In this document: piece by piece, positions 1 to 64,000 of the stretch
Numbering within the stretch: the first letter of the stretch is position 1
How the letters are laid out: every line of letters begins with the position of its first letter
Source of the DNA: Bacillota bacterium
GTDB lineage: Bacteria; Bacillota; Clostridia; Peptostreptococcales; Anaerovoracaceae
Length of the DNA: 64,000 nucleotides
Direction of reading: 5' to 3'
Assembly (NCBI GenBank): GCA_041797745.1
Contig: JBHBZU010000024.1
Coordinates: 17,407-81,406, forward strand
Notes under the pieces: generated by a model
Database searches by the model: none
What the model saw: the letters and a program-made list of their open reading frames with translations, nothing else
What the model was told of the DNA's origin: nothing
Position numbers and translations under genes: made by a program

Positions 1-2
1 CC

Positions 3-2237
3 GAATTTACCAATAAAGAAAACACAACTTACACGATTGGAAGTCCGGAGGGGGTGAAAGCCTTAAGCTTCCTCAGAGACATGACTAAAGAGGGTTCCCT
101 TTCTTTTGATACAACCATTCAGGCAAGCGAAGCCATTGAACTGTTTGCAGAGGAAAAGACTGCTATGACTTTCGCGTGGAACTCATCCATTGCCAAGAAT
201 TACATATCTAAAGCAAAGTTTAATATGTTTCCTATGGCATTTCCTACTGACGAAAATCAGCCGGAGCTTTGCAGCGGCATATGGGGCTTTGGAGTCTTCG
301 ACAACGGAAACCCTAGAAAGCTTGAGAATGCCAAGAAGCTGATTGACTTTTTATGTAATGATGAGGAGCAGGCAATTAAAAGTGTGCAGGCGACAGGTCA
401 TTCTCCTGTTCGCTCTTCTCTCGATGACATCTATGACGGCACTCAATTCGAGGCGGTAGTTGAACCTTTTAACGAATTGACTAAGTTCGTGGGGGAATAT
501 TACAATGTGGCCCCGGGGTGGGTGCTCCAAAGAACTGTTTGGTGGTCAATGCTCCAAAAAGTCTTTAGCGGAGCAAACATTAATGTTACAATGGCGGAGT
601 ATTCTTCCATGGTAAATTCTTCAATAGACACCATCGGGCAAAATAATGAATCGGGGAAAAAGAACGGCAACAGTCGTGTGCTTTTCATAAGTTCAAATTC
701 CATGGACTACCCCGGTATCGATAAAGAAATAGAGGGAATACGGGAAAGCTTAAGTGATGACGCCTTTCTTCATTGCGAATTTATGGATTCCACTTCTATT
801 TACAGTGATGTATTTATAGAAAAGTTTTATCAGTATATTAGTGACAAATACGAAAGAATAGGAAATATCGGAGCGATTATAGTCGGTGGTGACAATGCTT
901 TGAAAATGGTGCTAAGATATCGTAACGGCTTTTTCAAGGATATTCCGATTATATATGAAAGCGTGAACAGCGCTTCCCTTGCAGAGCTTGCCGAACTATA
1001 CGGCATTAAAGGGGTGCATATTCCAAATACCATAATTGACAATTTGGATTTGGCTTGTAAGCTGAAACCGGATATGAAAAAAATATATGTGATTTCGGAT
1101 AACAGTTATGCAGGTAAAGCACTAACGGCTTATGTCAACGGAATAAAGGCAAGATACGCGAAACGTGAAATTGTGATTATAGACACTTCACTGTATTCCG
1201 GCTCGGAAATAAAGAAAAATTTGTCTGAAATAGGCGAAGAATCCATGGTGCTTTATATCACCTTTACCACGGACTCTACAGGAAAGAGGTATAGGTATGA
1301 CCAAGCTATAAAGGAAGTAACGGAAAATACAAAGGCGCCTGTTATGTCTCTTAAGTGGCTTGGTAATGACACTTTGGGCAGTATCTCAATTGATTATATC
1401 AGTATCGGAAGACAAGCGGGAGTGCTGGCGAATGAAGCCATTGGAATATCGGTGCCTAAAGACATGGAAAAAGTAGGCTTGGGAAATAAAAAGGATAGCC
1501 GTACGCTTTCGTCCTTTGATGTAAAGACGATGAAAAAATTCGGTATATCTAAAAGATTCTTGCCAAATGGCACGGTTTATTACAGAGACCGCAGTACGCA
1601 AGAAATTTTATGGTATATAATTAGCGGGCTTGTTCTGGCAATTCTACTTTTCATGTTACGGATGTTCCTATATAGAGAAGACAATAAACGCAGGATTTTA
1701 ATGCTTGAAAAATTAAAAGCACAAAATAAGAAGATATCTGAAGACGCTGAAATTGACGCGCTTACAGGGCTGGGCAACCGAAGACTTTTCAATACGGATA
1801 TTCAAAAGAGTTTAAACTCAGGAAGAAGTCTTTCACTGTTCTTGTTTGATTTGGATAGATTTAAGAATATAAACGACACTTACGGACATCTTGTGGGAGA
1901 CGCAGTCCTTAGAGAAACCGGAAACCGACTTCTTGCAATGAAAGAGAGGAATTTTTCGCCTTATAGATATGGAGGAGATGAGTTTGCAGTTTTGTATTTT
2001 CATTCTGAAAAGGATGATGTACCTGAAAAGCTGGAACAGCTGTTTTCTGCTTTTGACGCGCCTGTCAAATTAGATGATCGGGAAATAAAAGTAGATGTAA
2101 GTATCGGTTCCGCTGATTTTCCGGACAATGCAACCACTACGGATGAACTGGTGCAGTTTGCCGATGAAGCCCTTTACTATGTAAAGGAAAATGGACGAAA
2201 TACCATCAAGAGATATTCGGAGATTAAGGGCTTATAG
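3..2237 (+). CDS. Sensor diguanylate cyclase, 5'-partial (extracytoplasmic solute-binding-like domains + TM helix + GGDEF)
   Basis: The frame is open from base 3 (EFTNKENTTYTIGSPEG... precedes the tracked GTG at 54), so the gene enters from the left edge. The N-terminal part resembles an ABC solute-binding protein and is followed by a second periplasmic-binding-type region. Then come the hydrophobic helix ILWYIISGLVLAILLFMLRMFLY and a GGDEF domain with intact DALTGLGNRR and RYGGDEFAVL motifs. Confidence 0.8.
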   Translation, partial: EFTNKENTTYTIGSPEGVKALSFLRDMTKEGSLSFDTTIQASEAIELFAEEKTAMTFAWNSSIAKNYISKAKFNMFPMAFPTDENQPELCSGIWGFGVFDNGNPRKLENAKKLIDFLCNDEEQAIKSVQATGHSPVRSSLDDIYDGTQFEAVVEPFNELTKFVGEYYNVAPGWVLQRTVWWSMLQKVFSGANINVTMAEYSSMVNSSIDTIGQNNESGKKNGNSRVLFISSNSMDYPGIDKEIEGIRESLSDDAFLHCEFMDSTSIYSDVFIEKFYQYISDKYERIGNIGAIIVGGDNALKMVLRYRNGFFKDIPIIYESVNSASLAELAELYGIKGVHIPNTIIDNLDLACKLKPDMKKIYVISDNSYAGKALTAYVNGIKARYAKREIVIIDTSLYSGSEIKKNLSEIGEESMVLYITFTTDSTGKRYRYDQAIKEVTENTKAPVMSLKWLGNDTLGSISIDYISIGRQAGVLANEAIGISVPKDMEKVGLGNKKDSRTLSSFDVKTMKKFGISKRFLPNGTVYYRDRSTQEILWYIISGLVLAILLFMLRMFLYREDNKRRILMLEKLKAQNKKISEDAEIDALTGLGNRRLFNTDIQKSLNSGRSLSLFLFDLDRFKNINDTYGHLVGDAVLRETGNRLLAMKERNFSPYRYGGDEFAVLYFHSEKDDVPEKLEQLFSAFDAPVKLDDREIKVDVSIGSADFPDNATTTDELVQFADEALYYVKENGRNTIKRYSEIKGL

Positions 2238-2307
2238 GTAAAACTCAAGGAAAAAACCAAAGGAAAAATTTAATATTATAGGTTTATGAAAAATATGCAT
2301 CGGCAAA

Positions 2308-2371
2308 ATGAAAACTGTTTTCATATTGACGGTGCATATTTTATGTGATAAAATTGAAAGCGGTTTTCAAT
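2308..2371 (+). promoter_or_regulatory. zur operon promoter flanked by two Fur-family-type palindromes
   Basis: TTGACG (2326-2331), a 17-nt spacer, then TAAAAT (2349-2354). Palindrome 1 is ATGAAAAC-T-GTTTTCAT (2308-2324), just upstream of the -35. Palindrome 2 is ATTGAAAGCGGTTTTCAAT (2353-2371), overlapping the -10 and +1. Confidence 0.55.
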
Positions 2372-2386
2372 TTGAGGTGAAAAGAT

Positions 2387-2797
2387 ATGCAAAAAGGAAG
2401 ATATAATACAAAACAAAGAGAAGAATTGCTAATCTATTTAAAAAAGGTAGCAGGAGAGCATATTACCGTAAATGATGTTTACAATCATTTTAAGGAAATA
2501 GGCGCAAACGTTGGAATGACAACGATTTATCGGCAACTGGAAAAGATGATTGATGAGGGTCTTGTGAAAAAATATGTGCTGGATTCTTCGTCAGCTGCCT
2601 GCTTTGAATATATAGAGGGAAATGTGGAATGTGCTGAACAGGGATGTACACATCTTAAATGCACAAGCTGCGGCAGGCTTATACATCTTCACTGCAATGA
2701 TTTGAAAGCTACTGAAAAACATCTGCTTGAAGAACATGATTTTAAGGTGAATATGGCACGAACGGTTATTTACGGTTTGTGCGAAAAGTGTAAGTAA
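2387..2797 (+). CDS. zur: Fur-family metalloregulator, probably Zur
   Basis: 136 aa with a winged-helix N-terminus (MTTIYRQLEKMIDEGLV) and two C-terminal CxxC pairs (CTSCG ... CEKCK). It sits directly upstream of a znuABC-type operon. RBS is GAGGTGA. Confidence 0.75.
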   Translation: MQKGRYNTKQREELLIYLKKVAGEHITVNDVYNHFKEIGANVGMTTIYRQLEKMIDEGLVKKYVLDSSSAACFEYIEGNVECAEQGCTHLKCTSCGRLIHLHCNDLKATEKHLLEEHDFKVNMARTVIYGLCEKCK

Positions 2798-2824
2798 AAA
2801 ATTATGAAAGGAGAGTAATTACCT

Positions 2825-3124
2825 ATGAATAAAAAACAGAAACGCAGAATAATTGCGCTGATAATATTAGTGGCTATTTTATCGGTAATGCTCCTTTCCA
2901 TAGCATATATTTTGGAACATTCAGGTCACGAATGTACAGGAAGTAAATGCCCTATTTGCGCGGCTATAGAACAATGTTGTGATAATCTTAAAATCCTTGA
3001 CACTGCTATTACCGCCTGCATTTTGGTATTCCTTTTTATGAGAGTTGTAAAATCGGAGCAATGCGTAAGTCTTGTGTATTTTAACAACTCATTAATTTCG
3101 CAAAAGGTAAGAATGAATAATTGA
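2825..3124 (+). CDS. Small Cys/His-rich two-TM membrane protein of unknown function
   Basis: 99 aa. RBS is AAAGGAGAG. There is an N-terminal TM helix, then HECTGSKCPICAAIEQCC, then a second hydrophobic segment. The gene is embedded between zur and znuA. Confidence 0.6.
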   Translation: MNKKQKRRIIALIILVAILSVMLLSIAYILEHSGHECTGSKCPICAAIEQCCDNLKILDTAITACILVFLFMRVVKSEQCVSLVYFNNSLISQKVRMNN

Positions 3125-3187
3125 ATTGACCGGTAGACATTTATTAAAAAATAAAATTTCGAGAAAATGAATTTGGAGGAACTGAAA

Positions 3188-4168
3188 ATGAAAAAAATTA
3201 TATCCATTCTTTTAATGATTACATTGGTTTTTACCTTACTGGTAGGCTGCGGAGAAACAGATAACGATAAACCTGATGAAAGCAAAATTTCTGTAGTTAC
3301 AACTATCTTCCCTGAATATGACTGGGTGAAAGAAATAACTAAAGGTAATGAAAACATTGAGCTTACCATGCTTCTTGACGACGGTGTGGATCTTCACAGC
3401 TTCCAGCCCACAGCCGATGACATTGTCAAGCTGTCAACCTGCGATATGTTTATATACGTTGGCGGTGAATCTGACGAATGGGTTAAAGATGCTCTTTCCG
3501 AGGCTACAAATAGCGATATGGTCGTAATCAACCTCCTTGAAGTCCTTGGAGACAATGTAAAAGAGGAAGAATTTGTAGAGGGTATGGAAAGCGAAGAAGG
3601 GGGCGAAGAAGCTGAAGAAGAGGAAGAAATAGAATATGATGAACACGTATGGCTTTCTCTTAAAAACGCAAAAATCCTTTGCCAGTTTATTTCAGATGAA
3701 TTAGGGAAAATTGATGAAGGAAACAAGGCTTTATATGAGGAAAATGTTAAAAATTACATTGCAGAGCTTGATGTGTTAGATAAAGATTATGAAAAAACTG
3801 TAAGCAACGCAGCTACAAAAACTATATTATTCGGCGACAGATTCCCATTTAGATATATGGTTGAAGATTACGGCTTAAAGTATTATGCAGCCTTTGTTGG
3901 ATGTTCTGCGGAATCAGAAGCAAGCTTTGAGACTATCAAATTCCTTGCAAATAAGGTTGATGAACTTGGATTAAAGGCGATTCTTCAGATAGAAAGTGCA
4001 GACGGCAAGATAGCCGAAACCATTAAGAATGCAACTAAAAACAAGAATCAGGAGATTCTTACTTTAGATTCCATGCAGTCCGTTACTGCAAATGACGTTG
4101 CAAATGGAGCAACATATATCGGTACTATGAACAGCAATCTTGCAGTATTGGAAAATGTAATAATTTAA
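3188..4168 (+). CDS. znuA: Zinc/metal ABC transporter substrate-binding lipoprotein (ZnuA/AdcA/TroA cluster-9 type)
   Basis: GGAGG at 3175-3179 lies 8 nt before the ATG at 3188, so this start is preferred over the tracked 3167. Signal peptide with lipobox LLVGC. Acidic flexible loop EEGGEEAEEEEEIEYDEH. It is followed by the ATPase and permease genes. Confidence 0.85.
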   Translation: MKKIISILLMITLVFTLLVGCGETDNDKPDESKISVVTTIFPEYDWVKEITKGNENIELTMLLDDGVDLHSFQPTADDIVKLSTCDMFIYVGGESDEWVKDALSEATNSDMVVINLLEVLGDNVKEEEFVEGMESEEGGEEAEEEEEIEYDEHVWLSLKNAKILCQFISDELGKIDEGNKALYEENVKNYIAELDVLDKDYEKTVSNAATKTILFGDRFPFRYMVEDYGLKYYAAFVGCSAESEASFETIKFLANKVDELGLKAILQIESADGKIAETIKNATKNKNQEILTLDSMQSVTANDVANGATYIGTMNSNLAVLENVII

Positions 4169-4181
4169 AGGTGGTACTTGT

Positions 4182-4895
4182 ATGTCTATACTAATCGGGA
4201 ATAATCTTTCTCTGGGTTACGATGGGAAAGAAATAATTAGCGGAGTAAATTTTAAAATTGAAAAGGGCGATTATATCTGTATCGTAGGTGAAAACGGAGC
4301 GGGCAAATCTACATTGATAAAGACAATGCTCGGTCTTATAGAAGCTGTTAAAGGAGATATCATATTCAGCGAAGATTTAAGCAAAAATGAAATAGGATAC
4401 CTGCCGCAGCAGACCCTTGTGCAGAAAGACTTTCCGGCTTCGGTGGAAGAGATTGTTTTATCCGGTTGTCAGGGGCGTATGGGCATGAGACCTTTTTACA
4501 CAAAAGAAGAAAGGCAACTGGCAAAGGAAAAGATGGAGAGCATGAAAATATCCCATCTTTCCAAACGTTGCTATCGAGAGCTATCCGGCGGACAGCAACA
4601 AAGGGTTCTGCTTGCAAGAACCCTTTGTGCCACCGGAAAAATGCTTTTGCTTGATGAACCGGTGGCGGGGCTTGACCCTAAAGCAATGTCGGAGCTGTAT
4701 GAGCTTATTAAAAAACTCAACGATGAGGGCGTGACAATAGTCATGATTTCCCATGATATAGCCTTTGCAATTAATTTTGCGAGCCACGTACTTCATTTAG
4801 ACAAAGACTCCTTTTTCGGAACGAAAGAGGAATATCTGAAAAGCGACGCGGGAAAAAGATTTTTAATTATGCAGGAAATGGAGGGAAAAGTATAA
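4182..4895 (+). CDS. znuC: Zinc ABC transporter ATP-binding protein
   Basis: Walker A GENGAGKST, ABC signature LSGGQQQR, Walker B LLLDEP. Confidence 0.9.
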   Translation: MSILIGNNLSLGYDGKEIISGVNFKIEKGDYICIVGENGAGKSTLIKTMLGLIEAVKGDIIFSEDLSKNEIGYLPQQTLVQKDFPASVEEIVLSGCQGRMGMRPFYTKEERQLAKEKMESMKISHLSKRCYRELSGGQQQRVLLARTLCATGKMLLLDEPVAGLDPKAMSELYELIKKLNDEGVTIVMISHDIAFAINFASHVLHLDKDSFFGTKEEYLKSDAGKRFLIMQEMEGKV

Positions 4896-5737
4896 TGGAA
4901 AAGCTGTTTTTATATTTGGAATATCCCTTTGTAAGATATGCATTAATTGTAGGTGTTTTAATTGCCCTTTGTTCTTCTCTCCTTGGAGTGACTTTGGTGT
5001 TAAAACGATTTTCCTTTATCGGAGACGGATTATCCCATGTTGCTTTCGGAGCAATGTCACTATCAGCTATATTGGGAATGACTAATGACACGACGGTGGT
5101 GCTTCCCGTAACTGTGGCATGTGCGGTGGTTCTTCTTAAAACAGGGCAAAATGCTAAAATCAAGGGGGACGCGGCAATCGCTATGATTTCGGTAGGGGCT
5201 TTAGCCTTTGGATATTTAATTATGAACGTATTTTCTACTTCATCGAATCTTTCAGGAGACGTATGTTCAACACTTTTCGGTTCAACATCAATTTTAACGC
5301 TTCAAGAAAATGAGGTATGGCTTTGTGCAGTATTATCAGTATTGGTAGTGCTGTTTTTCGTCTTTTTTTACAATAAAATTTTCTATGTTACCTTTGATGA
5401 AAATTTTGCAAGGTCGGTAGGAACAAAGGTGGATTTGTACAATCTTATAATAGCAGTGATTATTGCGGTAATAATTGTTCTTGCAATGAACCTTGTAGGC
5501 TCACTTTTGATATCGGCTTTGATTATTTTCCCTGCTTTATCAGCAATGAGACTGTTTCATTGTTTTAAGAGTGTAACCATATGCTCTGCAATTATTTCCG
5601 TGATTTGTGCCTTTAGCGGAATCATCGTGTCAATTCTTGCAGGGACACCCGTAGGCTCCACAATTGTTGCGATAGATGTTTTGGCATTCTTTATTTGCTA
5701 TTTTGCAGGAAAGCTTTTAGGAGGTATCAGAGCATGA
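4895..5737 (+). CDS. znuB: Zinc ABC transporter permease
   Basis: 280-aa polytopic membrane protein of the ABC-3 (ZnuB/TroCD) type. Its start overlaps the znuC stop (TAATG). Confidence 0.85.
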   Translation: MEKLFLYLEYPFVRYALIVGVLIALCSSLLGVTLVLKRFSFIGDGLSHVAFGAMSLSAILGMTNDTTVVLPVTVACAVVLLKTGQNAKIKGDAAIAMISVGALAFGYLIMNVFSTSSNLSGDVCSTLFGSTSILTLQENEVWLCAVLSVLVVLFFVFFYNKIFYVTFDENFARSVGTKVDLYNLIIAVIIAVIIVLAMNLVGSLLISALIIFPALSAMRLFHCFKSVTICSAIISVICAFSGIIVSILAGTPVGSTIVAIDVLAFFICYFAGKLLGGIRA

Positions 5738-6318
5738 AAAAGAAAAGTATTAAGTTAATAGCTGTGCTTTGCATATTACTTTCAGCTACTTTTTTAACGG
5801 CATGCGGAAATGAAAATTCAAAGGTTGATCAAGTTATTCAGAACCAAATACAAGGGGGAGAGACAAAGCCGGATAGAAATGCGGGTGAGGGAGTTGTGGA
5901 AACTGCGACGAAAAGTGCAACATATATGCCGGAAATAAAAAATCAGGAAACGGGAAAGTCTAAAAAAAAGGAACCTAAGATTGATGTGGACCTTACCAAG
6001 CTAAGCAGTACGATGGTATATTCAGAAGTATATAATATGATGTTTTCGCCGGATGATTATGTGGGTGAAAGGATAAAAATGAGGGGGATTTTTGATGCAT
6101 ATGCAAATCCTGACACAGCGGAGGTTTATTTTGCCTGTATAATCAGTGATGCAATGGCGTGTTGTTCTCAAGGAATAGAATTTCAACTTGCGGGAGAACA
6201 TAAATACCCTGAAGATTACCCTAAACCTGGGGAGGAAATAACAGTGACAGGGGTATTTGACACCTTTTATGAAGATGATTATTTATACTGTATATTACGA
6301 GAATCTAAATTAGAATAA
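5734..6318 (+). CDS. Lipoprotein of unknown function, last gene of the zinc operon
   Basis: The ATG at 5734 follows AGGAGG and gives MKKKSIKLIAVLCILLSATFLTAC (lipobox). The tracked 5695 start lies inside znuB. The C-terminal domain has a Cys cluster, ACIISDAMACCSQG. Confidence 0.7.
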   Translation: MKKKSIKLIAVLCILLSATFLTACGNENSKVDQVIQNQIQGGETKPDRNAGEGVVETATKSATYMPEIKNQETGKSKKKEPKIDVDLTKLSSTMVYSEVYNMMFSPDDYVGERIKMRGIFDAYANPDTAEVYFACIISDAMACCSQGIEFQLAGEHKYPEDYPKPGEEITVTGVFDTFYEDDYLYCILRESKLE

Positions 6319-6483
6319 ATTCATAGAAAATTTTAAATGACTTTGTGGAAAAAACAGGATATTATAATATATATGAAAGTTCCTAAACCTGTTAGAATTA
6401 TTATTTCATCTCAAAAGGTGAGGGCAGATAAACGGGCGGATTAATAAACTATCAAATTTATACGTGAGAGTAGGAGGACCAAA

Positions 6484-8094
6484 ATGGCTACAAATAAAGG
6501 AATACTCGATATTTTACGAGAAATAGTGGCTGTTCAAAGCGATACAGGTACAAGTTTGGAATGTGATATGGCGGAAAAACTTTTATCACTGTTCGCAGAA
6601 GATGAATATTTCAAAAATCACCCTGACTGTTTCGGAAAGTATGAATTTGGCGATGTGTTTGAAAGACCTGTGATATGGGCTTTGAAAAAGGGCAGGGGTA
6701 AAAAGGTTCTTATTATTTCCGGACATATGGATATAGTTGAAATTGAAAGCTACGGGAAATTAAAGCCGTGGGCATTAAAGCCTGAAGAACTGGCGAAAAA
6801 AATATCTGAAGAGGGAATGGCAACAGGAGAAACTCTTGAACACCTCAATTCAGGGCAGTGGTTGTTCGGGCGAGGAACGGCAGACATGAAAGGCGGACTG
6901 GCGGTAGGCATTCACGAGATTTTGAATATGGACGAAAATGATGAGGCAGGCATACTTTTTGTGGCGGTGCCTGATGAGGAAAATCTGTCAGCCGGTGCAA
7001 GAGGTGCCTTAGGTCTTATCAACAAAATTCGTGAGGATTTCGACTTGGAATATATAGCAAGTGTTATTCCGGAGCCGCAGTTTAAGGACGCCACAGATGA
7101 TTTTTTAGTATATAACGGTTCAATCGGCAAGATGATGCCTTTAATTGTTGCAAAGGGGAAATTGGCACATTGCGGAGAGTCGTTTAGAGGGGTAAATGCG
7201 GCGCATATTATAGCGGATTTAGTAACAAGAATAGATATGAATCCGGAGCTTATGACGGAAGACCTCGGATTTTCAACGCAGGTTCCAATCTGTCAGATAG
7301 TAAAGGATCTTAAAACCACATATGACGTATCCATTCCGGAATATGCGGCGACTTGTGTAAATCTGCTGTTTTTCGGACAGGACATGACGGCGGAACTTTT
7401 AGCCAAGATTAAGAAATCAGCTGAGGAAACTGCTACCGATATTATGGAAAAATATAATAAGGCTTTTGAAATAGGGTTGTCTAAAGGGGCTGTAAGAGAG
7501 GACGACCGTGCTGCAAAAAGCATTAGAGTTATGGAATTAAGAGAATTAGAGGATGAACTGGGGGGAGAAACGGAGTTTACGAAATTCAAACAGGAGCTTA
7601 TCGAAAATCTTCAGAAAAAGATTACCAAAGGGGAAATTAATATTCAAAACGCCTCCATTGAGTATATCAAGACTTTGCTCGAGGTAGCGGGAATTGAGGA
7701 ACCTGCCATTGTGGTAGGAATTGCGCCGCCATACTATCCTTGCGTATCAAATACCTATTTTGATAATGAAAGCGAGAGACTTTTAGAGGTGGTAAGAGAG
7801 GTTGCGGAGAAGAAGTCGGGACAAAAGATGAGAGCATTGCCGTTCTTCACGGGAATCGGAGATTGCAGTTACTTTGTCCCGTCAAACCCTGAATCAGAAA
7901 GAAAACTGATGAAAAATGTTGTACTGGCAGGAAAATGCTATGATATCCCCTTTGAAGAAGCTTACAAGTTAAACACACCTTGCTTTTTCATAGGTCCACG
8001 AGGCAGAGCTGTACATCAGTGGAGCGAAAGAGTATACATAAAGGATTTAGTAGAAACAGTTCCCGCCATTTTTAAGGCGTTAAGGAATGTATAA
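6484..8094 (+). CDS. rocB: M20/M25/M40 family metallohydrolase, RocB-like (arginine utilisation protein)
   Basis: 536 aa. M20 signature GRGTADMKGG and the metal-binding block PDEE. Size and layout match RocB-type proteins. RBS is TAGGAGGA. Confidence 0.65.
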   Translation: MATNKGILDILREIVAVQSDTGTSLECDMAEKLLSLFAEDEYFKNHPDCFGKYEFGDVFERPVIWALKKGRGKKVLIISGHMDIVEIESYGKLKPWALKPEELAKKISEEGMATGETLEHLNSGQWLFGRGTADMKGGLAVGIHEILNMDENDEAGILFVAVPDEENLSAGARGALGLINKIREDFDLEYIASVIPEPQFKDATDDFLVYNGSIGKMMPLIVAKGKLAHCGESFRGVNAAHIIADLVTRIDMNPELMTEDLGFSTQVPICQIVKDLKTTYDVSIPEYAATCVNLLFFGQDMTAELLAKIKKSAEETATDIMEKYNKAFEIGLSKGAVREDDRAAKSIRVMELRELEDELGGETEFTKFKQELIENLQKKITKGEINIQNASIEYIKTLLEVAGIEEPAIVVGIAPPYYPCVSNTYFDNESERLLEVVREVAEKKSGQKMRALPFFTGIGDCSYFVPSNPESERKLMKNVVLAGKCYDIPFEEAYKLNTPCFFIGPRGRAVHQWSERVYIKDLVETVPAIFKALRNV

Positions 8095-8104
8095 AGGCAT
8101 AAAA

Positions 8105-9442
8105 ATGACAAATTTAATTGAAGTGGCAAAGAACCCAAGCTATAAAACAAATCACATAATGAAAACCATCTCCGTAGCCATATTTGTATCGCTGGCGTCA
8201 AGACTCAGCTTTGAAATTATAACGGACGGGTTTATTGTGGCGTTTTCTGTTGTGGTAATGGCTATCTTCATCTATTGTTATAATGACTTGTCTCCGGCAT
8301 TTATAGCCATGCTTTCAGGTGTGTTTTCACCTATGTTAAGAATTTTTTTGCTATATCTTGAGCGGGGCAATATAGAAGACAGTTTAAGCTCCGCCATGCC
8401 GGATGTAGCTTTCTTTTTCAGCTATGCTCTATTTTATACCTTTATTTACAAATGGATTATTTTAGATCCTAAAAGCATGAAAAACTTTCCTTTCGCAATA
8501 TTCTTTTGCGATGCTTTGTCAAATATATTCGAGATGACATGCAGAAGTATTTTGGCGGAGCATATGCTTGTTAATGTGCAGGTATTGCTGTATTTAGTTA
8601 TAATAGCATTAATTCGTACAGGTTTTATCATGTTTATTATAGTGGCAATAGAAGCCTATTCTTCTTTCCTTTTACAAATGGAACACGACGAAGAGTATAA
8701 GAAGCTTTTGACCCAAGCCTCCATTTTTGAAAGTGAGTTAAGACTCATGGAAAAGAATGCGGCGGAAATCGAAGATATTATGAAAAAGGCATATGACCTG
8801 CACAAATCATCCCAAGGAAGAACCGACATTCCTGAAAATTATAAAAGTGCTTTTTTAGACATAGCAAGAGAGGCACATGAAGTAAAGGGCGATTATATTT
8901 CAGCCATTGATATGCTTAGGGAAACCTATTCAGGAGTTGTCAGCGATGAGGGCATGAAGATGAGCGACATAATTGCTTTAGAACGTGCAAACGCCTTTTC
9001 CATCATTAGAAAAAACAACTTGAAGATTGAAATTTCCTTAAAACTGCAATGCGATTTTATGGTGATTGACAGTTTTCCGATGATGTCCATCATACGAAAT
9101 CTCCTTACAAATGCTGTGGAAGCCATAGGCAGAAAACCGGGAACTATCCAAGTACAGTTGTATCTTGAGAAAAAAGATAATGTGGCTGAAAATTATATAA
9201 TTAAAGTAAGGGATGATGGCAATGGAATTGCAGAAAATGAGTTAGACAGCGTTTTCATCCAATTTTACAGTACGAAGTTTAACCCTGAAACAGGAAATAT
9301 TCAGCGAGGCATAGGTCTTAGTTTGGTAAAAGATTATGTGGAAGAAATCTTCGGAGGGCGCGTTTGTGTAGAAAGCGAGCCTGAAAAGTTTGCGGAATTT
9401 ACCATTGTAATTCCTGCAAAGCGTGAGGAGGTAATTGCATGA
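8105..9442 (+). CDS. Membrane sensor histidine kinase, GlnK/YcbA-like
   Basis: About 6 N-terminal TM helices, a coiled linker and a GHKL ATPase domain (NLLTNAVEA, RDDGNGI, GIGLSLV). The stop overlaps the start of the response regulator. The start at 8105 is preferred on RBS spacing; 8087 is possible. Confidence 0.75.
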   Translation: MTNLIEVAKNPSYKTNHIMKTISVAIFVSLASRLSFEIITDGFIVAFSVVVMAIFIYCYNDLSPAFIAMLSGVFSPMLRIFLLYLERGNIEDSLSSAMPDVAFFFSYALFYTFIYKWIILDPKSMKNFPFAIFFCDALSNIFEMTCRSILAEHMLVNVQVLLYLVIIALIRTGFIMFIIVAIEAYSSFLLQMEHDEEYKKLLTQASIFESELRLMEKNAAEIEDIMKKAYDLHKSSQGRTDIPENYKSAFLDIAREAHEVKGDYISAIDMLRETYSGVVSDEGMKMSDIIALERANAFSIIRKNNLKIEISLKLQCDFMVIDSFPMMSIIRNLLTNAVEAIGRKPGTIQVQLYLEKKDNVAENYIIKVRDDGNGIAENELDSVFIQFYSTKFNPETGNIQRGIGLSLVKDYVEEIFGGRVCVESEPEKFAEFTIVIPAKREEVIA

Positions 9443-10278
9443 AATATTATGTGATAGACGACAATTTAGGAACAGCTAAGGGGCTGAAAAGTATTATCGG
9501 CGCGCGAAAAGGAGCTGTGGTCTGCGGCTTTGCAACAGACCCAAGGGACGCACTTAAGGATATTGACGTCGACAGACCGGAAGTTGTTTTAGTTGACCTC
9601 TTAATGCAGGAAATGGATGGAATCACCCTTGTAAAAGAGGTTAAGAAAAAGCACCCCAATATTTATTTTGTCATGATTTCAAAGATACAGGACAAAGAGA
9701 TGGTGCAGCAAGCCTACGAAGCAGGGATAGAATATTTTATACACAAACCCATAAATATGGTTGAAGTGGATAAAATCCTTTCTCATGTGGAGGAAAAGGC
9801 CATGCTTACAGGAATTATGCAAAACATCCAAAGCCTAGTAACCCATACGGAACCTGTCAAAGAAGAAAATATGCCAAAGCGCAGCTATGCAGACGAAATA
9901 GACATTATTTTGGGCAGTTTGGGTATGCTTGGGGAAAAGGGAACTAAAGAGATAAGAGAAGTATATGAGCTTGTGGCAAGACGAGGCGGAGCCTACAACA
10001 AGGAAATGTTAAGCGAGGTGGCGCAGGCTGAGGGCAGTACCGTTAGAAATGTAGAACAGCGAGTAAGACGCGCCATTAAAAAAGGGATGACAAATGCCGC
10101 CCACGTAGGTCTTGATGATTTCGACAATGAAACCTTTGCGGTTTATGCAAATTATGTATTTGATTTCACCAATCTCAAGGAAGAAATGAATTTCATATTA
10201 GGAAAGAGCAGCTGCGGAGGACGGGTAAATATAACAAGATTTATGGAGGGACTTATAGTTTATTCCAAAAATAAGTAA
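9439..10278 (+). CDS. Response regulator with a YcbB/GlnL-type output domain
   Basis: REC domain (VLVDLLMQEMDG, GIEYFIHKPIN) followed by a non-OmpR, non-NarL C-terminal domain (ILGSLGMLGEKGTKEI ... VRNVEQRVRRAIKKG). This matches B. subtilis GlnL (YcbB). Confidence 0.65.
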   Translation: MKYYVIDDNLGTAKGLKSIIGARKGAVVCGFATDPRDALKDIDVDRPEVVLVDLLMQEMDGITLVKEVKKKHPNIYFVMISKIQDKEMVQQAYEAGIEYFIHKPINMVEVDKILSHVEEKAMLTGIMQNIQSLVTHTEPVKEENMPKRSYADEIDIILGSLGMLGEKGTKEIREVYELVARRGGAYNKEMLSEVAQAEGSTVRNVEQRVRRAIKKGMTNAAHVGLDDFDNETFAVYANYVFDFTNLKEEMNFILGKSSCGGRVNITRFMEGLIVYSKNK

Positions 10279-10402
10279 GAAAAAAATCTTTTTGCAATTT
10301 ATATATATTATAAAATTTGAATATTTCTGAATATTTTTGAGAGAAATATGTAAAATCTGACTAACAAATGAATCCCCATTTTCATAACGAAAGGAGAATA
10401 CT

Positions 10403-11905
10403 ATGTTAGACAATTTTGCATCATGGATTAACGGGTACTTATGGTCACCGTTCCTAGTGTATCTCGCAATTGCGGTTGGATTATTCTTATCCATCGGACT
10501 CAAATTTCCGCAGTTCAGATTAATCAAGGATATGGTTGGTCAACTCACAAAGGGGTCCGGAAGTGACACAGGAGTTTCATCATTTCAGGGCTTTTGCATG
10601 GCTTTAGGAGGTCGTGTCGGAACAGGAAATATCGCAGGTGTTGCCTCTGCCATCGGTACAGGCGGACCGGGAGCTGTTTTCTGGATGTGGATGATTGCCC
10701 TTTTCGGCGCAGGTTCAGCTTTTGCCGAGTCCTCTCTTGCACAGGTTTATAAGACCACTGCTATGGGCGAATATCGTGGAGGTCCTGCTTTCTACATTGA
10801 AAGAGGTCTTAGATGTAAGCCGCTCGCAATTGTTTTTGCTCTTGCAACCATTCTTGCTATGACTATCACAGGTCCTACAGTACAGGCAAATGCTATTTCA
10901 ACTGCATTTAAGGGAATTAACCTTAACATAAGCCCTGTAGTAATCGGTGTAATAGTTGCTTTATTATTCATCGCTGTTACAATTGGCGGAGTAAAGAGAA
11001 TCGGTTCCTTTGCAAGCCTTGTTGTTCCTATTATGGCTGGAGTATATTTGATTCTTGCAATAATTATTTTAATAGTAAATTTCCAGCAGATTATTCCAAT
11101 GTTTGTTTTAATCTTTAAGTGTGCTTTTAACGCAGAAGCTGCCTTTGGCGGTGTATTCGGTTCTTGTATTATGATGGGCGTTAAGAGAGGTATCTACTCC
11201 AACGAAGCAGGTTGGGGTTCAGGTGCTCATGCAGCTGCAACAGCTGAGGTTTCTCATCCGGCTAAGCAGGGACTTGCACAGGCTTTCTCAGTTTACATCG
11301 ACACACTTCTTGTTTGTACAGCAACAGCTATCATGTTACTTTCCACAGGCTGCTACAATGTATTAGATTCCAACGGAAATGCAATTTATGAGGGTCTTGC
11401 AGGAGTTGAAGCAGGTCCGGGATTTGTACAGGGAGCTATAAACAGCTTCATACCGGGATTTGGTGCTCCGTTTGTAACTATTGCAATGTTCTTCTTTGCA
11501 TTCACAACTTTACTTTCTTTCGCAGTTTATGCAGACTCAGCAATACAGTATATCGCTGAAAACACAAACGATAAAATTAAGAAATCTTGCTACTATATCG
11601 GATGTATGGTTATTGCCGTACTGGCACTGATGGCATCAATGAAAGACATGACAACTGCATGGAACTATGCTGACGTTGGCGTAGGCTTAATGTGCTGGCT
11701 CAACTTCCCTGTTCTTATTCTCATGGCGCCACAGACTTTCAGACTTCTTAAGGACTATGAAAAGCAAAAGAAGATGGGTTTAGACCCTGTATTTATCCCT
11801 GAAGAAGCAGGCTTCAAAAATTGCGACTTATGGGATGAAATCGTAAGAGAAAAGTATCAGGATCTTGTAGATGCAAAGCATCAGGCAGAGGGAAGGAGCG
11901 TATAA
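10403..11905 (+). CDS. Alanine/glycine:cation symporter (AGCS) family amino-acid transporter
   Basis: 500 aa and polytopic. AGCS-typical blocks: [35 protein letters not shown] is AAAGGAGAA. Confidence 0.85.
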
Positions 11906-11906
11906 A

Positions 11907-12905
11907 ATGGCAGTTAATCTGAAAGGAAGACATTTCTTAACATTAATGGATTTTACACCTGTTGAAATCAGATATTTGCTGGATTTATCCCATGATTTGA
12001 AAGCTAAGAAAAGAGCGGGAATCATAGGCGAAACTATGAAAGGAAAGAACGTAGTTCTTCTCTTTGAAAAGACATCAACAAGAACAAGATGTGCTTTTGA
12101 AGTTGCAGCTCTTGACGAGGGGGCACATGTAACTTTCCTTGATTCAAAATCTTCCCAGATGGGAAAGAAAGAAACCATAGCCGATACAGCTAAGGTTCTC
12201 GGAAGATTCTACGACGGTATCGAATACAGAGGCTTTAAGCAGTCTGTTGTAGAAGAACTTGCAACTAATGCAGGAGTTCCGGTATGGAACGGTCTTACAG
12301 ACGTAGACCATCCGACTCAGATTCTCGCGGATCTTCTTACCATTGAAGAACACGTGGCTAAGCCGTTAAACAAGGTTAAGGTAGTGTTCTGCGGAGACAT
12401 CAGAAATAATATGGCATATGCATGGATGTACGGCTGTGCTAAAATGGGTATGCATTTTGTAGCATACGGTCCTAAAACTTTAGCTGACGCCATAGATAAG
12501 GATGTGCTGAAAAAAGCAGGCGAAGTGGCAAAGGAAACAGGTGCTGTAATTGAGGTTTCCTCCGACAAGGAATGTCTTAAGGGTGCAGATGTTATCTACA
12601 CAGACATTTGGGCGTCCATGGGAGAAGAAGCACAGATTCCTGAAAGAGTTAAGCTGCTGACACCGTTTAAGGTAACAGGAGAAATGCTTAAGGACACAGG
12701 AAATCCTGATGTAATCTTTATGCACTGCCTCCCATCTTTCCATGATTTTGACACTACTATGGCGGCAGAACAAAATGAACTTGGATATGATATTCGCGAA
12801 GTAACGGATGAAGTATTCATGTCTAAACATTCTGTGGTTTTCGATGAAGCGGAAAACAGAATGCACACAATCAAAGCTGTTATGGTGGCAACCATAGGTA
12901 AGTAA
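11907..12905 (+). CDS. argF: Ornithine carbamoyltransferase
   Basis: The ATG at 11907 follows GGAAGGAG and gives [13 protein letters not shown]. Motifs STRTR, HPTQ and HCLP are present. The tracked 11871 start lies inside the upstream gene. Confidence 0.9.
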
Positions 12906-12922
12906 AAAAGGGCAAATATAAT

Positions 12923-12961
12923 AAAAGGCGTTTGAATTGATTCAAGCGCCTTTTGTGTTTT
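12923..12961. terminator. Bidirectional rho-independent terminator between argF and yeiH
   Basis: AAAAGGCGTTTGAAT-TGA-TTCAAGCGCCTTTTGTGTTT. The GC-anchored stem is flanked by an A-run and a T-run, and it lies between convergent genes. Confidence 0.8.
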
Positions 12962-12990
12962 TGCTATATAAGCCTGTTTTTTATTTAATT

Positions 12991-14040
12991 TTACCAAAGC
13001 CCCATTACATACTGGAGTAAAAGGCTGACACCTGTGATACCTGACCAGCAAAGCGCACCAAGAAGAATAGGCTTACCGCCGGACTTTATCAGCTTAATCA
13101 TATTGCTGTTTAAGCCGATGGCAGCCATCGCCATGATGATACAGAACTTGGAAAGTTCTTTAAGGGGGGCAAAGAACGTTGCCGAAACACCTGAACCTAC
13201 GGCAATGGTAGTTATGATGGAGGCGATAATAAAGTAAAGAATGAACATAGGTAAAGATTTTTTTAGACTGAAACCCGAACCTCCCTCAGAGCTTTTGCCG
13301 GAGGTTCTCGCTTTTGAAAGCGCCAATACCAAAGTGATGGGGATAATAGCCAAAGTTCTGGTGAGCTTCACCGTCACAGCCTTGTCGAGAGTCTGTGTTC
13401 CCAGATTCCACATACTGTCCCAAGTGGAAGCGGCTGCGGTAACGGAAGAAGTATCGTTTACAGCAGTTCCTGCGAAAATACCAAAGGCTTCACCGCTTAA
13501 AGTGTCAAAGCCTATCAGATTTCCCAGCATTGGAAATAAAATCGCAGCCAGAACATTGAAGAAGAAAATAACGGAAATGGCTTGAGCTACTTCCTCATCG
13601 TCTGCGTCTATTACGGGAGCGGTTGCGGCAATGGCTGACCCTCCACAGATTGAGGAACCCACACCCACCAGGGTGGAAATGCTTTTAGGAATTTTCAATG
13701 CACGGTGGAATACATAAGCGATGATTAAAGAAGTGGAGATGGTGCAAAGAATTATAGGCAGAGATTGTTTGCCGGTTTGCAGAATAACCCCAAGGTTCAG
13801 CCCAAAACCAAGAAGCACTACGGCAATCTGAAGAATATATTTAGAGGTAAACTTTATACCCTTGCCGGCAGAACCCTTATTCTGCCAAAATAACGCAATA
13901 ACCATGCCTGCAAGAATAGCAATAACAGGTCCGCCTATTATGGAGAATTTCTTTCCAAGCAGCCATGACGGAACTGCAATAAGAAAGCAAACCAACATTC
14001 CCAACCAGTTGCTTTTAATAAAATCAGTAATTTTTTTCAT
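12991..14040 (-). CDS. yeiH: YeiH/UPF0324 family membrane protein (putative sulfate exporter family)
   Basis: 349 aa with about 10 TM helices. The N-terminus and the glycine-rich helices are typical of the family. Confidence 0.7.
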
Positions 14041-14350
14041 TTTCTATGATACCCCCACATTAGATTTATTTTATCCGAAATAAAAATACATATTAAAACA
14101 CGTACCCTATAATTATAAACCTATTTATGAAAAAGTGAAGTCTATTTTCTGCAAAGAGCAAAGAGTAAAGAAGAAAATGTGTAGTAACTATTTGGATAAT
14201 GTTCAGCTATTACACAGCTGTTATTCAGTTACGGAAGCATCTATATATTGCAGTTCTGTTGTAACGTTTAATTGGAATTTAGAAAGAATTAATCAATTAA
14301 TTATAAATCTTCATTTAGCTAAATAAAGATTTTATCTGATTTATTTTTCT

Positions 14351-14785
14351 TCAGTCCTTAAAATTTTCCAATACTTTGTAAAGCAACTCATACATAACCT
14401 TGACATCATCTTTTTTAATAGGAATACAGTTTCCAAGTTTGATAGGAACATCTGCGATTTGCGATTGAAGCGCTTTTCCTGTCGCGGTTAGATTGACTGT
14501 AACCTTACGTTCATCCTCTGAATCTCTATCTCTGCTGATATATTCTTTAGCTTCCAACTTTTTCAGAAGAGGTGTCAATGTGCCTGAATCCAGCAAAAGC
14601 TTTTCCCCCAATTCGTTTACAGAAGAAGAACCTTTTTCCCATAAAACCATCATGGTTATATATTGTGTATAGGTGAGACCGTAAGGCTCTAAAAGTGGCT
14701 TGTATCTGCGTATAATTTCTTTAGAAACCGCATACAGAGGGAAGCAAAGTTGATTTTCCAATTTTAACTGAGGGTAGTCAGACAT
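14351..14785 (-). CDS. ohrR: MarR-family peroxide-sensing repressor, OhrR type
   Basis: 144 aa. It has the conserved N-terminal sensing Cys in LENQLCFPLY and the wHTH block LGEKLLLDSGTLTPLLKKLE. It lies downstream of a peroxidase gene. Confidence 0.8.
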   Translation of the reverse strand: MSDYPQLKLENQLCFPLYAVSKEIIRRYKPLLEPYGLTYTQYITMMVLWEKGSSSVNELGEKLLLDSGTLTPLLKKLEAKEYISRDRDSEDERKVTVNLTATGKALQSQIADVPIKLGNCIPIKKDDVKVMYELLYKVLENFKD

Positions 14786-14883
14786 ATTATATTACCTTTC
14801 ACATTACGTTTTAGTTATTCCTATAGATAATCAATTTCAATATTTTTCGCTAATGGACAAGAAATTAAAACTTATGCACTGAT

Positions 14884-15426
14884 TTATAGTAAAGTTTCAA
14901 CGAAAACTCGCACTGATTTCATATCCGCAGTGGGCTCAAAGCGTTTTACGACATTACCCTCTCTGTCCACTACAAATTTAGTGAAATTCCACTTTATGTC
15001 AGGGTTATTCTTGTAATTAGGGTCGACGGTTTTCAAAAGAGCTGACATTGCAAGTGCTTTAGCTCCTTTTCCAAAACCCTCGAAACCTGCTTGAGATTTG
15101 AGGTAAGTATATAGGGGCAGTTCATTTTCGCCGTTAACATCAGATTTTTTCATCTGAGGAAATTGCGTTCCGTAATTTAACTTACAGAACTGATGTATTT
15201 CCTCGTCAGAACCCGGCGCTTGTTCTTTAAATTGGTTGCAAGGCACATCTATGATTTCAAGCCCCTTTTCATGTAGTTCCTCGTACATATCTTCAAGCGG
15301 TTTATAATGGGGTGTGAAGCCACAGCCTGTTGCAGTGTTTACTATAAGCAAAACTTTCCCCTCGTAATCATGCATGGATACTTCATTCCCGAAAATATCC
15401 TTTAATTTGTAATCATAAATTTTCAT
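14884..15426 (-). CDS. gpx: Glutathione peroxidase
   Basis: LIVNTATGCGFTP active-site block (Cys, not Sec) and WNFTKF. The ATG at 15426 (MKIYDYKL) is preferred over the tracked 15453. Confidence 0.85.
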   Translation of the reverse strand: MKIYDYKLKDIFGNEVSMHDYEGKVLLIVNTATGCGFTPHYKPLEDMYEELHEKGLEIIDVPCNQFKEQAPGSDEEIHQFCKLNYGTQFPQMKKSDVNGENELPLYTYLKSQAGFEGFGKGAKALAMSALLKTVDPNYKNNPDIKWNFTKFVVDREGNVVKRFEPTADMKSVRVFVETLL

Positions 15427-15563
15427 CTTGTATCTCACTTTCTTAATAGACACGTTTGTCTAAAAATGGTTTGTTAGCCCATGTATAAGCTCGTCTAAAT
15501 CGCTTCCCATGGAATACAGTTTTCTAATGTCTAAACTTTTAGAAATTCAGCAATTAGATTGCG

Positions 15564-15600
15564 TACAATTAAATTATACACAATCTAAATTCTCTGTCAA
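15564..15600 (-). promoter_or_regulatory. Consensus sigma-A promoter of gpx-ohrR with an overlapping OhrR-type operator
   Basis: On the minus strand: TTGACA (15600-15595), 16 nt, TATAAT (15578-15573). The sequence TACAATTAAATTATA (15564-15578, + strand) differs at one position from the B. subtilis OhrR half-operator TACAATT-AATTGTA and overlaps the -10. Confidence 0.65.
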
Positions 15601-15740
15601 CAGGTATTATTTATTTTTTACTTTTTAGAAAACTCTTACTGTGATATAATGATATAAAATATAATCTAAAAGGGACATAGCTTGAACATATTGGGAATGG
15701 GAAACAGTTTTATTATGAATTATGAATAGGGAGAAGACGA

Positions 15741-17468
15741 ATGAAAAGAGCTCTTATCAGTTGCTTGGCAGCTACACTTGTGCTTACAAGCGGATTATTC
15801 TCATTTGTGGCAGCAGACACTGCCACAGGTCTTGCAGACGTGCAGACCTCAGTGGAAAATTATGATGTAAAACTGGACGTTAAGACTCCTACAGGTATCT
15901 TGGTAGACGGCGGTTATTTGTACGTGGTGGATCAGGCATCCAACAGAGTGGTTCGTGCCGCCTTAGACGCAAATGCGGCAGTGGGAACGGCAGGCTACAC
16001 TTTAAACGCGGCACAGCACCAAGCTGCCAGTGCTTCAGACAATGTGAGAGGCTATAACTGGGAGCTGGTTGCAGGAAAAACCTTGCCAAGAGACCGATAC
16101 AGTCAGGCGGCAGGCGGATATTTGGACGGTATCAGCAAGTACGCCCTCTTTAACAGCCCAAACAGCATTGTCAAGTACGGAAAGGGCTACGCAGTCAGCG
16201 ATACGGGTAATAATGTAATAAGATACATTATAGCAGGTCAAACCAGAACCCTTTCAGGTTCAGGCGAGGCAGGTTTTTCCGACGGCAGAGCCGCAGGGGC
16301 GTCCTTTAATGCGCCAACGGGTCTGGCAGTGGATCCTGAGGGTAACCTTTACATTGCCGACACAGGCAACAACGCCATCAGGTGTATGGACACTAACGGA
16401 AATGTAACTACCCTCATTACAGGGCTGGCGGGGCCGAGAGGTTTGGTTTTCGCCGGTGGCACGCTGTACATTACAGACACAGGACGTCAGCGTATCTTAA
16501 AATATAACGAAAAGAAAGAACTGTGGATGAGGGCGGGTGACCGTACCTCTGAAAAGGACTATATTGACGCCAACCGCATGACAGAGGGCGGAAATATCAA
16601 CGGCAATATCAGAAGCGCCCGTTTCGACAATCCTATCGGTATTACAGCAGGTGAAGACGGTGCGACTCTCTATGTCGGCGATACAGGGAACAATTCTATC
16701 AGAAAGATTTCGGGGGAGGAAGTAAGCACGATTGCTCAAGCCAACTCCGTCACCCTTGAACGCTTTCCGGGAGACGCAATGGCGTTGTGTTACTGGGGCG
16801 GTCAGCTCTTTGTGGCAGACGCGGCGGCAGGCATTACCGCCATGGAAGTCAATGACAAAACAGAGGGCATTTCCGCAAGCAAGACCTTTGGGGATGTACC
16901 TGCAACAGCATGGTATAGCGATGCAGTAACTTATGCATATAACCATGGGCTGTTTAACGGTACAAGCCCTAACTCATTCTCTCCTCAGGGAAAGATGACT
17001 CGCGGTATGTTCGTTACAGTAATCAGTCGCCTTTATGGAGAAACTTATCCGGGCGACGTTATGGGGGGCAGCAGCACTTTTGCAGATGTGGCTGAAAATC
17101 AATACTTTGCGGGACCTGCGGCTTGGGCTGCGGAACGCAAGATTATCGGCGGTATCGGCGGTGGACTGTTTGCTCCAAATGAAAATGTAACTCGCCAACA
17201 GATGTCCGTCATTATGTACAACTACGCAAAAAATCTCAACATGGACATTACTCTTACCGACACGGCCATTGCAAAGTTCAATGCTATGCCGGATGCAGAC
17301 AAAACAGAAAACTGGGCAAAGGAAGCTATGATTTGGGCAATGGGTCACGATATCCTCAAGGGTAAAGATGGCAATTTGGCACCTGAAGCTGCGGCAACTC
17401 GCGCCGAAGTAGCTCAAATTGTTAAGAACTTTGCATCAGCCAAGTTGGAAAAGGTAGAAGAGAAGTAA
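15741..17468 (+). CDS. Secreted NHL-repeat protein with three C-terminal SLH (S-layer homology) domains
   Basis: Signal peptide. Repeated NHL-type blocks (FNAPTGLAVDPEGNLYIADTGNNAIR, LYITDTGRQRILKY, LYVGDTGNNSIRKI). C-terminal SLH modules (FGDVPATAWYSDAVTYAYNHGLFNGT..., FADVAENQYFAGPAAWAAERKI...). Confidence 0.8.
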   Translation: MKRALISCLAATLVLTSGLFSFVAADTATGLADVQTSVENYDVKLDVKTPTGILVDGGYLYVVDQASNRVVRAALDANAAVGTAGYTLNAAQHQAASASDNVRGYNWELVAGKTLPRDRYSQAAGGYLDGISKYALFNSPNSIVKYGKGYAVSDTGNNVIRYIIAGQTRTLSGSGEAGFSDGRAAGASFNAPTGLAVDPEGNLYIADTGNNAIRCMDTNGNVTTLITGLAGPRGLVFAGGTLYITDTGRQRILKYNEKKELWMRAGDRTSEKDYIDANRMTEGGNINGNIRSARFDNPIGITAGEDGATLYVGDTGNNSIRKISGEEVSTIAQANSVTLERFPGDAMALCYWGGQLFVADAAAGITAMEVNDKTEGISASKTFGDVPATAWYSDAVTYAYNHGLFNGTSPNSFSPQGKMTRGMFVTVISRLYGETYPGDVMGGSSTFADVAENQYFAGPAAWAAERKIIGGIGGGLFAPNENVTRQQMSVIMYNYAKNLNMDITLTDTAIAKFNAMPDADKTENWAKEAMIWAMGHDILKGKDGNLAPEAAATRAEVAQIVKNFASAKLEKVEEK

Positions 17469-17482
17469 TATAGGAGAATATC

Positions 17483-20041
17483 ATGAAAAAGGCAATTAGT
17501 TGTATTTTGATATTGGCAATGGTAATTACCATGGGAAGCGCCGGAGCGTTTGCAGAGAGCAAAACCGTTACAGCTACCCAAATGAAGATAGCGGAAGTCA
17601 GCGGTAACGTAAGCGTTACAAACAACAAGGGAAAGAGCATTGAAGCCAAAAAGGATTCTCGTGTGCTTTCAGGCTATACCATTCAAACTGACAACGGAGC
17701 ATACTGCTATCTCAGCTTGGATGATTCCAAGGCTGTAAAATTAGACCAAAACACTAAGGTTGGAATTGAAAAGTCCGGCAAGAAGATTGAACTCAATGTT
17801 AAATCAGGACAGATATATTTCGATGTAAGTCAAAAACTTAACGGAGATGAAACTATGAATATCCGCACCTCCAATATGACTACGGGAGTCCGTGGAACTA
17901 AGGGTGTGGTAAGAGTTTTCAATATCGACGGCAAAAATGAAACAGGTCAGACAGTAACAGCGCAGCAAACCGAAATTACTTTGCTGGAGGGCAGACTCTT
18001 TGTTAATACCATAGATAGAAAATTCTATCTTGAACTGGGTCAACGTGCAGAATTTAACGGCTTAAATTCATCTTCTTCAATCGGGCAGGCGGTGATAAAT
18101 GAGTTTATACTCCGTGCAGCTTTAGAAATGGAAACCATCCTAAAGGGTAAGACTGCTTCAACAGCTATGAGTGCGAATATTCAGCAGCTTTATTCGGAAA
18201 TTCAAGTGGCAGAGCTTCCGGAAGTTTTGTCACGTGATTCGGCGGCTTTAGCAGGCATGGTTGCGAAATATGACGATAATATTAAGGCTATCGGGCTTCT
18301 TACAGAGCAAAATCAACAGCAACATTTAGCTCAAGTAAATCAAATGAAAGAGAAAAATGATGTGAAAATGAAAGAAGCTCTGAAAGCGGCAGAAACAGCT
18401 ACAGACGGTGCTTTTGAGAAAATAGATCAGGTATTTCGTGATGAATTTGGAGGTCAAGGAAAGGCACTTGACGCTACGGACGCAGTCTTTGAAGATAAGG
18501 GTCAGAGCAATGCAACTTCCGGAGGTGGCGGAGGTGGTGGCAGCAGCAGACCGCAAAATCCGCTTACTGCCATTAAAGGAAAGACAGTAGTGTTTGATGA
18601 TTCAGAACAATATGTGCTGGAAACTGTAATTTTACCGTCGGCTCACTACAATTATTACTATTTTGAAAATACTTCTGTAGGAGTTAGTAAGTATAATGCG
18701 ATTTGGGCATTGATTACGAAATACCGCGGAGAAAATAAGGACGGAAACGAAATTACTTATGAATTGAATGCTGATTATGGGGCTTATCAACAACCTCCGA
18801 AGAAAAAAGATGCAGGAACCTATACTTACTATTGCGTAGCTCTTGATGAAATGGGAACTGCCGACCAGAGAGGTGCAGCTACAGGAAGGATTGAAAAGTA
18901 TAAGGTAAATGTTTCATGGGAAGATATTAATGGCACTACGGCTAAAAACAATGCCACATATTCAACACATGGTGGAACATATGATAATCAGGCTCCAATT
19001 ATAGTGCGTTTATCGGCAGGAGATAATGGTGCTGCTACGTTTGCAACAATGGCTGATGCGATTGCTAATAACGGTGGCGCGGTGTTTGAAATAACCACAA
19101 CTCCTGATTTGGCAAGTTTGACTGCCGGCGGAGTTACCGCAGGTGTGGAGCAGACCGTTTCAGCGAGGGTAGCTATATCTTCTGCATATCCGAATCTGGC
19201 ACCAAATGTTACTATCAATCAACCGTCAGCATATAAATTCAAATATACGCCTGATGTAATATACGCAAATGTAACTTATGAAGTGGCAGGAGGTAATATT
19301 ACCGCTACTTATACCGACGCAGCAGGTGGGAATGATACACAAAATACATTTGTTTATAGTGTAAATGCAATAGTCGACGATTTAGCGGTAGCCAGTGTAA
19401 CCAAGGGGGCTATCAACAATGTAATCATTGATGGTTCAGGCGTAGTAGCAGCAACGAATATTGAGAACCTGAAGTTGCCGGATGGAAAGAATGTTACATT
19501 GAGCGGGAATTTTACAGCGTCAGGAGGCATATTCTCAAATCTTTCAGCACCAACTCAAATTAATCTTGGAAGCGCTTCTTCACAATTAACTCTTGTGTTT
19601 GACGGTGATATGGTTATCGGTGCAAATGCTAAAATAACCGCTTACGGTGGAACCACAATCGCAGTTACCGGTGAAACCACCATAAATAGTAGATTTGAAA
19701 ACAATGGTGACAAATTGGAGGTTACAGACAGTATAAAAGTAGCCGACAGCGGAAGTTATGTCGGTACAAGCCCTATATTCATGAAGCACTCTACTTCGGG
19801 AACTGCCATTTTTACAGATTCTTCAGGTAAGGCGAAAGTTATTACAGGAACGGGAACTTTATATAAGAAATGGGATACAGGCATAGCAGCAGTACCACCG
19901 GCACTTCCATCAGAAGATGAGGCAAAAGCTTATTATAGTTCATTCTGTGGATATGACAAAGAACATTTTGATAAAGCTTCGGCAGATTGGACAACCGATG
20001 TTGGTGGCGAAACATATGTAATGTTTAAGTTGATTAATTAG
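17483..20041 (+). CDS. Large secreted protein with an N-terminal FecR-like domain
   Basis: 852 aa with a signal peptide (AFAES). FecR-type beta-sandwich region (VSGNVSVTNNKGKSIEAKKDSRVLSGYTIQTDNGAYCYLSLDDSKAVKLDQNTKV). Then a coiled region, a Gly run (SGGGGGGSS) and a long Thr/Ala/Gly-rich C-terminal region with no match I recognise. Confidence 0.65.
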   Translation: MKKAISCILILAMVITMGSAGAFAESKTVTATQMKIAEVSGNVSVTNNKGKSIEAKKDSRVLSGYTIQTDNGAYCYLSLDDSKAVKLDQNTKVGIEKSGKKIELNVKSGQIYFDVSQKLNGDETMNIRTSNMTTGVRGTKGVVRVFNIDGKNETGQTVTAQQTEITLLEGRLFVNTIDRKFYLELGQRAEFNGLNSSSSIGQAVINEFILRAALEMETILKGKTASTAMSANIQQLYSEIQVAELPEVLSRDSAALAGMVAKYDDNIKAIGLLTEQNQQQHLAQVNQMKEKNDVKMKEALKAAETATDGAFEKIDQVFRDEFGGQGKALDATDAVFEDKGQSNATSGGGGGGGSSRPQNPLTAIKGKTVVFDDSEQYVLETVILPSAHYNYYYFENTSVGVSKYNAIWALITKYRGENKDGNEITYELNADYGAYQQPPKKKDAGTYTYYCVALDEMGTADQRGAATGRIEKYKVNVSWEDINGTTAKNNATYSTHGGTYDNQAPIIVRLSAGDNGAATFATMADAIANNGGAVFEITTTPDLASLTAGGVTAGVEQTVSARVAISSAYPNLAPNVTINQPSAYKFKYTPDVIYANVTYEVAGGNITATYTDAAGGNDTQNTFVYSVNAIVDDLAVASVTKGAINNVIIDGSGVVAATNIENLKLPDGKNVTLSGNFTASGGIFSNLSAPTQINLGSASSQLTLVFDGDMVIGANAKITAYGGTTIAVTGETTINSRFENNGDKLEVTDSIKVADSGSYVGTSPIFMKHSTSGTAIFTDSSGKAKVITGTGTLYKKWDTGIAAVPPALPSEDEAKAYYSSFCGYDKEHFDKASADWTTDVGGETYVMFKLIN

Positions 20042-20140
20042 TTATAAAGCAAATTCAACTACAAATGTCAATCAACAAGGGTTGTTAAAATTACCTATTC
20101 AACAAAGTTCTTTATATAGGTGTTTTATAAGCTTATTTTT

Positions 20141-20172
20141 AGGAGGGCGGTTCCACCGCCCTCCTAGTTTTG
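20141..20172 (+). terminator. Rho-independent terminator
   Basis: AGGAGGGCGGT-TCC-ACCGCCCTCCT is a perfect 11-bp stem, followed by AGTTTTGCGGTTTGAATTTTTTTT. Confidence 0.85.
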
Positions 20173-20211
20173 CGGTTTGAATTTTTTTTAAGGTGAAATA
20201 CTGCATGATAA

Positions 20212-20311
20212 GTGATATAATGACCCAAGTTACATAGTCATTTCATCATATCTTCATCTATAAATTATAATCAAAGATATGATATAATGACTGCTAAGTC
20301 AGTCATTATGT
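20212..20311 (+). repeat. Intergenic repeat family, locus A (modules X-spacer-Y)
   Basis: GTGATATAATGAC-CCAAGTTACATA-GTCATTTCATCATATCTTC, then the spacer ATCTATAAATTATAATCAAA, then GATATGATATAATGACTG-CTAAGT-CAGTCATTATGT. The same modules recur at 26.8, 28.8, 30.9, 35.2 and 38.3 kb. Confidence 0.85.
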
Positions 20312-20345
20312 AAAAATATAAAATTAAAGCTAAAGGACAGTTTTC

Positions 20346-21596
20346 ATGAAAGGAACTAAGGAGAAATTCAATTATTGTGTAAGATATGTGAGGGTTTTCT
20401 GTAAATGGCTCATTATTTCATTGGTGGTGGGAGCTATTGGCGGATTTGTAGGCTCTGTCTTTCATATGGCGGTAAGATACGCCACTGATTTTAGAATGGA
20501 AAACCCGATGTTGATATACCTTTTACCCTTAGGAGGCATATTTATTGCTGCTCTTTACGGCAGTTTCAAGGTTTCCGGAAAAGGAACCAACGATGTAATA
20601 GATTCCATCCACGATGGAGGAGATGTGCCGATTCTAATGGTTCCGGCTATATTTTTTGCCACAATTATCACCCATTGTTGCGGAGGTTCAGCAGGTAGAG
20701 AGGGAGCGGCGCTTCAAATAGGCGGAGGCATAGGAGGCTTTGTAGGCAAGACTTTTAAGCTGGACGAAAAGGAACAGAGATTGGCAATACTTTGCGGCAT
20801 GAGTGCGGTATTTGCGGCACTTTTCGGAACGCCTCTTACGGCGGCACTATTTCCGCTGGAGTTTGTTAGTGTTGGAGTTATCTACTATTCCGGTTTTTTG
20901 CCATGTATCTGCGCATCCCTTACGGCTTTTGAAATTTCCATCTTTCTTGGCTTACCCCCTACAAGATTTACCATCAATGCGGAGGTTCTGACTCCGGAAC
21001 TTATTATAAAGGTGGCTGTTTTGGCGGTGGGGGCTGCTATGGTTTCGATAATCTTTTGCCTTGCGATGAATGGCGGTGAAAAGCTGGCTAAAAAGATAGA
21101 AAACAGATATTTTAGAATAATCACAGGAGGCGTAGCGGTCATACTTTTGACTCTTTTGGCAGGGAATAACTGTTACAATGGTGCAGGTGGCGATATTATC
21201 AGTGTGGCAATTCAGGCAGGCGCTTGCCCTAAAGCAGCTTTCCTTTGGAAGATAGCTTTCACTGCCCTTACCCTATGCTTCGGTTACAAAGGGGGAGAAA
21301 TTGTCCCGACTTTCTTCATTGGCGCCTGCTTTGGCTGTGTGGCGGGACCGCTTCTCAATCTACCTGCGGGATTCGCGGCAGCTATGTCGCTGGCAGGAAT
21401 GTTCTGCGGTGCGGTGAATTGTCCGATTGCGTCAATCTTCTTGGGAGTGGAGCTCTTCGGTGCAGCCAATATGCCGTATATTGCAGTAATGTGCGGGGTT
21501 TCGTATATGCTTTCGGGATATTATGGTATCTACAAGAGCCAAAAAATCATATATTCAAAGACAAATGCAGAATATATAAACAGATTTACCAAGTAG
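20346..21596 (+). CDS. ClC family voltage-gated chloride channel / H+-Cl- exchanger homologue
   Basis: 416-aa polytopic protein with the ClC selectivity-filter-like blocks GSAGREGAALQIGG and GYKGGEIVPTFFIG. Confidence 0.8.
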   Translation: MKGTKEKFNYCVRYVRVFCKWLIISLVVGAIGGFVGSVFHMAVRYATDFRMENPMLIYLLPLGGIFIAALYGSFKVSGKGTNDVIDSIHDGGDVPILMVPAIFFATIITHCCGGSAGREGAALQIGGGIGGFVGKTFKLDEKEQRLAILCGMSAVFAALFGTPLTAALFPLEFVSVGVIYYSGFLPCICASLTAFEISIFLGLPPTRFTINAEVLTPELIIKVAVLAVGAAMVSIIFCLAMNGGEKLAKKIENRYFRIITGGVAVILLTLLAGNNCYNGAGGDIISVAIQAGACPKAAFLWKIAFTALTLCFGYKGGEIVPTFFIGACFGCVAGPLLNLPAGFAAAMSLAGMFCGAVNCPIASIFLGVELFGAANMPYIAVMCGVSYMLSGYYGIYKSQKIIYSKTNAEYINRFTK

Positions 21597-21681
21597 GTTG
21601 AACTTTCAAGGTTACATAATTAAGTTGCGAGGAAGCAAATTGAATATAGGCTACAATCAGGCGGACTAAATAAAACGAAAT

Positions 21682-21864
21682 AAAACTAATCATAGATGTA
21701 TTTGTGAACCTTGCCTAAAGATGATGTTAATTAAATTCGAATGGAAGTTTTAGCGGCTCACGATTAACTAAAGGATGAACTGAATAAAACCAATCATAGC
21801 TGAATTTGTGAACCTTGCCTAAAGATGATGTTAATTAAATACAGATGGAAGTTTTAGCGGTTCG
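21682..21864 (+). repeat. Tandem direct repeat, 2 copies, 104-bp period
   Basis: The 79-nt cores at 21682-21760 and 21786-21864 differ at 8 positions by manual alignment. The flanking (G/A)GTGAACTGAA(T/A)AAAA motif also recurs. Confidence 0.9.
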
Positions 21865-21918
21865 TCTTAGCTACAAGTAAATCAGGTGAACTGAAAAAAT
21901 ATGGTATTGCATAGAAAT

Positions 21919-21947
21919 TTGCAAAATTTTATATATCAGTGTATAAT
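21919..21947 (+). promoter_or_regulatory. Probable sigma-A promoter of the NhaC-family gene
   Basis: TTGCAA (21919-21924), 17 nt, TATAAT (21942-21947). It lies downstream of the tandem repeat. Confidence 0.55.
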
Positions 21948-22035
21948 CCCTATTGCACAAAGATATTTTAATATTGATATTAAAAAAACTGATATCAGAT
22001 AAATAAAAAATAAAATAAAGGAGATAAAGTCAATT

Positions 22036-23373
22036 ATGGACAAGAAAAGTAAGGGCAACCCAATAGCCCTTTTGCCTATAGGTGTATTTTTAATCTTATA
22101 TTTGGGGTTGGGTATTCTTTTTGAATACGGAATGAAGATAGAGATGGGATTTTACAATATTCCTATCGTTGTAGTATTTCTCATTGCACTGCTGGTGGCG
22201 TGCATGCAGAACAAAAATTTAGGTTTTGACGAAAAGCTCAAAATTATGGGGACAGGAATCGGTGATAAAAATATTGTTATCATGATTTTAATTTTCCTTG
22301 AGGCAGGTATGTTTGTAGGAGTAGTGGGCAGAGGCAGTGCTCAAAGCGTAGCCTACTTCATGCTGTCCGTCATTCCTCCGCAATTTGCTGTAGCGGTGCT
22401 CTTCGTAGTAGCTTGTCTGGTATCCGTGTCAATGGGTACTTCTGTAGGAACAATTACCTTAATTACACCGATAGGAGTGGCTGTTGCTGCGACATCAGGC
22501 TTTTCCATGCCGCTTTGTATCGCTTCGGTAGTTGGTGGCGCTATGTTCGGCGACAATCTTTCTTTCATTTCAGATACAACAATAGCAGCCTGTAACGGCC
22601 AGGGTTGTGACATGAGAGACAAGTTCAAGGAAAACTTTGCCATCGCCTTGCCGGCTGCAATCGTAGCACTGATGATTATTTTGGCAGTTTCCATGTCAAA
22701 GGCTCCTGAAATGCTGTCAATACCTGAATATAATTTGATTCAGATTATCCCTTATATCGTAGTGCTTTTAGGTGGAATCATAGGAATCAACGTATTTATA
22801 GTGCTTTTAACCGGTATTCTGACCGGTGCTATGATTATGCTGGCAACAGGTGCTATTGCAGGAACTGAACTTCTTTCGAACATGGGTTCAGGTGCTACAG
22901 GTATGTTTGAAACTACCATGGTAGCTATTTTGGTATCTGCAATCTGCGCGCTCATCAGAGAACATGGCGGTATGGATGCACTGTTGAACGGTCTTTACAA
23001 TATGTTCCGCGGCAAACGCGGCGGACTTTTTGGCATGGGAGTTTTAGTAGCCCTGCTGGACATTGCAACAGCTAACAATACAGTGGCCATTGTAATGGCT
23101 AACCCTATTGCTAAAGAAATGGCGGAGTCTTATGAAATCAGCCCAAGGAGAGCGGCGTCCATTCTCGACACTTTTTCTTGTGTTGTGCAGGGGATAATTC
23201 CTTACGGTGCTCAAATGCTGGTGGCAATTTCTGCGGCGGCGGAAATGGGATATAATGTGTCTGCATTTCAGATTATTCCACTGCTGTTCTATCCTATGCT
23301 CCTGTTGGTAAGCTCTTTGATTTTCATTGTGCTTTTTCCGGACAGAGACAAAAAACATTTGGAACAGAGATAG
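22036..23373 (+). CDS. nhaC: Na+/H+ antiporter, NhaC family
   Basis: 445-aa polytopic protein whose layout and conserved blocks (GTSVGTI, FGDNLSFISDTT) fit the NhaC family. RBS is AAAGGAGA. Confidence 0.75.
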   Translation: MDKKSKGNPIALLPIGVFLILYLGLGILFEYGMKIEMGFYNIPIVVVFLIALLVACMQNKNLGFDEKLKIMGTGIGDKNIVIMILIFLEAGMFVGVVGRGSAQSVAYFMLSVIPPQFAVAVLFVVACLVSVSMGTSVGTITLITPIGVAVAATSGFSMPLCIASVVGGAMFGDNLSFISDTTIAACNGQGCDMRDKFKENFAIALPAAIVALMIILAVSMSKAPEMLSIPEYNLIQIIPYIVVLLGGIIGINVFIVLLTGILTGAMIMLATGAIAGTELLSNMGSGATGMFETTMVAILVSAICALIREHGGMDALLNGLYNMFRGKRGGLFGMGVLVALLDIATANNTVAIVMANPIAKEMAESYEISPRRAASILDTFSCVVQGIIPYGAQMLVAISAAAEMGYNVSAFQIIPLLFYPMLLLVSSLIFIVLFPDRDKKHLEQR

Positions 23374-23440
23374 AATATAGATGGAACATAGATAGTGAAA
23401 GCTTTAATATTGAAGTTTTAAATTAGATAAAGATAACCAA

Positions 23441-23500
23441 ACTCCTGAACAGGTATATGCTTAATTTTAATCATATGCAGGTTCAGGGGTTTCTATTATT
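23441..23500 (+). terminator. Probable terminator of the nhaC-family gene
   Basis: ACTCCTGAAC ... GTTCAGGGGT is a 10-bp outer stem with one G-T pair, plus inner CATAT pairing, followed by TTCTATTATT. The T tract is weak. Confidence 0.45.
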
Positions 23501-23802
23501 AGGGCATATATAATTTTTGTAAAATCCTTAGGAGAGCAAAAAAGTTGGTTTATAGGACAAAAAGTGCTATAAAAATTCAAAAATTATATATGCTATAAAA
23601 TCTTTTGTGGTACCTCCAGTTTAAGAGTGTATTACTACTATTATTATTGTTTTTACTGCTATTGTGGGGACATTTGATATTAACATAAAAAGTATGCCTC
23701 ACAGAGCTGCTTTTAATATAAATTTTATGGCTGCCGCTTTGGTACTAATTTTAAAACCACTGCCTTTAAACTAATTTGCGTACTCATTTTGTTACCGCCA
23801 CT

Positions 23803-23844
23803 TTGGCACTCAACTATTGACAGTGCTAACAAAAGTAGTATAAT
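23803..23844 (+). promoter_or_regulatory. CIRCE (HrcA operator) overlapping the htpG promoter
   Basis: TTGGCACTC-N9-CAGTGCTAA (23803-23829) has two mismatches to the consensus TTAGCACTC-N9-GAGTGCTAA. TTGACA (23817-23822), 16 nt, TATAAT (23839-23844). Confidence 0.75.
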
Positions 23845-23889
23845 TATTATGTCACAGAAAAACTAAAATATTTAGGAGGCAGGATATAA

Positions 23890-25800
23890 ATGAAAAAGAA
23901 ACAATTTAAGGCAGAATCCAAGAAACTTTTGGATATGATGATAAATTCCATCTATACTCACAAGGAGATTTTTTTAAGAGAAATTATTTCAAATGCCAGT
24001 GACGCGATGGATAAACTTTACTATCAGGAGCTTACTGAAAAAAAGACAGGACTTCACAGGGAAGATTTTAAAATTCACATTGCTGTTGATAAGGACGCGC
24101 GCACCATTACCGTTTCGGATAACGGTATCGGTATGAGCGAAGAGGAACTGGAAACCAACTTGGGAGTTATTGCCAAGAGCGGCTCCTTTGACTTTAAAAA
24201 AGACATGGCGAGCAATGAAGAAAAACCCTCTGAGGAAGATGAAATCAACATTATCGGTCAGTTCGGAGTAGGCTTTTATTCAGCCTTTATGGTAAGTGAC
24301 CAAGTAAAAGTAATTACTAAAAAATTTGGCAGTGAAGAAGCTTTTGAGTGGACTTCCGGCGGAGCAGAGGGCTATACTATTCAGCCGACTGCAAAAAACG
24401 GACACGGTACAGACGTGGTTATTCATATTAAAGAGGATACGGAAGAAGAAAAATATAGCGAATATTTGCAGCAGTACAGAATACGAAGTCTTATCAAAAA
24501 GTACTCCGACTATATTGCCTATCCTATCCTTATGAACGTTGAGACGGAAAAACCGGTAGGAGAATTTAAGGAGGGAGAGGAACCGAAGTTTGAAACTGTG
24601 GTTGAAGAGCGCACCTTAAACAGCATGGTTCCTATTTGGAAAAAGAATAAGTCCGAGCTTAAGGATGAAGACTATAACACATATTACAAAGAAAGATTTT
24701 ATGATTATAAGGACCCTGTCAGCCATATTCACACTAAGGTAGAGGGTCAGGTGTCCTATGACGCCCTTTTATTTTTACCGAGCAGAGCACCCCATGATTA
24801 TTACACTAAAGAATTTCAGAGAGGTTTAGCTCTCTACACCAATGGTGTACTGATTATGGAAAAGTGCGAGGATTTACTGCCTGAATACTTCGGATTTATG
24901 AAAGGAGTAGTGGATAGCGCAGACCTTTCACTTAATATTTCAAGAGAAATGCTCCAGCACGACAGACAGCTGAAACTCATTGAAAAAAATCTGGAAAAGA
25001 AAATTAGCGCGGAGCTTAAAAAATTACAGGACAGCCACCGCGAAAAATACATGGAATTTTTCAAGGAATTTGGGGTTCAACTGAAATTCGGCGTATATGA
25101 CAATTACGGAATGAATAAAGAAAAACTGCAAGATTTATTAGTTTATCCAACATCCTTTGATGAAAAGAAATTTTCCACGCTTAAAGAATATGTTCTTAGA
25201 ATGAATGAAGAACAGGATAAGATTTATTATGCCTGCGGAGAAACTATTGATAAGATTAAGGCGTTGCCACAGGTTGAAGCTGCTCTTGCAAAGGGATATG
25301 AAATTGTCTATATGACAGAAAATGTGGATGAATTTACAGTTCAAATGATGATGGGCTATGAGCAGAAAAATTTTGTGAACGTTTGCGGTGCTGATTTTGA
25401 CGTTTCCACAGATGAAGAAAAGGAAGCTATACGCAAGCAGAATGAGGACGCCAAAGATATCTTAAAGATTATGAAAGAGGCTTTAGGGGAAAACGTAAAT
25501 GATGTAAGGTTTACAAATAAATTAGCTAAATACCCAGTTTCTCTTGCCAGCGAGGGAGGTCTTTCCATCGAAATGGCAAAGACTTTAAACGCTATGCCTA
25601 CGGGTGAAAAAGTGAAAGCCGATTTGGTTCTTGAAATAAATGCAGACCATAAGGTCGCGGAGCGAATAAAAGAAATAGCTTCAGACGAGAAGAAACTTGG
25701 CGAATATGCTATAATATTGTATGATATGGCTAGAATTATTTCAGGATTGTCTGTTGAAGATCCTGCAAAGCTAAGCGAGCTGGTTTGCCAGCTCATGTAG
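23890..25800 (+). CDS. htpG: Molecular chaperone HtpG (Hsp90)
   Basis: 636 aa. N-terminal GHKL ATPase signature LREIISNASDAMDKL and IGQFGVGFYS. Full-length Hsp90 architecture. Confidence 0.95.
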   Translation: MKKKQFKAESKKLLDMMINSIYTHKEIFLREIISNASDAMDKLYYQELTEKKTGLHREDFKIHIAVDKDARTITVSDNGIGMSEEELETNLGVIAKSGSFDFKKDMASNEEKPSEEDEINIIGQFGVGFYSAFMVSDQVKVITKKFGSEEAFEWTSGGAEGYTIQPTAKNGHGTDVVIHIKEDTEEEKYSEYLQQYRIRSLIKKYSDYIAYPILMNVETEKPVGEFKEGEEPKFETVVEERTLNSMVPIWKKNKSELKDEDYNTYYKERFYDYKDPVSHIHTKVEGQVSYDALLFLPSRAPHDYYTKEFQRGLALYTNGVLIMEKCEDLLPEYFGFMKGVVDSADLSLNISREMLQHDRQLKLIEKNLEKKISAELKKLQDSHREKYMEFFKEFGVQLKFGVYDNYGMNKEKLQDLLVYPTSFDEKKFSTLKEYVLRMNEEQDKIYYACGETIDKIKALPQVEAALAKGYEIVYMTENVDEFTVQMMMGYEQKNFVNVCGADFDVSTDEEKEAIRKQNEDAKDILKIMKEALGENVNDVRFTNKLAKYPVSLASEGGLSIEMAKTLNAMPTGEKVKADLVLEINADHKVAERIKEIASDEKKLGEYAIILYDMARIISGLSVEDPAKLSELVCQLM

Positions 25801-25862
25801 GAGGCTGATTATAGTCGGCTGACTGTAGCCGTGGCTGGATATAACAACGCAAGGAGAACTTT

Positions 25863-26687
25863 ATGGGTGATGCGATTTTAAACAAATATATATATAACCA
25901 AGAACTGATGGATGTGGCTACTTTCGACGAAAAGTATAAAGCTGTTAACCCCTCTGCCTATGAGGTTATCCGAATAATGAGAGGAGAGCCTCTGTTCCTT
26001 GGTGAGCATTATGAAAGACTGGTAAATACAGCAAAGACTGTTGGTGCCGAGCTTCCTGCTACTTTAGAACAGCTTCGCGGTTTACTTTGCGATTTGGCAA
26101 AGTCTAATAATGTTGAAAATCACAATGCGAAGATAGTCTTAAATGATATATCGGAGGGAGTTTTCAAGAACTTCTATATCTTCATGCTTCACACTTCTTA
26201 TCCTACAGATGAGATGTATGAAAACGGGGTTAAAACTGCTTTCTTTGAGGCTGTTAGAAGCAATCCAAATGCAAAAATCATAGATCAGGAACTTCGTGAC
26301 AGAGAAAATCGCTTTATCGAGGAAAAAGGCATTTTTGAAGCTATTTTGGTAAATGACTCAAATCAAATTACGGAGGGCAGCCGTTCCAACATCTTCTTCA
26401 TAAAAGGGAGAGAAATTTACACGGCGCCGGCTAAGGATGTACTTTTAGGAGTTACGCGCCAAAGGGTTATAAGAGTTTGCAAGGAGCATGGAATTAATAT
26501 TCATGAGGAAATTATTGAACGCAAAACTTCTGTGGATTTTGAGGCAGCCTTTATCAGTGGAACCTCACCTAAGGTGCTTCCAATTTCTTGCATAGGTGGG
26601 CAAAAGCTGGATGTAAATAATGAAACTTTAAGGGCAGCTATGAAGTTTTACGATGAAGAAATTGAAAAATCTTTATGTAAAATTTAA
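25863..26687 (+). CDS. Class IV (fold type IV) PLP aminotransferase / aminodeoxychorismate-lyase-like protein
   Basis: 274 aa. Family-typical blocks are EGSRSNIFFIKG and GVTRQ. Substrate specificity cannot be assigned from sequence. Confidence 0.65.
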   Translation: MGDAILNKYIYNQELMDVATFDEKYKAVNPSAYEVIRIMRGEPLFLGEHYERLVNTAKTVGAELPATLEQLRGLLCDLAKSNNVENHNAKIVLNDISEGVFKNFYIFMLHTSYPTDEMYENGVKTAFFEAVRSNPNAKIIDQELRDRENRFIEEKGIFEAILVNDSNQITEGSRSNIFFIKGREIYTAPAKDVLLGVTRQRVIRVCKEHGINIHEEIIERKTSVDFEAAFISGTSPKVLPISCIGGQKLDVNNETLRAAMKFYDEEIEKSLCKI

Positions 26688-26796
26688 TTGCCATGTGTCA
26701 AAGCAAAGACACGGCAAGGCTGAACAGGTTAAAATTGTAAATTTAGAAAATTTATATACTGTATCTTTTAGTATATAAGTAGCATAGGAAAATATA

Positions 26797-26899
26797 GTGA
26801 AATGACTTTGGGAAATGGGGTCGTTATACCATATTTACTATATTTTCATATGAAGATATGGTGAAATAGCTATACAAAATGGGGCTATTATAGCATAAG
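26797..26899 (-). repeat. Intergenic repeat family, locus F (two X modules, inverted orientation)
   Basis: The reverse complements read ATATGGTATAACGACCCCATTTCCCAAAGTCATTTCAC and CTTATGCTATAATAGCCCCATTTTGTATAGCTATTTCACCATATCTTC. These are X modules pointing the opposite way to every other locus. Confidence 0.8.
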
Positions 26900-26910
26900 T
26901 TACTGACACT

Positions 26911-26965
26911 AAAAAATAGAATCGCTGTAACCACTTATTCACAATGGTTACAGCGATTTTTATTA
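26911..26965. terminator. Bidirectional rho-independent terminator (aminotransferase / GH26 convergent pair)
   Basis: AATCGCTGTAACC (26920-26932) pairs with GGTTACAGCGATT (26946-26958), a perfect 13-bp stem. It is flanked by AAAAAATAG upstream and TTTTTATT downstream. Confidence 0.85.
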
Positions 26966-26970
26966 AGCTG

Positions 26971-28647
26971 TTATTTACTTTTGGATGTTCCTTTATCCGT
27001 ATTGTTTCCATTTTCCTGCGGTTTTCCGAGGTAATTGGCGAACACGTCCATCACTTCAATCGGGTCGCTTATGTAGTAAGACCTTGCAATATTGCCGTCG
27101 GAGTCAAAATCTGCACCGTCCCACCAAACCGCAACCTTGATTCGATTGTAACCCTTGATGTAATAGAACATATTCTTCACCCAAGAAACTTTATTGCCGC
27201 CGTAACTTGCGCTGGCAAACTCGGTAATCATAAAGGGCTGATTATAAAGGGCTGAAGCTTTGGCATATACATCGTAGAAACAGGTATTAAAGGACTGCCA
27301 TGTTTCATTTTTGTAATAGGAACCGGTGTTGTATTTTGTGAGCCCCACTACGTCTACATATTCATCTCCGGGGTAGTAACGACGCTGGTCGTTCCAGTGG
27401 TAGTCGGGATAGGATTTACCGTTGGGGTTCCACACCCATATGGTGTTGCGGTTGGCACCTTGAGCTTCAAAGACAGAGTAGATGTATCGGTAGACGCTTT
27501 TGTAAATTTCAGTGTCTCTGGAAGTATGGTAAGCGGAATAACTGCACCAGTCTCCGTTCATTTCGTTGAAAGGTCTGAAAAGTATCGGGTGACCGAAGTC
27601 TGAAATCATTTTGGCATAATCATTTAAAAATTTGTCATAGTCGCCGTTCAATATGCCGTACATCATATTGCGCCCTGAATAAGAGAGAGGCGGTTGCAGC
27701 GAAAGCTCCAGCGTACGACCCTCACTATGAGTACGTTCCAAAAGAGCCTTTTTCCGAATAAGATAAGGGTCGTCGTTTGGATGAATTTCGGTATAGTGAA
27801 GCAATATAGGGAATTTATAGCCGATTTTTTCTTCTTTATGTGAGAGGTCGCTCATGTCATATTCATATGCAGGATTAAAGGTACCCCAAAGGAGAGCCGA
27901 AGAGCTAGAGAAGCATTGCTGATAGAACTTGGCTGTTTCGGCGTTCCAGTTAGGTTTAGCAACATGATTTCCCTTTATGTCAAGTCCTTGTATTCTTGGT
28001 GTGAAGAAATAAAGGGAAGAGGGAATATCTATATATCCTCCGCATTCCGAGAAAGGCACATCGGAGGAGAAGAAAAAGTCATAAACTGTTGTGCCGGAAA
28101 CTAAAGTAACGCTGGCATAATAGTTGTTATCTTTTTCCATGCGAGCCAGCTTATTTCTCTGCCATTCTTTGATATAGGCGGTTTTACCGGCGATTGTGGT
28201 GGTGAATTGATTGGTCAGGCTGTGGTCTGTTGTGTTTTCTAAAAATTTATAGCCATAATTAAAAAAGCCTGCCGGAACGTCTATGGTGCTTTTGTAAATT
28301 TCAAGGTGACGGTGTTTATCCTCCAATACGGAGACAAGAGAACAGTGGCTCATGTCCACAGGCTGCATAGTGGTTGGAATAGTGATGGCATAGCCATGGG
28401 CACAATTCACAAATTTCAGGTTACCGTCGGGCTTCTTTTCAACCCAAAAGATTCCTTTGGCGGCAGCCTCAGTAATGCCTGCATTGGTAATGCCGTTGTA
28501 GGTGACAGTCTGCACAGTTTCGGCAGAAGTTACTTCGGAAGTGCTGTCGGCATAAGAGGCTGTTGCAAAAGTAAAATTCCAAGATAAAGCAGTAACAAGA
28601 GTTAAAGCAAAGGCAATAAACTTTTTTAAATTATTCTTTGAGTACAT
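26971..28647 (-). CDS. Secreted glycoside hydrolase, GH26-like (mannanase-type fold)
   Basis: Signal peptide (ATASYADS). The C-terminal catalytic domain has FRPFNEMNGDW and ITEFAS blocks resembling the GH26 acid/base and nucleophile regions. The ATG at 28647 (MYSKNN) follows TTGGAG and is preferred over the tracked TTG at 28659. Confidence 0.6.
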   Translation of the reverse strand: MYSKNNLKKFIAFALTLVTALSWNFTFATASYADSTSEVTSAETVQTVTYNGITNAGITEAAAKGIFWVEKKPDGNLKFVNCAHGYAITIPTTMQPVDMSHCSLVSVLEDKHRHLEIYKSTIDVPAGFFNYGYKFLENTTDHSLTNQFTTTIAGKTAYIKEWQRNKLARMEKDNNYYASVTLVSGTTVYDFFFSSDVPFSECGGYIDIPSSLYFFTPRIQGLDIKGNHVAKPNWNAETAKFYQQCFSSSSALLWGTFNPAYEYDMSDLSHKEEKIGYKFPILLHYTEIHPNDDPYLIRKKALLERTHSEGRTLELSLQPPLSYSGRNMMYGILNGDYDKFLNDYAKMISDFGHPILFRPFNEMNGDWCSYSAYHTSRDTEIYKSVYRYIYSVFEAQGANRNTIWVWNPNGKSYPDYHWNDQRRYYPGDEYVDVVGLTKYNTGSYYKNETWQSFNTCFYDVYAKASALYNQPFMITEFASASYGGNKVSWVKNMFYYIKGYNRIKVAVWWDGADFDSDGNIARSYYISDPIEVMDVFANYLGKPQENGNNTDKGTSKSK

Positions 28648-28796
28648 ATTTAGCTCCAATACAATTATAAAATATGTTAAAATCCCGAAATTTCAACATC
28701 TATAGACTTATATAAATATTAAGCTAAAAGGAATTTCCAGTCAAGAAAAATTCTGTTGCGGAAACTGCATATCTAAATTTTAAAATTATGATAAAA

Positions 28797-29016
28797 GATA
28801 TGATATAATGACTGCAAATGCAGTCATTATACAAAAATCATATAGCCGTGCGAATATTTTGCTTTCATAAACTTAAGCAAAAACGCACATGGCTGAATTA
28901 TATCATGTAAACATGATATAATGACCCCAAGTTACATAGTCATTTCATCATATCTTCCTATGTACCTTATATATTCAAAGATATGATATAATAGCCATAT
29001 AGCTAAATTAATATAC
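28797..29016 (+). repeat. Intergenic repeat family, locus B (modules Y-Z-W/X-spacer-degenerate X)
   Basis: Y is the 26-bp palindrome ATAATGACTGCA-AA-TGCAGTCATTAT (28805-28830). Z is a long hairpin (28833-28907). W is TTATATCATG-TAAA-CATGATATAA (28898-28921). An X hairpin follows to 28958, then a degenerate unit to 29016. Confidence 0.9.
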
Positions 29017-29048
29017 CGCTATATAGAGGGATTTTGAAAAGGGAACTT

Positions 29049-30854
29049 ATGAAACCGATAAACAAGCGTATCGCTGAATTAAGAAGATTGATGAATATGG
29101 AAAAGCTCGCCGCTTATGTGGTACCCACAGGCGATTACCATTCTTCTGAATATGCAGGAGAATATTTCAAGGAACGTGAATTTATTACAGGATTTACAGG
29201 GTCTGCAGGAGTTGCTGTTATAGGAAACAGCAGTGCGGGTCTTTGGACAGACGGAAGATACTTTTTGCAGGCGGAGGAAGAACTTGAGGATACCTGCATA
29301 AATCTTTTTAAAATGCGAAGACCCGGTGTATTAAAAGTTAGCGAATTTTTAGCCAAGACCCTTGGCAGCGGAGCTAGAATCGGGTTTGACGGAAAGACAA
29401 TTTCCGCAGAATTTGTTAATGAAATTGAAAATGAATTTTCTAAACTTGGAAAGTCTGTTAGCTTCATTCAAAAGAATCTGGTAAACGAGATTTGGGGAGA
29501 AAGACCGAAACTTTCTTGCGAAAAAGTCGAAGTTTATCCCGAAAATATGGCAGGGCGCAGTCGGGAAGAAAAGCTGCAAGCTTTGGAAAGGAAGCTTGAA
29601 GAGCTTCAAGTGGATACCTTTGTGCTTTCCACTTTAGACGATATAGCGTATCTTTTGAATATTCGAGGCAATGACGTGCAATGCAGTCCGATGGTACTTA
29701 GTTATTTTGTCATGGATGAGGGTGCAAAAATCCTTTTTGCACAGAAAGCAGCTTTTCACGGTACAGGTGAGGCGGCGAAAAAGTCTCTTGAAAAAGCAGG
29801 AGTAGAGCTTCGGGAATATGACGAAGTCTATGAATATCTAAAAGAAAATATTTCGGGAAAGAGCGTGGCAATAGACATCGAAAAGTCCAATTATGAGCTG
29901 GTACAGACTGTAGCTGAAGCAGAGGAAGTAGTGAATATTCATAATTACAGTCTTATTCCCAAATACATCAAAAATATAACAGAAATCGAAAATATGGTGT
30001 GTGCACACCTAAAAGACGGTGTGGCGGTAACAAAGTGGATATACTGGTTAAAACGCAAAATAAAGGAAGCTGATGGAGAAGCCCTTACTGAAATTTCAGT
30101 AGCGGAAAAACTTTATGAGTTTCGCAGTCAGCAGGAAAATTTTCGCGGGGAAAGCTTTGAAGCCATTATGGGCTACGGTCCTCACGGTGCTATTGTTCAC
30201 TATTGCGCTACGTCTCAAAGTAATGCGAAGTTGGAGCCTAAAGGCTTGCTTTTGGCAGATACGGGAGGGCAGTATTTAGAGGGCACTACGGATGTGACTC
30301 GTACCATTGCGCTGGGCTCTCTTTCAGAAGAGGAGAAAAAACATTATACAGGAGTTCTCTGCGGACATCTTGCCTTGCAGCAGGCTGTATTCAAGGAGGG
30401 TACTAGCGGTGCCGAACTGGATCAGCTGGCGCGGAAGCCCATACGGGCTCAAGGCTTGGACTTTAACCATGGAACCGGACACGGTGTGGGTGTTTATTTA
30501 AATTGTCATGAGGAGCCTGTGAGGATATCTTTTGGTATGGCTGATGACATTCCGAATTTTGCCGCAGGCATGATTACTTCCGATGAACCGGGGATATATA
30601 TTGAGGGGAAGCACGGTATCAGAATTGAAAATTTGCTGGTTTGCATGGAAGCAGAGACAGGAAAGGAGGGATACCTGAAGTTTGAGCCCTTGACCCTTAT
30701 CCCTTATGAAATTGAGGCTTTGGATTTGTCAATTATGGACAAGGATAGCCGCAGGGCATATAATGAATATCAGGCATTGGTTTATGAAAGGCTGTCACCA
30801 TATCTTAAAGCAGATGAGAAAGAGTGGCTGAAAGAAGCAACACGAAAAATTTGA
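29049..30854 (+). CDS. pepP: Xaa-Pro aminopeptidase (aminopeptidase P, M24B)
   Basis: About 600 aa with N-terminal creatinase/prolidase-type domains and a C-terminal pita-bread domain carrying the metal ligands (DTGGQY, HGTGHGVG, EPG, IRIEN). The start is either ATG 29049 or TTG 29034. Confidence 0.85.
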   Translation: MKPINKRIAELRRLMNMEKLAAYVVPTGDYHSSEYAGEYFKEREFITGFTGSAGVAVIGNSSAGLWTDGRYFLQAEEELEDTCINLFKMRRPGVLKVSEFLAKTLGSGARIGFDGKTISAEFVNEIENEFSKLGKSVSFIQKNLVNEIWGERPKLSCEKVEVYPENMAGRSREEKLQALERKLEELQVDTFVLSTLDDIAYLLNIRGNDVQCSPMVLSYFVMDEGAKILFAQKAAFHGTGEAAKKSLEKAGVELREYDEVYEYLKENISGKSVAIDIEKSNYELVQTVAEAEEVVNIHNYSLIPKYIKNITEIENMVCAHLKDGVAVTKWIYWLKRKIKEADGEALTEISVAEKLYEFRSQQENFRGESFEAIMGYGPHGAIVHYCATSQSNAKLEPKGLLLADTGGQYLEGTTDVTRTIALGSLSEEEKKHYTGVLCGHLALQQAVFKEGTSGAELDQLARKPIRAQGLDFNHGTGHGVGVYLNCHEEPVRISFGMADDIPNFAAGMITSDEPGIYIEGKHGIRIENLLVCMEAETGKEGYLKFEPLTLIPYEIEALDLSIMDKDSRRAYNEYQALVYERLSPYLKADEKEWLKEATRKI

Positions 30855-30925
30855 TGGCATAACGACCCCAATTTCACATAGTCGTTTCGCCATATCTACA
30901 TCTGTAAATTATAATCAGAGATATG
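30853..30925 (+). repeat. Intergenic repeat family, locus E (X-spacer-partial unit)
   Basis: GATGGCATAACGAC-CCCAATTTCACATA-GTCGTTTCGCCATATCTAC, then ATCTGTAAATTATAATCAGA, then GATATGGTACAAC. The pepP stop codon TGA (30852-30854) overlaps the first bases of the unit. Confidence 0.8.
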
Positions 30926-30973
30926 GTACAACTAAATAATATCAAGCAGAACAGAATTATTATGGGTGAAAAT

Positions 30974-32059
30974 ATGAACGAAAGAAATTTAATTTTGGTT
31001 ATAAATCCGGGTTCCACTTCCACAAAAGTGGCAATTTATGACGGGGAGAAACAACTCAGTGTTTTAGACCTTACACACAAGGCGGAAGACCTCAAAGGGT
31101 TTAATTCAATCAACGACCAGCTGGGTTTCAGAAAAGAAGCAGTTGAGAAATATCTTGCCGACAAGGGCATAAAGCCGTCAGACCTTACAGCTATTGCTTG
31201 CAGGGCAGGTGTAGTTGGAGAATTGGAGGCAGGGGCTTATGAGGTGACGGAAAAATTTCGTAATGCTTCCTTAAACTCCGACCAGCCACATCCCGCCAAT
31301 CTTTCACCGATTATAGGGTATGAGATTGCAAAGGAAGCTAACGCTACAGGCGGTAAGAACGTTAAGGCTTATATCTACGATGCGGTTTGCGGTTGTGGTA
31401 AACCGAACCCGATATATCAGCTTACGGGACTTCCTGAAATAGAAAGACCGTTCCTTACTCACGTGCTTAACTCCCGCGCGGTAGCTATTGAGCAGGCAAA
31501 GCGGGACGGAGTCAGCATTTACGACCACACCTATATAGTAGCCCACTTGGGCGGAGGTATAACAGTCAACCTTATTTGCAACGGAAAGATTTTGGATTTC
31601 GTTGGTGATGATGAGGGTTGCTTTTCACCTGAAAGAACCGGAGGCATTCCTGTAAGACCGTTGGTCAAATATTGCTATCGCAGCGGTCTTGATGAAAAGC
31701 AAATGCAGAAAAAGCTCAAGGGACAGGGTGGACTCATGGCATATCTCGGAAAGAATGATATGAGGGATGTCTACAAGATGATTGAAGCAGGAGACGAAAA
31801 GGCAAAGATTTGCGTTGAGGCAATGGCTATGCAGGTGGCGCAGGACATTGGTATGATGGCAACGGATGTATGCGGTAAGGTGGACAAAATAATCTTGACG
31901 GGAGGTATTGCCCATCAAAAGAGATTTACAGATGATGTAACCGAAAGGGTTCAGTTCATAGCTCCCGTTGCAGTCATTTCAGGAACATACGAAATGGAGG
32001 CTTTGGCAGGTGGTGTACTCAGGGTGCTTAAAGGCGAAGAAAAGGCTAAAGTTTTCTAA
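30974..32059 (+). CDS. buk: Butyrate kinase
   Basis: The ATG at 30974 gives MNERNLILVINPGSTSTKVAIYDG, a typical Buk N-terminus. ASKHA-fold blocks VAHLGGGITV and LTGGIA are present. The tracked 30923 start lies inside the repeat unit. Confidence 0.9.
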   Translation: MNERNLILVINPGSTSTKVAIYDGEKQLSVLDLTHKAEDLKGFNSINDQLGFRKEAVEKYLADKGIKPSDLTAIACRAGVVGELEAGAYEVTEKFRNASLNSDQPHPANLSPIIGYEIAKEANATGGKNVKAYIYDAVCGCGKPNPIYQLTGLPEIERPFLTHVLNSRAVAIEQAKRDGVSIYDHTYIVAHLGGGITVNLICNGKILDFVGDDEGCFSPERTGGIPVRPLVKYCYRSGLDEKQMQKKLKGQGGLMAYLGKNDMRDVYKMIEAGDEKAKICVEAMAMQVAQDIGMMATDVCGKVDKIILTGGIAHQKRFTDDVTERVQFIAPVAVISGTYEMEALAGGVLRVLKGEEKAKVF

Positions 32060-32069
32060 ATTTTAAAAT

Positions 32070-32112
32070 AAGGTGGCAGGTGTTCTTAACAGAAAACTTG
32101 CTGCCTTTTTTT
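32070..32112 (+). terminator. Probable rho-independent terminator after buk
   Basis: GGCAG ... CTGCC stem with some inner pairing, followed by TTTTTTT. Confidence 0.55.
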
Positions 32113-32170
32113 AAGGAAAATAGCTTTTAAAACATACAAGTGAAAAGAAATTAATAATAAAAGCGAGCAA

Positions 32171-32194
32171 ACGATTAAATATATGTTTAATCGT
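32171..32194. promoter_or_regulatory. Perfect 9-bp inverted repeat, candidate operator upstream of the ArsR-family gene
   Basis: ACGATTAAA-TATATG-TTTAATCGT, about 155 bp upstream of the arsR-family start codon. Confidence 0.35.
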
Positions 32195-32348
32195 AATTTA
32201 AAAGGGTAAGAAATATACATAAGAAAAAATTAGGCGGATAAAGGGAAGAAAAACGCCTTAAATATCATATCATAAACTATGAAAAGTCGAAGAAAGTCAA
32301 AGAAAATCAAGGAAAGACCACAAGCTTATATAATTTCAGGAGGATGAC

Positions 32349-32726
32349 ATGGAAATAAAACAATTACCTCATAATCATGGTGCGAATACGGAAGCACTTA
32401 TTCGTGAGAGGGAAATGGCACCGGATATAACCACATTTAAAGCGGCAGCAGATACCTTTGCTTTGCTGGGAGATGCCAGCAGGCTTAAAATCTTTTGGCT
32501 TCTGTGTCATACGGAAGAATGTGTGGCAAACATAGCTGCGGCAGTTGATATGTCGGCACCGGCAGTATCACACCATTTAAAAGCCTTAAAGAATGCTAAA
32601 ATTTTGCAGAGCCGTAAAGACGGCAAAGAGGTATATTACAAATTGGCAGATACCTATGAAGCAGATTTGCTCCATAAAGCAGCGGACAGTTTTATGAATA
32701 TTAAGTGTCCAAGTGAAGTTTTATAA
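32349..32726 (+). CDS. ArsR/SmtB family metal-responsive repressor
   Basis: 125 aa. wHTH block SAPAVSHHLKALKNAKIL. Cys/His cluster LLCHTEEC in the alpha3 region. Located upstream of HMA and P1B-ATPase genes. RBS is AGGAGG. Confidence 0.8.
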   Translation: MEIKQLPHNHGANTEALIREREMAPDITTFKAAADTFALLGDASRLKIFWLLCHTEECVANIAAAVDMSAPAVSHHLKALKNAKILQSRKDGKEVYYKLADTYEADLLHKAADSFMNIKCPSEVL

Positions 32727-32834
32727 ATAAACAAGTGAGATTTTCTAAATAAAGATCTAAATAAAGATGAGGAAGTTGGGAAATACGGAACTTGTAAAAT
32801 TCCACAAGCTAAATAGAGCTTTTACAGTGTTCTT

Positions 32835-32885
32835 ATCATAATATTTTCATAATAACCTCATCTATAAATTATATAATCAAAAAGC
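32835..32885 (+). repeat. Degenerate remnant of the intergenic repeat family (locus G)
   Basis: TTTTCATAATAACCTCATCTATAAATTATATAATCAAAAAG aligns with the X 3' arm plus spacer (TTTCATCATATCTTCATCTATAAATTATAATCAAAGA). Confidence 0.5.
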
Positions 32886-32911
32886 CCAAAAAGGTAAAGG
32901 AGAGAAAGAAA

Positions 32912-33130
32912 ATGAAAAGAAGTTATAAACTGGAAAATTTGGATTGTGCCAACTGTGCGGCAAAGATGGAAAACGCAATAAATAAGTTAGAGGGCGTAAA
33001 ATGTACAGTTACTTTTATGACTGAAAAAATTACCCTTGAGGCTGAGGATGACAAATTTGAGCAGGCACTTTCAGACGCGCAGGACATTATCAGCAGGATA
33101 GAACCGGATACAAAGATAGCAAGGCGCTAG
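32912..33130 (+). CDS. Stand-alone heavy-metal-associated (HMA) domain protein
   Basis: 72 aa with metal-binding motif LDCANCAAKMENAI. It has a ferredoxin-like HMA fold of the type usually fused to Cd/Zn ATPases. Confidence 0.8.
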   Translation: MKRSYKLENLDCANCAAKMENAINKLEGVKCTVTFMTEKITLEAEDDKFEQALSDAQDIISRIEPDTKIARR

Positions 33131-33144
33131 TTTGAGGAAAACTT

Positions 33145-35163
33145 ATGACAAGAGGACAGAAAAGAGATTTAATAAAAATTTTTATATCCCTTAGTCTCAT
33201 GGTCTTTGGAATACTGACAGAAAACCTCTTTCCTACGGAAAAGCTACCCCTTGTGACAGTGGCAGGAACGGAGATAAATTTAGGGATAGCAGCTATCTAT
33301 GTGACAGCTTACTTAACAGCAGGCTTCGAAACTTTAGGGAAAGCCCTCAATGGAATCTTGAGGGGGCAGATGCTTGATGAAAATTTTCTCATGACAATCG
33401 CGTCCATAGGCGCTTTGCTTCTTCAAGATTACAAAGAGGGCGTGGCAGTAATGCTCTTTTACAATGTAGGGGAACTTTTTGAGGACTATGCTGTAAACAA
33501 ATCAAGAAAATCTATCAAAGACCTTATGGACATCAGACCGGATTATGCAAATTTATACAATGAGCAGACAGGCGAAGTCATGGAGGTGGATCCTTACGAA
33601 GTTAAAGTGGGAGATCGGATTCAGATTAAACCGGGAGAAAGAGTCCCTTTGGATGCGAAAATATTAAAGGGAAACTCCTCCGTTCAAACAGCGGCACTGA
33701 CAGGCGAGTCCGTTCCAAGAGATTTGGGCGAGGGGGATACAATACTGTCAGGCTTCATCAATATGACAGGCGTGCTTTTGGCGGAAGTACAAAAGGACTT
33801 TGAGGAGTCCACAGCCTCTAAAATTTTAGAGTTGGTGGAACAGGCGGCGGACAGCAAGGCAGGCACCGAACGCTTCATTACTAAATTTGCCAGAATATAT
33901 ACTCCATGTGTGGTTTTTGCGGCAGCAGCTCTTGCAATAATACCGTCGGTGCTTTTCGGGGAACCCTTTGGAACTTGGAGCTACAGGGCAATGGTGTTTC
34001 TGGTAATATCCTGCCCATGCGCATTGGTAATTTCCGTACCCCTCAGCTTTTTCGGCGGCATTGGCGCAGCTTCTAAAGCAGGTATTCTTGTTAAGGGCAG
34101 CAATTTTTTAGAAGTTATGAGTCAGGTGGACACTGTTGTATTTGACAAGACAGGCACTCTTACCACAGGAGAATTTAAAGTGACGGAGGTTATTCCCGCT
34201 AAATCTGGAACCGGTACGGCAATGGAAGATGGAGAGCAGCTTTTTCGAGATGAGATTATCAATCTGGCGGCACATGCAGAATGTTTCTCACCTCATCCCA
34301 TTGCAGCTTCCATTCGCGCTGCCTACGGCAAGGAAATTCCTCAAGAAAAGCTTCGTGAGGTGGAAGATATTGCAGGTTACGGCATTCGTGCCAAAGTTAT
34401 CTCCGACAGCGATACTTTGAGAATGGCGGAAAGACAGGTATTAGTCGGCAATTTGAGATTTATGAGACAGCAGACTGATTTAATTTCCAAAGCAGCGGAG
34501 GAAGCTACCGCGGAAGCAGAAAAATCGGGAGTTACGGGCACACTGGTATATGTTGCGGTTGACGGGAAATATAGGGGACTTATTGTCATAGGTGACGAGT
34601 TGAAACGGGATACCGCCTATGCAATCAACGGACTTTTAGGAATGGGAATAGACAATATAGTCATGCTTACAGGCGACAGGCGAAAGAATGCGGAAAAGCT
34701 TGCAGGTCTTGTGGGAATCAAGGCTGAAAACGTTTACGCAGAGCTTCTCCCCGCAGATAAACTTTCAAAGGTTGAAGAAATTATTGAAAGAGGAAAAATA
34801 AACAAGGCAAACCATGCTTTAGTTTATGTGGGAGACGGCTTAAACGATGCGCCTGTGCTTGCAAGGGCAGATGTGGGCATTGCCATGGGGAGTTTAGGTT
34901 CAGACGCAGCTATAGACGCGGCAGACGCAGTTATTATGACGGATGAGCCATCGAAACTGTTGACTCTTTTTGCTATTTCTAAAAAAACTTTAGGCATTGC
35001 AAAGGAAAATATAGCATTTGCACTAATTATAAAGTTTCTTGTGTTAGCTCTGGGGGCTGTGGGCTTGGCAGGAATGTGGGCGGCAGTTTTTGCTGATGTA
35101 GGAGTGTCTATGTTGGCAATATTAAATTCTATGCGAACTTTGAATCTGAGAGATATGGTCTAA
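33145..35163 (+). CDS. cadA: Heavy-metal translocating P1B-type ATPase (Cd/Zn/Co type), lacking an N-terminal HMA domain
   Basis: Motifs: CPC in TM6 (VISCPCALVIS), DKTGTLT phosphorylation site, TGES-like LTGESVP, GDGLNDAP hinge. The last codons and the stop lie inside repeat unit X1 of locus C. Confidence 0.9.
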   Translation: MTRGQKRDLIKIFISLSLMVFGILTENLFPTEKLPLVTVAGTEINLGIAAIYVTAYLTAGFETLGKALNGILRGQMLDENFLMTIASIGALLLQDYKEGVAVMLFYNVGELFEDYAVNKSRKSIKDLMDIRPDYANLYNEQTGEVMEVDPYEVKVGDRIQIKPGERVPLDAKILKGNSSVQTAALTGESVPRDLGEGDTILSGFINMTGVLLAEVQKDFEESTASKILELVEQAADSKAGTERFITKFARIYTPCVVFAAAALAIIPSVLFGEPFGTWSYRAMVFLVISCPCALVISVPLSFFGGIGAASKAGILVKGSNFLEVMSQVDTVVFDKTGTLTTGEFKVTEVIPAKSGTGTAMEDGEQLFRDEIINLAAHAECFSPHPIAASIRAAYGKEIPQEKLREVEDIAGYGIRAKVISDSDTLRMAERQVLVGNLRFMRQQTDLISKAAEEATAEAEKSGVTGTLVYVAVDGKYRGLIVIGDELKRDTAYAINGLLGMGIDNIVMLTGDRRKNAEKLAGLVGIKAENVYAELLPADKLSKVEEIIERGKINKANHALVYVGDGLNDAPVLARADVGIAMGSLGSDAAIDAADAVIMTDEPSKLLTLFAISKKTLGIAKENIAFALIIKFLVLALGAVGLAGMWAAVFADVGVSMLAILNSMRTLNLRDMV

Positions 35164-35425
35164 TGACCCCATTTTGCATAGTCATTTCACCATATCTTCA
35201 TTTGAAAATTATGATGGGAGATATGGTATAATAACTCCAAGTTGCATAGCTATTTCACCATATCTTCCTCTGTAAAATATACAATAAAAGATATGGTCTA
35301 ATGAATGCAAAAGCAGTCATTAGACCAAAATCATATAGCTGTGCGAATATTTTGCTTCGTAAACTTCGGCAAAATCGCACATGGCTGAATTAGACCATGT
35401 AAACAAGGTCTAATAACCCAAACAA
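35152..35425 (+). repeat. Intergenic repeat family, locus C (X-spacer-X-spacer-Y-Z-W-partial X)
   Basis: X1 35152-35199, X2 35220-35268, Y 35290-35326, Z 35327-35399, W 35390-35413, then a truncated X that runs into the RBS of the next gene. This locus uses the GGTCTAAT variant in place of GATATAAT in all its modules. Confidence 0.9.
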
Positions 35426-35444
35426 TGACAGGAGGGCGAAGAAT

Positions 35445-38222
35445 ATCGGTAACATAACTATAGGCATTCTTGCTCATGTAGATGCAGGAAAAACAACTTT
35501 ATCAGAGGCTATTCTTTATCAGACAGGTACCATCCGAAAGGCAGGGAGAGTTGACCATAAAGACGCCTTTCTCGATACGAATTTTATTGAGCGTGCCAGG
35601 GGAATTACAGTATTCTCCAAGGAGGCTCGTTTTGTATTGGGGAAAAAGCAATTTACTCTAATTGATACCCCGGGTCATGCGGATTTTTCCACCGAGATGG
35701 AGAGAACCCTTTCGGTAATGGACTATGCCATTTTAGTTATAAGCGGTTCAGAGGGGATTCAGAGCCATACTATGACGCTGTGGAAGCTGTTTGAGAGCTA
35801 CAAGCTTCCCGTATTTATTTTTGTGAATAAGATGGATAAGGGAGAAATAGATATTCAAATGCTTAAACATCAGATGAATGTTTCACTGGGTGGAGGTCTC
35901 GTTCAAATGAGAGGGGCGGAACCTGAAGATATGGAAGAACTGGCAATACATTCGGAAAGAATGCTGGAGGAGTTTTTAGAAACAGGTTCTGTTCGGGATG
36001 AGCTGATTCAAGAGGAGATTTTGAACAGACAAATTTTTACGGTTTCCTATGGTTCAGCTCTTAAAATGGAGGGTATAGAAGAATTCCTAAAGGTGATGGA
36101 GCGTTACACCGACGAAACTTTGTGGGAAGAAGAACAAGATAGGGATGAGAAATATTCAGAAAAAAATCATTCGGAAAAAAACACATCAACAGACAAGGTC
36201 TTAGATAAGCAGGGTGTTATAGGAAAAGTATATAAGATTACAAGGGACAAAACAGGAAACCGGCAAACTCATTTAAAAGTGCTTTCCGGTATTCTTAAAA
36301 ATAAAATGCTTCTTAAGGGAAAAACTTCAGGTGGCGAAACTTGGGAAGAAAAGGCAGAACAAATCAGGCTTTACAACAGCACGGGTTTTGAAGCCTTGGG
36401 AGAAGCTAAGGCAGGCATGATAGTAGCAGTAACAGGCTTATCACAGACCTTTGCAGGAGCGTATATAGGTACTGAAGCGGCGGATGTGGATGAAAGTAAG
36501 CCTTTTCTACAGCCTGCACTAACCTACAGAGTAAATTTCGAGGGTGGAGTTGACCTCAAAATCGGTTTCAGTAAGCTTAAGCTTTTAGAAGAGGAACATC
36601 CGTCCTACCATTTTCTTTGGGGTGAAGAACATTGTGAAATTCACGTTCAGGTAATGGGAGACATGGAACTTGAAGTGTTAAAAGCAATCATTAAAGAAAG
36701 GTTCGATTGGGATACCAACTTTGACAAGGGCAGTATTCTTTACAAGGAAACTGTTGCAAAGGCGGTTATCGGCATAGGACACTATGAACCGCTTCGACAC
36801 TATGCTGAAGTTCAGTTGCTTTTGGAGCCGCTCCCTGCAGGAAGCGGTTTAGAATGTGGCTCGTTAATCAGTGAAGACCGTCTTGCAAAGAATTGGCAAC
36901 GTTTGATTCTTACCCACCTTATGGAAAAGTCTCATAGAGGAACTTTAACCAATTCGGAAATCACCGACTTACGTATCAGCATTGTGGCAGGTAAAGCCAG
37001 CAATAAGCATACCGAGGGAGGAGATTTCAGAAAGGCTACTTATACAGCCATAAGACAGGGTTTGCGAAAGCTGCTTGAATCGGGCGACATGGTGCTATTG
37101 GAACCAATTTACAGTTTTTCCATAGAAATTGACAACCAATATCTTGGTAGAGTAATGACAGATATGGAACGCTTGGGGGCGAAGTGCAAAATGCCTGAAC
37201 TTATGGATGACGGCGTTACAGGTGTAATTCGGGGAACGGGACCTGTGGCTACCCTTAGAGACTATCAGAGAGAAATCAATACTTTCGCTCGCGGTAGCGG
37301 AAGATTCGTAGCAACTTTGGACGGTTATGCGCCTTGTCACAACCAAGAGGAAGTGGTGACTGCCATTGGTTATGACCCTGACAGCGATTCTCGCAACAGA
37401 GCAGGTTCGGTGTTTTGCGAACAGGGGGCAGGGGTTTATGTAGACTGGCAGGAAGTTGATGAGCTGGCGCAGGCTGAAAATGATTACATTCTCGGAGAGG
37501 ATGGCGATGTAAGACAGCTTGCGGGTGAAGAAAAAATTGCTTTAGCCTTAAAAACCTCAGGAGGAGAGGTGACTGCCAAGGAACTGGAGGAGATTTTCCA
37601 ACGGACTTACGGAAAGTCCAAGAGGGATGAGCAACTGATGAAAGAAAGAAAATCTCGGAGTTCAAGGCTAAAATCCGGAGAAATAGAAAACTTTCCTATG
37701 CCAAAGTGGCGTAAAGATGATAAGAAAAGTTCCAATGTGAAATCAAAGGAAGAACTCTTGGTGATAGACGGTTACAATGTAATCTTTGCGTGGGAAGAAT
37801 TAAAAGCTTTGGCAAAGGAAAATATCGACTCCGCAAGAGAAGCCCTTATTGAAATTGTCAGAAATTATTCGGGAGCTGAGGCTTTGCCTGCGGTTTTGGT
37901 GTTTGACGGATATAAGTTGGCGGACAATATCGGAAGCAGCCAAAGCTTTGAAAAGGTGACGGTAGTGTATACTAAAGAGGGAGAAACGGCAGACACCTAT
38001 ATTGAAAAGAAAATCTATCAGGAGGGCAGTTCTAAAACGATAACTGTGGTAACCTCCGATAAACTTGTGCAGATGATGGCGTCGGGAGATGGAGCCATAA
38101 GACTTTCTTCACGAGAATTTCTTGAAGAAGTTCAAAATTCCGTAGGAAAGATTAGAAACAGACTTTCAAATCAAAAATTACCCTCGAATAAACCGCTGGA
38201 GAGTAAATTTGAAAAGTCCTGA
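35445..38222 (+). CDS. TetM/EF-G-like translational GTPase fused to a C-terminal Rae1/YacP-type NYN ribonuclease domain (start codon uncertain)
   Basis: The frame is open from 35403. G1 AHVDAGKTT (35472-35498) lies upstream of the tracked TTG at 35637. G3 DTPGH, G4 NKMD, G5 GSALK. Ribosomal-protection/EF-G-like domains II-V (GHYEPLRHYAEV, LLEPIYSFSIEI). A K/R/E-rich linker, then LLVIDGYNVIFAW ... VVYTKEGETADTYIEK ... VVTSDKLVQ, which matches B. subtilis YacP/Rae1 blocks. GGAGG at 35431-35435 lies 9 nt before an in-frame ATC at 35445. No ATG, GTG or TTG exists in frame before 35637. Confidence 0.75.
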   Translation: MGNITIGILAHVDAGKTTLSEAILYQTGTIRKAGRVDHKDAFLDTNFIERARGITVFSKEARFVLGKKQFTLIDTPGHADFSTEMERTLSVMDYAILVISGSEGIQSHTMTLWKLFESYKLPVFIFVNKMDKGEIDIQMLKHQMNVSLGGGLVQMRGAEPEDMEELAIHSERMLEEFLETGSVRDELIQEEILNRQIFTVSYGSALKMEGIEEFLKVMERYTDETLWEEEQDRDEKYSEKNHSEKNTSTDKVLDKQGVIGKVYKITRDKTGNRQTHLKVLSGILKNKMLLKGKTSGGETWEEKAEQIRLYNSTGFEALGEAKAGMIVAVTGLSQTFAGAYIGTEAADVDESKPFLQPALTYRVNFEGGVDLKIGFSKLKLLEEEHPSYHFLWGEEHCEIHVQVMGDMELEVLKAIIKERFDWDTNFDKGSILYKETVAKAVIGIGHYEPLRHYAEVQLLLEPLPAGSGLECGSLISEDRLAKNWQRLILTHLMEKSHRGTLTNSEITDLRISIVAGKASNKHTEGGDFRKATYTAIRQGLRKLLESGDMVLLEPIYSFSIEIDNQYLGRVMTDMERLGAKCKMPELMDDGVTGVIRGTGPVATLRDYQREINTFARGSGRFVATLDGYAPCHNQEEVVTAIGYDPDSDSRNRAGSVFCEQGAGVYVDWQEVDELAQAENDYILGEDGDVRQLAGEEKIALALKTSGGEVTAKELEEIFQRTYGKSKRDEQLMKERKSRSSRLKSGEIENFPMPKWRKDDKKSSNVKSKEELLVIDGYNVIFAWEELKALAKENIDSAREALIEIVRNYSGAEALPAVLVFDGYKLADNIGSSQSFEKVTVVYTKEGETADTYIEKKIYQEGSSKTITVVTSDKLVQMMASGDGAIRLSSREFLEEVQNSVGKIRNRLSNQKLPSNKPLESKFEKS

Positions 38223-38253
38223 TTTTTCAGATTTTATTCGGAAATTTGGGCGA

Positions 38254-38399
38254 AATGTGATATAATGACCCCAAGCAGTCAGTATATAAAATCATATAGC
38301 CGTGGGAATATTTTGCTTTTGTAAACTTCAGCAAAATCGCACATGGCTGAATTATATCATGTTTACATGATATAATAACTGCATAGTTTACTGATAAAA
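38254..38399 (+). repeat. Intergenic repeat family, locus D (degenerate Y-Z-W-partial X)
   Basis: Z 38288-38361. W is TTATATCATG-TTTA-CATGATATAA (38352-38375). A truncated X follows and ends at the RBS of the next gene. Confidence 0.9.
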
Positions 38400-38416
38400 T
38401 TTCGGGAGGCAATTCT

Positions 38417-40120
38417 ATGAAAATTAAATTTTGTGGAGCATGTAGCGGGGTTACAGGCTCATGCCATCTTATTACAACTGATAAATACAGGATTTTGTTG
38501 GACTGTGGACAGTTTCAGGGAAACAAGGCAACAGAGTCTTTGAATTATGAGCCATTTCCTTTTAATCCGAGCGAGATAGATTTTATGATTTTGAGCCATG
38601 CTCACATTGACCACTGTGGGCGTATTCCTCTTTTAGTAAAGCAGGGTTTCAAGGGTAAGATTTATTGTACAGACGCTACGGCAGATCTTCTTGAAGTTAT
38701 GCTTAAGGACAGCGGATACATTCATGAAAAGGAAGCGGAGTGGCAGAACAGAAAAAATGAAAGAGCAGGGCGTCAGAAGATAGAGCCTCTCTACACATAT
38801 CAGGACGCATTGGATTCACTTCATGGCGTTACTCCTGTTTTGTATGACCAGCTTGTTGAAGTAAATGAGCAGATTAAAATTGTTTTTAATGACGCAGGAC
38901 ATATTTTAGGTTCTGCCATTACAGAACTTTGGGTTACAGAAGAGAATACTACTTCCAAAGTGGTATTTTCAGGAGACATAGGCATGACTGAAAGACCTAT
39001 TTTAAGAGACCCTGTAATTATTAAAAAGGCTGACTATGTTATCATGGAAACTACTTATGGCAACAGACTCCATGAAAGTAACGGCGAGAGCTTGCAAAAG
39101 CTTTTAGACATTGTGATTAAAACCAACAGAAGAGGCGGAAATGTGGTTATTCCGTCCTTTGCAGTAGGTCGTACACAGGAACTGCTTTATGAGTTCAGTA
39201 GATTTTATGAAAATTATCCTGAATACAGAAAGGATTTAGATAAAATTACGGTTTACGTTGACTCACCGATGGCTACTACAGCTACTGAAGTATTCAAACG
39301 CAATGCGCAGGTATTTGATGAAGAAACAAAGGCTATTATCACCAGCGGTACCAATCCTTTGGACTTCCAGAATCTGAAATTTACCAGAACTTCCGACGAA
39401 TCAAGAGCTATCAACTTTGACTCTACGCCAAAAGTTATCATTTCCGCCAGCGGTATGTGCGAAGCGGGTCGTATCAGACACCACCTAAAGCACAATCTGT
39501 GGGATTCCCGTAACAGCATAGTCTTTGTAGGCTATCAGGCAGAGGGGACTTTAGGAAAGCAGTTGGTTAACGGTTTGGATACCGTATCTCTTTTCGGTGA
39601 AGAAATAAAGGTTCGTGCTGAAATTTACAGCTTGGAGGGCTTTTCGGGTCATGCAGACAGAGACGGACTCTATGCATGGCTCAACGGTTTTGTCCAAAAA
39701 CCTAAGCATGTATTCTTAATTCACGGTGAAACAGATTCCAAAAATGATTTTTCGGATTATGTTCGTGAAAAAATGGGATATGAGTGTACGGTGGTAAACG
39801 GTATCAGCGAGTATGAACTCCAGCAGGATCAAGTGGTTTCCATGGACGAAGAAATGCGCGAGCAGTTCAGCGAAGAAGCTATTTACGATATGAAGACACG
39901 TATTGCAGATATAAACGAGGGGCTTCAGAGCATTCTTTACAACACAAATCTTGCAGTTGGAGCAAATCCGTCACCTGAAAGACTGGCAGAGATTAACAAT
40001 CTTATTTTAGAGCTCGAAAAGCAATATATCAATTTAGGTTCTGCGGTTACAAAAGAGGACAGACCTAATGTTGAAGCAGACGCGGCTGCTCAAAACGCAA
40101 GCAATCGTAAAGAGGCTTAA
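38417..40120 (+). CDS. Beta-CASP family metallo-beta-lactamase-fold ribonuclease (CPSF73/Ysh1-like) with a C-terminal extension
   Basis: MBL motif HAHIDHCG, beta-CASP region, and a C-terminal H motif (FSGHAD, IHGE). About 100 additional C-terminal residues look coiled. RBS is GGGAGG. Confidence 0.8.
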   Translation: MKIKFCGACSGVTGSCHLITTDKYRILLDCGQFQGNKATESLNYEPFPFNPSEIDFMILSHAHIDHCGRIPLLVKQGFKGKIYCTDATADLLEVMLKDSGYIHEKEAEWQNRKNERAGRQKIEPLYTYQDALDSLHGVTPVLYDQLVEVNEQIKIVFNDAGHILGSAITELWVTEENTTSKVVFSGDIGMTERPILRDPVIIKKADYVIMETTYGNRLHESNGESLQKLLDIVIKTNRRGGNVVIPSFAVGRTQELLYEFSRFYENYPEYRKDLDKITVYVDSPMATTATEVFKRNAQVFDEETKAIITSGTNPLDFQNLKFTRTSDESRAINFDSTPKVIISASGMCEAGRIRHHLKHNLWDSRNSIVFVGYQAEGTLGKQLVNGLDTVSLFGEEIKVRAEIYSLEGFSGHADRDGLYAWLNGFVQKPKHVFLIHGETDSKNDFSDYVREKMGYECTVVNGISEYELQQDQVVSMDEEMREQFSEEAIYDMKTRIADINEGLQSILYNTNLAVGANPSPERLAEINNLILELEKQYINLGSAVTKEDRPNVEADAAAQNASNRKEA

Positions 40121-40138
40121 AGACGGAGAACTAACCAT

Positions 40139-40762
40139 ATGAAAAAAGACGAAGTTATTATTATCGGAATAGCCGGTGGTACTTGTTCAGGGAAGAGTAC
40201 GCTTATCAACAGGATTAAAGAAGAGTTTGATGAAAGGATTGCCATCATCAGTCATGACTATTATTACAAAGCTCATGATGATCTTCCCTTTGAAGAACGT
40301 TGCAAATTAAATTATGACCATCCGGAATCTTTCGATACCGATCTCTTAATACAACATATTAAGCTGCTTAAAGATTGGCAAACTATAGAATGTCCCGTAT
40401 ATGACTACAGCGTACATAATCGTACTAAAGAAATTGTAAGAATAGAGCCTGCCAAGGTCATGATAGTTGAGGGGATTCTGATTTTTGAAAATAAGGAGCT
40501 TCGAGATTTGTTCGATATTAAGGTTTTTGTAGACGCTGACGCAGATGTAAGACTTATTCGCCGAATACTGCGAGATGCGCAGGAAAGAGGCAGATCTTTG
40601 GATTCGGTAATAAATCAGTATCTGTCTACCGTAAAAGTAATGCATGAGCGATTTATCGAACCAAGCAAAAAATATGCGGATATTATTGTGCCACAGGGTG
40701 GACATAATCAAGTGGCTTTCCAAATGCTTACGCACAGAATACAGGCATTGTTAGGCGAGTGA
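40139..40762 (+). CDS. udk: Uridine kinase
   Basis: P-loop IGIAGGTCSGKST, plus DHPESFD and VEGIL blocks. 207 aa. Confidence 0.9.
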   Translation: MKKDEVIIIGIAGGTCSGKSTLINRIKEEFDERIAIISHDYYYKAHDDLPFEERCKLNYDHPESFDTDLLIQHIKLLKDWQTIECPVYDYSVHNRTKEIVRIEPAKVMIVEGILIFENKELRDLFDIKVFVDADADVRLIRRILRDAQERGRSLDSVINQYLSTVKVMHERFIEPSKKYADIIVPQGGHNQVAFQMLTHRIQALLGE

Positions 40763-40786
40763 AAATTTGTGTTATAGGTGAATTTA

Positions 40787-41713
40787 ATGAAGAATAACAA
40801 AATAATTCTTTACATAGCAGTGCTCATTGAGGCGAGCCTTTGGGGGTTTTCCTTTGTGGGCACTAAAGTGGCTTTAGAAAGTGTTTCGGCTATTGAACTT
40901 CTGGCTATGCGTTGGACTATCGGTGCTGTGGCTTTAATTCTCTTGATACCTACAGGGATTGTGAAATTTTGCCTTAAATCAAAACCCTTACTTCCTTTGT
41001 TGAGTATTGTCGTTTTTCAACCCTGTGTATACTCCATTACGGAGTGCCTCGGTATAGAACGAACTACAGCTTCAGAAGCTGCTATAATTATAGCCATGGT
41101 TCCCATTGCAGTGCTTTTGATTTCTATCGTATTTTTAAAGAAAAAAATAGGTTTTAAAACAGTGCTGGCTATCCTTTGGACTTTTACGGGTGTGACCTTT
41201 ATGTTTTCTTTCAGTCCGGACTTTTCTTTAGGGGGAAAACTTTGGGGATATCTGTTGCTGCTGGCGGCAGTAATTTCAGGTTCAATATATACTATCAGAA
41301 CAAGCGGTTTAAGCAGCCTGTACGAGCCAATGGAAATTACCGTAGTTATGGCAACGGTAGGGGCTATATTTTTCAACTTGGTTTCTTTAGCTAAAGGCAA
41401 CGGTCTTGGGTGCTACAGCCTTATGTTTAGAGATAGCAGCCTTTTTCAATCCATGATTTTTCTGGGCTTTGGTTGCACTGCCTTTTGCTACGTTTGTTAC
41501 AATCTGGTTATATCCAGCCTGCCGCCACATCAAGCGGCAGCGCTTCAGGTAAATATTATTACTATAGTAGCGGTATTAAGCGGTATCTTTATCAGAGGAG
41601 ACGCTTTTGGCTGGTATACTGCAATGGGGCTTGTTATGGTGCTTTCAGGGCTGGTTTTAACCAATATAACAGACGTAACAGACATGACAGACTCAAAAAA
41701 TACGAAAACTTGA
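40787..41713 (+). CDS. EamA/DMT superfamily transporter
   Basis: About 10 TM helices arranged as two EamA-like halves. The ATG at 40787 follows AGGTGA. Confidence 0.75.
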   Translation: MKNNKIILYIAVLIEASLWGFSFVGTKVALESVSAIELLAMRWTIGAVALILLIPTGIVKFCLKSKPLLPLLSIVVFQPCVYSITECLGIERTTASEAAIIIAMVPIAVLLISIVFLKKKIGFKTVLAILWTFTGVTFMFSFSPDFSLGGKLWGYLLLLAAVISGSIYTIRTSGLSSLYEPMEITVVMATVGAIFFNLVSLAKGNGLGCYSLMFRDSSLFQSMIFLGFGCTAFCYVCYNLVISSLPPHQAAALQVNIITIVAVLSGIFIRGDAFGWYTAMGLVMVLSGLVLTNITDVTDMTDSKNTKT

Positions 41714-41808
41714 CACTTTGACTACTATCGTATAAAATGTTTTGTGATTGTCTTCCGGAGTAGTATATTTTATGGGAAGAAATCATGAAAGTATAAGGGA
41801 ATTTTTAT

Positions 41809-42444
41809 ATGGAAATTGAATTAAAGTACAATATTGACGACGAGGAAACCGCAGAAAAGCTATGGCTTGATGATACCCTATCAGCTTGGGAAGAAGAAGA
41901 CAGTAGAGAAAAGGTGGTTATGAAGTCAGCGTATTTCGATACCGAGGATATGATTCTTTCCAAGAATGATATAGCCTTTCGCGTCAGAAAAGAGGGAAAT
42001 CGTTTTATTGCTTCATTAAAGTGGGGAGGTAAGAGTGAGGGAGCGCTTTTTCACAGAGGGGAATTAAATGTACCCGTTGATGATGAGGCTTGTTTTTTGA
42101 GACCCTCAAAGGAACTCTTCAAGGAGAGCGATATAGGTCAGCATGTGATCGAGTTGGTAGGAGATCAGATGCTTACTTGTATTATTGAAATGGATTTCAT
42201 CCGCAGAAGATTCAGAGTGGATCACATGGACAACATTATGGAAATATCCATTGACCAGGGTGAAATTGTTACAGACAGCGGAAAAGAGGCTATTTCTGAA
42301 ATAGAAATCGAACTTTTCTCAGGGGATGAAAATGTTTTAAAGGAAGTTGGCGATGAGCTGGCGGAAAAGTACAATTTAAAGGCGGGTTTATCTAGCAAGT
42401 TTGCAAGAGGTTTAGCCCTAATGCGCGGTAGACTTGATAGTTAA
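41809..42444 (+). CDS. CYTH-domain protein (triphosphate tunnel metalloenzyme family)
   Basis: N-terminal EIELKY (the ExExK signature). 211 aa. Alternating charged beta-strands typical of a CYTH tunnel, and a second acidic strand motif, EIEIEL. Confidence 0.75.
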   Translation: MEIELKYNIDDEETAEKLWLDDTLSAWEEEDSREKVVMKSAYFDTEDMILSKNDIAFRVRKEGNRFIASLKWGGKSEGALFHRGELNVPVDDEACFLRPSKELFKESDIGQHVIELVGDQMLTCIIEMDFIRRRFRVDHMDNIMEISIDQGEIVTDSGKEAISEIEIELFSGDENVLKEVGDELAEKYNLKAGLSSKFARGLALMRGRLDS

Positions 42445-42484
42445 TACGAAGACAAAAGGTTACATATATTAGGAGGAATTTTTA

Positions 42485-43768
42485 ATGAAAGCTACATTTA
42501 TTTCAAAAGAAAATAACACTGTTAAATTCTCAATGGAGTTTACAGCTGAAGAATTTGAAAATGCACAGATTAAGGCTTACCAAAGCACAAAGGAGCAGTT
42601 CTCAATCGACGGTTTCCGCAAGGGTAAGGCTCCAAGAAAGCTCATTGAGAAGCACTACGGAGAGGGAATCTTCTTTGAGGATGCAATAAACAACTTATTC
42701 AATGAAAACTACGGAAAGGCTTTAGACGAACTTAAGCTGGACGTTATTGATAGACCTAATGCTGATTTTTCGGACATTAAGAAAGGTGAGGGCTTTGAAG
42801 CTACCATCACTGTTGATGTTTGCCCAATAGTAGAGGTTAAGAACTACAAGGGTATTGAAATCGAAAAGGTTGACGGAACTGTTGCAGATGAACAGTTGGA
42901 TGCTGAAATTGAAGCACTTCGTAAGAGAAATGCACGCATGGTATCCGTTGAAAGAGCCGTTGAAGATGGCGACACCGTAACTCTTGATTACTCAGGCTTC
43001 GTTGGCGAAGAACAATTTGAGGGCGGTACAGCTGAAAACCAGATATTAAAGATTGGTTCAGGCACTTTCATTCCGGGCTTTGAAGAACAGCTGGTAGGCG
43101 TTAAAGCAGGGGAATCCAAGGATGTAAAGGTTACTTTCCCTGAAGAATATCATGCGGAAAATCTTGCAGGCAAGGAAGCTGTTTTCAAGTGCACAGTACA
43201 TGAAGTTAAGTTTGAAGAACTTCCTGTATTGGATGATGAATTTGCTAAGGATATCAGTGAATTTGACACATTAGAAGAATTAAAGGCTGACAAAAAGGCC
43301 GAGCTTGAAAAGGCTGCTGCTGAAAAGGCTGAAAACGACATGAAGAACGCATTAGTTGAAAAGCTGGTTGAAGCAACAGAAATAGAAGTTCCTGCCGTAA
43401 TGGTAGAGGATGAGACTTCAAATATGCTCAACGACTTTGCCCAGCAGCTTTCATATCAGGGAATTTCCATGGATATGTACATGAAATATCTTGGTAAGGA
43501 TGCAAACGGCATGAAAGAAGAACTCAAGCCTGAAGCTGAAAAGAGAGTAAAGACCAGACTGGTTATCATGGGTGTAGCGGAAGCTGAAAAGATTGAAGTT
43601 ACCGAAGAAGAAATGAATAAGGAATTTCAGTTCATGGCTGATGCATACAAGATGGAAGTTTCCAAGGTTAAGGAAATCCTCGGAGCTGACAGCATTGCAG
43701 CTATTGAAAAGGATGTTAAGCTTAAGTCAACAGTTGACTTCTTATTCAAGAACGCAAAGATTAAATAA
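42485..43768 (+). CDS. tig: Trigger factor
   Basis: 427 aa. Ribosome-binding motif GFRKGKAP, a central FKBP-type PPIase domain, and position upstream of clpP-clpX. Confidence 0.95.
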   Translation: MKATFISKENNTVKFSMEFTAEEFENAQIKAYQSTKEQFSIDGFRKGKAPRKLIEKHYGEGIFFEDAINNLFNENYGKALDELKLDVIDRPNADFSDIKKGEGFEATITVDVCPIVEVKNYKGIEIEKVDGTVADEQLDAEIEALRKRNARMVSVERAVEDGDTVTLDYSGFVGEEQFEGGTAENQILKIGSGTFIPGFEEQLVGVKAGESKDVKVTFPEEYHAENLAGKEAVFKCTVHEVKFEELPVLDDEFAKDISEFDTLEELKADKKAELEKAAAEKAENDMKNALVEKLVEATEIEVPAVMVEDETSNMLNDFAQQLSYQGISMDMYMKYLGKDANGMKEELKPEAEKRVKTRLVIMGVAEAEKIEVTEEEMNKEFQFMADAYKMEVSKVKEILGADSIAAIEKDVKLKSTVDFLFKNAKIK

Positions 43769-43790
43769 TTGAATTAAATAAACCAAGAGG

Positions 43791-43860
43791 GGTTTTGACT
43801 TTAGCTTTGGCTTTAATTTTGGTTTTGACTTTGGTTTTAGCTTTAAGTCAATCTCGGTTT
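43791..43860. repeat. Hexamer-periodic T-tract repeat in the tig-clpP spacer
   Basis: GGTTTTGACTTTAGCTTTGGCTTTAATTTTGGTTTTGACTTTGGTTTTAGCTTTAAGTCAATCTCGGTTT has T3-4 tracts every 6 nt. It contains TTTGACT twice (43794-43800, 43824-43830) and the inverted repeat TTGACTT/AAGTCAA (43825-43831 / 43845-43851). Confidence 0.8.
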
Positions 43861-43890
43861 TTAGATTTGATAGTTTAGAGGAGGGAAAGC

Positions 43891-44472
43891 ATGGCACTTG
43901 TACCATATGTGATTGAACAGACAAGTAGAGGAGAGAGATCTTACGATATATATTCAAGATTGCTCAAGGATCGTATCATCTTTTTGGGCGAAGAAATTGA
44001 CGACCACGTAGCCAGCGTAGTAGTTGCACAGCTTCTTTTCCTTGAAGCAGAAGATCCTGAAAAGGATATCTGCATATATATCAACAGCCCCGGCGGTAGT
44101 GTAACTGCAGGAATGGCTATTTACGACACAATGAAATATATCCGTCCGGACGTTTCTACTATTTGCGTAGGACTTGCTGCAAGCATGGGAGCATTCTTAC
44201 TTTCAGCCGGCACCAAGGGCAAGCGTTATGCATTGCCAAATGCGGAAATTATGATTCATCAGCCTCTTGGTGGTGCCAGAGGTCAGGCTTCGGACGTGAA
44301 GATTCACGCAGACTGGATTATCAGAACTCGTGAAAGATTAAATACGATATTGGCGGAAAACACAGGTCAGAGCATGGAGCAGATTGAGAAAGATACTGAT
44401 CGTGACAACTTCATGAGCGCTGAGGAAGCTTGCCAATACGGATTAATTGATAAGGTTATCGCTTCCAGATAG
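43891..44472 (+). CDS. clpP: ATP-dependent Clp protease proteolytic subunit
   Basis: 193 aa with catalytic Ser block GLAASMGAF and His block IMIHQP. RBS is GAGGAGGG. Confidence 0.95.
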
Positions 44473-44485
44473 AGCGGAGGTTTTT

Positions 44486-45799
44486 ATGGCAAAATATGAC
44501 GAAACAAGACAACTGAAATGCTCTTTCTGCGGAAAGCCACAGGATCAGGTTCGTAGACTGATTGCCGGTCCGGGTGTGTTTATTTGTGATGAGTGTGTCC
44601 AACTTTGTAATGACATATTGTCAGAGGAGTTTACCCAGCAGGAGAACGGGATTCTTTCTGCGGATAAGGGAGATTCTGAATTTAGACTTCCGAAGCCGTC
44701 AGAGATTTACAATACTCTTTCGGAATATGTTATCGGGCAGGACAGAGCTAAAAAGGCTCTTTCTGTGGCAGTGTACAACCATTACAAGCGTATCAAGGAT
44801 CAGACAAGCCTTGCAAAGAACCCTAACGATGAAGTGGAACTTCAGAAGAGTAATATCATCATGCTGGGACCTACAGGCTCAGGTAAGACTTTACTGGCAC
44901 ATACTTTAGCCAAAATACTCAATGTACCTTTTGCTATTGCAGACGCTACGGCGCTTACCGAGGCGGGATATGTAGGGGAGGATGTTGAAAACATTCTCTT
45001 GAAGCTCATTCAGGCAGCTGATTTTGATATTGAAAAGGCTCAGAGAGGTATCATCTATGTAGATGAAATTGACAAGATTGCTCGCAAATCCGAAAACCCG
45101 AGCATTACTCGTGATGTAAGCGGAGAGGGAGTGCAGCAGGCTTTATTAAAGATATTAGAGGGAACGGTGGCAAGCGTACCGCCTCAAGGAGGGCGCAAAC
45201 ATCCTCATCAGGAGTTTATTCAGTTTGATACCACAAATGTATTATTCATTTGCGGCGGTGCATTTGACGGACTGGATAAGATTATTCAGCGCAGGATGGG
45301 TGAAAAAATCATCGGCTTTAATTCCGATATGAAAAAATCCCAGCTTGAGACGGAAGAAATACTCCTTCACATTCAACCTGAGGATTTGCTGAAATTCGGG
45401 CTTATTCCTGAATTTATCGGACGTCTTCCTGTTATTGCGTCTTTAGATCAGCTTTCAGAAGACGCTTTGGTTCAGATTATTACTGAGCCTAAGAACGCTT
45501 TAAGCAAGCAATATAAAAAGCTCTTTGCTATGGATGGCGTGGAGCTTGAAATCGAAGAAGAAGCCGTTAGAGCGGTGGCTAAAAAAGCTCTTGAACGTAA
45601 AACCGGTGCCAGAGGACTCAGAAGCATATTTGAGAGTGTTATGACAGACATCATGTTCGATATTCCGTCAAGAAGCGATGTGCATAAGTGCATAATCACC
45701 AAGGAAACTATAGAAAATGAGTCAAGTCCTACATTGGTTTTAGGGGAAGCTGCTAAGGCTTTGGAAGAAGTTGAGACAGAAGAATCTTCTGTTTCCTAA
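44486..45799 (+). CDS. clpX: ATP-dependent Clp protease ATP-binding subunit ClpX
   Basis: The ATG at 44486 follows GGAGG. N-terminal zinc-binding CSFCGK ... CDEC, Walker A GPTGSGKT, Walker [10 protein letters not shown]. Confidence 0.95.
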
Positions 45800-45816
45800 T
45801 ATGTAACTAACATTGT

Positions 45817-45849
45817 AAAGGACGGCGAGGAGTTACCGTCCTTTAGTTT
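45817..45849 (+). terminator. Rho-independent terminator after clpX
   Basis: AAAGGACGG-CGAGGAGTTA-CCGTCCTTT followed by AGTTT. Confidence 0.7.
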
Positions 45850-45866
45850 CACTTAAAAGGAGTAAT

Positions 45867-48359
45867 ATGGCAGACGATAATAAAAAATTAAAGGCAATTC
45901 TCGACAATATCGGAGATATGCTTGAAGAAAAATTTGGAGACAGTGCCGAAGACCTTGAACTTATTGTTGAGGGCTTGGGTGATGACGACGACGAAGTAAC
46001 TATATATGATGAGAATGGGCATGCTATTATTCCGGCTATTGCATTGAGAGGGTTTAATATCCTACCGGGGTCAGTAGTACATTTTGACGTGGGAAGAGAA
46101 AAATCCATTAAAGCACTTGAAAAAGTCATGGCAAAGAACCAATACATCTTTGTTGTAAGCCAAAAGGATGACAGTGTTGACTCTCCGACACGGGAAGATT
46201 TATATGATATTGGAACTCTTATCAAGGTAAAGCAGATGTTAAAGGTTCCGGGAAATATTGTAAGAGTACTTGTTGAGGGTTTGGACAGGGCGGAAATAAT
46301 TGCAACTATTCAGGAGGATCCTTACTTTGCGTTTGAAATCAACCGTTTACCTGAGGCTGAAACGGAAGAAACCAACGAAAGAGAAGCTACCAGACGAGTT
46401 GCTTTGGATCTTTTTGAAGATTATCTGAACTATGTTGGAAAAGATACTTTAGAAAGACTTAGAGAAGCGGCTGCAATTAAGCCTCTTGGAAAATTTGCGG
46501 ACTTCATAGCATGGCATATGGATATGGGCTATGCAGAACAGCAGAAAATTTTAGAAAAAGTAAATCCTGATGAGAGAATGAGGGATGTTTTAGATTCTTT
46601 GGATAAGGAAGTGCAGATTTTAAGACTTGAAGATGAAATCAGCGCCACCGTAAGAAAGAACATCAACCAAAACCAGCAGGAATACTATTTGCGCGAACAG
46701 GCAAAGGCAATCAATGAAAAACTTGGCGACAAGGAAGACATGGATTCCGAAATTGAAAAGTGGCGCGACCAGATAAAAAAGAAAAAACTGCCAAAGGAAG
46801 TTGCCGAAAAAGTGGAGAAAGAAATCCACAAGCTTTCAAAAATGCCTACAACAACGGCAGAGGGGAACGTGAGTCGAACCTATATTGAAAGTATTTTAGA
46901 GCTTCCGTGGAACAAGTTGAGTAAAAGTAAATACGATCTTAACAAGGCGAGAACCGTTCTTGACAAGGATCATTACGGTTTGGAAGATGTTAAGGAAAGA
47001 ATTTTGGAATATTTGGCGGTAGTTCAGCTTTCAGGCGAGGTCAAGGGGCCTATTCTTTGTCTTGTCGGACCTCCGGGCGTGGGGAAAACTTCCGTGGTTA
47101 AGTCCGTGGCAAGTGCTATTGACAGAAAGTATGTCCGTATGTCTCTTGGTGGCGTAAGGGATGAAGCTGAAATCAGAGGGCATAGAAGAACTTACATTTC
47201 CGCATATCCCGGTCGAATTATCAACGGTATTAAGGACGCGGGCACCGGCAATCCAGTATTTCTTTTAGATGAAATTGACAAGGTGGGCTCCGACTATAAG
47301 GGAGACCCTGCGGCAGCACTTCTGGAAGTTTTAGATCCGGAGCAGAACAAGGCTTTTGTCGACCATTTCTTAGAGGTACCTTATGATTTATCCAAGGTGA
47401 TATTCATCACAACGGCTAACGACATCAGTACTATTCCAAGACCTCTTTTGGACAGAATGGAACTGATTGAAGTATCAGGCTACACGGAAGAAGACAAGGT
47501 TAAAATTGCCAAGAATTATCTAATTCCGAAGCAGATAAAGGAAAACGGCTTAAAATCCGGAGAAATTTCGATTAAAGAAGATGCTATCCGAGATTTGATT
47601 AACTACTATACAAGAGAATCAGGAGTCAGAGGTCTTGAAAGAGAAATTGCCAACCTTTGTAGAAAAGTGGCTTTGAAAATAGTTACTAAAAAGGCTAAAA
47701 GCTACGGCATTAACGGAAAGAGCCTTGAAAAGTACCTCGGTAAGCATAAATTCAGATATGACCATATTCAAAACCAATTTGAGATGGGAGTTACCACAGG
47801 CATGGCATGGACTTCCGTTGGAGGAGATACTCTATTCATTGAATCTGCTATTATGCGGGGAAGCGGCAATCTGGTTTTAACAGGACAGCTTGGAGATGTT
47901 ATGCAGGAATCCGCTAAGGCGGCAATAAGCTATATTCGTTCCATATCCGAGAGCTTGGCAATTCGCGAGTCTTATCGTGAGTTTTACAAAGAAAACGATT
48001 TTCATATTCATGTACCGGAGGGGGCAACTCCTAAAGACGGTCCATCTGCGGGTGTTACCATCTGCATGAGCATTATTTCAACCCTTACGGGAGAAAAGGC
48101 TCGTAAAGATGTGGCAATGACAGGAGAAATTACGTTACTTGGAAAGATTCTCGCTGTTGGCGGCATTAAAGAAAAGGTGCTGGCGGCCTACAGGGCAGGA
48201 GTAAGAAAGATACTTCTTCCAAGGGAGAATGAACGCGACATTGAAGAAATTCCGGCTAATGTAAGAAAGCAGATTGAGTTTATTCTGTTGGATACGGCTG
48301 CGGACGCAATACCGCATGTATTTGAAGACGGCGCTAAAGTTTTTGTTAAGGAAAAATAA
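45867..48359 (+). CDS. lon: ATP-dependent Lon protease (LonA)
   Basis: 830 aa. LON N-domain, Walker A GPPGVGKTS, and protease domain with PKDGPSAG containing the catalytic Ser. Confidence 0.95.
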   Translation: MADDNKKLKAILDNIGDMLEEKFGDSAEDLELIVEGLGDDDDEVTIYDENGHAIIPAIALRGFNILPGSVVHFDVGREKSIKALEKVMAKNQYIFVVSQKDDSVDSPTREDLYDIGTLIKVKQMLKVPGNIVRVLVEGLDRAEIIATIQEDPYFAFEINRLPEAETEETNEREATRRVALDLFEDYLNYVGKDTLERLREAAAIKPLGKFADFIAWHMDMGYAEQQKILEKVNPDERMRDVLDSLDKEVQILRLEDEISATVRKNINQNQQEYYLREQAKAINEKLGDKEDMDSEIEKWRDQIKKKKLPKEVAEKVEKEIHKLSKMPTTTAEGNVSRTYIESILELPWNKLSKSKYDLNKARTVLDKDHYGLEDVKERILEYLAVVQLSGEVKGPILCLVGPPGVGKTSVVKSVASAIDRKYVRMSLGGVRDEAEIRGHRRTYISAYPGRIINGIKDAGTGNPVFLLDEIDKVGSDYKGDPAAALLEVLDPEQNKAFVDHFLEVPYDLSKVIFITTANDISTIPRPLLDRMELIEVSGYTEEDKVKIAKNYLIPKQIKENGLKSGEISIKEDAIRDLINYYTRESGVRGLEREIANLCRKVALKIVTKKAKSYGINGKSLEKYLGKHKFRYDHIQNQFEMGVTTGMAWTSVGGDTLFIESAIMRGSGNLVLTGQLGDVMQESAKAAISYIRSISESLAIRESYREFYKENDFHIHVPEGATPKDGPSAGVTICMSIISTLTGEKARKDVAMTGEITLLGKILAVGGIKEKVLAAYRAGVRKILLPRENERDIEEIPANVRKQIEFILLDTAADAIPHVFEDGAKVFVKEK

Positions 48360-48962
48360 ATGATTGTAAAAAAAGCAGAACTGGAGGCTGTGGCAGCAAG
48401 ACCTAACCAGTATCCACCGGAAGATATGTATGAAGTGGCTTTTGCAGGCAGATCCAATGTTGGAAAGTCTTCACTTTTAAATCTTCTGACCAACCGAAAA
48501 AGTCTGGCAAGAGTCAGTGGGAATCCGGGAAAAACCCGTACCATTAACTTTTACAGAATTAACGATGAATTTAGAATCGTTGACTTACCGGGATACGGAT
48601 ATGCTAAGGTTTCAAAGTCTGAAAGCGAAAAATGGGGTCAGATGATGGAGTCTTATTTAGAGCATAGACCCAACCTTGTAAAAGTAATTCAACTGGTGGA
48701 CATAAGACATTTGCCCTCTGCACAGGACATTCAGATGTATGATTATCTGAAATATTTCCATTTGGACGGTATTGTGGTTGCCACAAAGGCTGATAAGGTA
48801 TCCAGAAATGAGTTGCAAAAATGCATATCTCAAATAAGAAAGACTCTTGGCATGGAAAAGGATGATATTGTAATTCCTGTATCCGCGCTTAAGAGAAACG
48901 GTCAGGAAAAGGTTTTAGAAGTTATAGAGGCTTTACTTTCAGAGGATACAGAGGACGAGTAA
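48360..48962 (+). CDS. engB: Ribosome biogenesis GTPase EngB (YsxC/YihA)
   Basis: G1 GRSNVGKSS, G3 DLPGYG, G4 TKADK. The start abuts the lon stop. Confidence 0.9.
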   Translation: MIVKKAELEAVAARPNQYPPEDMYEVAFAGRSNVGKSSLLNLLTNRKSLARVSGNPGKTRTINFYRINDEFRIVDLPGYGYAKVSKSESEKWGQMMESYLEHRPNLVKVIQLVDIRHLPSAQDIQMYDYLKYFHLDGIVVATKADKVSRNELQKCISQIRKTLGMEKDDIVIPVSALKRNGQEKVLEVIEALLSEDTEDE

Positions 48963-48963
48963 A

Positions 48964-49329
48964 ATGAGATTCATTTCGATGAATGTTTTGTGGAAAAGAA
49001 TTAAGGCACTAAAGTTTATGATGATGGACAAGAATGTGGCTTTATGGAAAAAAGCACTGGTTGTCTTCGGTATCATATATCTTTGCATGCCTATAGACCT
49101 AATCCCCATAGTTGTATTTCCCATAGGTATTATTGATGACCTGATTTTATGGCTGTGGATACTGATTATGCTAAAGGACACATTGGATACATATTGGCTG
49201 GGAGAAAAAAATGAGGATCTTTCCGAAAATTATGATGGAAAGACCATTATCAATGATGTAGAATATGAGGTGAACACAGAGAAAAATCCTGATGTTGACA
49301 CAAAAAAGGAGACTAACGAAGATGAGTGA
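48964..49329 (+). CDS. DUF1232 (YkvA-like) small membrane protein
   Basis: 121 aa with the characteristic block YLCMPIDLIPIVVFPIGIIDD. Confidence 0.65.
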   Translation: MRFISMNVLWKRIKALKFMMMDKNVALWKKALVVFGIIYLCMPIDLIPIVVFPIGIIDDLILWLWILIMLKDTLDTYWLGEKNEDLSENYDGKTIINDVEYEVNTEKNPDVDTKKETNEDE

Positions 49330-49882
49330 GAAGACAATAATTGGTAAGGTTTTAATTTCCGAAGAAGAAATTCAGGAAAAGGCTGCTGAAATAGGCAAGC
49401 AAATTTCCGAAAAGTACGCCGGTCAGGAACTGGTGCTGATAGGCATTTTAAAGGGCGCTGTTATGTGGATGGTAGACCTTATGAAGCATATCGACAATAC
49501 TAACTGCACTATTGATTTTATGTCATGCAGTAGCTATGGTTCCTCAACTAAGACCAGCGGCGTTGTGAAAATCAACAAGGACCTTGACTCTGACATTGAG
49601 GGTAAGCACGTTATCATCGTGGAAGATATTATAGATTCGGGAATTACTCTCAATTATCTTAAGGCATATCTTGCAAACAGAGGCCCTGCTTCCGTTGAGA
49701 TTTGTGCATTGCTAGACAAGCCATCCGGTCGTAAGATTGACCTTAAGGCTGATTATTACGGTTTTGAAGTAGGCGATCAGTTCATAATCGGTTATGGTCT
49801 TGATTATGCACAAAAGTATCGCCAGCTCCCTTACATCAGCTTCCTCAGTGAAAATGATCAGGAAGAATTGATGGCTGAATAG
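49322..49882 (+). CDS. hpt: Hypoxanthine phosphoribosyltransferase
   Basis: The ATG at 49322 gives MSEKTIIGKVLISEEEI. PRPP-binding motif VIIVEDIIDSGITL. It overlaps the upstream gene by 8 nt. Confidence 0.9.
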   Translation: MSEKTIIGKVLISEEEIQEKAAEIGKQISEKYAGQELVLIGILKGAVMWMVDLMKHIDNTNCTIDFMSCSSYGSSTKTSGVVKINKDLDSDIEGKHVIIVEDIIDSGITLNYLKAYLANRGPASVEICALLDKPSGRKIDLKADYYGFEVGDQFIIGYGLDYAQKYRQLPYISFLSENDQEELMAE

Positions 49883-49950
49883 TCGCCGATTAAATTTAAT
49901 TTGTCATAAAATATTTTATATGGTTATATAGTTATATAAAGGAGAGAAAC

Positions 49951-50523
49951 ATGGGATATCAAGTTCAGATTGGAATTTCTAACAAACACGTACATCTTAG
50001 CAAGGAACATCTTGAATACCTTTTTGGTAAAGATTATGAGCTCACAGTTATGAAAGACTTGGTGCAGCCGGGTCAGTACGCCTCCGAAGAAAGAGTTGAC
50101 ATTACAGGACCTAAAGGAACTCTCAAGGGGCTTAGAGTATTGGGACCTGTTCGTAAGAATACGCAGATTGAGCTGGCTATGACAGACGCCAGAGGAATAG
50201 GTATCAAGCCGCCTGTAAGAGAATCAGGTAAGATTGAGGGAACACCGGGATGTACTATTTCTGCCAACGGCAAGGAGCTGGTTGTTGAAGAGGGCGTTAT
50301 TTTAGCTATGCGCCACATTCACCTTTCTTTAGATGAAGCAAAAGAAGCGGGAGTTAAAGACGGTGACCTTGTAAATGTAAAGGTTGGAAAAGAAAGAGGT
50401 TTGATCTTTGAGAACGTTCTCATAAGAGCCAATGAAAATTTTAGAGCGGAAGCTCATTTTGATACAGATGAGGGAAATGCAGCTTTGATTGGAAACAACG
50501 AGATGTGCGAAATCATTAAATAA
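49951..50523 (+). CDS. pduL: Phosphate propanoyl/acyl-transferase PduL
   Basis: 190 aa containing two PduL repeats with the signatures ISNKHVHLS and RHIHLS. Confidence 0.85.
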   Translation: MGYQVQIGISNKHVHLSKEHLEYLFGKDYELTVMKDLVQPGQYASEERVDITGPKGTLKGLRVLGPVRKNTQIELAMTDARGIGIKPPVRESGKIEGTPGCTISANGKELVVEEGVILAMRHIHLSLDEAKEAGVKDGDLVNVKVGKERGLIFENVLIRANENFRAEAHFDTDEGNAALIGNNEMCEIIK

Positions 50524-50545
50524 TTATCAAACAAAATGTAAAATT

Positions 50546-50580
50546 AAAAGAGATAATCTGAAAGGATTATCTCTTTTTTA
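50546..50580 (+). terminator. Rho-independent terminator after pduL
   Basis: AAGAGATAATC-TGAAAG-GATTATCTCTT followed by TTTT. Confidence 0.85.
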
Positions 50581-50651
50581 TATAGCATGTAGGCAGAAAC
50601 GTTGAAAAAATAGGGTTGTCTAATATAAACAATTTTGGAACAAAATCAGAA

Positions 50652-50702
50652 TTGAAAATCAATTCGTACTAATATATAATGAGATTGTCAAATTATTGAC
50701 AA
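50652..50702 (+). promoter_or_regulatory. Promoter with a downstream perfect palindrome (candidate operator) for the CoA-transferase gene
   Basis: TTGAAA (50652-50657), 17 nt, TATAAT (50675-50680). TTGTCAA-ATTA-TTGACAA (50685-50702) lies immediately downstream of the -10. Confidence 0.55.
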
Positions 50703-50751
50703 CTTACTAATGAAAAATTTGCATAGGCATTATTAAGAATGGAGATTACAT

Positions 50752-52107
50752 ATGTATAAGATTTCGGATTTAGCGGCAGAATATAAGAAAAAGCTCATTA
50801 CTGCTGAAAAAGCAGCTTCTTTTGTAAAGGATGGAGACAGAGTTCACTTCGGTACAGGCTGTGGCGTGGTAATTGATATTGATAGAGCATTATCTAAAAG
50901 GGTTAACGAGTTAAAAGATATTTCTATTCTAACCACTGTTGGTATTAGAAACGAACCTTTTGAAACCTACAAGGCTTCTACTTCAAATGAGCAGGTAAGA
51001 TTTGCCTCTGCGCATTTCAGCTCACACGACAGAACCATGAATAAGGACGGAAGATGTTGGTATATTCCTATGTTGTTCTGTGAACTACCTTATCTTTGGT
51101 ACAACAACAAAAATGAGATTGATGTAGCATATTTCCAAGTTGCGCCTATGGATGAGTTCGGTAACTTTAATTTAGGACCTCAGATTGCGGATATGTGGGG
51201 TGTGATAAAATCAGCTAAACTAAAGATTGTGGAAGTTAATGAAAATATGCCTATTGCGCACGGTTATCAGACACAGTTAAACCTTTACGGTGTTGACTAT
51301 GTGGTTGAGGGTAGCAATTCTCCACTGGCAGAATTAAAGACTAAACCTGCGTCTGATATTGACGATAAAATTGCTGAACACGTTGTAAAAAATATTCGCA
51401 GCCACAGTACCATTCAGTTGGGTATCGGTTCATTACCGCTACGTATAGGTGAAAAGATTGCAAACTCTGATATTCGCAACGTAGAAGCACATACAGAAAT
51501 GTTTACGGATGCTTACGTAGACTTGTTTGAAGCAGGCAAGCTCACAGGTAACAAACCTATTGATAAAGGCAAGGCGGTTTACACCTTTGCAGGCGGTACC
51601 AAGAGGCTCTACGATTTTATCAATGACAACCCTATCTGCTGTGCTGCACCTGTTAACTACGTAAACCAGATAGCGACTATCTCTCAAATTCCTAACTTTG
51701 TTTCGGTTAACAGCTGTATTTCAGTTGACCTTTACGGCCAGGTTTGTTCCGAATCTGTGGGCAGACGTCATATCAGCGGTACCGGCGGACAGCTTGACTT
51801 CGTTCTGGGGGCATTTCAGTCTGAGGGTGGGCACAGCTTCCTTTGTACACCGTCTACACGTAAAAATCCTGATGGTACAATGGAATCATTGATTACACCG
51901 TTCTTGCCACAGGGTGCTATCGTTACTACACCTCGTATGGCAACAGACTTTATCGTTACGGAATACGGTGCGGTTTGCTTAAAGGGTAAGTCCACATGGG
52001 AAAGAGCGGAACTCCTCATCAGCATTGCTCATCCTGATTTCCAAGACGGCTTGGTTCAGGCGGCGGAAAAGAACGGTATTTGGAAAAATTCCAGTAAGTG
52101 TATCTAA
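50752..52107 (+). CDS. Acetyl-CoA hydrolase/transferase family protein (butyryl-CoA:acetate or 4-hydroxybutyrate CoA-transferase-like)
   Basis: 451 aa whose size and layout fit family-I-like CoA-transferases of the Cat/But type. The C-terminal region has the GTGGQLDF block. Confidence 0.75.
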   Translation: MYKISDLAAEYKKKLITAEKAASFVKDGDRVHFGTGCGVVIDIDRALSKRVNELKDISILTTVGIRNEPFETYKASTSNEQVRFASAHFSSHDRTMNKDGRCWYIPMLFCELPYLWYNNKNEIDVAYFQVAPMDEFGNFNLGPQIADMWGVIKSAKLKIVEVNENMPIAHGYQTQLNLYGVDYVVEGSNSPLAELKTKPASDIDDKIAEHVVKNIRSHSTIQLGIGSLPLRIGEKIANSDIRNVEAHTEMFTDAYVDLFEAGKLTGNKPIDKGKAVYTFAGGTKRLYDFINDNPICCAAPVNYVNQIATISQIPNFVSVNSCISVDLYGQVCSESVGRRHISGTGGQLDFVLGAFQSEGGHSFLCTPSTRKNPDGTMESLITPFLPQGAIVTTPRMATDFIVTEYGAVCLKGKSTWERAELLISIAHPDFQDGLVQAAEKNGIWKNSSKCI

Positions 52108-52184
52108 ATAGATATAATACGTATTATGCAGTAATTAAGAGGATGGAAAAGACTCTTGAAAACATAAAATGATTAAAAAACCTG

Positions 52185-52218
52185 AAGTATTTTGCTTCAG
52201 GTTTTTTGCTTTTATTAT
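52185..52218 (+). terminator. Rho-independent terminator
   Basis: AACCTGAAG-TATTTTG-CTTCAGGTT followed by TTTT. Confidence 0.85.
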
Positions 52219-52371
52219 GCGATTGTTCGTTTTATAGGGGGGATATTGTTCAAATAAAAATGTTGTAATTGTCCGCAATTTTTATTTAGATTATTTAATA
52301 TAGAATATTATATAATAAATAATATTGATTATACATAAAGTACAATATAAAGAAACTAAAGAAAGCCAAAG

Positions 52372-53028
52372 CTATTTTGCGGACTTTAATATTTCGATGG
52401 ATGCGGAAGCTCCTATTCTGTCTGCGCCGGCATTAATCATTGCCATGCAGGTCTCGTAGTCGCGAATGCTGCCTGAAGCCTTAACTTGACAAAGGTTACC
52501 AACGGTTTTACGCATAAGTTCTACGTGGTGAACCGTTGCTCCGCCGGTACCGAAGCCTGTGGAAGTTTTGACAAATTCTGCACCTGCGGCTACGGAAAGC
52601 TCACAAGCCTTTACAATTTGCTCATCTGTAAGATAGCAGGTTTCGAGGATAACCTTGACATCTGCGTCAAATTCATCTGCCGCTGCTACGCAAGCAGCTA
52701 TTTCATCCTGAACATATTCATAGCGACCCTCTTTAAGAGCACCTACATTCAGCACCATGTCTATCTCTTTAGCGCCTTTTTCGCAAACATCTGTGGTTTC
52801 AAAAACCTTGGACTCCAAGCTCATAGCACCCAAAGGGAAGCCTATAACCGTAGCAACCTTTACATCGGTTCCTTTAAGCTGGGATACGGCAAGTTCGGTA
52901 TAGCAGCCGTTTACGCAAACTGAATAAAAGTCGTATTCTTTTGCTTCTGCGCAGAGCTTTTTTATATCTGCCTCTGAGGCTTCAGCTTTAAGTAATGTGT
53001 GATCAAAATATTTGTTAAGCGGTTTCAT
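52372..53028 (-). CDS. deoC: Deoxyribose-phosphate aldolase
   Basis: 218 aa. N-terminal DHTLLK, and the Schiff-base Lys block FVKTSTGF. Confidence 0.9.
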   Translation of the reverse strand: MKPLNKYFDHTLLKAEASEADIKKLCAEAKEYDFYSVCVNGCYTELAVSQLKGTDVKVATVIGFPLGAMSLESKVFETTDVCEKGAKEIDMVLNVGALKEGRYEYVQDEIAACVAAADEFDADVKVILETCYLTDEQIVKACELSVAAGAEFVKTSTGFGTGGATVHHVELMRKTVGNLCQVKASGSIRDYETCMAMINAGADRIGASASIEILKSAK

Positions 53029-53275
53029 ATTAATCTCCTAAAATTTAATTCTATTGTTTCAAGAACTCCTGTCCTTGAGGTACCATAATAATAGCATATT
53101 TTCGACTTTTATGCAATTTGTTCAGAAAGATAGGACTATTGTCATATTTGAGGATACATTCTGACTATTATATGATATAATTTTATATATGGCATAGTAA
53201 GGACGGATATGAAACCGTAACCGAGGTGCCACAGAGTACTTTATATTTTTAATATTTCATTAAAGGAGAAAAGAC

Positions 53276-55438
53276 ATGAACAAACATTTCAGACACCTTA
53301 GTATCGTGCTGGCTGTTATCATGATTCTCACTTGCAGCTTTTCATTTGCCTTTGCCGACGGGCAAAAGACCGATGCAGAGCTGTTTGGGAACATCCACAG
53401 CGACGATATCGTAATCCTTTTCACTAATGACGTTCATTGCGCCATTGATAATTACACTTACCTCGCGGCATACAGAGATGATGTTGCAGGCATAGCAAAG
53501 AAAGTAATTTTAGCTGACTGCGGTGACGCTGTTCAGGGAAAGGCAGTGGGAACTCTTACTAAGGGTACAGCTATTGTTGACATCATGAACGAAATGAAGT
53601 ACGACGTTGCCATTCCGGGTAACCACGAGTTTGATTACGGTATGGAACAGTTCTTCGCTAATGCTAAAGCACAAAAGGCAAAGTATATTTGCTCAAACTT
53701 CATGAGCAAGGGTCAGCAGGCTATGGATGGATATACTATCTTTACTGTTGGAGACAAAAAGATTGCTTTCGTTGCTGTAGACACACCTGAAACTATTACA
53801 AAATCAACACCTACTTTCTTCCAAGACGCTGAGGGAAAATATATCTACAGTTTTTGCGGAGACAAGACAGGCAAGGAACTTTACGCTCAGGTTCAGAAGA
53901 ATATTGACGCTGTTATGGCTGAAAAGCCTGACTATATTATCGGACTTTTCCACTGCGGTGAAGATCCGGCATCTACTCCTTGGATGAGTGCAGAAATCAT
54001 TGCAAATACTACCGGCTTCAATGCTGTATTAGACGGACATTCCCATACAGTTGACAAGGGAACTGTGGTAAAGGATAAGGCAGGCAAGGAAGTTCTTTTG
54101 GCACAGACAGGTACTGAACTTAAGAACGTAGGTCAGTTGGCAATCCATAGCGACGGCAAGATGAGCGCTTCTTTAGTATCTTTAGGTGCTGAGGGCGAAT
54201 ACACTAAGACCAATGCTTCCATGAGCAAGTTTTTAAAAGCTATCAATGAAAAGAATGATGAACTTTTGAACAAGGTTATCGGTAAATCCGACGTTAATCT
54301 CACCTTAAAGGGTTTAGACGGTCAGCGCGGAGTAAGAAAGTATGAATCAAATCTCGGAGATTTCTCCGCAGATGCATACAAGGCGGTTATGGGAGCGGAT
54401 ATTGCGTTCGTAAATGGCGGCGGTATCAGAGCCGACATCAAAAAGGGTGATATTACTTACGGAAATGTAATTGCAGTACATCCTTTCAACAATGCAGCTT
54501 GCCTTATCGAAGCAACAGGACAGCAGATTTTGGACGCTTTGGAATTTGCTTATCGCGGTACACCTACTGAAGAAATCGGCGGTTTTCTTCAGGTTTCAGG
54601 AATGACTTGTAATGTTAACACTACTATCGCTTCAAGCGTAGTAATGGATGAAAACAAGGCATTCGTTAAGGTTGACGGCGCGCGCAGAGTATCCGACGTA
54701 AAGGTTAACGGCGTTGCTCTCGACCCTAAGAAGACATATAAGCTGGCTTCACACAACTATATGCTTAAGAACGGCGGAGACGGATTTACCATGTTCAAGG
54801 GTAACAAAATTCTCCTCGACAGCATTATGCTGGATAATGAAGTTCTTATCACATATGTGAAAGAAAACTTAAAGGGAACTATTCCTGCAACTTATGCACA
54901 GCCACAGGGACGTATCGTAATATCCGCACCTTTTGTGGATACTTACAACCACTGGGCAGGTGAGTTTGTAGCTTACACTTACCGTGCAGGTATTATCAAG
55001 GGTACATCTGCTACAACTTTCTCACCTAAGGCTACCATGACAAAAGAAGCTTTCCTTACTACTCTTGGAAGAATGGGCGGAGTTAAAGAAGCTGCCGAGG
55101 GCGAGTACTGGGCAGATCCGTTCGTAAAATGGGCACAGGAAAACAAGATTTGCGAAACTGAGGGCTTTAAGGGTAAAGACGCTATTACCAGAATGGAAAT
55201 GGCTGAATACATTTACAAGTTCTATATTCACGAGGGAAAGGGTCCGGTAGGCTCTTGGGCGATTAAGCTGGACTACAAGGACATTTCAAATGTGGAGGAC
55301 ACTTCCGCTATTATGTTCAATACCATTAAAGGTTTCTTCGGCGGATATCCTGACGGCACATTCGGAGTTGCAAATACAGCTAACAGAGCTGAAGTTTCCA
55401 AGGTTCTGTCACTGGTACATCAGGATTTAAATAAGTAA
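53276..55438 (+). CDS. Secreted bifunctional metallophosphatase/5'-nucleotidase with C-terminal SLH cell-wall anchoring domains
   Basis: Signal peptide. Calcineurin-like motifs (NDVHC, GDAVQG, GNHEFD). 5'-nucleotidase C-terminal domain. SLH modules follow (FVDTYNHWAGEFVAYTYRAGIIKG..., YWADPFVKWAQENKI...). Confidence 0.8.
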   Translation: MNKHFRHLSIVLAVIMILTCSFSFAFADGQKTDAELFGNIHSDDIVILFTNDVHCAIDNYTYLAAYRDDVAGIAKKVILADCGDAVQGKAVGTLTKGTAIVDIMNEMKYDVAIPGNHEFDYGMEQFFANAKAQKAKYICSNFMSKGQQAMDGYTIFTVGDKKIAFVAVDTPETITKSTPTFFQDAEGKYIYSFCGDKTGKELYAQVQKNIDAVMAEKPDYIIGLFHCGEDPASTPWMSAEIIANTTGFNAVLDGHSHTVDKGTVVKDKAGKEVLLAQTGTELKNVGQLAIHSDGKMSASLVSLGAEGEYTKTNASMSKFLKAINEKNDELLNKVIGKSDVNLTLKGLDGQRGVRKYESNLGDFSADAYKAVMGADIAFVNGGGIRADIKKGDITYGNVIAVHPFNNAACLIEATGQQILDALEFAYRGTPTEEIGGFLQVSGMTCNVNTTIASSVVMDENKAFVKVDGARRVSDVKVNGVALDPKKTYKLASHNYMLKNGGDGFTMFKGNKILLDSIMLDNEVLITYVKENLKGTIPATYAQPQGRIVISAPFVDTYNHWAGEFVAYTYRAGIIKGTSATTFSPKATMTKEAFLTTLGRMGGVKEAAEGEYWADPFVKWAQENKICETEGFKGKDAITRMEMAEYIYKFYIHEGKGPVGSWAIKLDYKDISNVEDTSAIMFNTIKGFFGGYPDGTFGVANTANRAEVSKVLSLVHQDLNK

Positions 55439-55448
55439 AAACAATAAC

Positions 55449-55483
55449 GTGGGAAGTCGAATTTCGGCTTCCCGCTTTTTTTA
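55449..55483 (+). terminator. Rho-independent terminator
   Basis: GTGGGAAGTCG-AATTT-CGGCTTCCCGC followed by TTTTTTT. Confidence 0.85.
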
Positions 55484-55512
55484 TATCAAGCTTTGCTTAC
55501 ATGAATTTAAGA

Positions 55513-55570
55513 AAAAACGTACACGCTGAACAATAGGCTTATAGGATAAAAACGTACATGCTGAACAATA
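55513..55570 (+). repeat. Two 23-nt direct repeats, 35-bp period, upstream of the Fe-ADH gene
   Basis: AAAAACGTACACGCTGAACAATA (55513-55535) and AAAAACGTACATGCTGAACAATA (55548-55570) differ at one position. Confidence 0.85.
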
Positions 55571-55716
55571 CCGTGGAAACATAGCAAAAAATATATTTTT
55601 AAGTAATTTTTACGTAAGGAATTTTTAAGGAATGAAAACCTTGCAAATGCTTTACTTTGCACCTTACAGAGTATAATATTAAATGGGGTATATTTTACCT
55701 ACGAAAAGGAGAAATT

Positions 55717-56871
55717 ATGGCAAGAGAGTTTAGAATACCTGAAAAGGTTTTCACAGGGGAAAATTCATTGGAGCTGGCAAGTCAGCAGATTGCACAGATG
55801 GGCAAGAGGGCACTGATAGTAAGCGGAAAGGTCATGACCAAACTTGGCAATGTTGCCAAGTTGGAGGCAGTACTGGACAAGGTAGACGTAGAGCATATAT
55901 TGTTCAATGATATTTTAGGGGAACCCACCGATGTTATGATTGAGGCGGGAGCAAAGGCTTACCTTAAGGGTGGCTGCGACTTCCTCATTGCTTTAGGCGG
56001 AGGTAGCCCGCTGGATTCGATGAAAGCCATTGGTATACTGGTGGCAGGCGAGAAAAAACTGACCGATTATATGGGGCAGATGGTAGACTTGCCGATTCCG
56101 AAAATGGTAGCTATTCCTACAACAGCTGGGACGGGTTCCGAAGCGACACAGTTTACCATTATCACTGACTCTGAAAAGAGCGTAAAGATGTTACTTAAGG
56201 GACCTTGTCTTCTTCCGGATATGGCAATTGTGGATTCTCAGTTTACGGTCAGCGCATCCCCCGAAATTACTGCGAATACCGGTCTTGACGCTTTTTGTCA
56301 TTGCACAGAAAGCTATACTTCAAGAAAGTCTCAGCCCATAGCTGACACCTATGCACTTTCGGCGGTTAGGAGGCTTTATCATAACTTGCCTTTGGCTTTC
56401 GACAATGGGGAGAATTTAGAGGCAAGAGAACAGCTGGCTTTGGGTGCATTGGAAGCGGGTTTTTCTTTCAACAACAGCTCCGTTACGGTTATTCATGGAA
56501 TGAGCAGACCTATCGGTGCCATGTATCACATTCCTCACGGGCTTTCCAACGCAATGCTTTTGAAAGTTTGCTATCGCAATGTGCTGGAGGGCGCATACGA
56601 ACGTTTCGCTGATTTGGGCAGAGCCATCGGCGTAGCTGAACCTGAGGAGGAGAACAAAATTGCCGCTGAAAAATTCCTTGAAGCCACTGAAAAATTGGTG
56701 GAGGACTTGAAAATACCTACCCTTGCAGAGTATGGAATTGACCGTGATGACTTCTTTGCAAATATTGATAAGATGACTCATGACGCAATGGAGTCAGGTA
56801 GCCCGCAGAATACAAGAAAAGAGCTTAAAGAAGAGGATATTAAAGAGATGTACCGTCAGCTGTGGGACTAG
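55717..56871 (+). CDS. Iron-containing (group III) alcohol dehydrogenase
   Basis: The ATG at 55717 follows AAAGGAGAA. GGGSPLD NAD-binding motif, and His-rich metal site (HCTESY, VIHGMS, HGLSNA). Confidence 0.85.
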   Translation: MAREFRIPEKVFTGENSLELASQQIAQMGKRALIVSGKVMTKLGNVAKLEAVLDKVDVEHILFNDILGEPTDVMIEAGAKAYLKGGCDFLIALGGGSPLDSMKAIGILVAGEKKLTDYMGQMVDLPIPKMVAIPTTAGTGSEATQFTIITDSEKSVKMLLKGPCLLPDMAIVDSQFTVSASPEITANTGLDAFCHCTESYTSRKSQPIADTYALSAVRRLYHNLPLAFDNGENLEAREQLALGALEAGFSFNNSSVTVIHGMSRPIGAMYHIPHGLSNAMLLKVCYRNVLEGAYERFADLGRAIGVAEPEEENKIAAEKFLEATEKLVEDLKIPTLAEYGIDRDDFFANIDKMTHDAMESGSPQNTRKELKEEDIKEMYRQLWD

Positions 56872-56940
56872 TTGGCAGTGCTTTTAGCAAGATATTTTTA
56901 GTTAGAAAAACATTTAGAGTATTAGACAGAAAGGTATTTT

Positions 56941-58644
56941 ATGAATAATAGGCCAAAGCATAAGCTAAGAAAAAGTTTGCTTTTAGCAGCCATTCCTGTG
57001 ATTGCAATCGCAATTCTGTGCATTTCCTTAAGCGGAATAGGTATCGGATATATTAAGCCTGCACCGATTCACATCTTTGAAGAGGATATTGCAACTCAAA
57101 ATTTCGCAGATATTGAGCTGGATATGAAAGCTGTCGATAAGGCGATATCAGATTTTGACGGATATGGGATGATGACTCTCCTGCGAATTTATTTAGGGGG
57201 AAGCACCGATGAGATGATTGAAAGATACGACGGAATGTTAACTTTCAGGGAAGAGTTGGATGAGGCTTTATGTATTTTAGGGGTTTTAAGCGACATGGAT
57301 TTAAGTGATTCCAAAGCCAGAGAAAATTATGAAACCCTTTTTGAAAAATCTTTAGAAATTGATTCAGACATATCGTTATATGTGGACAGTTTACCTTTGC
57401 GTTTTGATAAGAACAAGATTTGCAAGGCTTTAGGCTTTGAAAATCTTGAGACAATGGAAACAAGCATATTCGACGAGGAAAACGGGGCTCTTACAAATAG
57501 CGAATTAACAAAGCTGGAGGGTGAGTATCTTGCCCAAATGACTGAGGCGGAAAATCAACCTGACGAAAAGCAAAGAAAAGAAATGGCAGAAATTCTTGTA
57601 AAGCAGATTGCTGAAAGAAATAAGCTGGCAAAGGATTACGGTTATGATAACTATGCACAGATGGTTTATGATGAAGCCTCCGTGTCCATCGAAGATGTTG
57701 AAGCTTTAGAAGAGGCTATAAAAGAAGTAGGTAAAGGCTATCCTCTAATATATGATTATAGATATAGTGCGGTGAGCTTTGAATTTGAATTTCCATTTTA
57801 TGATATTTCGGAAATTAAGTCTGCTATGAAGAAGCAATTATCACAGTTTGACGGGAAAATGTTATCCGCTTTTGAAAAAATGGACGAAAGAGGGATGATT
57901 ATTTTTACCAACAGTTCCGACGCTTCAATGAGCGGTTATACCTATGGCGAAATGCGTTTATTGGGTTCGCCTATTATCTATAACTACTATGCTCAAGATT
58001 TTAACGGAATGAACGGTTGCTTTCATGAGTTTGGACATGCTTATGCGGGAGTGGTAAGCCAAGGGAAAAAACCTACCTACGTAAGTACGGAGGATTGTGT
58101 TCAAGAGATTCAATCAACCGGTCTTGAGGCACTTTTGACCGGCGGATATTCCTCAATATTTAAAAGTAATGAAGTGGACTTTGCCAAATGCGTTGTAGCA
58201 GCCTATATATATGACCAGATTGTTATTTCCGCCGCAACGGAAAAGTTTGAACGGGGTTTGTACACCATGAAGAAACCTACTGCTAAAAAAATTAATGCTT
58301 GGTATAAAAAATGCTGGGAAGAATTTGATTTGGGCGCCAGTGAGCCTTACGATTTTGTTCATACACATCATTATTTTGATTTACCATGTTACCAGCAAAA
58401 TTATCTGCTTTCATATTTTGCGTCCTCACAGCTGCTGCTTATGGCGGACAAAGATTTTGCAGGAGCAAAGGCGGCGTACTTAAAGGCTGCAAGTTATGGA
58501 GTGGATAGCAACAAGGGCTATAACGAAGTAGTAAGTGATATGGGGCTTACCAACATCGAAGATGTTAAAAATGTAAAGAAGTTCCTGAAAGATTACGGCG
58601 GTTTCTTAACAGAAAAGATTGCAAATAACTTGAATATTTCTTAA
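56941..58644 (+). CDS. Membrane-anchored HEXXH zinc metallopeptidase, distantly M3/oligoendopeptidase-like
   Basis: N-terminal TM anchor (LLLAAIPVIAIAILCISL). HEXXH motif in GCFHEFGHAYAG. Mostly helical and acidic ectodomain. The family assignment is tentative. Confidence 0.5.
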   Translation: MNNRPKHKLRKSLLLAAIPVIAIAILCISLSGIGIGYIKPAPIHIFEEDIATQNFADIELDMKAVDKAISDFDGYGMMTLLRIYLGGSTDEMIERYDGMLTFREELDEALCILGVLSDMDLSDSKARENYETLFEKSLEIDSDISLYVDSLPLRFDKNKICKALGFENLETMETSIFDEENGALTNSELTKLEGEYLAQMTEAENQPDEKQRKEMAEILVKQIAERNKLAKDYGYDNYAQMVYDEASVSIEDVEALEEAIKEVGKGYPLIYDYRYSAVSFEFEFPFYDISEIKSAMKKQLSQFDGKMLSAFEKMDERGMIIFTNSSDASMSGYTYGEMRLLGSPIIYNYYAQDFNGMNGCFHEFGHAYAGVVSQGKKPTYVSTEDCVQEIQSTGLEALLTGGYSSIFKSNEVDFAKCVVAAYIYDQIVISAATEKFERGLYTMKKPTAKKINAWYKKCWEEFDLGASEPYDFVHTHHYFDLPCYQQNYLLSYFASSQLLLMADKDFAGAKAAYLKAASYGVDSNKGYNEVVSDMGLTNIEDVKNVKKFLKDYGGFLTEKIANNLNIS

Positions 58645-58722
58645 AATGATAAAGGATATGATGAAATAGATTATCATAAAACAAGTGTTGATTAAATTTT
58701 GGATTGGAAGTGTTTGATAATT

Positions 58723-59967
58723 ATGAAAGTAAATGTACTGAATTTCATGGAGGGTATTAGCAAAGCCCAGCACGTAATAAACGAAGAGGTCGGCAGACAC
58801 CAGCAGCAAGTGGCGTTTCTGTCATATTGTTTGGCAAAAAAGTTACGGTTTTCGCATTTAGAAATTGAGAGACTGGTAGTGGCAGGACTATGTCATGATA
58901 TAGGAGCCCTTTCTTTAGCGGAGCAGAAAATCGCAATAAAGGGTGTCTCCATAAGCATAAATTCACACGCATTTAGGGGTGCATATCTTATGGAAAGATA
59001 TATGCCTGAACTTGAAATATCAAATATAATAAAATATCATCATTACAACTGGGACAACGGAAATGCGATTTTAGAAAATCCTGATATGCCGATTCAAAGT
59101 GGGCTGGTTCATCTTGCGGATAGGGTATGCTCAAAAATTTTGGCGACATCCTCTGTATTGACTACAATAGATGAAATCAAACAATATGTTGAAAACGGCA
59201 GAGGAAAAGAATTTTCTAGTGAACACGTAGACGCTTTTCATGCTTTAGCAGATCAGGAATGGCTTTGGCTTGGGCTTATATCAGACAACCCCGTTGAGAA
59301 AATTGATAAAGATTACTTTTCATGTATTGAGGTAGATATTGAGAGAGTTGTTAACTGGTCCAAGTTGTATTCTCAAATCATTGACTTTAGAAGCCCGTTT
59401 ACAGCCACACATTCTGCCTCGGTTGCCATAACTGCGATGAAATTAGCCGAACTTATGAATTTTTCTTCTAAGGATTGCAAAAAGATGTTGGCTGCCGGTT
59501 ACCTGCACGATTTAGGTAAGCTAACCGTTGATAATTTAATATTAGAAAAAGATTCCTCTCTCACCAAAGATGAATTTGCTGTAATACGCACACATACTTA
59601 TTATACGTATTACCTTTTGGATGAAATTTATGGAATGGGTGAAATTAAAGAATGGGCGGCATATCATCATGAGAAAATCAACGGTAACGGCTACCCGTTC
59701 CACCTTGCTGAACCGGATTTGAGTTTAGGAGCGAGAATAATGGCTGTTGCTGATGTTTTCTCGGCTCTCACTGAAGAAAGACCATATAAAAAAGCCTTAT
59801 CAAAGGAGGAAGTAACGGAGATTCTAAATAAAATGGTTAAAAATTTAACTCTGGATGGAAATATTGTAGCCGTTTTGGAAGAAAATTTCGATTTGCTGAC
59901 TCAAAATTGTTTTTCAGCTAAAGTGTCTGCCATTAAAGAATATGAAATGCTTTATAGCATAAGTTAA
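58723..59967 (+). CDS. Tandem HD / HD-GYP domain protein (putative c-di-GMP phosphodiesterase)
   Basis: The first HD domain (LCHDIGAL, YHHYNWDNG) lacks a GYP motif. The second (GYLHDLGKL, HHEKINGNGYP) carries a canonical HD-GYP signature. Confidence 0.75.
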   Translation: MKVNVLNFMEGISKAQHVINEEVGRHQQQVAFLSYCLAKKLRFSHLEIERLVVAGLCHDIGALSLAEQKIAIKGVSISINSHAFRGAYLMERYMPELEISNIIKYHHYNWDNGNAILENPDMPIQSGLVHLADRVCSKILATSSVLTTIDEIKQYVENGRGKEFSSEHVDAFHALADQEWLWLGLISDNPVEKIDKDYFSCIEVDIERVVNWSKLYSQIIDFRSPFTATHSASVAITAMKLAELMNFSSKDCKKMLAAGYLHDLGKLTVDNLILEKDSSLTKDEFAVIRTHTYYTYYLLDEIYGMGEIKEWAAYHHEKINGNGYPFHLAEPDLSLGARIMAVADVFSALTEERPYKKALSKEEVTEILNKMVKNLTLDGNIVAVLEENFDLLTQNCFSAKVSAIKEYEMLYSIS

Positions 59968-60050
59968 TCGCATTCTGCGATATTTTCAAAAAGCTACGCA
60001 ATGCATGGCGGATTTGAAAAGATATTTAGATAATTTTGGAGGTGCATTTC

Positions 60051-60167
60051 ATGGCAGAAGAAAATAAAGAGGTAGTTATTGTAGATGATAAAACTATACA
60101 AGAAAAAATATATTTAATTCGTGGGTAAAAAGTAATGCTTGATTTGGTTCATAGATTATCCGGTTAA
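60051..60167 (+). pseudogene. ORF6N-domain gene remnant with a premature stop
   Basis: MAEENKEVVIVDDKTIQEKIYLIRG-stop-KVMLDLVHRLSG-stop. The IY.IRG(Q)KVMLD block is the ORF6N N-terminal signature. A TAA at 60126 sits where CAA (Gln) is expected, and the rest of the gene is deleted. Confidence 0.6.
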
Positions 60168-60190
60168 TTACAAGGTGGTGAGACGAATAT

Positions 60191-60409
60191 ATGCCTTTCC
60201 AAATCGTTAGAAACGACATTACAAAAATGCATGTTGATGCCATAGTGAATACAGCGAACCATATGCATGGATATGGTGCGGGGATTGATAGCGCTGTCTA
60301 TGGAAAGCAGATATTGATCGTGATTACGAGAAGCGCGGTAAGAAGAACGGAGGGAGGGCAAAATAATGATTGGAGCAATTATTGGAGATATTGTCGGAAG
60401 TCCTTATGA
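60191..60409 (+). pseudogene. Macro-domain (ADP-ribose-binding/hydrolase) gene remnant
   Basis: MPFQIVRNDITKMHVDAIVNTAN is a typical macro-domain N-terminus. Similarity is lost after about 40 aa, and the ORF ends at 72 aa against the roughly 170 aa expected. Confidence 0.6.
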
Positions 60410-60419
60410 ATTTGATTGA
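60366..60419 (+). pseudogene. ADP-ribosylglycohydrolase gene remnant (first 17 codons only)
   Basis: MIGAIIGDIVGSPYEFD-stop matches the conserved N-terminus of Firmicute ADP-ribosylglycohydrolase family proteins. Confidence 0.5.
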
Positions 60420-60515
60420 GGTGAAAAGATAAAGGATTTTGGTTCATTCATCAAAGTATCAAAGGAGACGCGAAAAGCCCATAAAATAAAGACTTTTAAA
60501 GGAGATATTAAAGAA

Positions 60516-61607
60516 ATGAAACTAGGGATCGTAGGCTTGCCAAATGTGGGCAAGAGTACACTTTTTAACGCTATAACCAAAGCAGGTGCGGAAGCTGCAA
60601 ACTACCCCTTTTGCACCATTGAACCGAATGTAGGGGTGGTAACCGTTCCTGATGAACGAATCACTAAACTCCATGAGATTTACAATTCTAAAAAGACCGT
60701 ATATGCTACTATCGAGTTCTGTGACATTGCAGGCTTGGTTAAGGGTGCCTCAAAGGGAGAGGGACTGGGAAACAAGTTCCTCGGTCATATCAGAGAAGTG
60801 GAAGCAATTGTTCATGTAGTAAGATGCTTTGAGAATGAAAACATTGTCCATGTTGACGGGCATATCGACCCTGAAAATGACATAGAAACCATTAACATGG
60901 AACTGATTTTATCTGATATGGAAATTTTGGAGCGCCGTATCAATAAGACTAAAAGCGGTATGAAAGGTGGCGACAAGAGTCAGGTTCACGCCCTTACGGT
61001 AATGGAAGAAGTCTATGCTTGGCTTGCAGACGGCAAAAATGCCAGAGCAATGGACTTGGAAGAAGAGGATTTAGACTTTGTTAAGTCACTGGGTTTGCTT
61101 TCTTTTAAACCCATTATCTACGTTGCAAACGTTTCCGATGATGAAGCTGCCACCGGTAACGAATATACTGAAAAGGTTCGTAAGTTGGCTGAAGCTGAGG
61201 GCTCACAGACCGTTGTTATCTGTGCCGAAATTGAAGCTGAACTGGCAGAAATGGAAGATGATGAAAGAGCTGAATTTTTGGCGGATATGGGTATAGAAGA
61301 AAGCGGTTTGGACAAACTGGTAAAGGCTTCTTACGCATTGCTGGATTTAATTTCTTTCCTCACCGCAGGTGAGGACGAATGTCGTGCATGGACTATTCGT
61401 CGCGGCACTAAAGCTCCGCAGGCTGCGGGAAAGATTCATACAGACTTCGAGAAAGGCTTCATAAGGGCGGAAACTATTGCTTACAATAACTTCATTGAGG
61501 TTGGCGGCAGCATGGGGGCGGCTAGAGAAAAGGGGATGTTGCGCTCCGAGGGTAAAGAATACATCGTTAAAGACGGCGACATCATTAACTTCCTCTTTAA
61601 CGTGTAA
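60516..61607 (+). CDS. ychF: Ribosome-binding ATPase YchF
   Basis: 363 aa. G1 GLPNVGKST, NKF-type specificity region, and a C-terminal TGS domain (GKEYIVKDGDIINFLFNV). Confidence 0.95.
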   Translation: MKLGIVGLPNVGKSTLFNAITKAGAEAANYPFCTIEPNVGVVTVPDERITKLHEIYNSKKTVYATIEFCDIAGLVKGASKGEGLGNKFLGHIREVEAIVHVVRCFENENIVHVDGHIDPENDIETINMELILSDMEILERRINKTKSGMKGGDKSQVHALTVMEEVYAWLADGKNARAMDLEEEDLDFVKSLGLLSFKPIIYVANVSDDEAATGNEYTEKVRKLAEAEGSQTVVICAEIEAELAEMEDDERAEFLADMGIEESGLDKLVKASYALLDLISFLTAGEDECRAWTIRRGTKAPQAAGKIHTDFEKGFIRAETIAYNNFIEVGGSMGAAREKGMLRSEGKEYIVKDGDIINFLFNV

Positions 61608-61650
61608 AGGGTAAGGACGAACTTGAAATATCGAATGTAAGGGAAAAATT

Positions 61651-62541
61651 ATGAACAGATTAGGAAAACAGCATTTTATAGGCTTCGGGGCAACCATTGC
61701 TTCAGCTATTATGTTCGGATTTTTGCCGCTGCTGGTTATAAGCATATGCGCAGGGGGAACCAATACCCTTTCTTGCGTTATTATGAGATTTTCAGTGGCA
61801 CTTCCCATGGTGCTGGTATATCTTGTGGTCAAAAAAATCCCACTTGGTTTAACCTTACGAGAGTTTTTGGACATTGTGCTCATCAGCGTATTTGGCTTTG
61901 GCGGTACTTCGGTGCTTCTTTTCAGCTCTTACAATTATATATCTTCAGGACTTTCAACCACACTTCACTATCTTTATCCTATAATAGTGACCATGGTCTG
62001 CCTGTTTATATTTAAGGAAAAGGCGGGAAAAGGTCTTTTCATGGCACTTGGACTTTGTTTTTTCGGGGTGGTAATGTTCTATTCAGGAGACGGAGTGGTT
62101 GATACAAGAGGTATCCTTTTGGCTACAGCTTCAGCCATGACTTACAGCTTTTACACTATCTACCTCGGACACTCATCCCTTAAGGGGATGAATGACTACA
62201 AGGTCATGTTCTATATTACGCTGGTATCTGACATCGTTATTTTCATTATGGCAACGGCAATGAATCAACTGGACTTCTCCATAACACTCAAGGCTTGGGG
62301 AATAGTTTTGCTCTTCGCTTTCTTGGCGGCTTTTGTGGGAACGGTGGGCTATCAGATTGGCGTAAAGTATGTAGGAGGTCAATACGCCTCCATCATCTCC
62401 ACCTTTGAGCCCTTGACTTCGGTTGTAGTGGGGGCTACGATACTGGAGGAAGCTTTGAATTTCCGTTCTGTAATAGGGATTATTTCTATTTTGACAGCAG
62501 TTATAATCATCGGTATTTATGGTGAAAAATTTGATATGTAG
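61651..62541 (+). CDS. EamA/DMT superfamily transporter
   Basis: 296 aa with 10 predicted TM helices in two EamA-like halves. Confidence 0.75.
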   Translation: MNRLGKQHFIGFGATIASAIMFGFLPLLVISICAGGTNTLSCVIMRFSVALPMVLVYLVVKKIPLGLTLREFLDIVLISVFGFGGTSVLLFSSYNYISSGLSTTLHYLYPIIVTMVCLFIFKEKAGKGLFMALGLCFFGVVMFYSGDGVVDTRGILLATASAMTYSFYTIYLGHSSLKGMNDYKVMFYITLVSDIVIFIMATAMNQLDFSITLKAWGIVLLFAFLAAFVGTVGYQIGVKYVGGQYASIISTFEPLTSVVVGATILEEALNFRSVIGIISILTAVIIIGIYGEKFDM

Positions 62542-62546
62542 ATTAG

Positions 62547-62577
62547 ACGCAGCAGTATTAAAACTGTTGCGTTTTTA
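62547..62577 (+). terminator. Rho-independent terminator
   Basis: ACGCAGCAG-TATTAAAA-CTGTTGCGT (one G-T pair) followed by TTTTT. Confidence 0.75.
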
Positions 62578-62821
62578 GTTGGGACTAAAAAGATTAAATA
62601 TAGAAAAAGTAAATTGCTTCCATTTATCATATATTTACAAAAGAAAAAAGTTGATTTACCTGTAATTTACCTATAATTTTGTAAAACTCCGATTGCTTTT
62701 TATTTTTTTAAACTGTACAATTTAGATACAAATATTACGTAAATTTTTATTTATTTAAAAAGAATGATTTACCCTGTTGAGATGAAATTGTTTTTTAGGC
62801 GGGTATAGGAGGGAATATAAA

Positions 62822-64000
62822 ATGGATAAAGGTTTTAAAAGGTTTATCTCCTTTCTGATGGTTCTTATTTTAAGTCTGTCAGTATGGAGTTTTCCTGCAT
62901 TTGCAGAAAACCAAGAGGCATTGCCCAGCGGATTTTTTGATAAGGTAAAGTTTGGTTCAGCCATTAAAGGTAATGGGGAAGATGGTAATCTTGAAGAATT
63001 TGGAGCTAATGTAAGTGACAGCGCTTCCTGCGCCCTGTGGTTTCATTACGTTATCCCTGAAGATACCACAATGGCAAGGGGAACACTGTATACCTTTGAA
63101 ATTGATACTAAGATTAGCGATGATGATGGAAACACATTTGTAAGTAAGAAAGTCATTGATGGAGATGAAACAATTTGCATTAAAGATGAAAATAACGTTA
63201 ACGTTGCAAATGTCAAATTTACAGAGGCTACAGGTGGAAAAATCAAAGGAGTATTGACTTTTCTTTCTACTGCAAGCGATGAGGCTTTAGCAGGAGGTAG
63301 AGAGGGCTGCTTCTTTTATGAGGCAAAGTTTGATGGGGCAAATCTGCCAAAGGGCGGTAAACAACAGGTTCGTTTTGACATTCCGGGAACTGCTGTACAG
63401 ACTGCGCCTATTACAGTTGACTTTGCAGCACCGAAAGCTACTGCAAAGGTCACCATTTCGGAAAATGCCAATACTTCAGGTGTGAATCTTACAAATCATG
63501 AGATTGAGTGGAAGATAAAAGTCACACCAAATGTTGAAAACCAGCCGGATTCAGCAAACGAATATATAAATACGCTGAAAGTAAGTATACCGATATCAGT
63601 GGGTGGCAGCAGCTATGTAACGGATTCTGCAATGGTAACTATTCAAGGTGGAACTCCGACAAATGCAGGATTCAGCGTTAAAGATGGAGTTTTGACTTTT
63701 GAAGCCACTACTGATACAGGGCTTAAGAAAGCAGCATGGCCTTTGGTTATAACATATAAATCTTCATATAAGCCTGAGGAACTTACTATGGAGGCTGACG
63801 GAACTGTAAAATTTAAAGGTTCAGCAAAAGTCGAAATTACTGCTCCTCAGTACGAAAAGGACGCGAACGGTAAGGTTTCATTCGTAGACAGCAGTGCGGA
63901 GAAAATTCAAATAACGGCGTCAGCAATAACTTCCGCAGAACCTAAAATTTTATTTGCTAAATTAAGTAAAACAGGTGCACTTATCAGCGGAAGAACTGCA
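62822..64000 (+). CDS. Secreted cell-surface protein, adhesin-like (Ig-fold / collagen-binding-type N-domain), 3'-partial
   Basis: This ORF is not in the supplied track because it runs off the window. The ATG at 62822 follows GGAGGG. I translated 393 codons to base 64000 without a stop. Signal peptide MDKGFKRFISFLMVLILSLSVWSFPAFA. Beta-rich repetitive content follows (HEIEWKIKVTPN). Confidence 0.6.
   Translation, partial: MDKGFKRFISFLMVLILSLSVWSFPAFAENQEALPSGFFDKVKFGSAIKGNGEDGNLEEFGANVSDSASCALWFHYVIPEDTTMARGTLYTFEIDTKISDDDGNTFVSKKVIDGDETICIKDENNVNVANVKFTEATGGKIKGVLTFLSTASDEALAGGREGCFFYEAKFDGANLPKGGKQQVRFDIPGTAVQTAPITVDFAAPKATAKVTISENANTSGVNLTNHEIEWKIKVTPNVENQPDSANEYINTLKVSIPISVGGSSYVTDSAMVTIQGGTPTNAGFSVKDGVLTFEATTDTGLKKAAWPLVITYKSSYKPEELTMEADGTVKFKGSAKVEITAPQYEKDANGKVSFVDSSAEKIQITASAITSAEPKILFAKLSKTGALISGRTA

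Follow-up and report, generated by a model that had tools for sequence, protein, structure and literature searches.

An 18-kb part of the window (the whole 64-kb stretch of DNA analysed here, from an uncultured gut bacterium that resembles Lachnospiraceae) carries a family of short, modular, hairpin-forming repeats in the gaps between housekeeping genes. Our best explanation, in which we place about even confidence, is that this is a lineage-specific, non-coding palindromic repeat of the REP/BIME/BOX kind, copied into neighbouring core-gene gaps and probably related to the Rfam motif RF02952 (dfrA-dnaX). The original prediction had placed seven intergenic loci with common ordered modules between 20.2 and 38.4 kb, and all seven were found at the positions it had given. 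Two extents were corrected: locus F extends over about 26750-26900 and has a decayed third left arm at its end, and locus B starts at about 28758 with an upstream remnant made of a right arm and a spacer. With X, Y, Z and W denoting the modules, the loci are the following.

Locus A, 20209 to 20311, plus strand: X 20209-20256, spacer 20257-20275, Y 20276-20310; precedes a CLC channel gene (ATG 20346), with the TATAAT of Y at 20283-20288, 57 nt before the start codon.
Locus F, 26750 to 26900, minus strand: inverted, in the convergent gap between an aminotransferase gene (plus) and GH26 (minus); in order X 26850-26899, spacer, second X 26786-26837, spacer, decayed left arm at ~26750-26770.
Locus B, 28758 to 29016, plus strand: in the divergent gap between GH26 (minus) and pepP (plus, ATG 29049); remnant right arm and spacer 28758-28796, Y 28797-28832, Z 28843-28895, W 28897-28922, X 28910-28958, spacer, terminal left arm 28980-28995, with the terminal TATAAT at 28987-28992, 56 nt before the pepP start codon.
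Locus E, 30852 to 30935, plus strand: the entire pepP-ackA gap; X 30852-30901, spacer, decayed left arm GATATGGTACAAC 30920-30932.
Locus G, 32837 to 32880, plus strand: a remnant (decayed right arm and spacer) that precedes the HMA and cadA genes.
Locus C, 35152 to 35425, plus strand: the fullest copy; X1 35152-35200, spacer, X2 35220-35268, spacer, Y 35290-35326, Z 35336-35387, W 35389-35414, terminal left arm.
Locus D, 38254 to 38399, plus strand: precedes an RNase J-like gene (ATG 38417); X left arm fused to Y right arm, Z 38297-38349, W 38351-38376, terminal left arm, with TATAAT at 38369-38374, 42 nt before the start codon.

The module shapes were likewise as first described, namely the hairpins or palindromes X, Y, Z and W and an AT-rich spacer. 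The basic unit has a period of ~68 nt and consists of a left arm, (GA)TRTGnTATAAT-GAC, a loop, a right arm that is the complement of the left arm but for two fixed mismatches, and the spacer, the 3' end of which is ATCAAAG. The stem formed by the X arms is 16 bp long, is interrupted by a 2x2 internal loop and closes on a loop of 11-14 nt. Y and W have the same left arm as X, paired in these modules with a perfect complement (a perfect stem of 12-13 bp in Y and an 11-bp stem in W), whereas Z is a stem-loop of ~53 nt that is unrelated to the left-arm-based modules. The distance between arms varies among modules, from 4 to 14 nt. Each of the seven loci is a collinear part of a single master order, X-spacer-X-spacer-Y-Z-W-left arm, and the composite loci have the same left arm, in direct orientation, at both start and end.

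Individual loci depart from this order in small ways. W and X of locus B have their left arm in common, the W of locus D is the exact reverse complement of the W in locus B, and the fused X and Y arms of locus D look like the result of an internal deletion. The remnant locus G shares 84% identity with locus A along 37 nt, and locus F sits past the strong bidirectional terminator of GH26 (26920-26958). The change within locus C was concerted: five of its arms, and those of no other locus, carry the variant GGTCTAAT/ATTAGACC (TCTAAT/TTAGAC), in both senses. The stop codons that had been reported to overlap the repeats do lie inside first arms, with the TGA of pepP at 30852-30854 in locus E and the TAA of cadA at 35161-35163 in locus C.

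The hairpins are backed by compensatory changes. In the X stem, 86.6% of cells are paired and 6 of 14 pairs show changes on both sides; none of 500 shuffles was as good, and slid registers reached 20-51%. An inter-unit stem, aligned from the window units together with L056, L057 and L061, is 91.5% paired with both-sided changes in 6 of 12 pairs, and W contains two compensated pairs. Folding energies are -5 to -16 kcal/mol for single X units on the plus strand (z -1.8 to -5.5), -16 kcal/mol for Y (z -6.6) and -18 for Z (z -3.2), while two whole loci reach -94.5 (z -7.8) and -67.9 kcal/mol (z -6.9). Modelled as RNA, X folds better on the minus strand in 6 of 6 copies and is therefore a poor fit to a sense-RNA role. 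Intrinsic terminators, for which we required a GC-rich stem, a 3-8-nt loop and a U-tract immediately after it, were also considered and rejected: the scan flagged only the Y of locus B on the minus strand, and X combines its 11-14-nt loop with the absence of a plus-strand U-tract.

Several searches agree on where the copies are. Repeat-finding grouped the loci into families D1-D5 and D7, with the inverted matches I1-I5 corresponding to locus F. The core ATAGYYRTTTCRYCATATCT, with at most three mismatches, matched eight times against 0.06 expected by chance, always within 20234-35265, and an nhmmer profile of X returned seven strong copies (E 1e-15 to 5e-20). Run over the whole window, this profile found no copy outside 20.2-38.4 kb, and a covariance model with filters off gave no further match below E = 1. 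The earlier statement that the remaining window is free of copies thus held in pattern, HMM and unfiltered covariance-model searches, all of which were empty there. An extra 11 kb of flank (3.3 kb before and 7.7 kb after the window) contained no copy either, and every copy in view is confined to one 18-kb stretch of the 75 kb examined. When intergenic gaps of at least 40 bp were counted, 7 of 11 in 20-38.5 kb held a copy versus 0 of 23 elsewhere (Fisher p = 6e-5).

Beyond this region, the 20-nt X core was compared with 185,579 species genomes (596 billion bases), a collection that may not contain the host species; this gave only 30 single matches in unrelated taxa, which is approximately the chance number by a hand estimate from the degeneracy of the core, and none was confirmed by the X profile. 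A two-arm pattern gave one match only in the JGI metagenomes, a chance one inside a coding region, and none in viral contigs, where the Z pattern was also not found. A spacer-anchored pattern did pick up 36 loci in viral contigs, 33 of which are conserved phage coding sequence. When loci B and C and the L061 unit were compared with plasmid and phage sequences by blastn, nothing matched.

The repeat seems lineage-specific and is absent from relatives. Three syntenic relatives (L042, L095 and L096/97) contain the same genes tightly packed, only 9-20 nt apart in L042, and hold no copies; the relatives without any copy show 52-56% pepP identity. The original prediction had named conserved regulatory DNA as the alternative to a dispersed element. 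Since three syntenic relatives hold the same genes without copies, the repeats are not conserved regulatory DNA. Within the species, 19 contigs were 99.97-100% identical to the window, and because these assemblies are at least 99.97% identical, insertion polymorphism is not visible among them.

The left arm, TRTGnTATAAT, is the Gram-positive extended -10 box, as had been proposed, and this consensus is documented for Gram-positive bacteria (PMC5036317). Exact TRTGNTATAAT occurs nine times in the window versus 0.45 expected, and six of the nine lie within repeats. The other three (15640, 25705 and 53171) occupy ordinary promoter positions; two of these had been noted before, and the one at 25705 shows that they were not the only isolated boxes. 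A sigma-70 scan that included the -35 box showed no enrichment (48 sites versus 43.5 expected). Because of the two right-arm mismatches the mirror-image box reads TGAAAT and has lost the essential -11 A, so that the promoter box is kept in one direction only. In loci A, B, C, D, E and G the last -10-like box lies 30-57 nt before the next start codon, and the boxes of locus F point antisense into the aminotransferase gene. In four of the five arms of locus C the -11 A is replaced by C with pairing kept. This change should inactivate the -10 box, and since these arms are nevertheless paired, the hairpin is seemingly more conserved than the promoter.

A separate observation on the left arm is that ATG-NNN-TAA is kept in 12 of 16 copies. 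A minimal ORF was rejected as its explanation, because TRTGnTATAAT explains ATG-NNN-TAA equally well and the purine run is too near the ATG for a ribosome-binding site. A Frpo-type single-stranded-DNA promoter was also set aside, as the stem would be too short for the downstream duplex of RNA polymerase.

RF02952 reportedly belongs to the candidate motifs of Weinberg et al. 2017. Neither dfrA-dnaX nor RF02952 is mentioned in the main text of PMC5737381 or in the literature searched. The modules had initially been assigned to no described family, and this held only in part. At the Rfam gathering threshold there was no match in the whole window, and RF02952 reaches 39.9 bits at locus A (20220-20288) and 36.3 and 36.1 bits at locus C, with the gathering threshold at 48.6. 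These sub-threshold matches to RF02952 are full-length (model positions 1-76), and the family is not entirely without an assignment. The matching unit consists of the X right arm, the spacer and the next left arm. Accordingly, the 76-nt model starts just past one TATAAT and stops at the next, and its consensus, ...AUUUCAuCAUAauU-ACC...AUCAAAAaGgA-auUAUGaUAUAAU, aligns with these same three parts. Common to RF02952 and the window units are the 11-mer ATTTCAYCATA, identical down to its two mismatches, and also TRTGnTATAAT and the spacer motif ATCAAA. The RF02952 stem was recovered as well, with 8 bp (uCAUAauU/AauUAUGa), a ~26-nt loop containing AUCAAAA, and flanking AUUUCA and UAUAAU.

Two contigs found with an element-derived pattern, L056 (65.8 bits) and L057 (65.3 bits), exceed the RF02952 threshold. 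The first contains several copies in both orientations within ~350 nt, and in the second TATAAT lies 11 nt upstream of an AAGGAG ribosome-binding site. Related units are patchy, being found in Parvimonas, an AT-rich organism and a phage contig; the confirmed RF02952 member with a named host belongs to Parvimonas (Tissierellia) and not to Lachnospiraceae. There are also differences. The Y, Z and W modules and the X loop are outside the RF02952 model, a profile built from the sequences of the window units alone finds bona fide RF02952 members only at E ~0.05, and the window copies fill seven separate gene gaps whereas the member copies fill one. The window family is probably related to the RF02952 motif, though amplified and diverged.

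In a family of this kind, the last left arm of each locus would act as a sigma-A promoter for the next gene. The complementary arms would form stable stem-loops in read-through RNA or single-stranded DNA, and these may serve as 3'-end barriers or processing sites. A gene string that is tight in relatives would in this way be split into separate transcription units. The repeat has probably spread by slippage in the 68-nt register and also by gene conversion or ectopic recombination among neighbouring copies, with no enzyme of its own, and Z would have been carried along with the left-arm modules. The co-orientation of copies with genes could perhaps just be inherited via local duplication. The reported lack of a transposase or RAYT gene was borne out, as no such domain is encoded in the window or in the 11 kb of flank. 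Of the earlier REP/BIME, BOX or MITE-type assignment, the modular, intergenic hairpin family with a promoter-like core was retained, and mobility in the MITE sense was unsupported: no terminal inverted repeats with a target-site duplication were seen, and inspection by eye showed no flanking duplication where loci A, B, C, D and E begin and end. An integron cassette array was rejected because the arms contain no attC R''/R' cores (GTTRRRY), the gene order is that of L042 and there is no integrase, and a CRISPR array because the "spacers" are conserved while the repeats vary.

Three other explanations were weighed against the same data. The window could be one dense patch of a genome-dispersed REP/REPIN-like element, with the promoter-like arm being incidental. 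Its single-stranded DNA hairpins would be mobilised by a Y1/HUH enzyme (RAYT or IS200/IS605-type TnpA) whose gene lies in another part of the genome. The units are indeed imperfect palindromes with a conserved internal mismatch that distinguishes the strands, as in REP units, their modular clusters are BIME-like, Logan contigs terminate inside repeat loci (at 28963-28971, 32862 and 35370), and the patchy related units point the same way. However, the 75 kb comprising the 64-kb window and its flank hold no Y1/HUH gene, the copies are direct tandem units rather than inverted doublets and lack the GTAG-type head typical of REPs, and all copies in view fall within one 18-kb stretch, with chance-level single matches only among the 185,579 species genomes (the host species perhaps not included); we consider this explanation rather unlikely. 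It is highly improbable that the palindromes over the -10 boxes are operator sites of one DNA-binding regulator that define a local regulon. A palindrome overlapping a promoter box is a classic layout and copies lie upstream of six genes, but the arms vary with compensation (GAT/ATC versus GGT/ACC; TGAC versus TAGC versus CGAC), so that pairing is preserved and not a fixed protein-recognition sequence. In addition, the arm spacing that varies among modules, the functionally unrelated genes, the relatives that hold the same genes without sites, and the position of locus F at two gene ends all argue against operators.

Rfam files RF02952 as an sRNA, and the units might accordingly be transcribed with a functional inter-unit or X stem, as a processing or stabilising element or a small RNA. 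Full-length RF02952 matches, strongly negative folding z-scores and compensatory changes in the Rfam stem between distant taxa (GA/TC, AT/AT, AA/TT and GG/CC as its two outer pairs) are in line with such a structured RNA. Nevertheless, we regard it as unlikely. The Rfam model stops right at the TATAAT box, and the motif can therefore not be part of a transcript initiated from this promoter; no unit is followed by a terminator. The sub-threshold scores of the window, the better folding of the minus strand in all six X copies and the lack of a common function among flanking genes also speak against it, and both pairing registers are equally supported, as expected of any palindromic DNA repeat.

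A bolder version of the repeat explanation is, in our view, possible yet doubtful. According to it, RF02952-type units would be a one-way promoter palindrome and not an sRNA; they would consist of an extended -10 box and a crippled mirror copy, mobile among Firmicute lineages and phages; local multiplication with added Y, Z and W would have split an ancestral tight gene string into transcription units; at least one inversion would have been seeded (GH26, which is flanked by the inverted loci F and B); and the arms would evolve in concert by self-templated repair. If the repeat explanation holds, the orphan Rfam motif RF02952 would be an amplifiable DNA-level promoter palindrome rather than a small RNA, and a short repeat would rewire the transcription of housekeeping genes through promoters and hairpins put between genes that are tight in relatives. 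Annotators and metagenome assemblers should note that these loci interrupt contigs and may be the source of stop codons (cadA, pepP) or of false start codons (ackA). What is at stake is moderate, as REP-, BOX- and Correia-like intergenic repeats are a kind that is already well known.

BOX elements of Streptococcus pneumoniae have the order boxA-boxB(n)-boxC, are dispersed genome-wide in more than 100 copies, have reported effects on the expression of neighbouring genes, and have modules that are not built on a promoter box. From general knowledge, the window family resembles them in its ordered modules, variable number of middle units and stable stem-loops, in its intergenic location in a low-GC Firmicute and in the lack of a mobilising enzyme of its own. 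It differs in being built around a promoter box and in that copies were seen in only one 18-kb stretch; the likeness is structural and no sequence kinship is expected. REP/BIME elements of enterobacteria and REPINs with RAYT have a GTAG-type head and an inverted arrangement and can stabilise upstream mRNA; many chromosomal copies exist, typically as inverted doublets, and the cognate RAYT gene is often flanked by repeats. Again from general knowledge, the imperfect palindromes with conserved mismatches and the mosaic intergenic clusters are similar, whereas the window units have no GTAG-type head, stand in direct tandem with a promoter consensus in one arm, and have no RAYT in view.

Correia elements (NEMIS/CREE) of Neisseria are MITEs of 100-155 bp, bounded by 26-bp terminal inverted repeats, that have a TA target duplication and are present in hundreds of dispersed copies. 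They contain functional promoter boxes, and their hairpins are processed in read-through transcripts. Their length class, 26-bp terminal inverted repeats, TA duplication and dispersal are not seen in the window family. What the two would have in common, as far as general knowledge goes, is the short palindromic intergenic repeat with promoter boxes and hairpins, and in function this makes Correia elements the closest analogue of a "promoter plus hairpin cassette".

Reading the loci and searching the whole window for repeats returned the same blocks as first described, namely seven intergenic loci (A-G) built from an X hairpin, an AT-rich spacer, a Y palindrome, a Z hairpin and a W palindrome, and the observation of this family is itself solid. 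In a pattern search of the window, ATAGYYRTTTCRYCATATCT, the core of the right arm of X, was found eight times at up to three mismatches, always within 20234-35265, against 0.06 matches expected from dinucleotide shuffles. A profile of seven X units recovered exactly those units (E 1e-15 to 5e-20) with zero further matches in the window, and an unfiltered search of all 64 kb with a covariance model built on the unit returned only the known copies, their palindromic mirror matches and a remnant at 28768-28802. When intergenic gaps of at least 40 bp were counted, copies were present in 7 of 11 gaps within 20-38.5 kb versus 0 of 23 elsewhere (Fisher p = 6e-5). With same-species contigs, 3.3 kb could be added on the left and 7.7 kb on the right, and no extra copy was found in these flanks; a scan of a species-genome collection, which may not include this species, gave chance matches only.

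Units recur with a period of ~68 nt, and each opens with the left arm GATATGRTATAATGAC. In X, an 11-14-nt loop (CCCCA...CATA) separates this arm from the right arm GTCATTTCRYCATATC, and the two form a 16-bp stem interrupted by a fixed 2x2 internal loop (AT opposite TC). Y is the left arm plus its perfect complement (12-13 bp, 4-nt loop), and Z is a stem-loop of ~53 nt unrelated in sequence to the other modules. W is an inverted left arm adjoining the left arm of the next X, so that the W and X pairings are mutually exclusive. Spacers are of two or three types, all with ATCAAAG or similar at the end. All loci are collinear pieces of one master order, X-spacer-X-spacer-Y-Z-W-left arm:

Make-up of the repeat loci
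Locus A: X-spacer-Y
Locus B: remnant, then Y-Z-W-X-spacer-left arm
Locus C: nearly complete master order
Locus D: internal deletion fusing X left arm to Y right arm
Locus E: X-spacer-left arm
Locus F: first part of the master order, inverted
Locus G: right-arm remnant and spacer

Since the W modules of loci B and D are exact reverse complements, the W loop of locus D has been flipped.

The left arm matches TRTGnTATAAT without a mismatch; this is the consensus for the extended -10 element ('-16 region') in Gram-positive promoters (PMC5036317). There are nine exact matches in the window versus 0.45 expected. Six lie inside repeats, and the other three (15640, 25705, 53171) are at ordinary promoter positions; the organism therefore uses this signal. 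In the right arm of X, two mismatches are fixed and turn the mirror-image box into TGAAAT, which lacks the -11 A needed by sigma factors, so that the box is kept in one direction only. In loci A, B, C, D, E and G, the last box is 30-57 nt 5' of the next start codon. Counting against a purely promoter-driven element are the locus C variant, in which the -11 A is changed to C in four of five arms with pairing retained, the orientation of locus F, which points into the 3' end of an aminotransferase gene and lies on the far side of a strong bidirectional terminator (26920-26958), and the absence of enrichment in a window promoter scan demanding a -35 box.

Several features of the neighboring genes were also recorded. 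A putative perfect TTGACA-16-TATAAT promoter at 23817-23844, 46 nt upstream of htpG, closes a 516-bp gap without any family member. The ackA gene is called from ATG 30923, inside the GATATG of a repeat; comparison with a relative's 357-aa protein suggests ATG ~30975 as the true start, and the repeat would therefore supply a false start codon at 30923. The EF-G/NYN fusion is called from TTG 35637 (861 aa), with the frame open from 35403. Upstream of this TTG the frame encodes a GTPase P-loop (GILAHVDAGKTT) matching a relative's N-terminus, and the true start is probably a non-canonical ATC at ~35445, 8 nt after AGGAGGG. Unrelated to the hairpin family, two tandem ~86-nt copies (21674-21863, 90% identical, 104 nt start-to-start) occupy part of the 439-bp gap that precedes a Na+/H+ antiporter gene (PF03553, ATG 22036); they had no Rfam match even at permissive E-values and could be a tandem cis-regulatory RNA.

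Locus C folded at -94.5 kcal/mol (z -7.8) and locus B at -67.9 kcal/mol (z -6.9), with z-scores of -1.8 to -6.6 for single modules. Across eight aligned X units, 86.6% of stem cells were paired and 6 of 14 pairs had both-sided changes (GAT/ATC to GGT/ACC; TGAC/GTCA to TAGC/GCTA and CGAC/GTCG). Of 500 shuffles, 0 attained this, and pairing fell to 20-51% when the partner was slid by 1-3 columns. An alternative stem between a right arm and the next left arm was equally supported (91.5% of cells paired, 6 of 12 pairs compensated), as expected where all arms of one locus share one variant. Five arms of locus C, in both senses, carry the variant GGTCTAAT/ATTAGACC, which is found nowhere else; change within a locus is therefore concerted among its arms. 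When folded as RNA, each of the six X copies examined did better on the - strand than in the gene-sense direction, a + strand A·C mismatch becoming a G·U pair on the - strand. This preference does not favor a sense-RNA function and fits a DNA-level palindrome, or it may be a simple by-product of crippling the mirror box.

A permissive Rfam search gave three full-length matches to RF02952 (dfrA-dnaX RNA), all below its 48.6-bit threshold:

Matches to RF02952
20220-20288: 39.9 bits
35166-35232: 36.3 bits
35234-35302: 36.1 bits

In the alignment, the RF02952 model begins directly after one TATAAT and stops at the next; it has in common with the window units the 11-mer ATTTCAYCATA, an ATCAAA spacer motif and TATGrTATAAT. 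Searching with a pattern composed of these common elements, we picked up three related units in viral contigs. Two of these, L056 (65.8 bits) and L057 (65.3 bits; Parvimonas sp. KA00067), exceed the threshold, and L056 holds five RF02952 copies in both orientations within ~350 nt. In the third, the Caudoviricetes contig L061, a complete X-spacer-left arm sits in the stretch that separates the lysis genes from an HTH gene. Across these sources, the outer stem pairs show covariation (CATATCT/AGATATG, CATAATT/AATTATG, CATATTT/AAATATG, CATATCC/GGATATG). A sequence-only profile of the window units reached L057 and L061 only at E ~0.05, in a database itself pattern-selected. From these sequence comparisons, homology of the repeat with RF02952 is likely, not proven, and formal membership fails on score (best 39.9 versus 48.6 bits). 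The original view of an unassignable family thus softens to that of a remote relation of RF02952 that carries additional modules. Of note, L056 (1-1035) is very AT-rich (22% GC at the motif), its units lie upstream of an aspartase/fumarase-like gene, and adjacent units are joined via a perfect palindrome, TATGATATATCATA, resembling module W.

The window genes are core chromosome (htpG, pepP, ackA, cadA, EF-G/NYN fusion, RNase J, tig, clpP, clpX, lon). Nineteen same-species contigs were 99.97-100% identical to the window; outside the species, the closest pepP homologue had only 56% identity, and the named matches were Lachnospiraceae or Firmicutes metagenome-assembled genomes. Three related lineages (L042, L095, L096/97) share a good part of the gene order, which in L042 runs as aminotransferase, GH26, P-type ATPase, HMA, pepP, ackA, ArsR, ATPase, EF-G/NYN and RNase J with gaps of 9-20 nt. 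The modules are not identically placed in relatives, the alternative raised originally: none of these three syntenic lineages carries a copy, and the repeats were therefore gained in the window lineage. They sit at junctions, rearrangement points among them. The HMA-cadA block is flanked by loci G and C, and GH26, on the - strand here (26971-28647) and on the + strand in L042 (5782-7458), lies in an inverted segment that has loci F and B, themselves inverted relative to each other, on either side. This arrangement suggests inversion via recombination between repeat copies; in L095, GH26 is also on the - strand, yet without repeats.

Several independent same-species assemblies end inside repeat loci (28963-28971, 32862 and 35370; ends of L004, L040 and L041). 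The break at ~28967 is explained by a 32-nt stretch common to loci A and B. For those at 32862 and 35370 the window offers no explanation, shared runs there being below 31 nt; they could stem from more copies in other parts of the genome, or from strain variation. The main competitor of our working model is a REP-like element whose mobilising Y1/HUH enzyme would be encoded in another part of the genome, a reading that we consider rather unlikely; in agreement with what was first noted for the window, no transposase or RAYT is encoded in the 75 kb of window and flanks. Our most likely working model, for which we see about an even chance, is that the repeat would act as a one-way promoter palindrome that would also fold in read-through RNA; its copying would be local, through slippage and recombination.

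Among known systems, a CRISPR array was ruled out by the conserved spacers, and an integron by conserved gene order and the lack of attC cores and an integrase. Terminators were excluded since there is no U-tract, a riboswitch or leader since the genes alongside have no relation to one another and copies occur on the 5' as well as the 3' side of genes, and a strict MITE since the element is bounded by direct repeats, with no target duplication seen. The reading that holds is that of a REP/BIME/BOX-like modular repeat with a promoter core, carried by the TRTGnTATAAT of its left arm.

Follow-up and report, generated by a model that had tools for sequence, protein, structure and literature searches.

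Module Z and palindrome W upstream of three genes in an Anaerovoracaceae genome belong to a multi-copy repeat carrying promoter-like boxes

In a 64,000-nucleotide stretch of an Anaerovoracaceae genome (the window), a long hairpin, module Z, followed by a palindrome, W, recurs upstream of three plus-strand genes, raising the question of whether these genes share a regulatory leader or carry copies of a more widely spread repeat. The three copies precede pepP (locus B), a GTPase-NYN gene (locus C) and a beta-CASP RNase gene (locus D). They are located where the preliminary description had placed them and form a single family of direct repeats (D3) on the plus strand at 28834-28925, 35326-35417 and 38288-38379. 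When up to three mismatches were allowed, each conserved half of Z+W matched the window exactly three times, always on the plus strand, against expectations of 0.00 and 0.14 in shuffled windows, indicating that essentially none of these copies is expected by chance. Folding recovered the previously described stems (AGCC/GGCT, GTGCG/CGCAC and TTTTGC/GCAAAA) in all three copies, with energies of -16.6 to -18 kcal/mol and z-scores of -2.8 to -4.1 relative to shuffled sequences, while the reverse strand folds with similar stability (-17.1 kcal/mol). W proved to be a true palindrome at 28897-28922, 35389-35414 and 38351-38376. The distance between the element and the ribosome-binding site (RBS), earlier given as 40-130 nt, is about 16-115 nt; for example, W ends at 35414 and 38376 in loci C and D, where the RBS lies at 35430 and 38404, respectively.

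Z and W do not stand alone in these intergenic regions. The 16-mer GATATGATATAATGAC or its reverse complement matched the window 16 times against 0.86 expected, and apart from two of the weakest matches (three mismatches), all fall in four of six intergenic mosaic regions. Five modules can be read in these regions, to which repeat families D1, D2 and D4 also belong. H1 consists of GATATGATATAATGAC-loop-GTCATTTCATCATATC and is accompanied by an A/T-rich linker; H2 consists of TATAAT, a short palindrome body and ATTATA; and W reads ATTATAyCATG-TAAA-CATGrTATAAT, that is, an inverted box copy followed by a direct TGnTATAAT box, with Z as the fifth module. In a full unit, a TRTGnTATAAT box is followed by the remainder of H2, a 4-nt spacer, the approximately 65-nt Z and W. 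H1, linker, H2, Z and W are combined differently at the six window loci, as in a mosaic repeat. This embedding of Z+W in a larger modular repeat had been overlooked at first reading.

At locus B, the left -16/-10 box TATGATATAAT (28799-28809, plus strand; TATAAT at 28804-28809) resembles a native extended -10 promoter, and the promoter scan read it as TTAAAA-18-TATAAT with a TG extension (10 of 12 matches). In the fold, this -10 box pairs with an inverted copy in palindrome H2, TATAATGACTGC-aaat-GCAGTCATTATA (28804-28831). Module Z follows on the plus strand at 28834-28899 as an imperfect hairpin (28844-28894) with conserved flanks, reaching -18 kcal/mol, a z-score of -4.1 and 108.9 bits with covariance model R1. 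Palindrome W, ATTATATCATG-TAAA-CATGATATAAT (28897-28922), provides a second TGnTATAAT box in its 3' arm (TATAAT at 28917-28922). Further plus-strand modules, recognized from repeat families D1 and D2 and from motif matches, occupy 28910-28992. Hairpin H1 (28910-28954) is joined by a linker (28955-28979) to a third box, GATATGATATAAT (28980-28992), located 57 nt upstream of the pepP start at 29049.

Locus C opens with two plus-strand H1 hairpins with linkers (35152-35264), recognized from repeat families and motif matches at 35152-35196 and 35220-35264, the first of which overlaps the stop codon of an ATPase gene ending at 35163. The left box GATATGGTCTAAT (35290-35302) and palindrome H2 (35295-35326), together spanning 35290-35326, both carry the TCTAAT/ATTAGA variant. 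They are followed by Z on the plus strand at 35327-35388 (hairpin 35337-35386; -17.2 kcal/mol; 102.1 bits with R1) and by W, ATTAGACCATG-TAAA-CAAGGTCTAAT (35389-35414), which ends 16 nt before the RBS AGGAGGG (35430-35436) and whose arms show compensatory changes relative to loci B and D. At locus D, a native-type box, TGTGATATAAT (38256-38266), and an imperfect H2-like palindrome (38260-38288) together span 38256-38288. Z occupies 38288-38350 on the plus strand (hairpin 38298-38348; -16.6 kcal/mol; 108.4 bits with R1), and W, ATTATATCATG-TTTA-CATGATATAAT, evident in both sequence and fold, lies at 38351-38376; from its end it is 28 nt to the RBS GGGAGG and 41 nt to the ATG at 38417. In addition, a mosaic unit lacking Z, composed of H1, linker, box GATATGATATAAT and H2 (20213-20309, plus strand), is found upstream of a ClC channel gene starting at 20346, and a degenerate H1, linker and box module (30860-30932, plus strand; families D1 and D2) lies between pepP and the acetate kinase gene.

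To place the element beyond the window, the 19-mer AAAANCGCACATGGCTGAAT, corresponding to the 3' arm of Z, was searched as an exact match in one genome per species across 185,579 species. Of the 39 loci retrieved, 37 came from two metagenome-assembled genomes (MAGs), 'Anaerovoracaceae bacterium Meta-D_MAG_129' and 'uncultured Oscillospiraceae ERP107106_co1_264', and the other two were chance matches; true copies number 41. The two MAGs are closely related (PyrH 96% identical, syntenic DNA about 75% identical) and harbor at least 24 and at least 16 copies, and the 64-kb window contains three, which is the pattern of a dispersed repeat. Many copies lie at contig ends, and Logan contigs from the window species start within Z, also identifying Z as a dispersed repeat and accounting for the assembly breaks at these sites in the window organism. 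A covariance model built from 34 distinct copies recovered all of them in 306 kb and added only three divergent or truncated copies, in a sample biased by the exact 3'-arm match and by the 8-kb pieces taken from fragmented MAGs. In JGI metagenomes, a W-anchored pattern gave no match and a Z pattern gave one chance match, and viral contigs, plasmids and phages yielded no match to the Z family and thus no sign that known mobile replicons carry it. Rfam 15 at gathering score reported nothing for Z or W in the window and only tRNAs and an unrelated FMN riboswitch in 20 Z-bearing loci, and at E-values up to 5 nothing overlapped Z or W.

The position of Z relative to genes is highly regular. In 32 of 34 cases, Z points in the same direction as the ORF nearest to it on the downstream side, and the other two cases involve ORFs that are short and doubtful. 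The gene on the upstream side runs in the same direction or is divergent (nine divergent cases), and none of the 34 copies lies securely between convergent genes. The Z family is multi-copy, occurs only in intergenic 5' regions, runs in the direction of the downstream gene and is not specific to the three window genes. The suggestion that the element couples pepP, the GTPase-NYN gene and the beta-CASP RNase gene into a regulon is not supported, as related genomes have this element in front of a tRNA and of at least 30 genes with unrelated functions. The 20 downstream proteins considered belong to translation, cell wall synthesis, C1 metabolism, regulation, peptidases and nucleotide metabolism, with no shared function. 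The downstream genes include those for AlaRS, PyrH, sigma-54, PBP1, FTHFS, MurC, an M29 peptidase, an acyl-CoA ligase, a solute-binding protein, a RelA/SpoT small alarmone synthetase, an OB-HD nuclease and a PNP nucleoside phosphorylase, together with LysR, AraC, GntR and OmpR-type regulators, and a three-unit array is situated directly upstream of tRNA-Arg(CCG). Given such a mixed set of downstream genes, with a tRNA among them, the presence of two RNases among the three window genes carries no weight and looks like a coincidence. The tempting inference of a three-gene RNA-processing regulon is thereby removed for the window, and the genes are coupled only loosely, through many promoters sharing one module.

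The units carry promoter-like boxes. Their TRTGnTATAAT core, of sigma-A type, corresponds to the textbook Gram-positive -16/-10 (extended -10) promoter. Across the family, the left boxes read TATG or TGTG-n-TATAAT and are preceded by unique DNA, in which a match of at least 4 of 6 positions to TTGACA occurs at a distance of 16-18 bp in 13 of 29 loci, compared with 11% in the background. As this -35 is locus-specific and lies in unique DNA, the left box looks like the promoter of the gene itself. In 30 of 31 family units, the left -10 box has an inverted copy as its pairing partner. The right boxes, provided by W, read CATG-n-TATAAT with a weak -35 (CTGAAT), and in 16 of 30 cases they lie 28-116 nt before a start codon preceded by a Shine-Dalgarno (SD) sequence, the longest distances being due to further intervening modules. 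The direct nTATAAT boxes at the two ends of a unit usually agree, as do the internal inverted copies; as L041, L027 and L022 illustrate, box agreement follows the hairpin partners and not the two unit ends. Units in the MAGs also form two- and three-unit arrays and contain alternative H2 bodies and extra modules, and the last Z of an array is truncated variably (L044 stops after CGCACA and L013 after GCGATA). Some copies, such as L035 and L027, have no W and lie 17-35 nt before the SD sequence, so that they must be located in the 5' untranslated region.

Comparison with relatives of the window organism indicates what the promoters look like when the element is missing. The window beta-CASP protein is about 70% identical to its counterparts in Ihubacter, Aminipila, Zhenpiania and Anaerovorax. 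In relatives with beta-CASP proteins 77-87% identical, which are closer to the window organism than MAG_129 is, Z is absent from about 115 kb of sequence, including when filters were switched off, and pepP, the GTPase-NYN gene and the beta-CASP gene are not preceded by it. Upstream of beta-CASP, these closer relatives instead carry plain TGnTATAAT promoters, TGTGGTATAAT, TGTAGTATAAT or TGTGTTATAAT. The left box of locus D matches this native promoter form, and the element comes after the box. No filled/empty polymorphism was detected among seven assemblies of the window species, all of which have the same sequence at the three loci.

The two MAGs share four orthologous Z positions (L012/L013, L020/L037 at pyrH, L047/L041 and L043/L017), and since these positions have been kept, the elements are not all recent. 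The retention of sites between species whose flanks are only about 75% identical shows these elements to be old and stable, which agrees with selection and neutrality alike. Outside the ascertained 19-mer, Z copies are 0.85-0.90 identical within a genome, 0.75-0.79 between species and 0.80-0.86 in orthologous pairs, so that copies are more similar to their paralogues than to their orthologues, and each Z-bearing species has its own loop variant. Within each genome, the Z family shows concerted evolution or repeated replacement, as in active repeat families. An interim view that Z is far more conserved than coding DNA was withdrawn, as the between-species identity resembles that of the flanking genes.

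The explanation that we favor, with moderate confidence and taken as a whole, is that Z and W are modules of a lineage-specific mosaic interspersed repeat that is predicted to insert at native boxes, to supply a replacement -10 box and to be recognized through Z. The unit would sit immediately downstream of the -10 box of the gene itself, a position suggested by the left box having its own -35 in unique DNA and by the plain promoter in relatives without the element. W would then be a candidate replacement extended -10 promoter at the 3' end of the unit, typically tens of nucleotides before the RBS. Such a replacement promoter would keep the gene expressed, and insertions placed and oriented in this way would therefore be tolerated or useful. 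Transcripts starting at the native box would include Z and W in a structured leader, whereas those starting at the W box would not; Z is thus probably part of a long leader whenever transcription begins at the upstream native -10 box. Z itself may be the conserved core hairpin of the repeat, and the simplest reading of its fixed bulges and loop is that they could be recognized as DNA by the process that copies or homogenizes the family. The near-perfect upkeep of the H2 and W palindromes is not something that a simple 'spare promoter' model requires.

The covariation data separate the palindromes from Z. In W, 338 of 341 cells over 31 copies are Watson-Crick, and 5 of 11 pairs have changed on both sides. 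Covariation of W and H2 is strong, and both palindromes are built from -10-box sequence. At orthologous loci of the MAGs, compensatory switches are seen among TTATACC...GGTATAA, TTATATC...GATATAA and TTGTACC...GGTACAA. The arms may stay complementary through selection or, by another known route, through palindrome-templated mutation. For Z, the covariation of loop-closing pairs that had been reported from the window copies comes down to one cell (locus D) among 34 family members and is reached by 83 of 500 shuffles, which is background. The wider expectation of covariation in Z fared no better in the larger alignment of 34 sequences, where 1 of 15 pairs is doubly changed, a level not above background. 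Ascertainment accounts for part of the invariance in the 3' arm of Z, because copies were found by an exact match to that arm. As the W-anchored metagenome pattern, designed to avoid this bias, added no copies, ascertainment limits the covariation test for Z. G-U outnumbers A-C by 4 to 1, but these five informative cells are too few for a choice of strand.

These data bear directly on the alternative that Z is a cis-acting structured RNA leader recognized by a trans-acting factor, which would bring dozens of genes into one post-transcriptional regulon, for example for mRNA stability or processing. Such a leader would account for the strict orientation bias and the exclusively 5' placement, and the promoter-like left box would place Z in the transcript, as would the position of the W-less L035 and L027 copies so close to the SD sequence. 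Hairpin stability above that of shuffled sequence, the conserved loop and bulges with their species-specific loop variants, and the four positions retained between two species also agree with it. However, the downstream genes, a tRNA among them, have no common function; units occur in tandem arrays and truncated copies; pairing in Z shows a single doubly changed pair and background covariation at the loop; the G-U and A-C counts favor no strand, and both strands fold equally well; and closer relatives lack the element at these promoters, and Rfam has no match for it. An RNA leader with this function therefore seems unlikely, although it is the alternative that best withstands the evidence. Of the earlier proposal of a shared 5' leader, the conserved and strongly oriented 5' element stands, whereas a fixed regulatory leader is not supported, given the arrays, the truncated copies, the assembly breaks and the absence from closer relatives.

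There is a further reading, in which the -10 hexamer is held in the H2 and W hairpins, a lineage-specific factor reads Z, and the hairpin or cruciform gates dozens of promoters. Such gating, which we consider quite improbable, could have come about through a promoter-seeking element or a selected architecture, and it would, with the same low probability, amount to a global control circuit built by transposition. The complementary palindromes at orthologous loci, the concerted loop variants of Z and the strict, co-oriented 5' placement are compatible with gating.

A more specific mechanism for the favored mosaic repeat would be that the unit is the remnant of a hairpin-dependent, single-strand transposon of the IS200/IS605 PATE or REP/RAYT type, inserted in a strand-specific manner 3' of TATAAT, with H2 and W providing the pairing between guide and cleavage site. 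On the left, the unit is bounded precisely by a -10 box, and its right end closes with the same box; each box is complementary to an internal inverted copy, and Z is an imperfect hairpin with fixed bulges and strict orientation; head-to-tail arrays would be expected from reinsertion after the terminal TATAAT. Nevertheless, examination of the copies revealed no transposase, no clear terminal inverted repeat and no unambiguous target-site duplication, and no Y1 transposase or RAYT gene was noticed near the copies, whose loci are partly annotated. In addition, inverted pairs of Z, as known from REPINs, were not seen, further repeat modules beyond the right box leave the right end without a sharp border, and phages, plasmids and viruses gave no match. 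We accordingly give this mechanism only a slight chance.

The probability is slighter still that Z is a double-stranded DNA operator or architectural site for a global factor or nucleoid protein, positioned at about -35 to -100 of the W promoter. Z does lie directly upstream of TGnTATAAT at a fixed distance with its 3' end overlapping the -35 position, it has long dyad symmetry, and its sequence is conserved more than its pairing. However, sites of global regulators are normally short and degenerate, and not near-identical blocks of 65 nt; the asymmetric bulges in the dyad would not be needed by a symmetric dimer; copying, and not the independent evolution of sites, is suggested by the assembly breaks, the arrays, the truncated copies and the concerted evolution; and no candidate regulator was identified. 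Least probable is an antisense small RNA, fired leftwards from the inverted TGnTATAAT in the 5' arm of W, copying the complement of Z and stopping at H2: the minus strand of W has an equally good CATGrTATAAT box and folds as well as the plus strand, and the minus strand of H2 at locus B, with its T-rich tail, was called terminator-like, but the T-tract after H2 is not kept in other species, W-less copies exist, and the strict co-orientation with the downstream gene is left unexplained.

Several other candidates were rejected. A leader peptide encoded by ORF ATGGCTGAATTATACCATGTAAACATGGTATAA (MAELYHVNMV), covering the end of Z and W, has no SD sequence, and its frame or stop is lost in L041 and L022. 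The GG-N10-GC arrangement of a sigma-54 promoter is absent from Z, and the plus-strand U-tract of an intrinsic terminator or attenuator is absent after Z and W. An integron attC site, a CRISPR array, a T-box and an invertible promoter are at odds with the context, the repeat/spacer logic, the size and the constant orientation.

Among known systems, several families of short repeats resemble the Z family in part. The pneumococcal and streptococcal BOX elements, made up of boxA, a variable number of boxB and boxC, and the enterobacterial BIMEs are likewise short, non-coding and modular in number and combination. As in the Z family, stable stem-loops are predicted and there are dozens of intergenic copies, and BOX-type repeats can influence downstream expression (PMC3049150). 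However, there is no sequence similarity to BOX or BIMEs, and the palindromes of the Z family are made from the promoter -10 box. According to Table 1 of PMC3049150, BOX, RUP and SPRITE are enriched between convergent genes; the Z family is the opposite, being essentially never located between such genes and nearly always co-oriented with the downstream gene. The neisserial Correia elements and the 'putative mobile promoters' (Matus-Garcia, Nijveen and van Passel 2012) are repeats upstream of unrelated genes that contain sigma-70-type promoters or give rise to them (PMC3575422). They are common to related species, and their means of movement are mostly unknown (PMC3575422). Correia elements, found in Neisseria, have 26-bp terminal inverted repeats and a TA duplication, whereas no such ends are evident in the Z family; the putative mobile promoters are a bioinformatic class and no defined family, for which the Z family would qualify. 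REP/REPIN elements (RAYT) and IS200/IS605 PATEs are, like Z, strand-specific, multi-copy, bulged hairpins with species variants and homogeneity within a genome. REPs, however, are 20-40 nt long and typically lie 3' of genes, in inverted pairs and flanking a RAYT gene, whereas Z is about 65 nt long and lies 5' of genes, with no inverted pairs seen and no Y1 gene in the DNA examined; at multi-copy loci, the copies of Z always have direct orientation, which sets them apart from REPs and REPINs.

The Z family is apparently undescribed so far, and it offers a clean case of the propagation of a promoter-associated repeat in an uncultured Clostridia lineage of the gut or of digesters. It is unusual in being exclusively 5' and co-oriented and in holding -10 boxes in palindromes that stay complementary through mutation. 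Should the boxes be active, the family would be an example of a repeat that occupies promoters without silencing genes, and it would provide a natural set of near-identical portable promoter cassettes.

The H1 and linker modules, but not Z, resemble an Rfam family, RF02952 (dfrA-dnaX RNA motif). Three full-length matches to this family score 36.3, 36.1 and 31.0 bits, all under the gathering score of 48.6; the first two are the H1 modules of locus C, and a match below threshold lies at positions 28924-28992 of locus B. The sequence AUUUCAuCAUA...UAUGaUAUAAU is common to the RF02952 motif and to the H1 3' arm, the linker and the next box.

The mosaic repeat, to which the hairpin Z (~65 nt) and the palindromes H2 and W belong, comprises more parts than are visible in the window. 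In Anaerovoracaceae bacterium Meta-D_MAG_129, a Z-bearing relative, additional repeated modules lie 3' of W in presumed 5' UTRs (loci L019, L028, L030, L031, L036, L039, L040, L042, and L047-L049), examples being AACCTCACGGCGTAAGCC... and AAAACATATCTKAGCGAT...GCTGCCGC. The parts also occur in arrays: at L025, a locus from a related genome, three H2-Z-W units (2530-3018) are located directly 5' of tRNA-Arg(CCG), with the second Z interrupted by an assembly gap (Ns).

For the H1 module, the dfrA-dnaX RNA family (RF02952) aligned over its full length to the H1 3' arm, the linker, and the next -10 box at 28924-28992, 35166-35232, and 35234-35302 of the window, with scores of 31-36 bits, short of the 48.6 bits set as the family's gathering score. 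At its end, the Rfam consensus carries a promoter-like box of its own, UAUGaUAUAAU. At 35152-35167, the P-type ATPase gene (33145-35163) runs into an H1 hairpin: its TAA stop codon is part of the hairpin's 5' arm (GATATGGTCTAATGAC), so the repeat covers the last bases of a coding sequence.

The GTPase-NYN gene, which follows one of the window's Z+W copies, seems to use a non-canonical ATC at 35445 as its start codon. In the stretch 35430-35640, an RBS (AGGAGGG) is positioned 8 nt before this codon, and translation from 35445 yields a GTP_EFTU match at residues 4-222. The P-loop (GILAHVDAGKTT) is encoded upstream of the first ATG/GTG/TTG, at 35637, so that automatic 861-aa calls truncate the G domain. 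Homologues in relatives start with ATG (MKFIDIGILAHVDAGKTT). In one relative (L051), the GTPase-NYN and beta-CASP genes are separated by an inserted PDDEXK_2 (Rpn/transposase-like) gene (9109-9858), at the position occupied by Z+W in the window.

Other repeats were also observed in the window. An NhaC-type Na+/H+ antiporter gene (22036) is preceded by two ~86-nt copies with 90% identity and a period of 104 nt (21674-21863), which possibly represent a tandem cis-regulatory RNA; an Rfam search of this pair returned no match, even with E-values up to 1. In addition, a short 6-nt-periodic run of GGTTTT/GACTTT/AGCTTT/GGCTTT (43791-43846; repeat family D6) is flanked by the trigger factor and clpP genes.

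Follow-up and report, generated by a model that had tools for sequence, protein, structure and literature searches.

Does the open frame considered here, which lies within a 64-kb stretch of DNA (the whole stretch analyzed, hereafter the window), encode a genuine fusion of a translational GTPase to a YacP/Rae1-type nuclease, and if so, what might such a protein do on the ribosome? On the plus strand the frame is uninterrupted from 35403 to the stop codon TAA at 38220-38222, in line with the original prediction of one open frame carrying GTPase, linker and nuclease. The span 35403-38222 given in that prediction stands as an open frame, but not with 35403 as a start, this being merely the codon that follows an in-frame TAA (35400-35402).

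The first in-frame ATG, GTG or TTG is the TTG at 35637, downstream of G1 and G2, with none ahead of the P-loop, and gene callers give a shortened product of 861 aa (P0001). Homologues begin 4-6 residues ahead of GILAHVDAGKTT (alignment A1), and we surmise from the sequence that ATC 35445 is likely the non-canonical start codon of the fusion gene. Frameshifting from the out-of-frame ATG at 35425 was rejected as an explanation, given that this codon has no Shine-Dalgarno, opens a frame of just 10 codons and shows no evident slippery site. With the canonical start missing in this lineage, the window gene may be expressed at a very low level, or this copy may be decaying. We regard it as very improbable, however, that the gene has lost its activity or is an artefact of annotation, be it a start-less pseudogene or a P-loop-less truncated protein begun at TTG 35637. 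The lack of any canonical codon before G1 and the 861-aa product would fit such a reading; against it, the 64 codons before this TTG are open and have lost none of the invariant residues in G1, G2 and switch I, they seem by eye in A1 to be closer to the nearest relatives than is the whole protein (~57-61%), a strong AGGAGG precedes the ATC, and 7 independent contigs from different assemblies agree exactly in this start region.

Modules of the fusion protein

A Pfam search with the 925 aa translated from 35445, from which all residue numbers count, placed GTP_EFTU, a weak EF-G_D2, EFG_IV and EFG_C in the N-terminal part and NYN_YacP at the C-terminus (Table 1), thereby bearing out the three-part architecture (translational GTPase, linker, YacP/Rae1 NYN) and the domain matches that had been foreseen. 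All the motifs quoted in the original prediction were found, with their coordinates verified: AHVDAGKTT (35472-35498), RGIT, DTPGH (35664-35678), NKMD and GSALK in the GTPase, and IDGYNV (37764-37781), VFDGY, ETAD (37983-37994) and VVTSD in the nuclease. A full-length AF2 model (pTM 0.52, with a low-confidence linker) leaves the arrangement between domains undefined; in a Foldseek search with this model, EF-G was the best fold match (E 3e-48) and EF-G ribosome complexes topped the list.

Table 1. Features of the fusion locus, with window positions and residues of the 925-aa protein
Feature	Position	Strand	Residues	Basis
Repeat-rich structured intergenic leader	35147..35420	+		Tandem 68-nt units, hairpins; RNA fold z = -5.8
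Shine-Dalgarno AGGAGG	35430..35435	+		9 nt before proposed ATC start; read from sequence
Proposed full CDS (925 aa + stop, ATC start)	35445..38222	+	1-925	Open frame, homologue starts, no earlier canonical codon
G domain, G1-G5 including catalytic His78 in DTPGH	35454..36110	+	4-222	Pfam GTP_EFTU 4-222, E 6.9e-51
Acidic low-complexity insert, lineage-specific	36126..36209	+	228-255	Gap in most relatives; pLDDT < 50
Domains II and III	36219..36722	+	~259-426	Weak Pfam EF-G_D2 260-336; EFG_III precomputed in relatives; AF2 secondary structure; Foldseek with EF-G
Domain IV, tip loops GHYEPLRHYAEV (36777-36812) and KHTEGGDFR (37005-37031)	36735..37082	+	431-546	Pfam EFG_IV 431-542
Domain V	37089..37334	+	549-630	Pfam EFG_C 550-634, E 6.7e-15
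CHN...SVFC module	37335..37517	+	631-691	No Pfam family; block pLDDT about 75-87 in full model
Linker: helices with ELxxIFxxTYGxSKRDE (37581-37631), then disordered basic stretch	37518..37748	+	692-768	Invariant columns in alignment A4
YacP/Rae1-type NYN endoribonuclease domain	37749..38219	+	769-925	Pfam NYN_YacP 772-924, E 1.8e-43; PDB 5MQ8

The G1-G5 motifs, with the catalytic His of DxxGH, occur in 73/73 full-length relatives, and together with domain II and the EF-G fold match they assign the protein to the translational GTPase superfamily. The label "TetM/EF-G paralogue" in the original prediction proved too coarse, as the protein failed the NCBIfam cut-offs of both families: 340.8 bits vs. 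775 and 220.7 vs. 1100 for the tetracycline protection profiles NF012153 and NF033148, respectively, and 238.6 vs. 659.4 for the EF-G profile TIGR00484. Its relatives, together with the nuclease-less sister family described below, also fell short of the Tet cut-off of 775, scoring 381-420 bits. In an alignment to T. thermophilus EF-G, GGRGQYGHV lies opposite the shorter GHYEPLRHYAEV and YHEVDSSEMAF opposite NKHTEGGDFRK, i.e. the EF-G tip loops contacting the codon-anticodon helix are not conserved in domain IV, while KHTEGGDF itself is present in 72/73 relatives. Judged by these scores and alignments, the GTPase falls into a subfamily distinct from both TetM and EF-G, marked by a domain IV tip of its own and by the CHN...SVFC module at its C-terminal end.

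This module, ahead of which the NCBIfam Tet profile ends, carries the residues C631, H632, N633, F657 and C658, all invariant in alignment A4. The region originally predicted to be a linker of ~100 aa is not uniform: residues 631-691 form the conserved, confidently folded small module, and the helical or disordered, basic part is confined to about 692-768. The linker proper contains 20 K/R and 13 D/E in 77 aa, with pLDDT < 50 at 704-710, 721-725 and 738-765 in the full AF2 model; residues 622-770 modeled alone gave a poor model (pLDDT 62), for which Foldseek returned nothing below E = 1. Linker and module, both with invariant motifs, are under selection. Profile searching recovered 612-912 clusters for the two (912 for the module), clustered at 50% identity. 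Its short matches, which might have been taken for free-standing "module + NYN" or "GTPase + module" proteins in the fusion family, begin at internal methionines of domain V and look like contig fragments; they were rejected as evidence for split genes.

The C-terminal domain matched PF05991 (NYN_YacP) with 148.8 bits vs. a cut-off of 24.6, over profile positions 1-155 of 166, which disposes of the concern that it might find no YacP/NYN profile, and it aligned to the crystal structure of B. subtilis YacP/Rae1 (5MQ8) with E 1.8e-21. In this alignment D775 (37767-37769, in DGYN) corresponds to Rae1 D7 and D850 (37992-37994, in ETAD) to Rae1 D81; the acidic residues expected for NYN/PIN catalysis are hence present, and the Rae1 D7N D81N double substitution is a catalytic mutant (PMC10351889). 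Both aspartates are invariant among the 60 family sequences of A4, with DGYN in 73/73 and ETAD in 72/73 relatives, and the domain is, as judged by these residues, probably catalytically intact. No second YacP gene was found within the window.

Family, nuclease-less relatives and genomic setting

Both halves lie in one ORF in 73 full-length loci, and do so in every locus with enough contig; relatives are encoded by at least 577 species-representative genomes of Clostridia, as established by the phyletic survey that the original prediction had called for. The fusion is therefore no assembly artefact, and the suspicion of two genes falsely joined is put to rest. With >120 fusion clusters of the same Pfam set the window protein shares 46-58% identity; it has GTP_EFTU, EFG_IV and EFG_C followed by NYN_YacP on one polypeptide, and contains all the conserved family motifs KHTEGGDFR, CHN...SVFC and ELxxIFxxTYG. 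It is a member of a fusion family that has already been described, since a TetM-like/NYN_YacP fusion in Clostridia, with the same domain order, content and class and no essential difference, was recorded by Atkinson 2015 (PMC4342817) and Matelska 2017 (PMC5499597), who noted the architecture alone in about ten species. The earlier view that no member of such an architecture has been characterized is correct as to function, literature searches having found no functional study of any family member, but the architecture itself is not new. What our analysis adds to the 2015 and 2017 papers is how large the family is (at least 577 species representatives), which motifs mark its subfamily, the module following domain V, a sister family lacking the nuclease, the lack of conserved neighbors and the non-canonical start in the window lineage.

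Carriers include Lachnospiraceae, Oscillospiraceae and Ruminococcus, among hundreds of gut Clostridia species. In public records, fusions and nuclease-less relatives alike are often annotated "TetM/TetW/TetO/TetS family tetracycline resistance protein" or "elongation factor G" despite scores far under the cut-offs, and such Tet labels can inflate resistance-gene counts in metagenomes.

The nuclease-less relatives are Lactobacillaceae proteins annotated "translation factor GTPase family protein" (e.g. WP_283475094.1 of L. salivarius, 40% identity over window residues 3-678). Like the window protein, GTPases of this type have GHFEPLRHY, NWQ, H(T/S)xGGDF(R/K), CHN and SVFCxHG, the last in 116/116 Lactobacillaceae homologues; unlike it, they end 11-25 residues past the module, without the linker motif and without NYN. 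Their function is uncharacterized too. Given that a nuclease-free version exists in which the motifs of tip and module recur, the GTPase module is, by this comparison, seemingly an autonomous ribosome-type factor, and such relatives are as expected if the nuclease joined a pre-existing ribosome-binding factor. As fused domains tend to work together, the Lactobacillaceae GTPases might work with free Rae1; yacP was not found beside them at the four places examined.

When the flanking ORFs of 77 loci were clustered, no conserved neighbor emerged, the best family being present in 9/77; a beta-CASP RNase-like gene adjoining the window gene was dismissed as an operon partner, not being conserved across these loci. 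The fusion gene is stand-alone in a chromosomal core, housekeeping-type setting near tig-clpP, and among plasmid records the fusion occurs in only 2/72,556, both very large replicons. The structured leader upstream may belong to the fusion gene; a riboswitch or known leader RNA was discounted, there being no Rfam match anywhere in the window.

Proposed function and competing explanations

We tentatively favor the view, which we hold to be somewhat short of probable, that the fusion is an mRNA nuclease of the Rae1 kind, tethered to a GTPase and acting on ribosomes that have stalled or collided. In its favor are the intact modules, the conserved motifs, the single-ORF fusion, the selected linker, the housekeeping setting and the biology of Rae1, which is now reported to cut at the rear edge of stalled ribosomes, to act upon collisions and to supply tmRNA (PMC12407103, PMC13622287); against it, the substrate could be rRNA or tRNA instead of mRNA. 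We postulate that the GTPase module would dock in the factor-binding site of a blocked ribosome, either a stalled one or, in a collision, the trailing ribosome in its rotated state, where the unusual domain IV tip would sense the state of the decoding center. While the factor is bound, the nuclease, tethered to the GTPase by a roughly 75-residue flexible basic linker, would cut mRNA at the ribosome edge (on the entry-channel side or in the inter-ribosome stretch), like free Rae1; the cut would leave a non-stop mRNA, open to tmRNA rescue and to decay, and GTP hydrolysis would then free the factor. Ribosome binding, substrate, cut site and the role of GTP are all parts of this scheme that we infer. 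A bolder version by analogy with eukaryotic no-go decay, namely a GTP-gated mRNA cutter in which the tip would recognize the ribosome state and license the tethered Rae1, seems to us doubtful; if true, it would be the first bacterial factor-site GTPase delivering a nuclease.

It is rather unlikely, in our opinion, that the GTPase docks on ribosomes or assembly intermediates and the NYN domain works on rRNA or tRNA, by processing or cleavage, in maturation, subunit quality control, or turnover or inactivation under stress. Such a role would agree with the first prediction for NYN_YacP, i.e. rRNA/tRNA processing, drawn from the operon it shares with mrnC and yacO (PMC5499597, PMC4342817), with the stand-alone, housekeeping-type gene and with the tether, a nuclease ~75 residues from domain V being expected to adjoin the rRNA-rich stalk base, the sarcin-ricin loop and the 30S shoulder; however, Rae1, the sole characterized YacP, shows translation-dependent mRNA cleavage, and assembly or rRNA-processing genes are not linked to the fusion in the flanks of the 77 loci. 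Delivery of the NYN domain into the A site for GTP-gated cutting of mRNA, tRNA or rRNA, as originally predicted, is improbable even with both modules intact. Domain IV of EF-G-like factors fills the A site in EF-G ribosome structures, and the NYN domain would hang beyond the far side of domain V, past the further module, so that the two could not share the A site and such delivery is sterically unlikely. Rae1 was, moreover, originally docked into the A site, but that premise is outdated, its own laboratory having since abandoned it, and Rae1 is now reported to cut at the trailing edge of ribosomes that have stalled or collided.

Could the protein be a tetracycline-type ribosomal protection protein with an added nuclease aiding resistance, as raised by Atkinson 2015 (PMC4342817)? 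The Tet protection family (tet_protect) is the best NCBIfam match and relatives carry the "TetM/TetW/TetO/TetS family" label publicly, but the score does not reach half of the curated cut-off, relatives and sister family fail likewise, the domain IV tip is specific to the subfamily, and the genes reside in variable, non-mobile chromosomal contexts across at least 577 species with next to no presence on plasmids, all of which makes this quite improbable. An abortive-infection or stress toxin, its nuclease halting translation on phage attack as the original prediction had ventured, is extremely improbable. Ribosome-targeting nucleases are known in defense systems elsewhere. An action of Rae1 on invader mRNA has likewise been a matter of speculation (PMC13622287), but the fusion has no match among PADLOC families of known anti-phage systems, no immunity-like or other conserved neighbor, a vertical-looking spread over Clostridia families and a core-genome context.

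Comparison with known systems

The nuclease domain matches Rae1/YacP of B. subtilis (5MQ8) in its NYN_YacP fold, sequence, D7/D81 and C-terminal helix. Rae1, in contrast, is a free protein (a 181-residue chain in 5MQ8) that binds the ribosome transiently on its own, whereas the window domain is the C-terminus of a 925-aa GTPase, such that recruitment would go via the factor-binding site, with a possible coupling to GTP. According to a 2026 preprint, a ribosome-bound Rae1 structure is lacking because the association is transient (PMC13622287). The natural fusion makes it testable how Rae1 locates ribosomes that have stalled or collided and how it attaches to them, as non-hydrolysable GTP or mutation of His78 could trap the fusion on the ribosome and so show the position and target of a Rae1-type nuclease. 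We see the fusion as a useful lead on mRNA cutting at stalled ribosomes and no new discovery; in the human and animal gut microbiome the family may play a major part in ribosome rescue or mRNA decay.

Tet(M)/Tet(O) are five-domain EF-G-like GTPases of similar length and the best NCBIfam family by score, but the window protein differs in its domain IV tip (aligned here to EF-G), the CHN...SVFC module and the nuclease; in addition, Tet(M)/Tet(O) are mobile resistance genes while the fusion is a chromosomal core gene. EF-G, the best PDB sequence match (215 bits) as well as the best fold match, shares the G motifs and the order of domains II-V, yet its loops GGRGQYGHV and YHEVDSS are replaced in the window protein, and a translocase role for the fusion protein is for this reason unlikely. 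SmrB of E. coli and Cue2 of yeast share the job proposed here, cutting mRNA on stalled or collided ribosomes for rescue and decay; however, they have the unrelated SMR fold and are recruited by collision-interface or ubiquitin-binding elements, in place of which the fusion has a GTPase.

Domain architecture and start of the fusion protein

The plus-strand frame that opens at 35403 and is closed by the TAA at 38220-38222 has no internal stop, and a Pfam search of its product recovered a GTPase G domain, EF-G-like domains and a C-terminal nuclease domain. The three-part architecture proposed in the original prediction was therefore borne out by profile search and by the uninterrupted frame (35403-38222), and every motif quoted there was found at the checked coordinates of the window. 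Assignment of the C-terminal domain to the YacP/NYN family also held, with a NYN_YacP score of 148.8 bits vs. a Pfam gathering score of 24.6 bits, and the last 190 residues aligned with the crystallised B. subtilis YacP/Rae1 protein (5MQ8/5MQ9; E 1.8e-21). In this alignment, the acidic residues expected for catalysis are present, with D775 (DGYN) and D850 (ETAD) corresponding to Rae1 D7 and D81, the positions altered in the D7N D81N catalytic mutant of the Condon/Braun laboratory (PMC10351889); both are unchanged throughout a 60-sequence family alignment. An AlphaFold2 model built from these 60 sequences (mean pLDDT 77) was confident for five EF-G-like domains and the NYN domain, with an uncertain domain-to-domain arrangement (pTM 0.52), and Foldseek grouped it with EF-G structures (E about 3e-48). 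As judged from sequence and alignment, both catalytic modules of the window protein are intact, and they share a single conserved polypeptide. The acidic insert that follows the G domain is predicted to be disordered and is missing in most relatives.

Features of the fusion gene, its surroundings and a nuclease-less homologue
Feature	Position	Strand	Details
Intergenic leader	35147-35420	+	280 nt; tandem 68-nt units, several strong hairpins
AGGAGG	35430-35435	+	9 nt ahead of ATC 35445
GTP_EFTU	residues 4-222	+	Pfam, E 6.9e-51; 925-residue product from 35445
Acidic low-complexity insert	36126-36209	+	28 residues, EEEQDRDEKYSEKNHSEKNTSTDKVLDK; between G domain and domain II
EF-G domain 2		+	Pfam, weak match only
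EFG_IV	residues 431-542	+	Pfam
EFG_C	residues 550-634	+	Pfam
CHN...SVFC module	residues 631-691	+	~60 residues; follows domain V
Linker	residues about 692-768	+	ELxxIFxxTYGxSKRDE helix motif, then disordered basic stretch
NYN_YacP	residues 772-924	+	Pfam, E 1.8e-43, 148.8 bits
beta-CASP/RMMBL metallo-beta-lactamase-fold RNase-like gene	38417-40120	+	567 aa; directly downstream
Nuclease-less homologue (L087)	4995-6914 of L. salivarius plasmid NZ_CP114513.1		tblastn; further loci L088-L092

The linker was originally put at about 100 aa; its basic flexible stretch is present, but the true linker is shorter, with residues 631-691 forming a conserved folded module. C631, H632, N633, F657 and C658 of this module are invariant in the 60-sequence alignment, as is the helix motif of the linker in the family. 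The module was folded with confidence in the full AlphaFold2 model; modelled alone, it gave a poor model with no structural match, and no Pfam family matched it. A search of 1.84 billion representatives with a module-plus-linker profile found 912 clusters at 50% identity, of which 612 had E <= 1e-10, all full-length matches being 850-1000 residues long with the module at about 585-750; short matches were rejected as independent versions, as they look like fragments. The module also carries a C-H...C-x-H pattern (37323-37418), the last His being Gln in the window protein, which could be a zinc site or a coincidence.

Position 35403 is merely the first codon past an in-frame TAA. Because the earliest in-frame ATG, GTG or TTG (TTG 35637) lies downstream of G1 and G2, public gene calls for the exact window sequence start there and give an 861-residue product (database protein P0001) devoid of the P-loop, G1 and G2. 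By alignment, the N-termini of relatives lie 4-6 residues ahead of GILAHVDAGKTT, and ATC 35445 coincides with position 2 of MSGNITLG in one relative. The 64 codons from 35445 to 35637 retain all invariant residues and, judged by eye, seem conserved at least as well as the rest of the protein against the nearest relatives, which are ~57-61% identical overall; in addition, region 35400-35640 is identical across seven contigs from different assemblies. We infer that translation most likely begins at the non-canonical ATC 35445, and surmise that such a weak start codon could hold a potentially harmful nuclease at a low level.

Distribution of the fusion and of nuclease-less relatives

The window protein is a member of a known (Atkinson 2015, PMC4342817; Matelska et al. 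2017, PMC5499597) but uncharacterised family, and its architecture is not new; in keeping with the original remark that no characterised member was known to its author, full-text searches turned up no functional study of the fusion. A protein search yielded more than 120 clusters of relatives at 90% identity (875-1076 residues, 46-58% identical to the window protein), all with its Pfam set including PF05991. Scanning the GTDB representative genomes, one for each species, with the C-terminal half of the window protein revealed at least 577 stretches encoding a relative; in the 80 loci kept, GTPase and nuclease share one ORF whenever the contig extends far enough. Among the 73 full-length copies (844-1020 residues), G1-G5 and DGYN are found in all and ETAD in 72. 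The fusion is not an artefact of two genes joined by assembly or frameshift.

In both searches, the hosts are Clostridia, comprising Lachnospiraceae (Dorea, Faecalicatena, Roseburia, Acetatifactor, Fusicatenibacter, Coprococcus), Oscillospiraceae/Ruminococcaceae (Ruminococcus, Gemmiger, Dysosmobacter), Acutalibacteraceae, Peptostreptococcaceae, Anaerovoracaceae and Eubacterium. Two contigs with the fusion carry Bacteroidota labels (locus L013, CAVGEP010000050.1, Alistipes communis; locus L045, CAYXLH010000015.1, Bacteroides sp.); since all other hosts are Clostridia, these probably reflect bin contamination, not transfer. By tblastn, the full fusion occurs in only 2 of 72,556 plasmid records, both very large replicons (H1, Monoglobus pectinilyticus, 518 kb; H2, Agathobacter rectalis, 252 kb) that are probably secondary chromosomes or megaplasmids. 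A. rectalis, a human gut species available in culture, could be a host for genetics.

The plasmid search also returned a 639-residue protein from Ligilactobacillus salivarius megaplasmids, 40% identical to window residues 3-678, with similarity running through the CHN...SVFC module and ending there. A protein search from it gave 120 clusters among the matches listed, PF05991 being in none of these; the named ones are all Lactobacillaceae (Companilactobacillus, Levilactobacillus, Paucilactobacillus, Pediococcus, Lactiplantibacillus, Loigolactobacillus), and many relatives lie on chromosome-sized contigs. In the 116 listed clusters of 630-670 residues scanned for motifs, GHFEPLRHY, NWQ and CHN each occur in 115, and H(T/S)xGGDF(R/K) and SVFCxHG in all 116; these proteins stop 11-25 residues past the module. 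By its shared motifs and module, the GTPase part of the fusion belongs to a separate trGTPase subfamily of Firmicutes that is uncharacterised and able to exist alone, with the nuclease carried by its Clostridial branch. This link was not found stated in the two papers mentioning the fusion, and public labels for the nuclease-less family read EF-G, TetM family or 'translation factor GTPase family protein'.

Genomic setting

Within its own species, the gene is flanked on one side by an ArsR-HMA-P-type ATPase cluster and on the other by the beta-CASP gene, past which are uridine kinase, EamA, CYTH, trigger factor and ClpP. Two putative RNases side by side are suggestive, yet the pairing is not kept in other species. 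The best neighbour family was found at 9 of 77 loci and does not include the beta-CASP gene; yacP adjoined nuclease-less genes at none of the four places examined, where neighbours are variable. The window gene is a stand-alone, vertically inherited gene of the housekeeping type.

The 68-nt units of the leader repeat the final codons (GAGATATGGTCTAATGA) of the P-type ATPase gene that lies upstream, with hairpin arms ATGGTCTAAT and ATTAGACCAT and an RNA fold z of -5.8; the leader (35147-35420) has no Rfam match and possibly harbors an extended -10 promoter (TTGAAA 35202 with TGGTATAAT at 35224-35232).

The window gene comes after the ArsR-HMA-P-type ATPase cluster (32912-35163), and the L. salivarius homologue adjoins an ArsR/SmtB regulator, an S14 (rpsN) paralogue and a 'putative metal homeostasis protein' (L087, 2729-4814). 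A metal link is possible from these neighbours, which are not conserved elsewhere, together with the Cys/His pattern of the module.

Proposed action at the ribosome and comparison with known factors

We tentatively lean toward GTPase-tethered, Rae1-like cutting of mRNA at stalled or collided ribosomes. On a ribosome that can go no further, the GTPase would dock at the factor-binding site and place its special domain IV tip in the A site or close to it, while the NYN domain, on about 75 flexible residues past domain V and the extra module, would reach and cut mRNA at the ribosome periphery or between collided ribosomes, like free Rae1 as reported; tmRNA and exonucleases would complete the job, and GTP hydrolysis would release the factor. 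This proposal builds on the intact modules, on a tether that is conserved and on the occurrence elsewhere of the GTPase module as an autonomous factor. Rae1 is required for the collision-induced increase in tmRNA tagging (PMC13622287), and the 2026 Rae1 preprint makes no mention of GTPase fusions.

The main rival, with rRNA or tRNA as the substrate in processing, quality control or turnover of ribosomes, seems unlikely to us. Cleavage in the A site, for which the original prediction drew on Rae1 as an A-site nuclease, rests on a premise now outdated, the Rae1 model having since changed, and is highly improbable. The anti-phage response suggested there found no PADLOC match and no conserved neighbour among 77 loci, and we give a toxin of this kind very little credence. 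A pseudogene, for which the lack of a canonical start ahead of the P-loop would speak, is similarly hard to credit, the 64 codons ahead of TTG 35637 being open and keeping all invariant residues. As for tetracycline protection, the original label of TetM/EF-G paralogue is too coarse, as by curated criteria the GTPase module, EF-G-like in its domains and fold, is neither Tet(M) nor EF-G: the top NCBIfam match, tet_protect, reached 340.8 bits vs. a cut-off of 775, and the EF-G profile TIGR00484 238.6 bits vs. 659.4. Nuclease-less proteins fall below both cut-offs too, and we regard protection as most improbable.

Fusion and nuclease-less members (database proteins P0032, P0042, P0292, P0311 and P0343; plasmid matches H2-H12) are publicly named Tet proteins or 'elongation factor G', including 'TetM/TetW/TetO/TetS family tetracycline resistance ribosomal protection protein' and 'Tetracycline resistance protein TetM from transposon Tn916'. 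The four members scanned (window protein, L. salivarius homologue, P0301 and P0064) scored 340-420 bits vs. 775, and such names probably give rise to false calls of resistance genes. The fusion is a widespread, often mis-annotated factor of gut Clostridia, and it offers a handle on the way in which Rae1-type nucleases engage ribosomes that have stalled or collided. The Tet profile ends before the 631-691 module of the window protein. In contrast to T. thermophilus EF-G, both domain IV tip loops are replaced in the alignment: GGRGQYGHV of EF-G corresponds to the shorter GHYEPLRHYAEV, and YHEVDSS to KHTEGGDFR, of which KHTEGGDF is kept in 72 of 73 full-length relatives.
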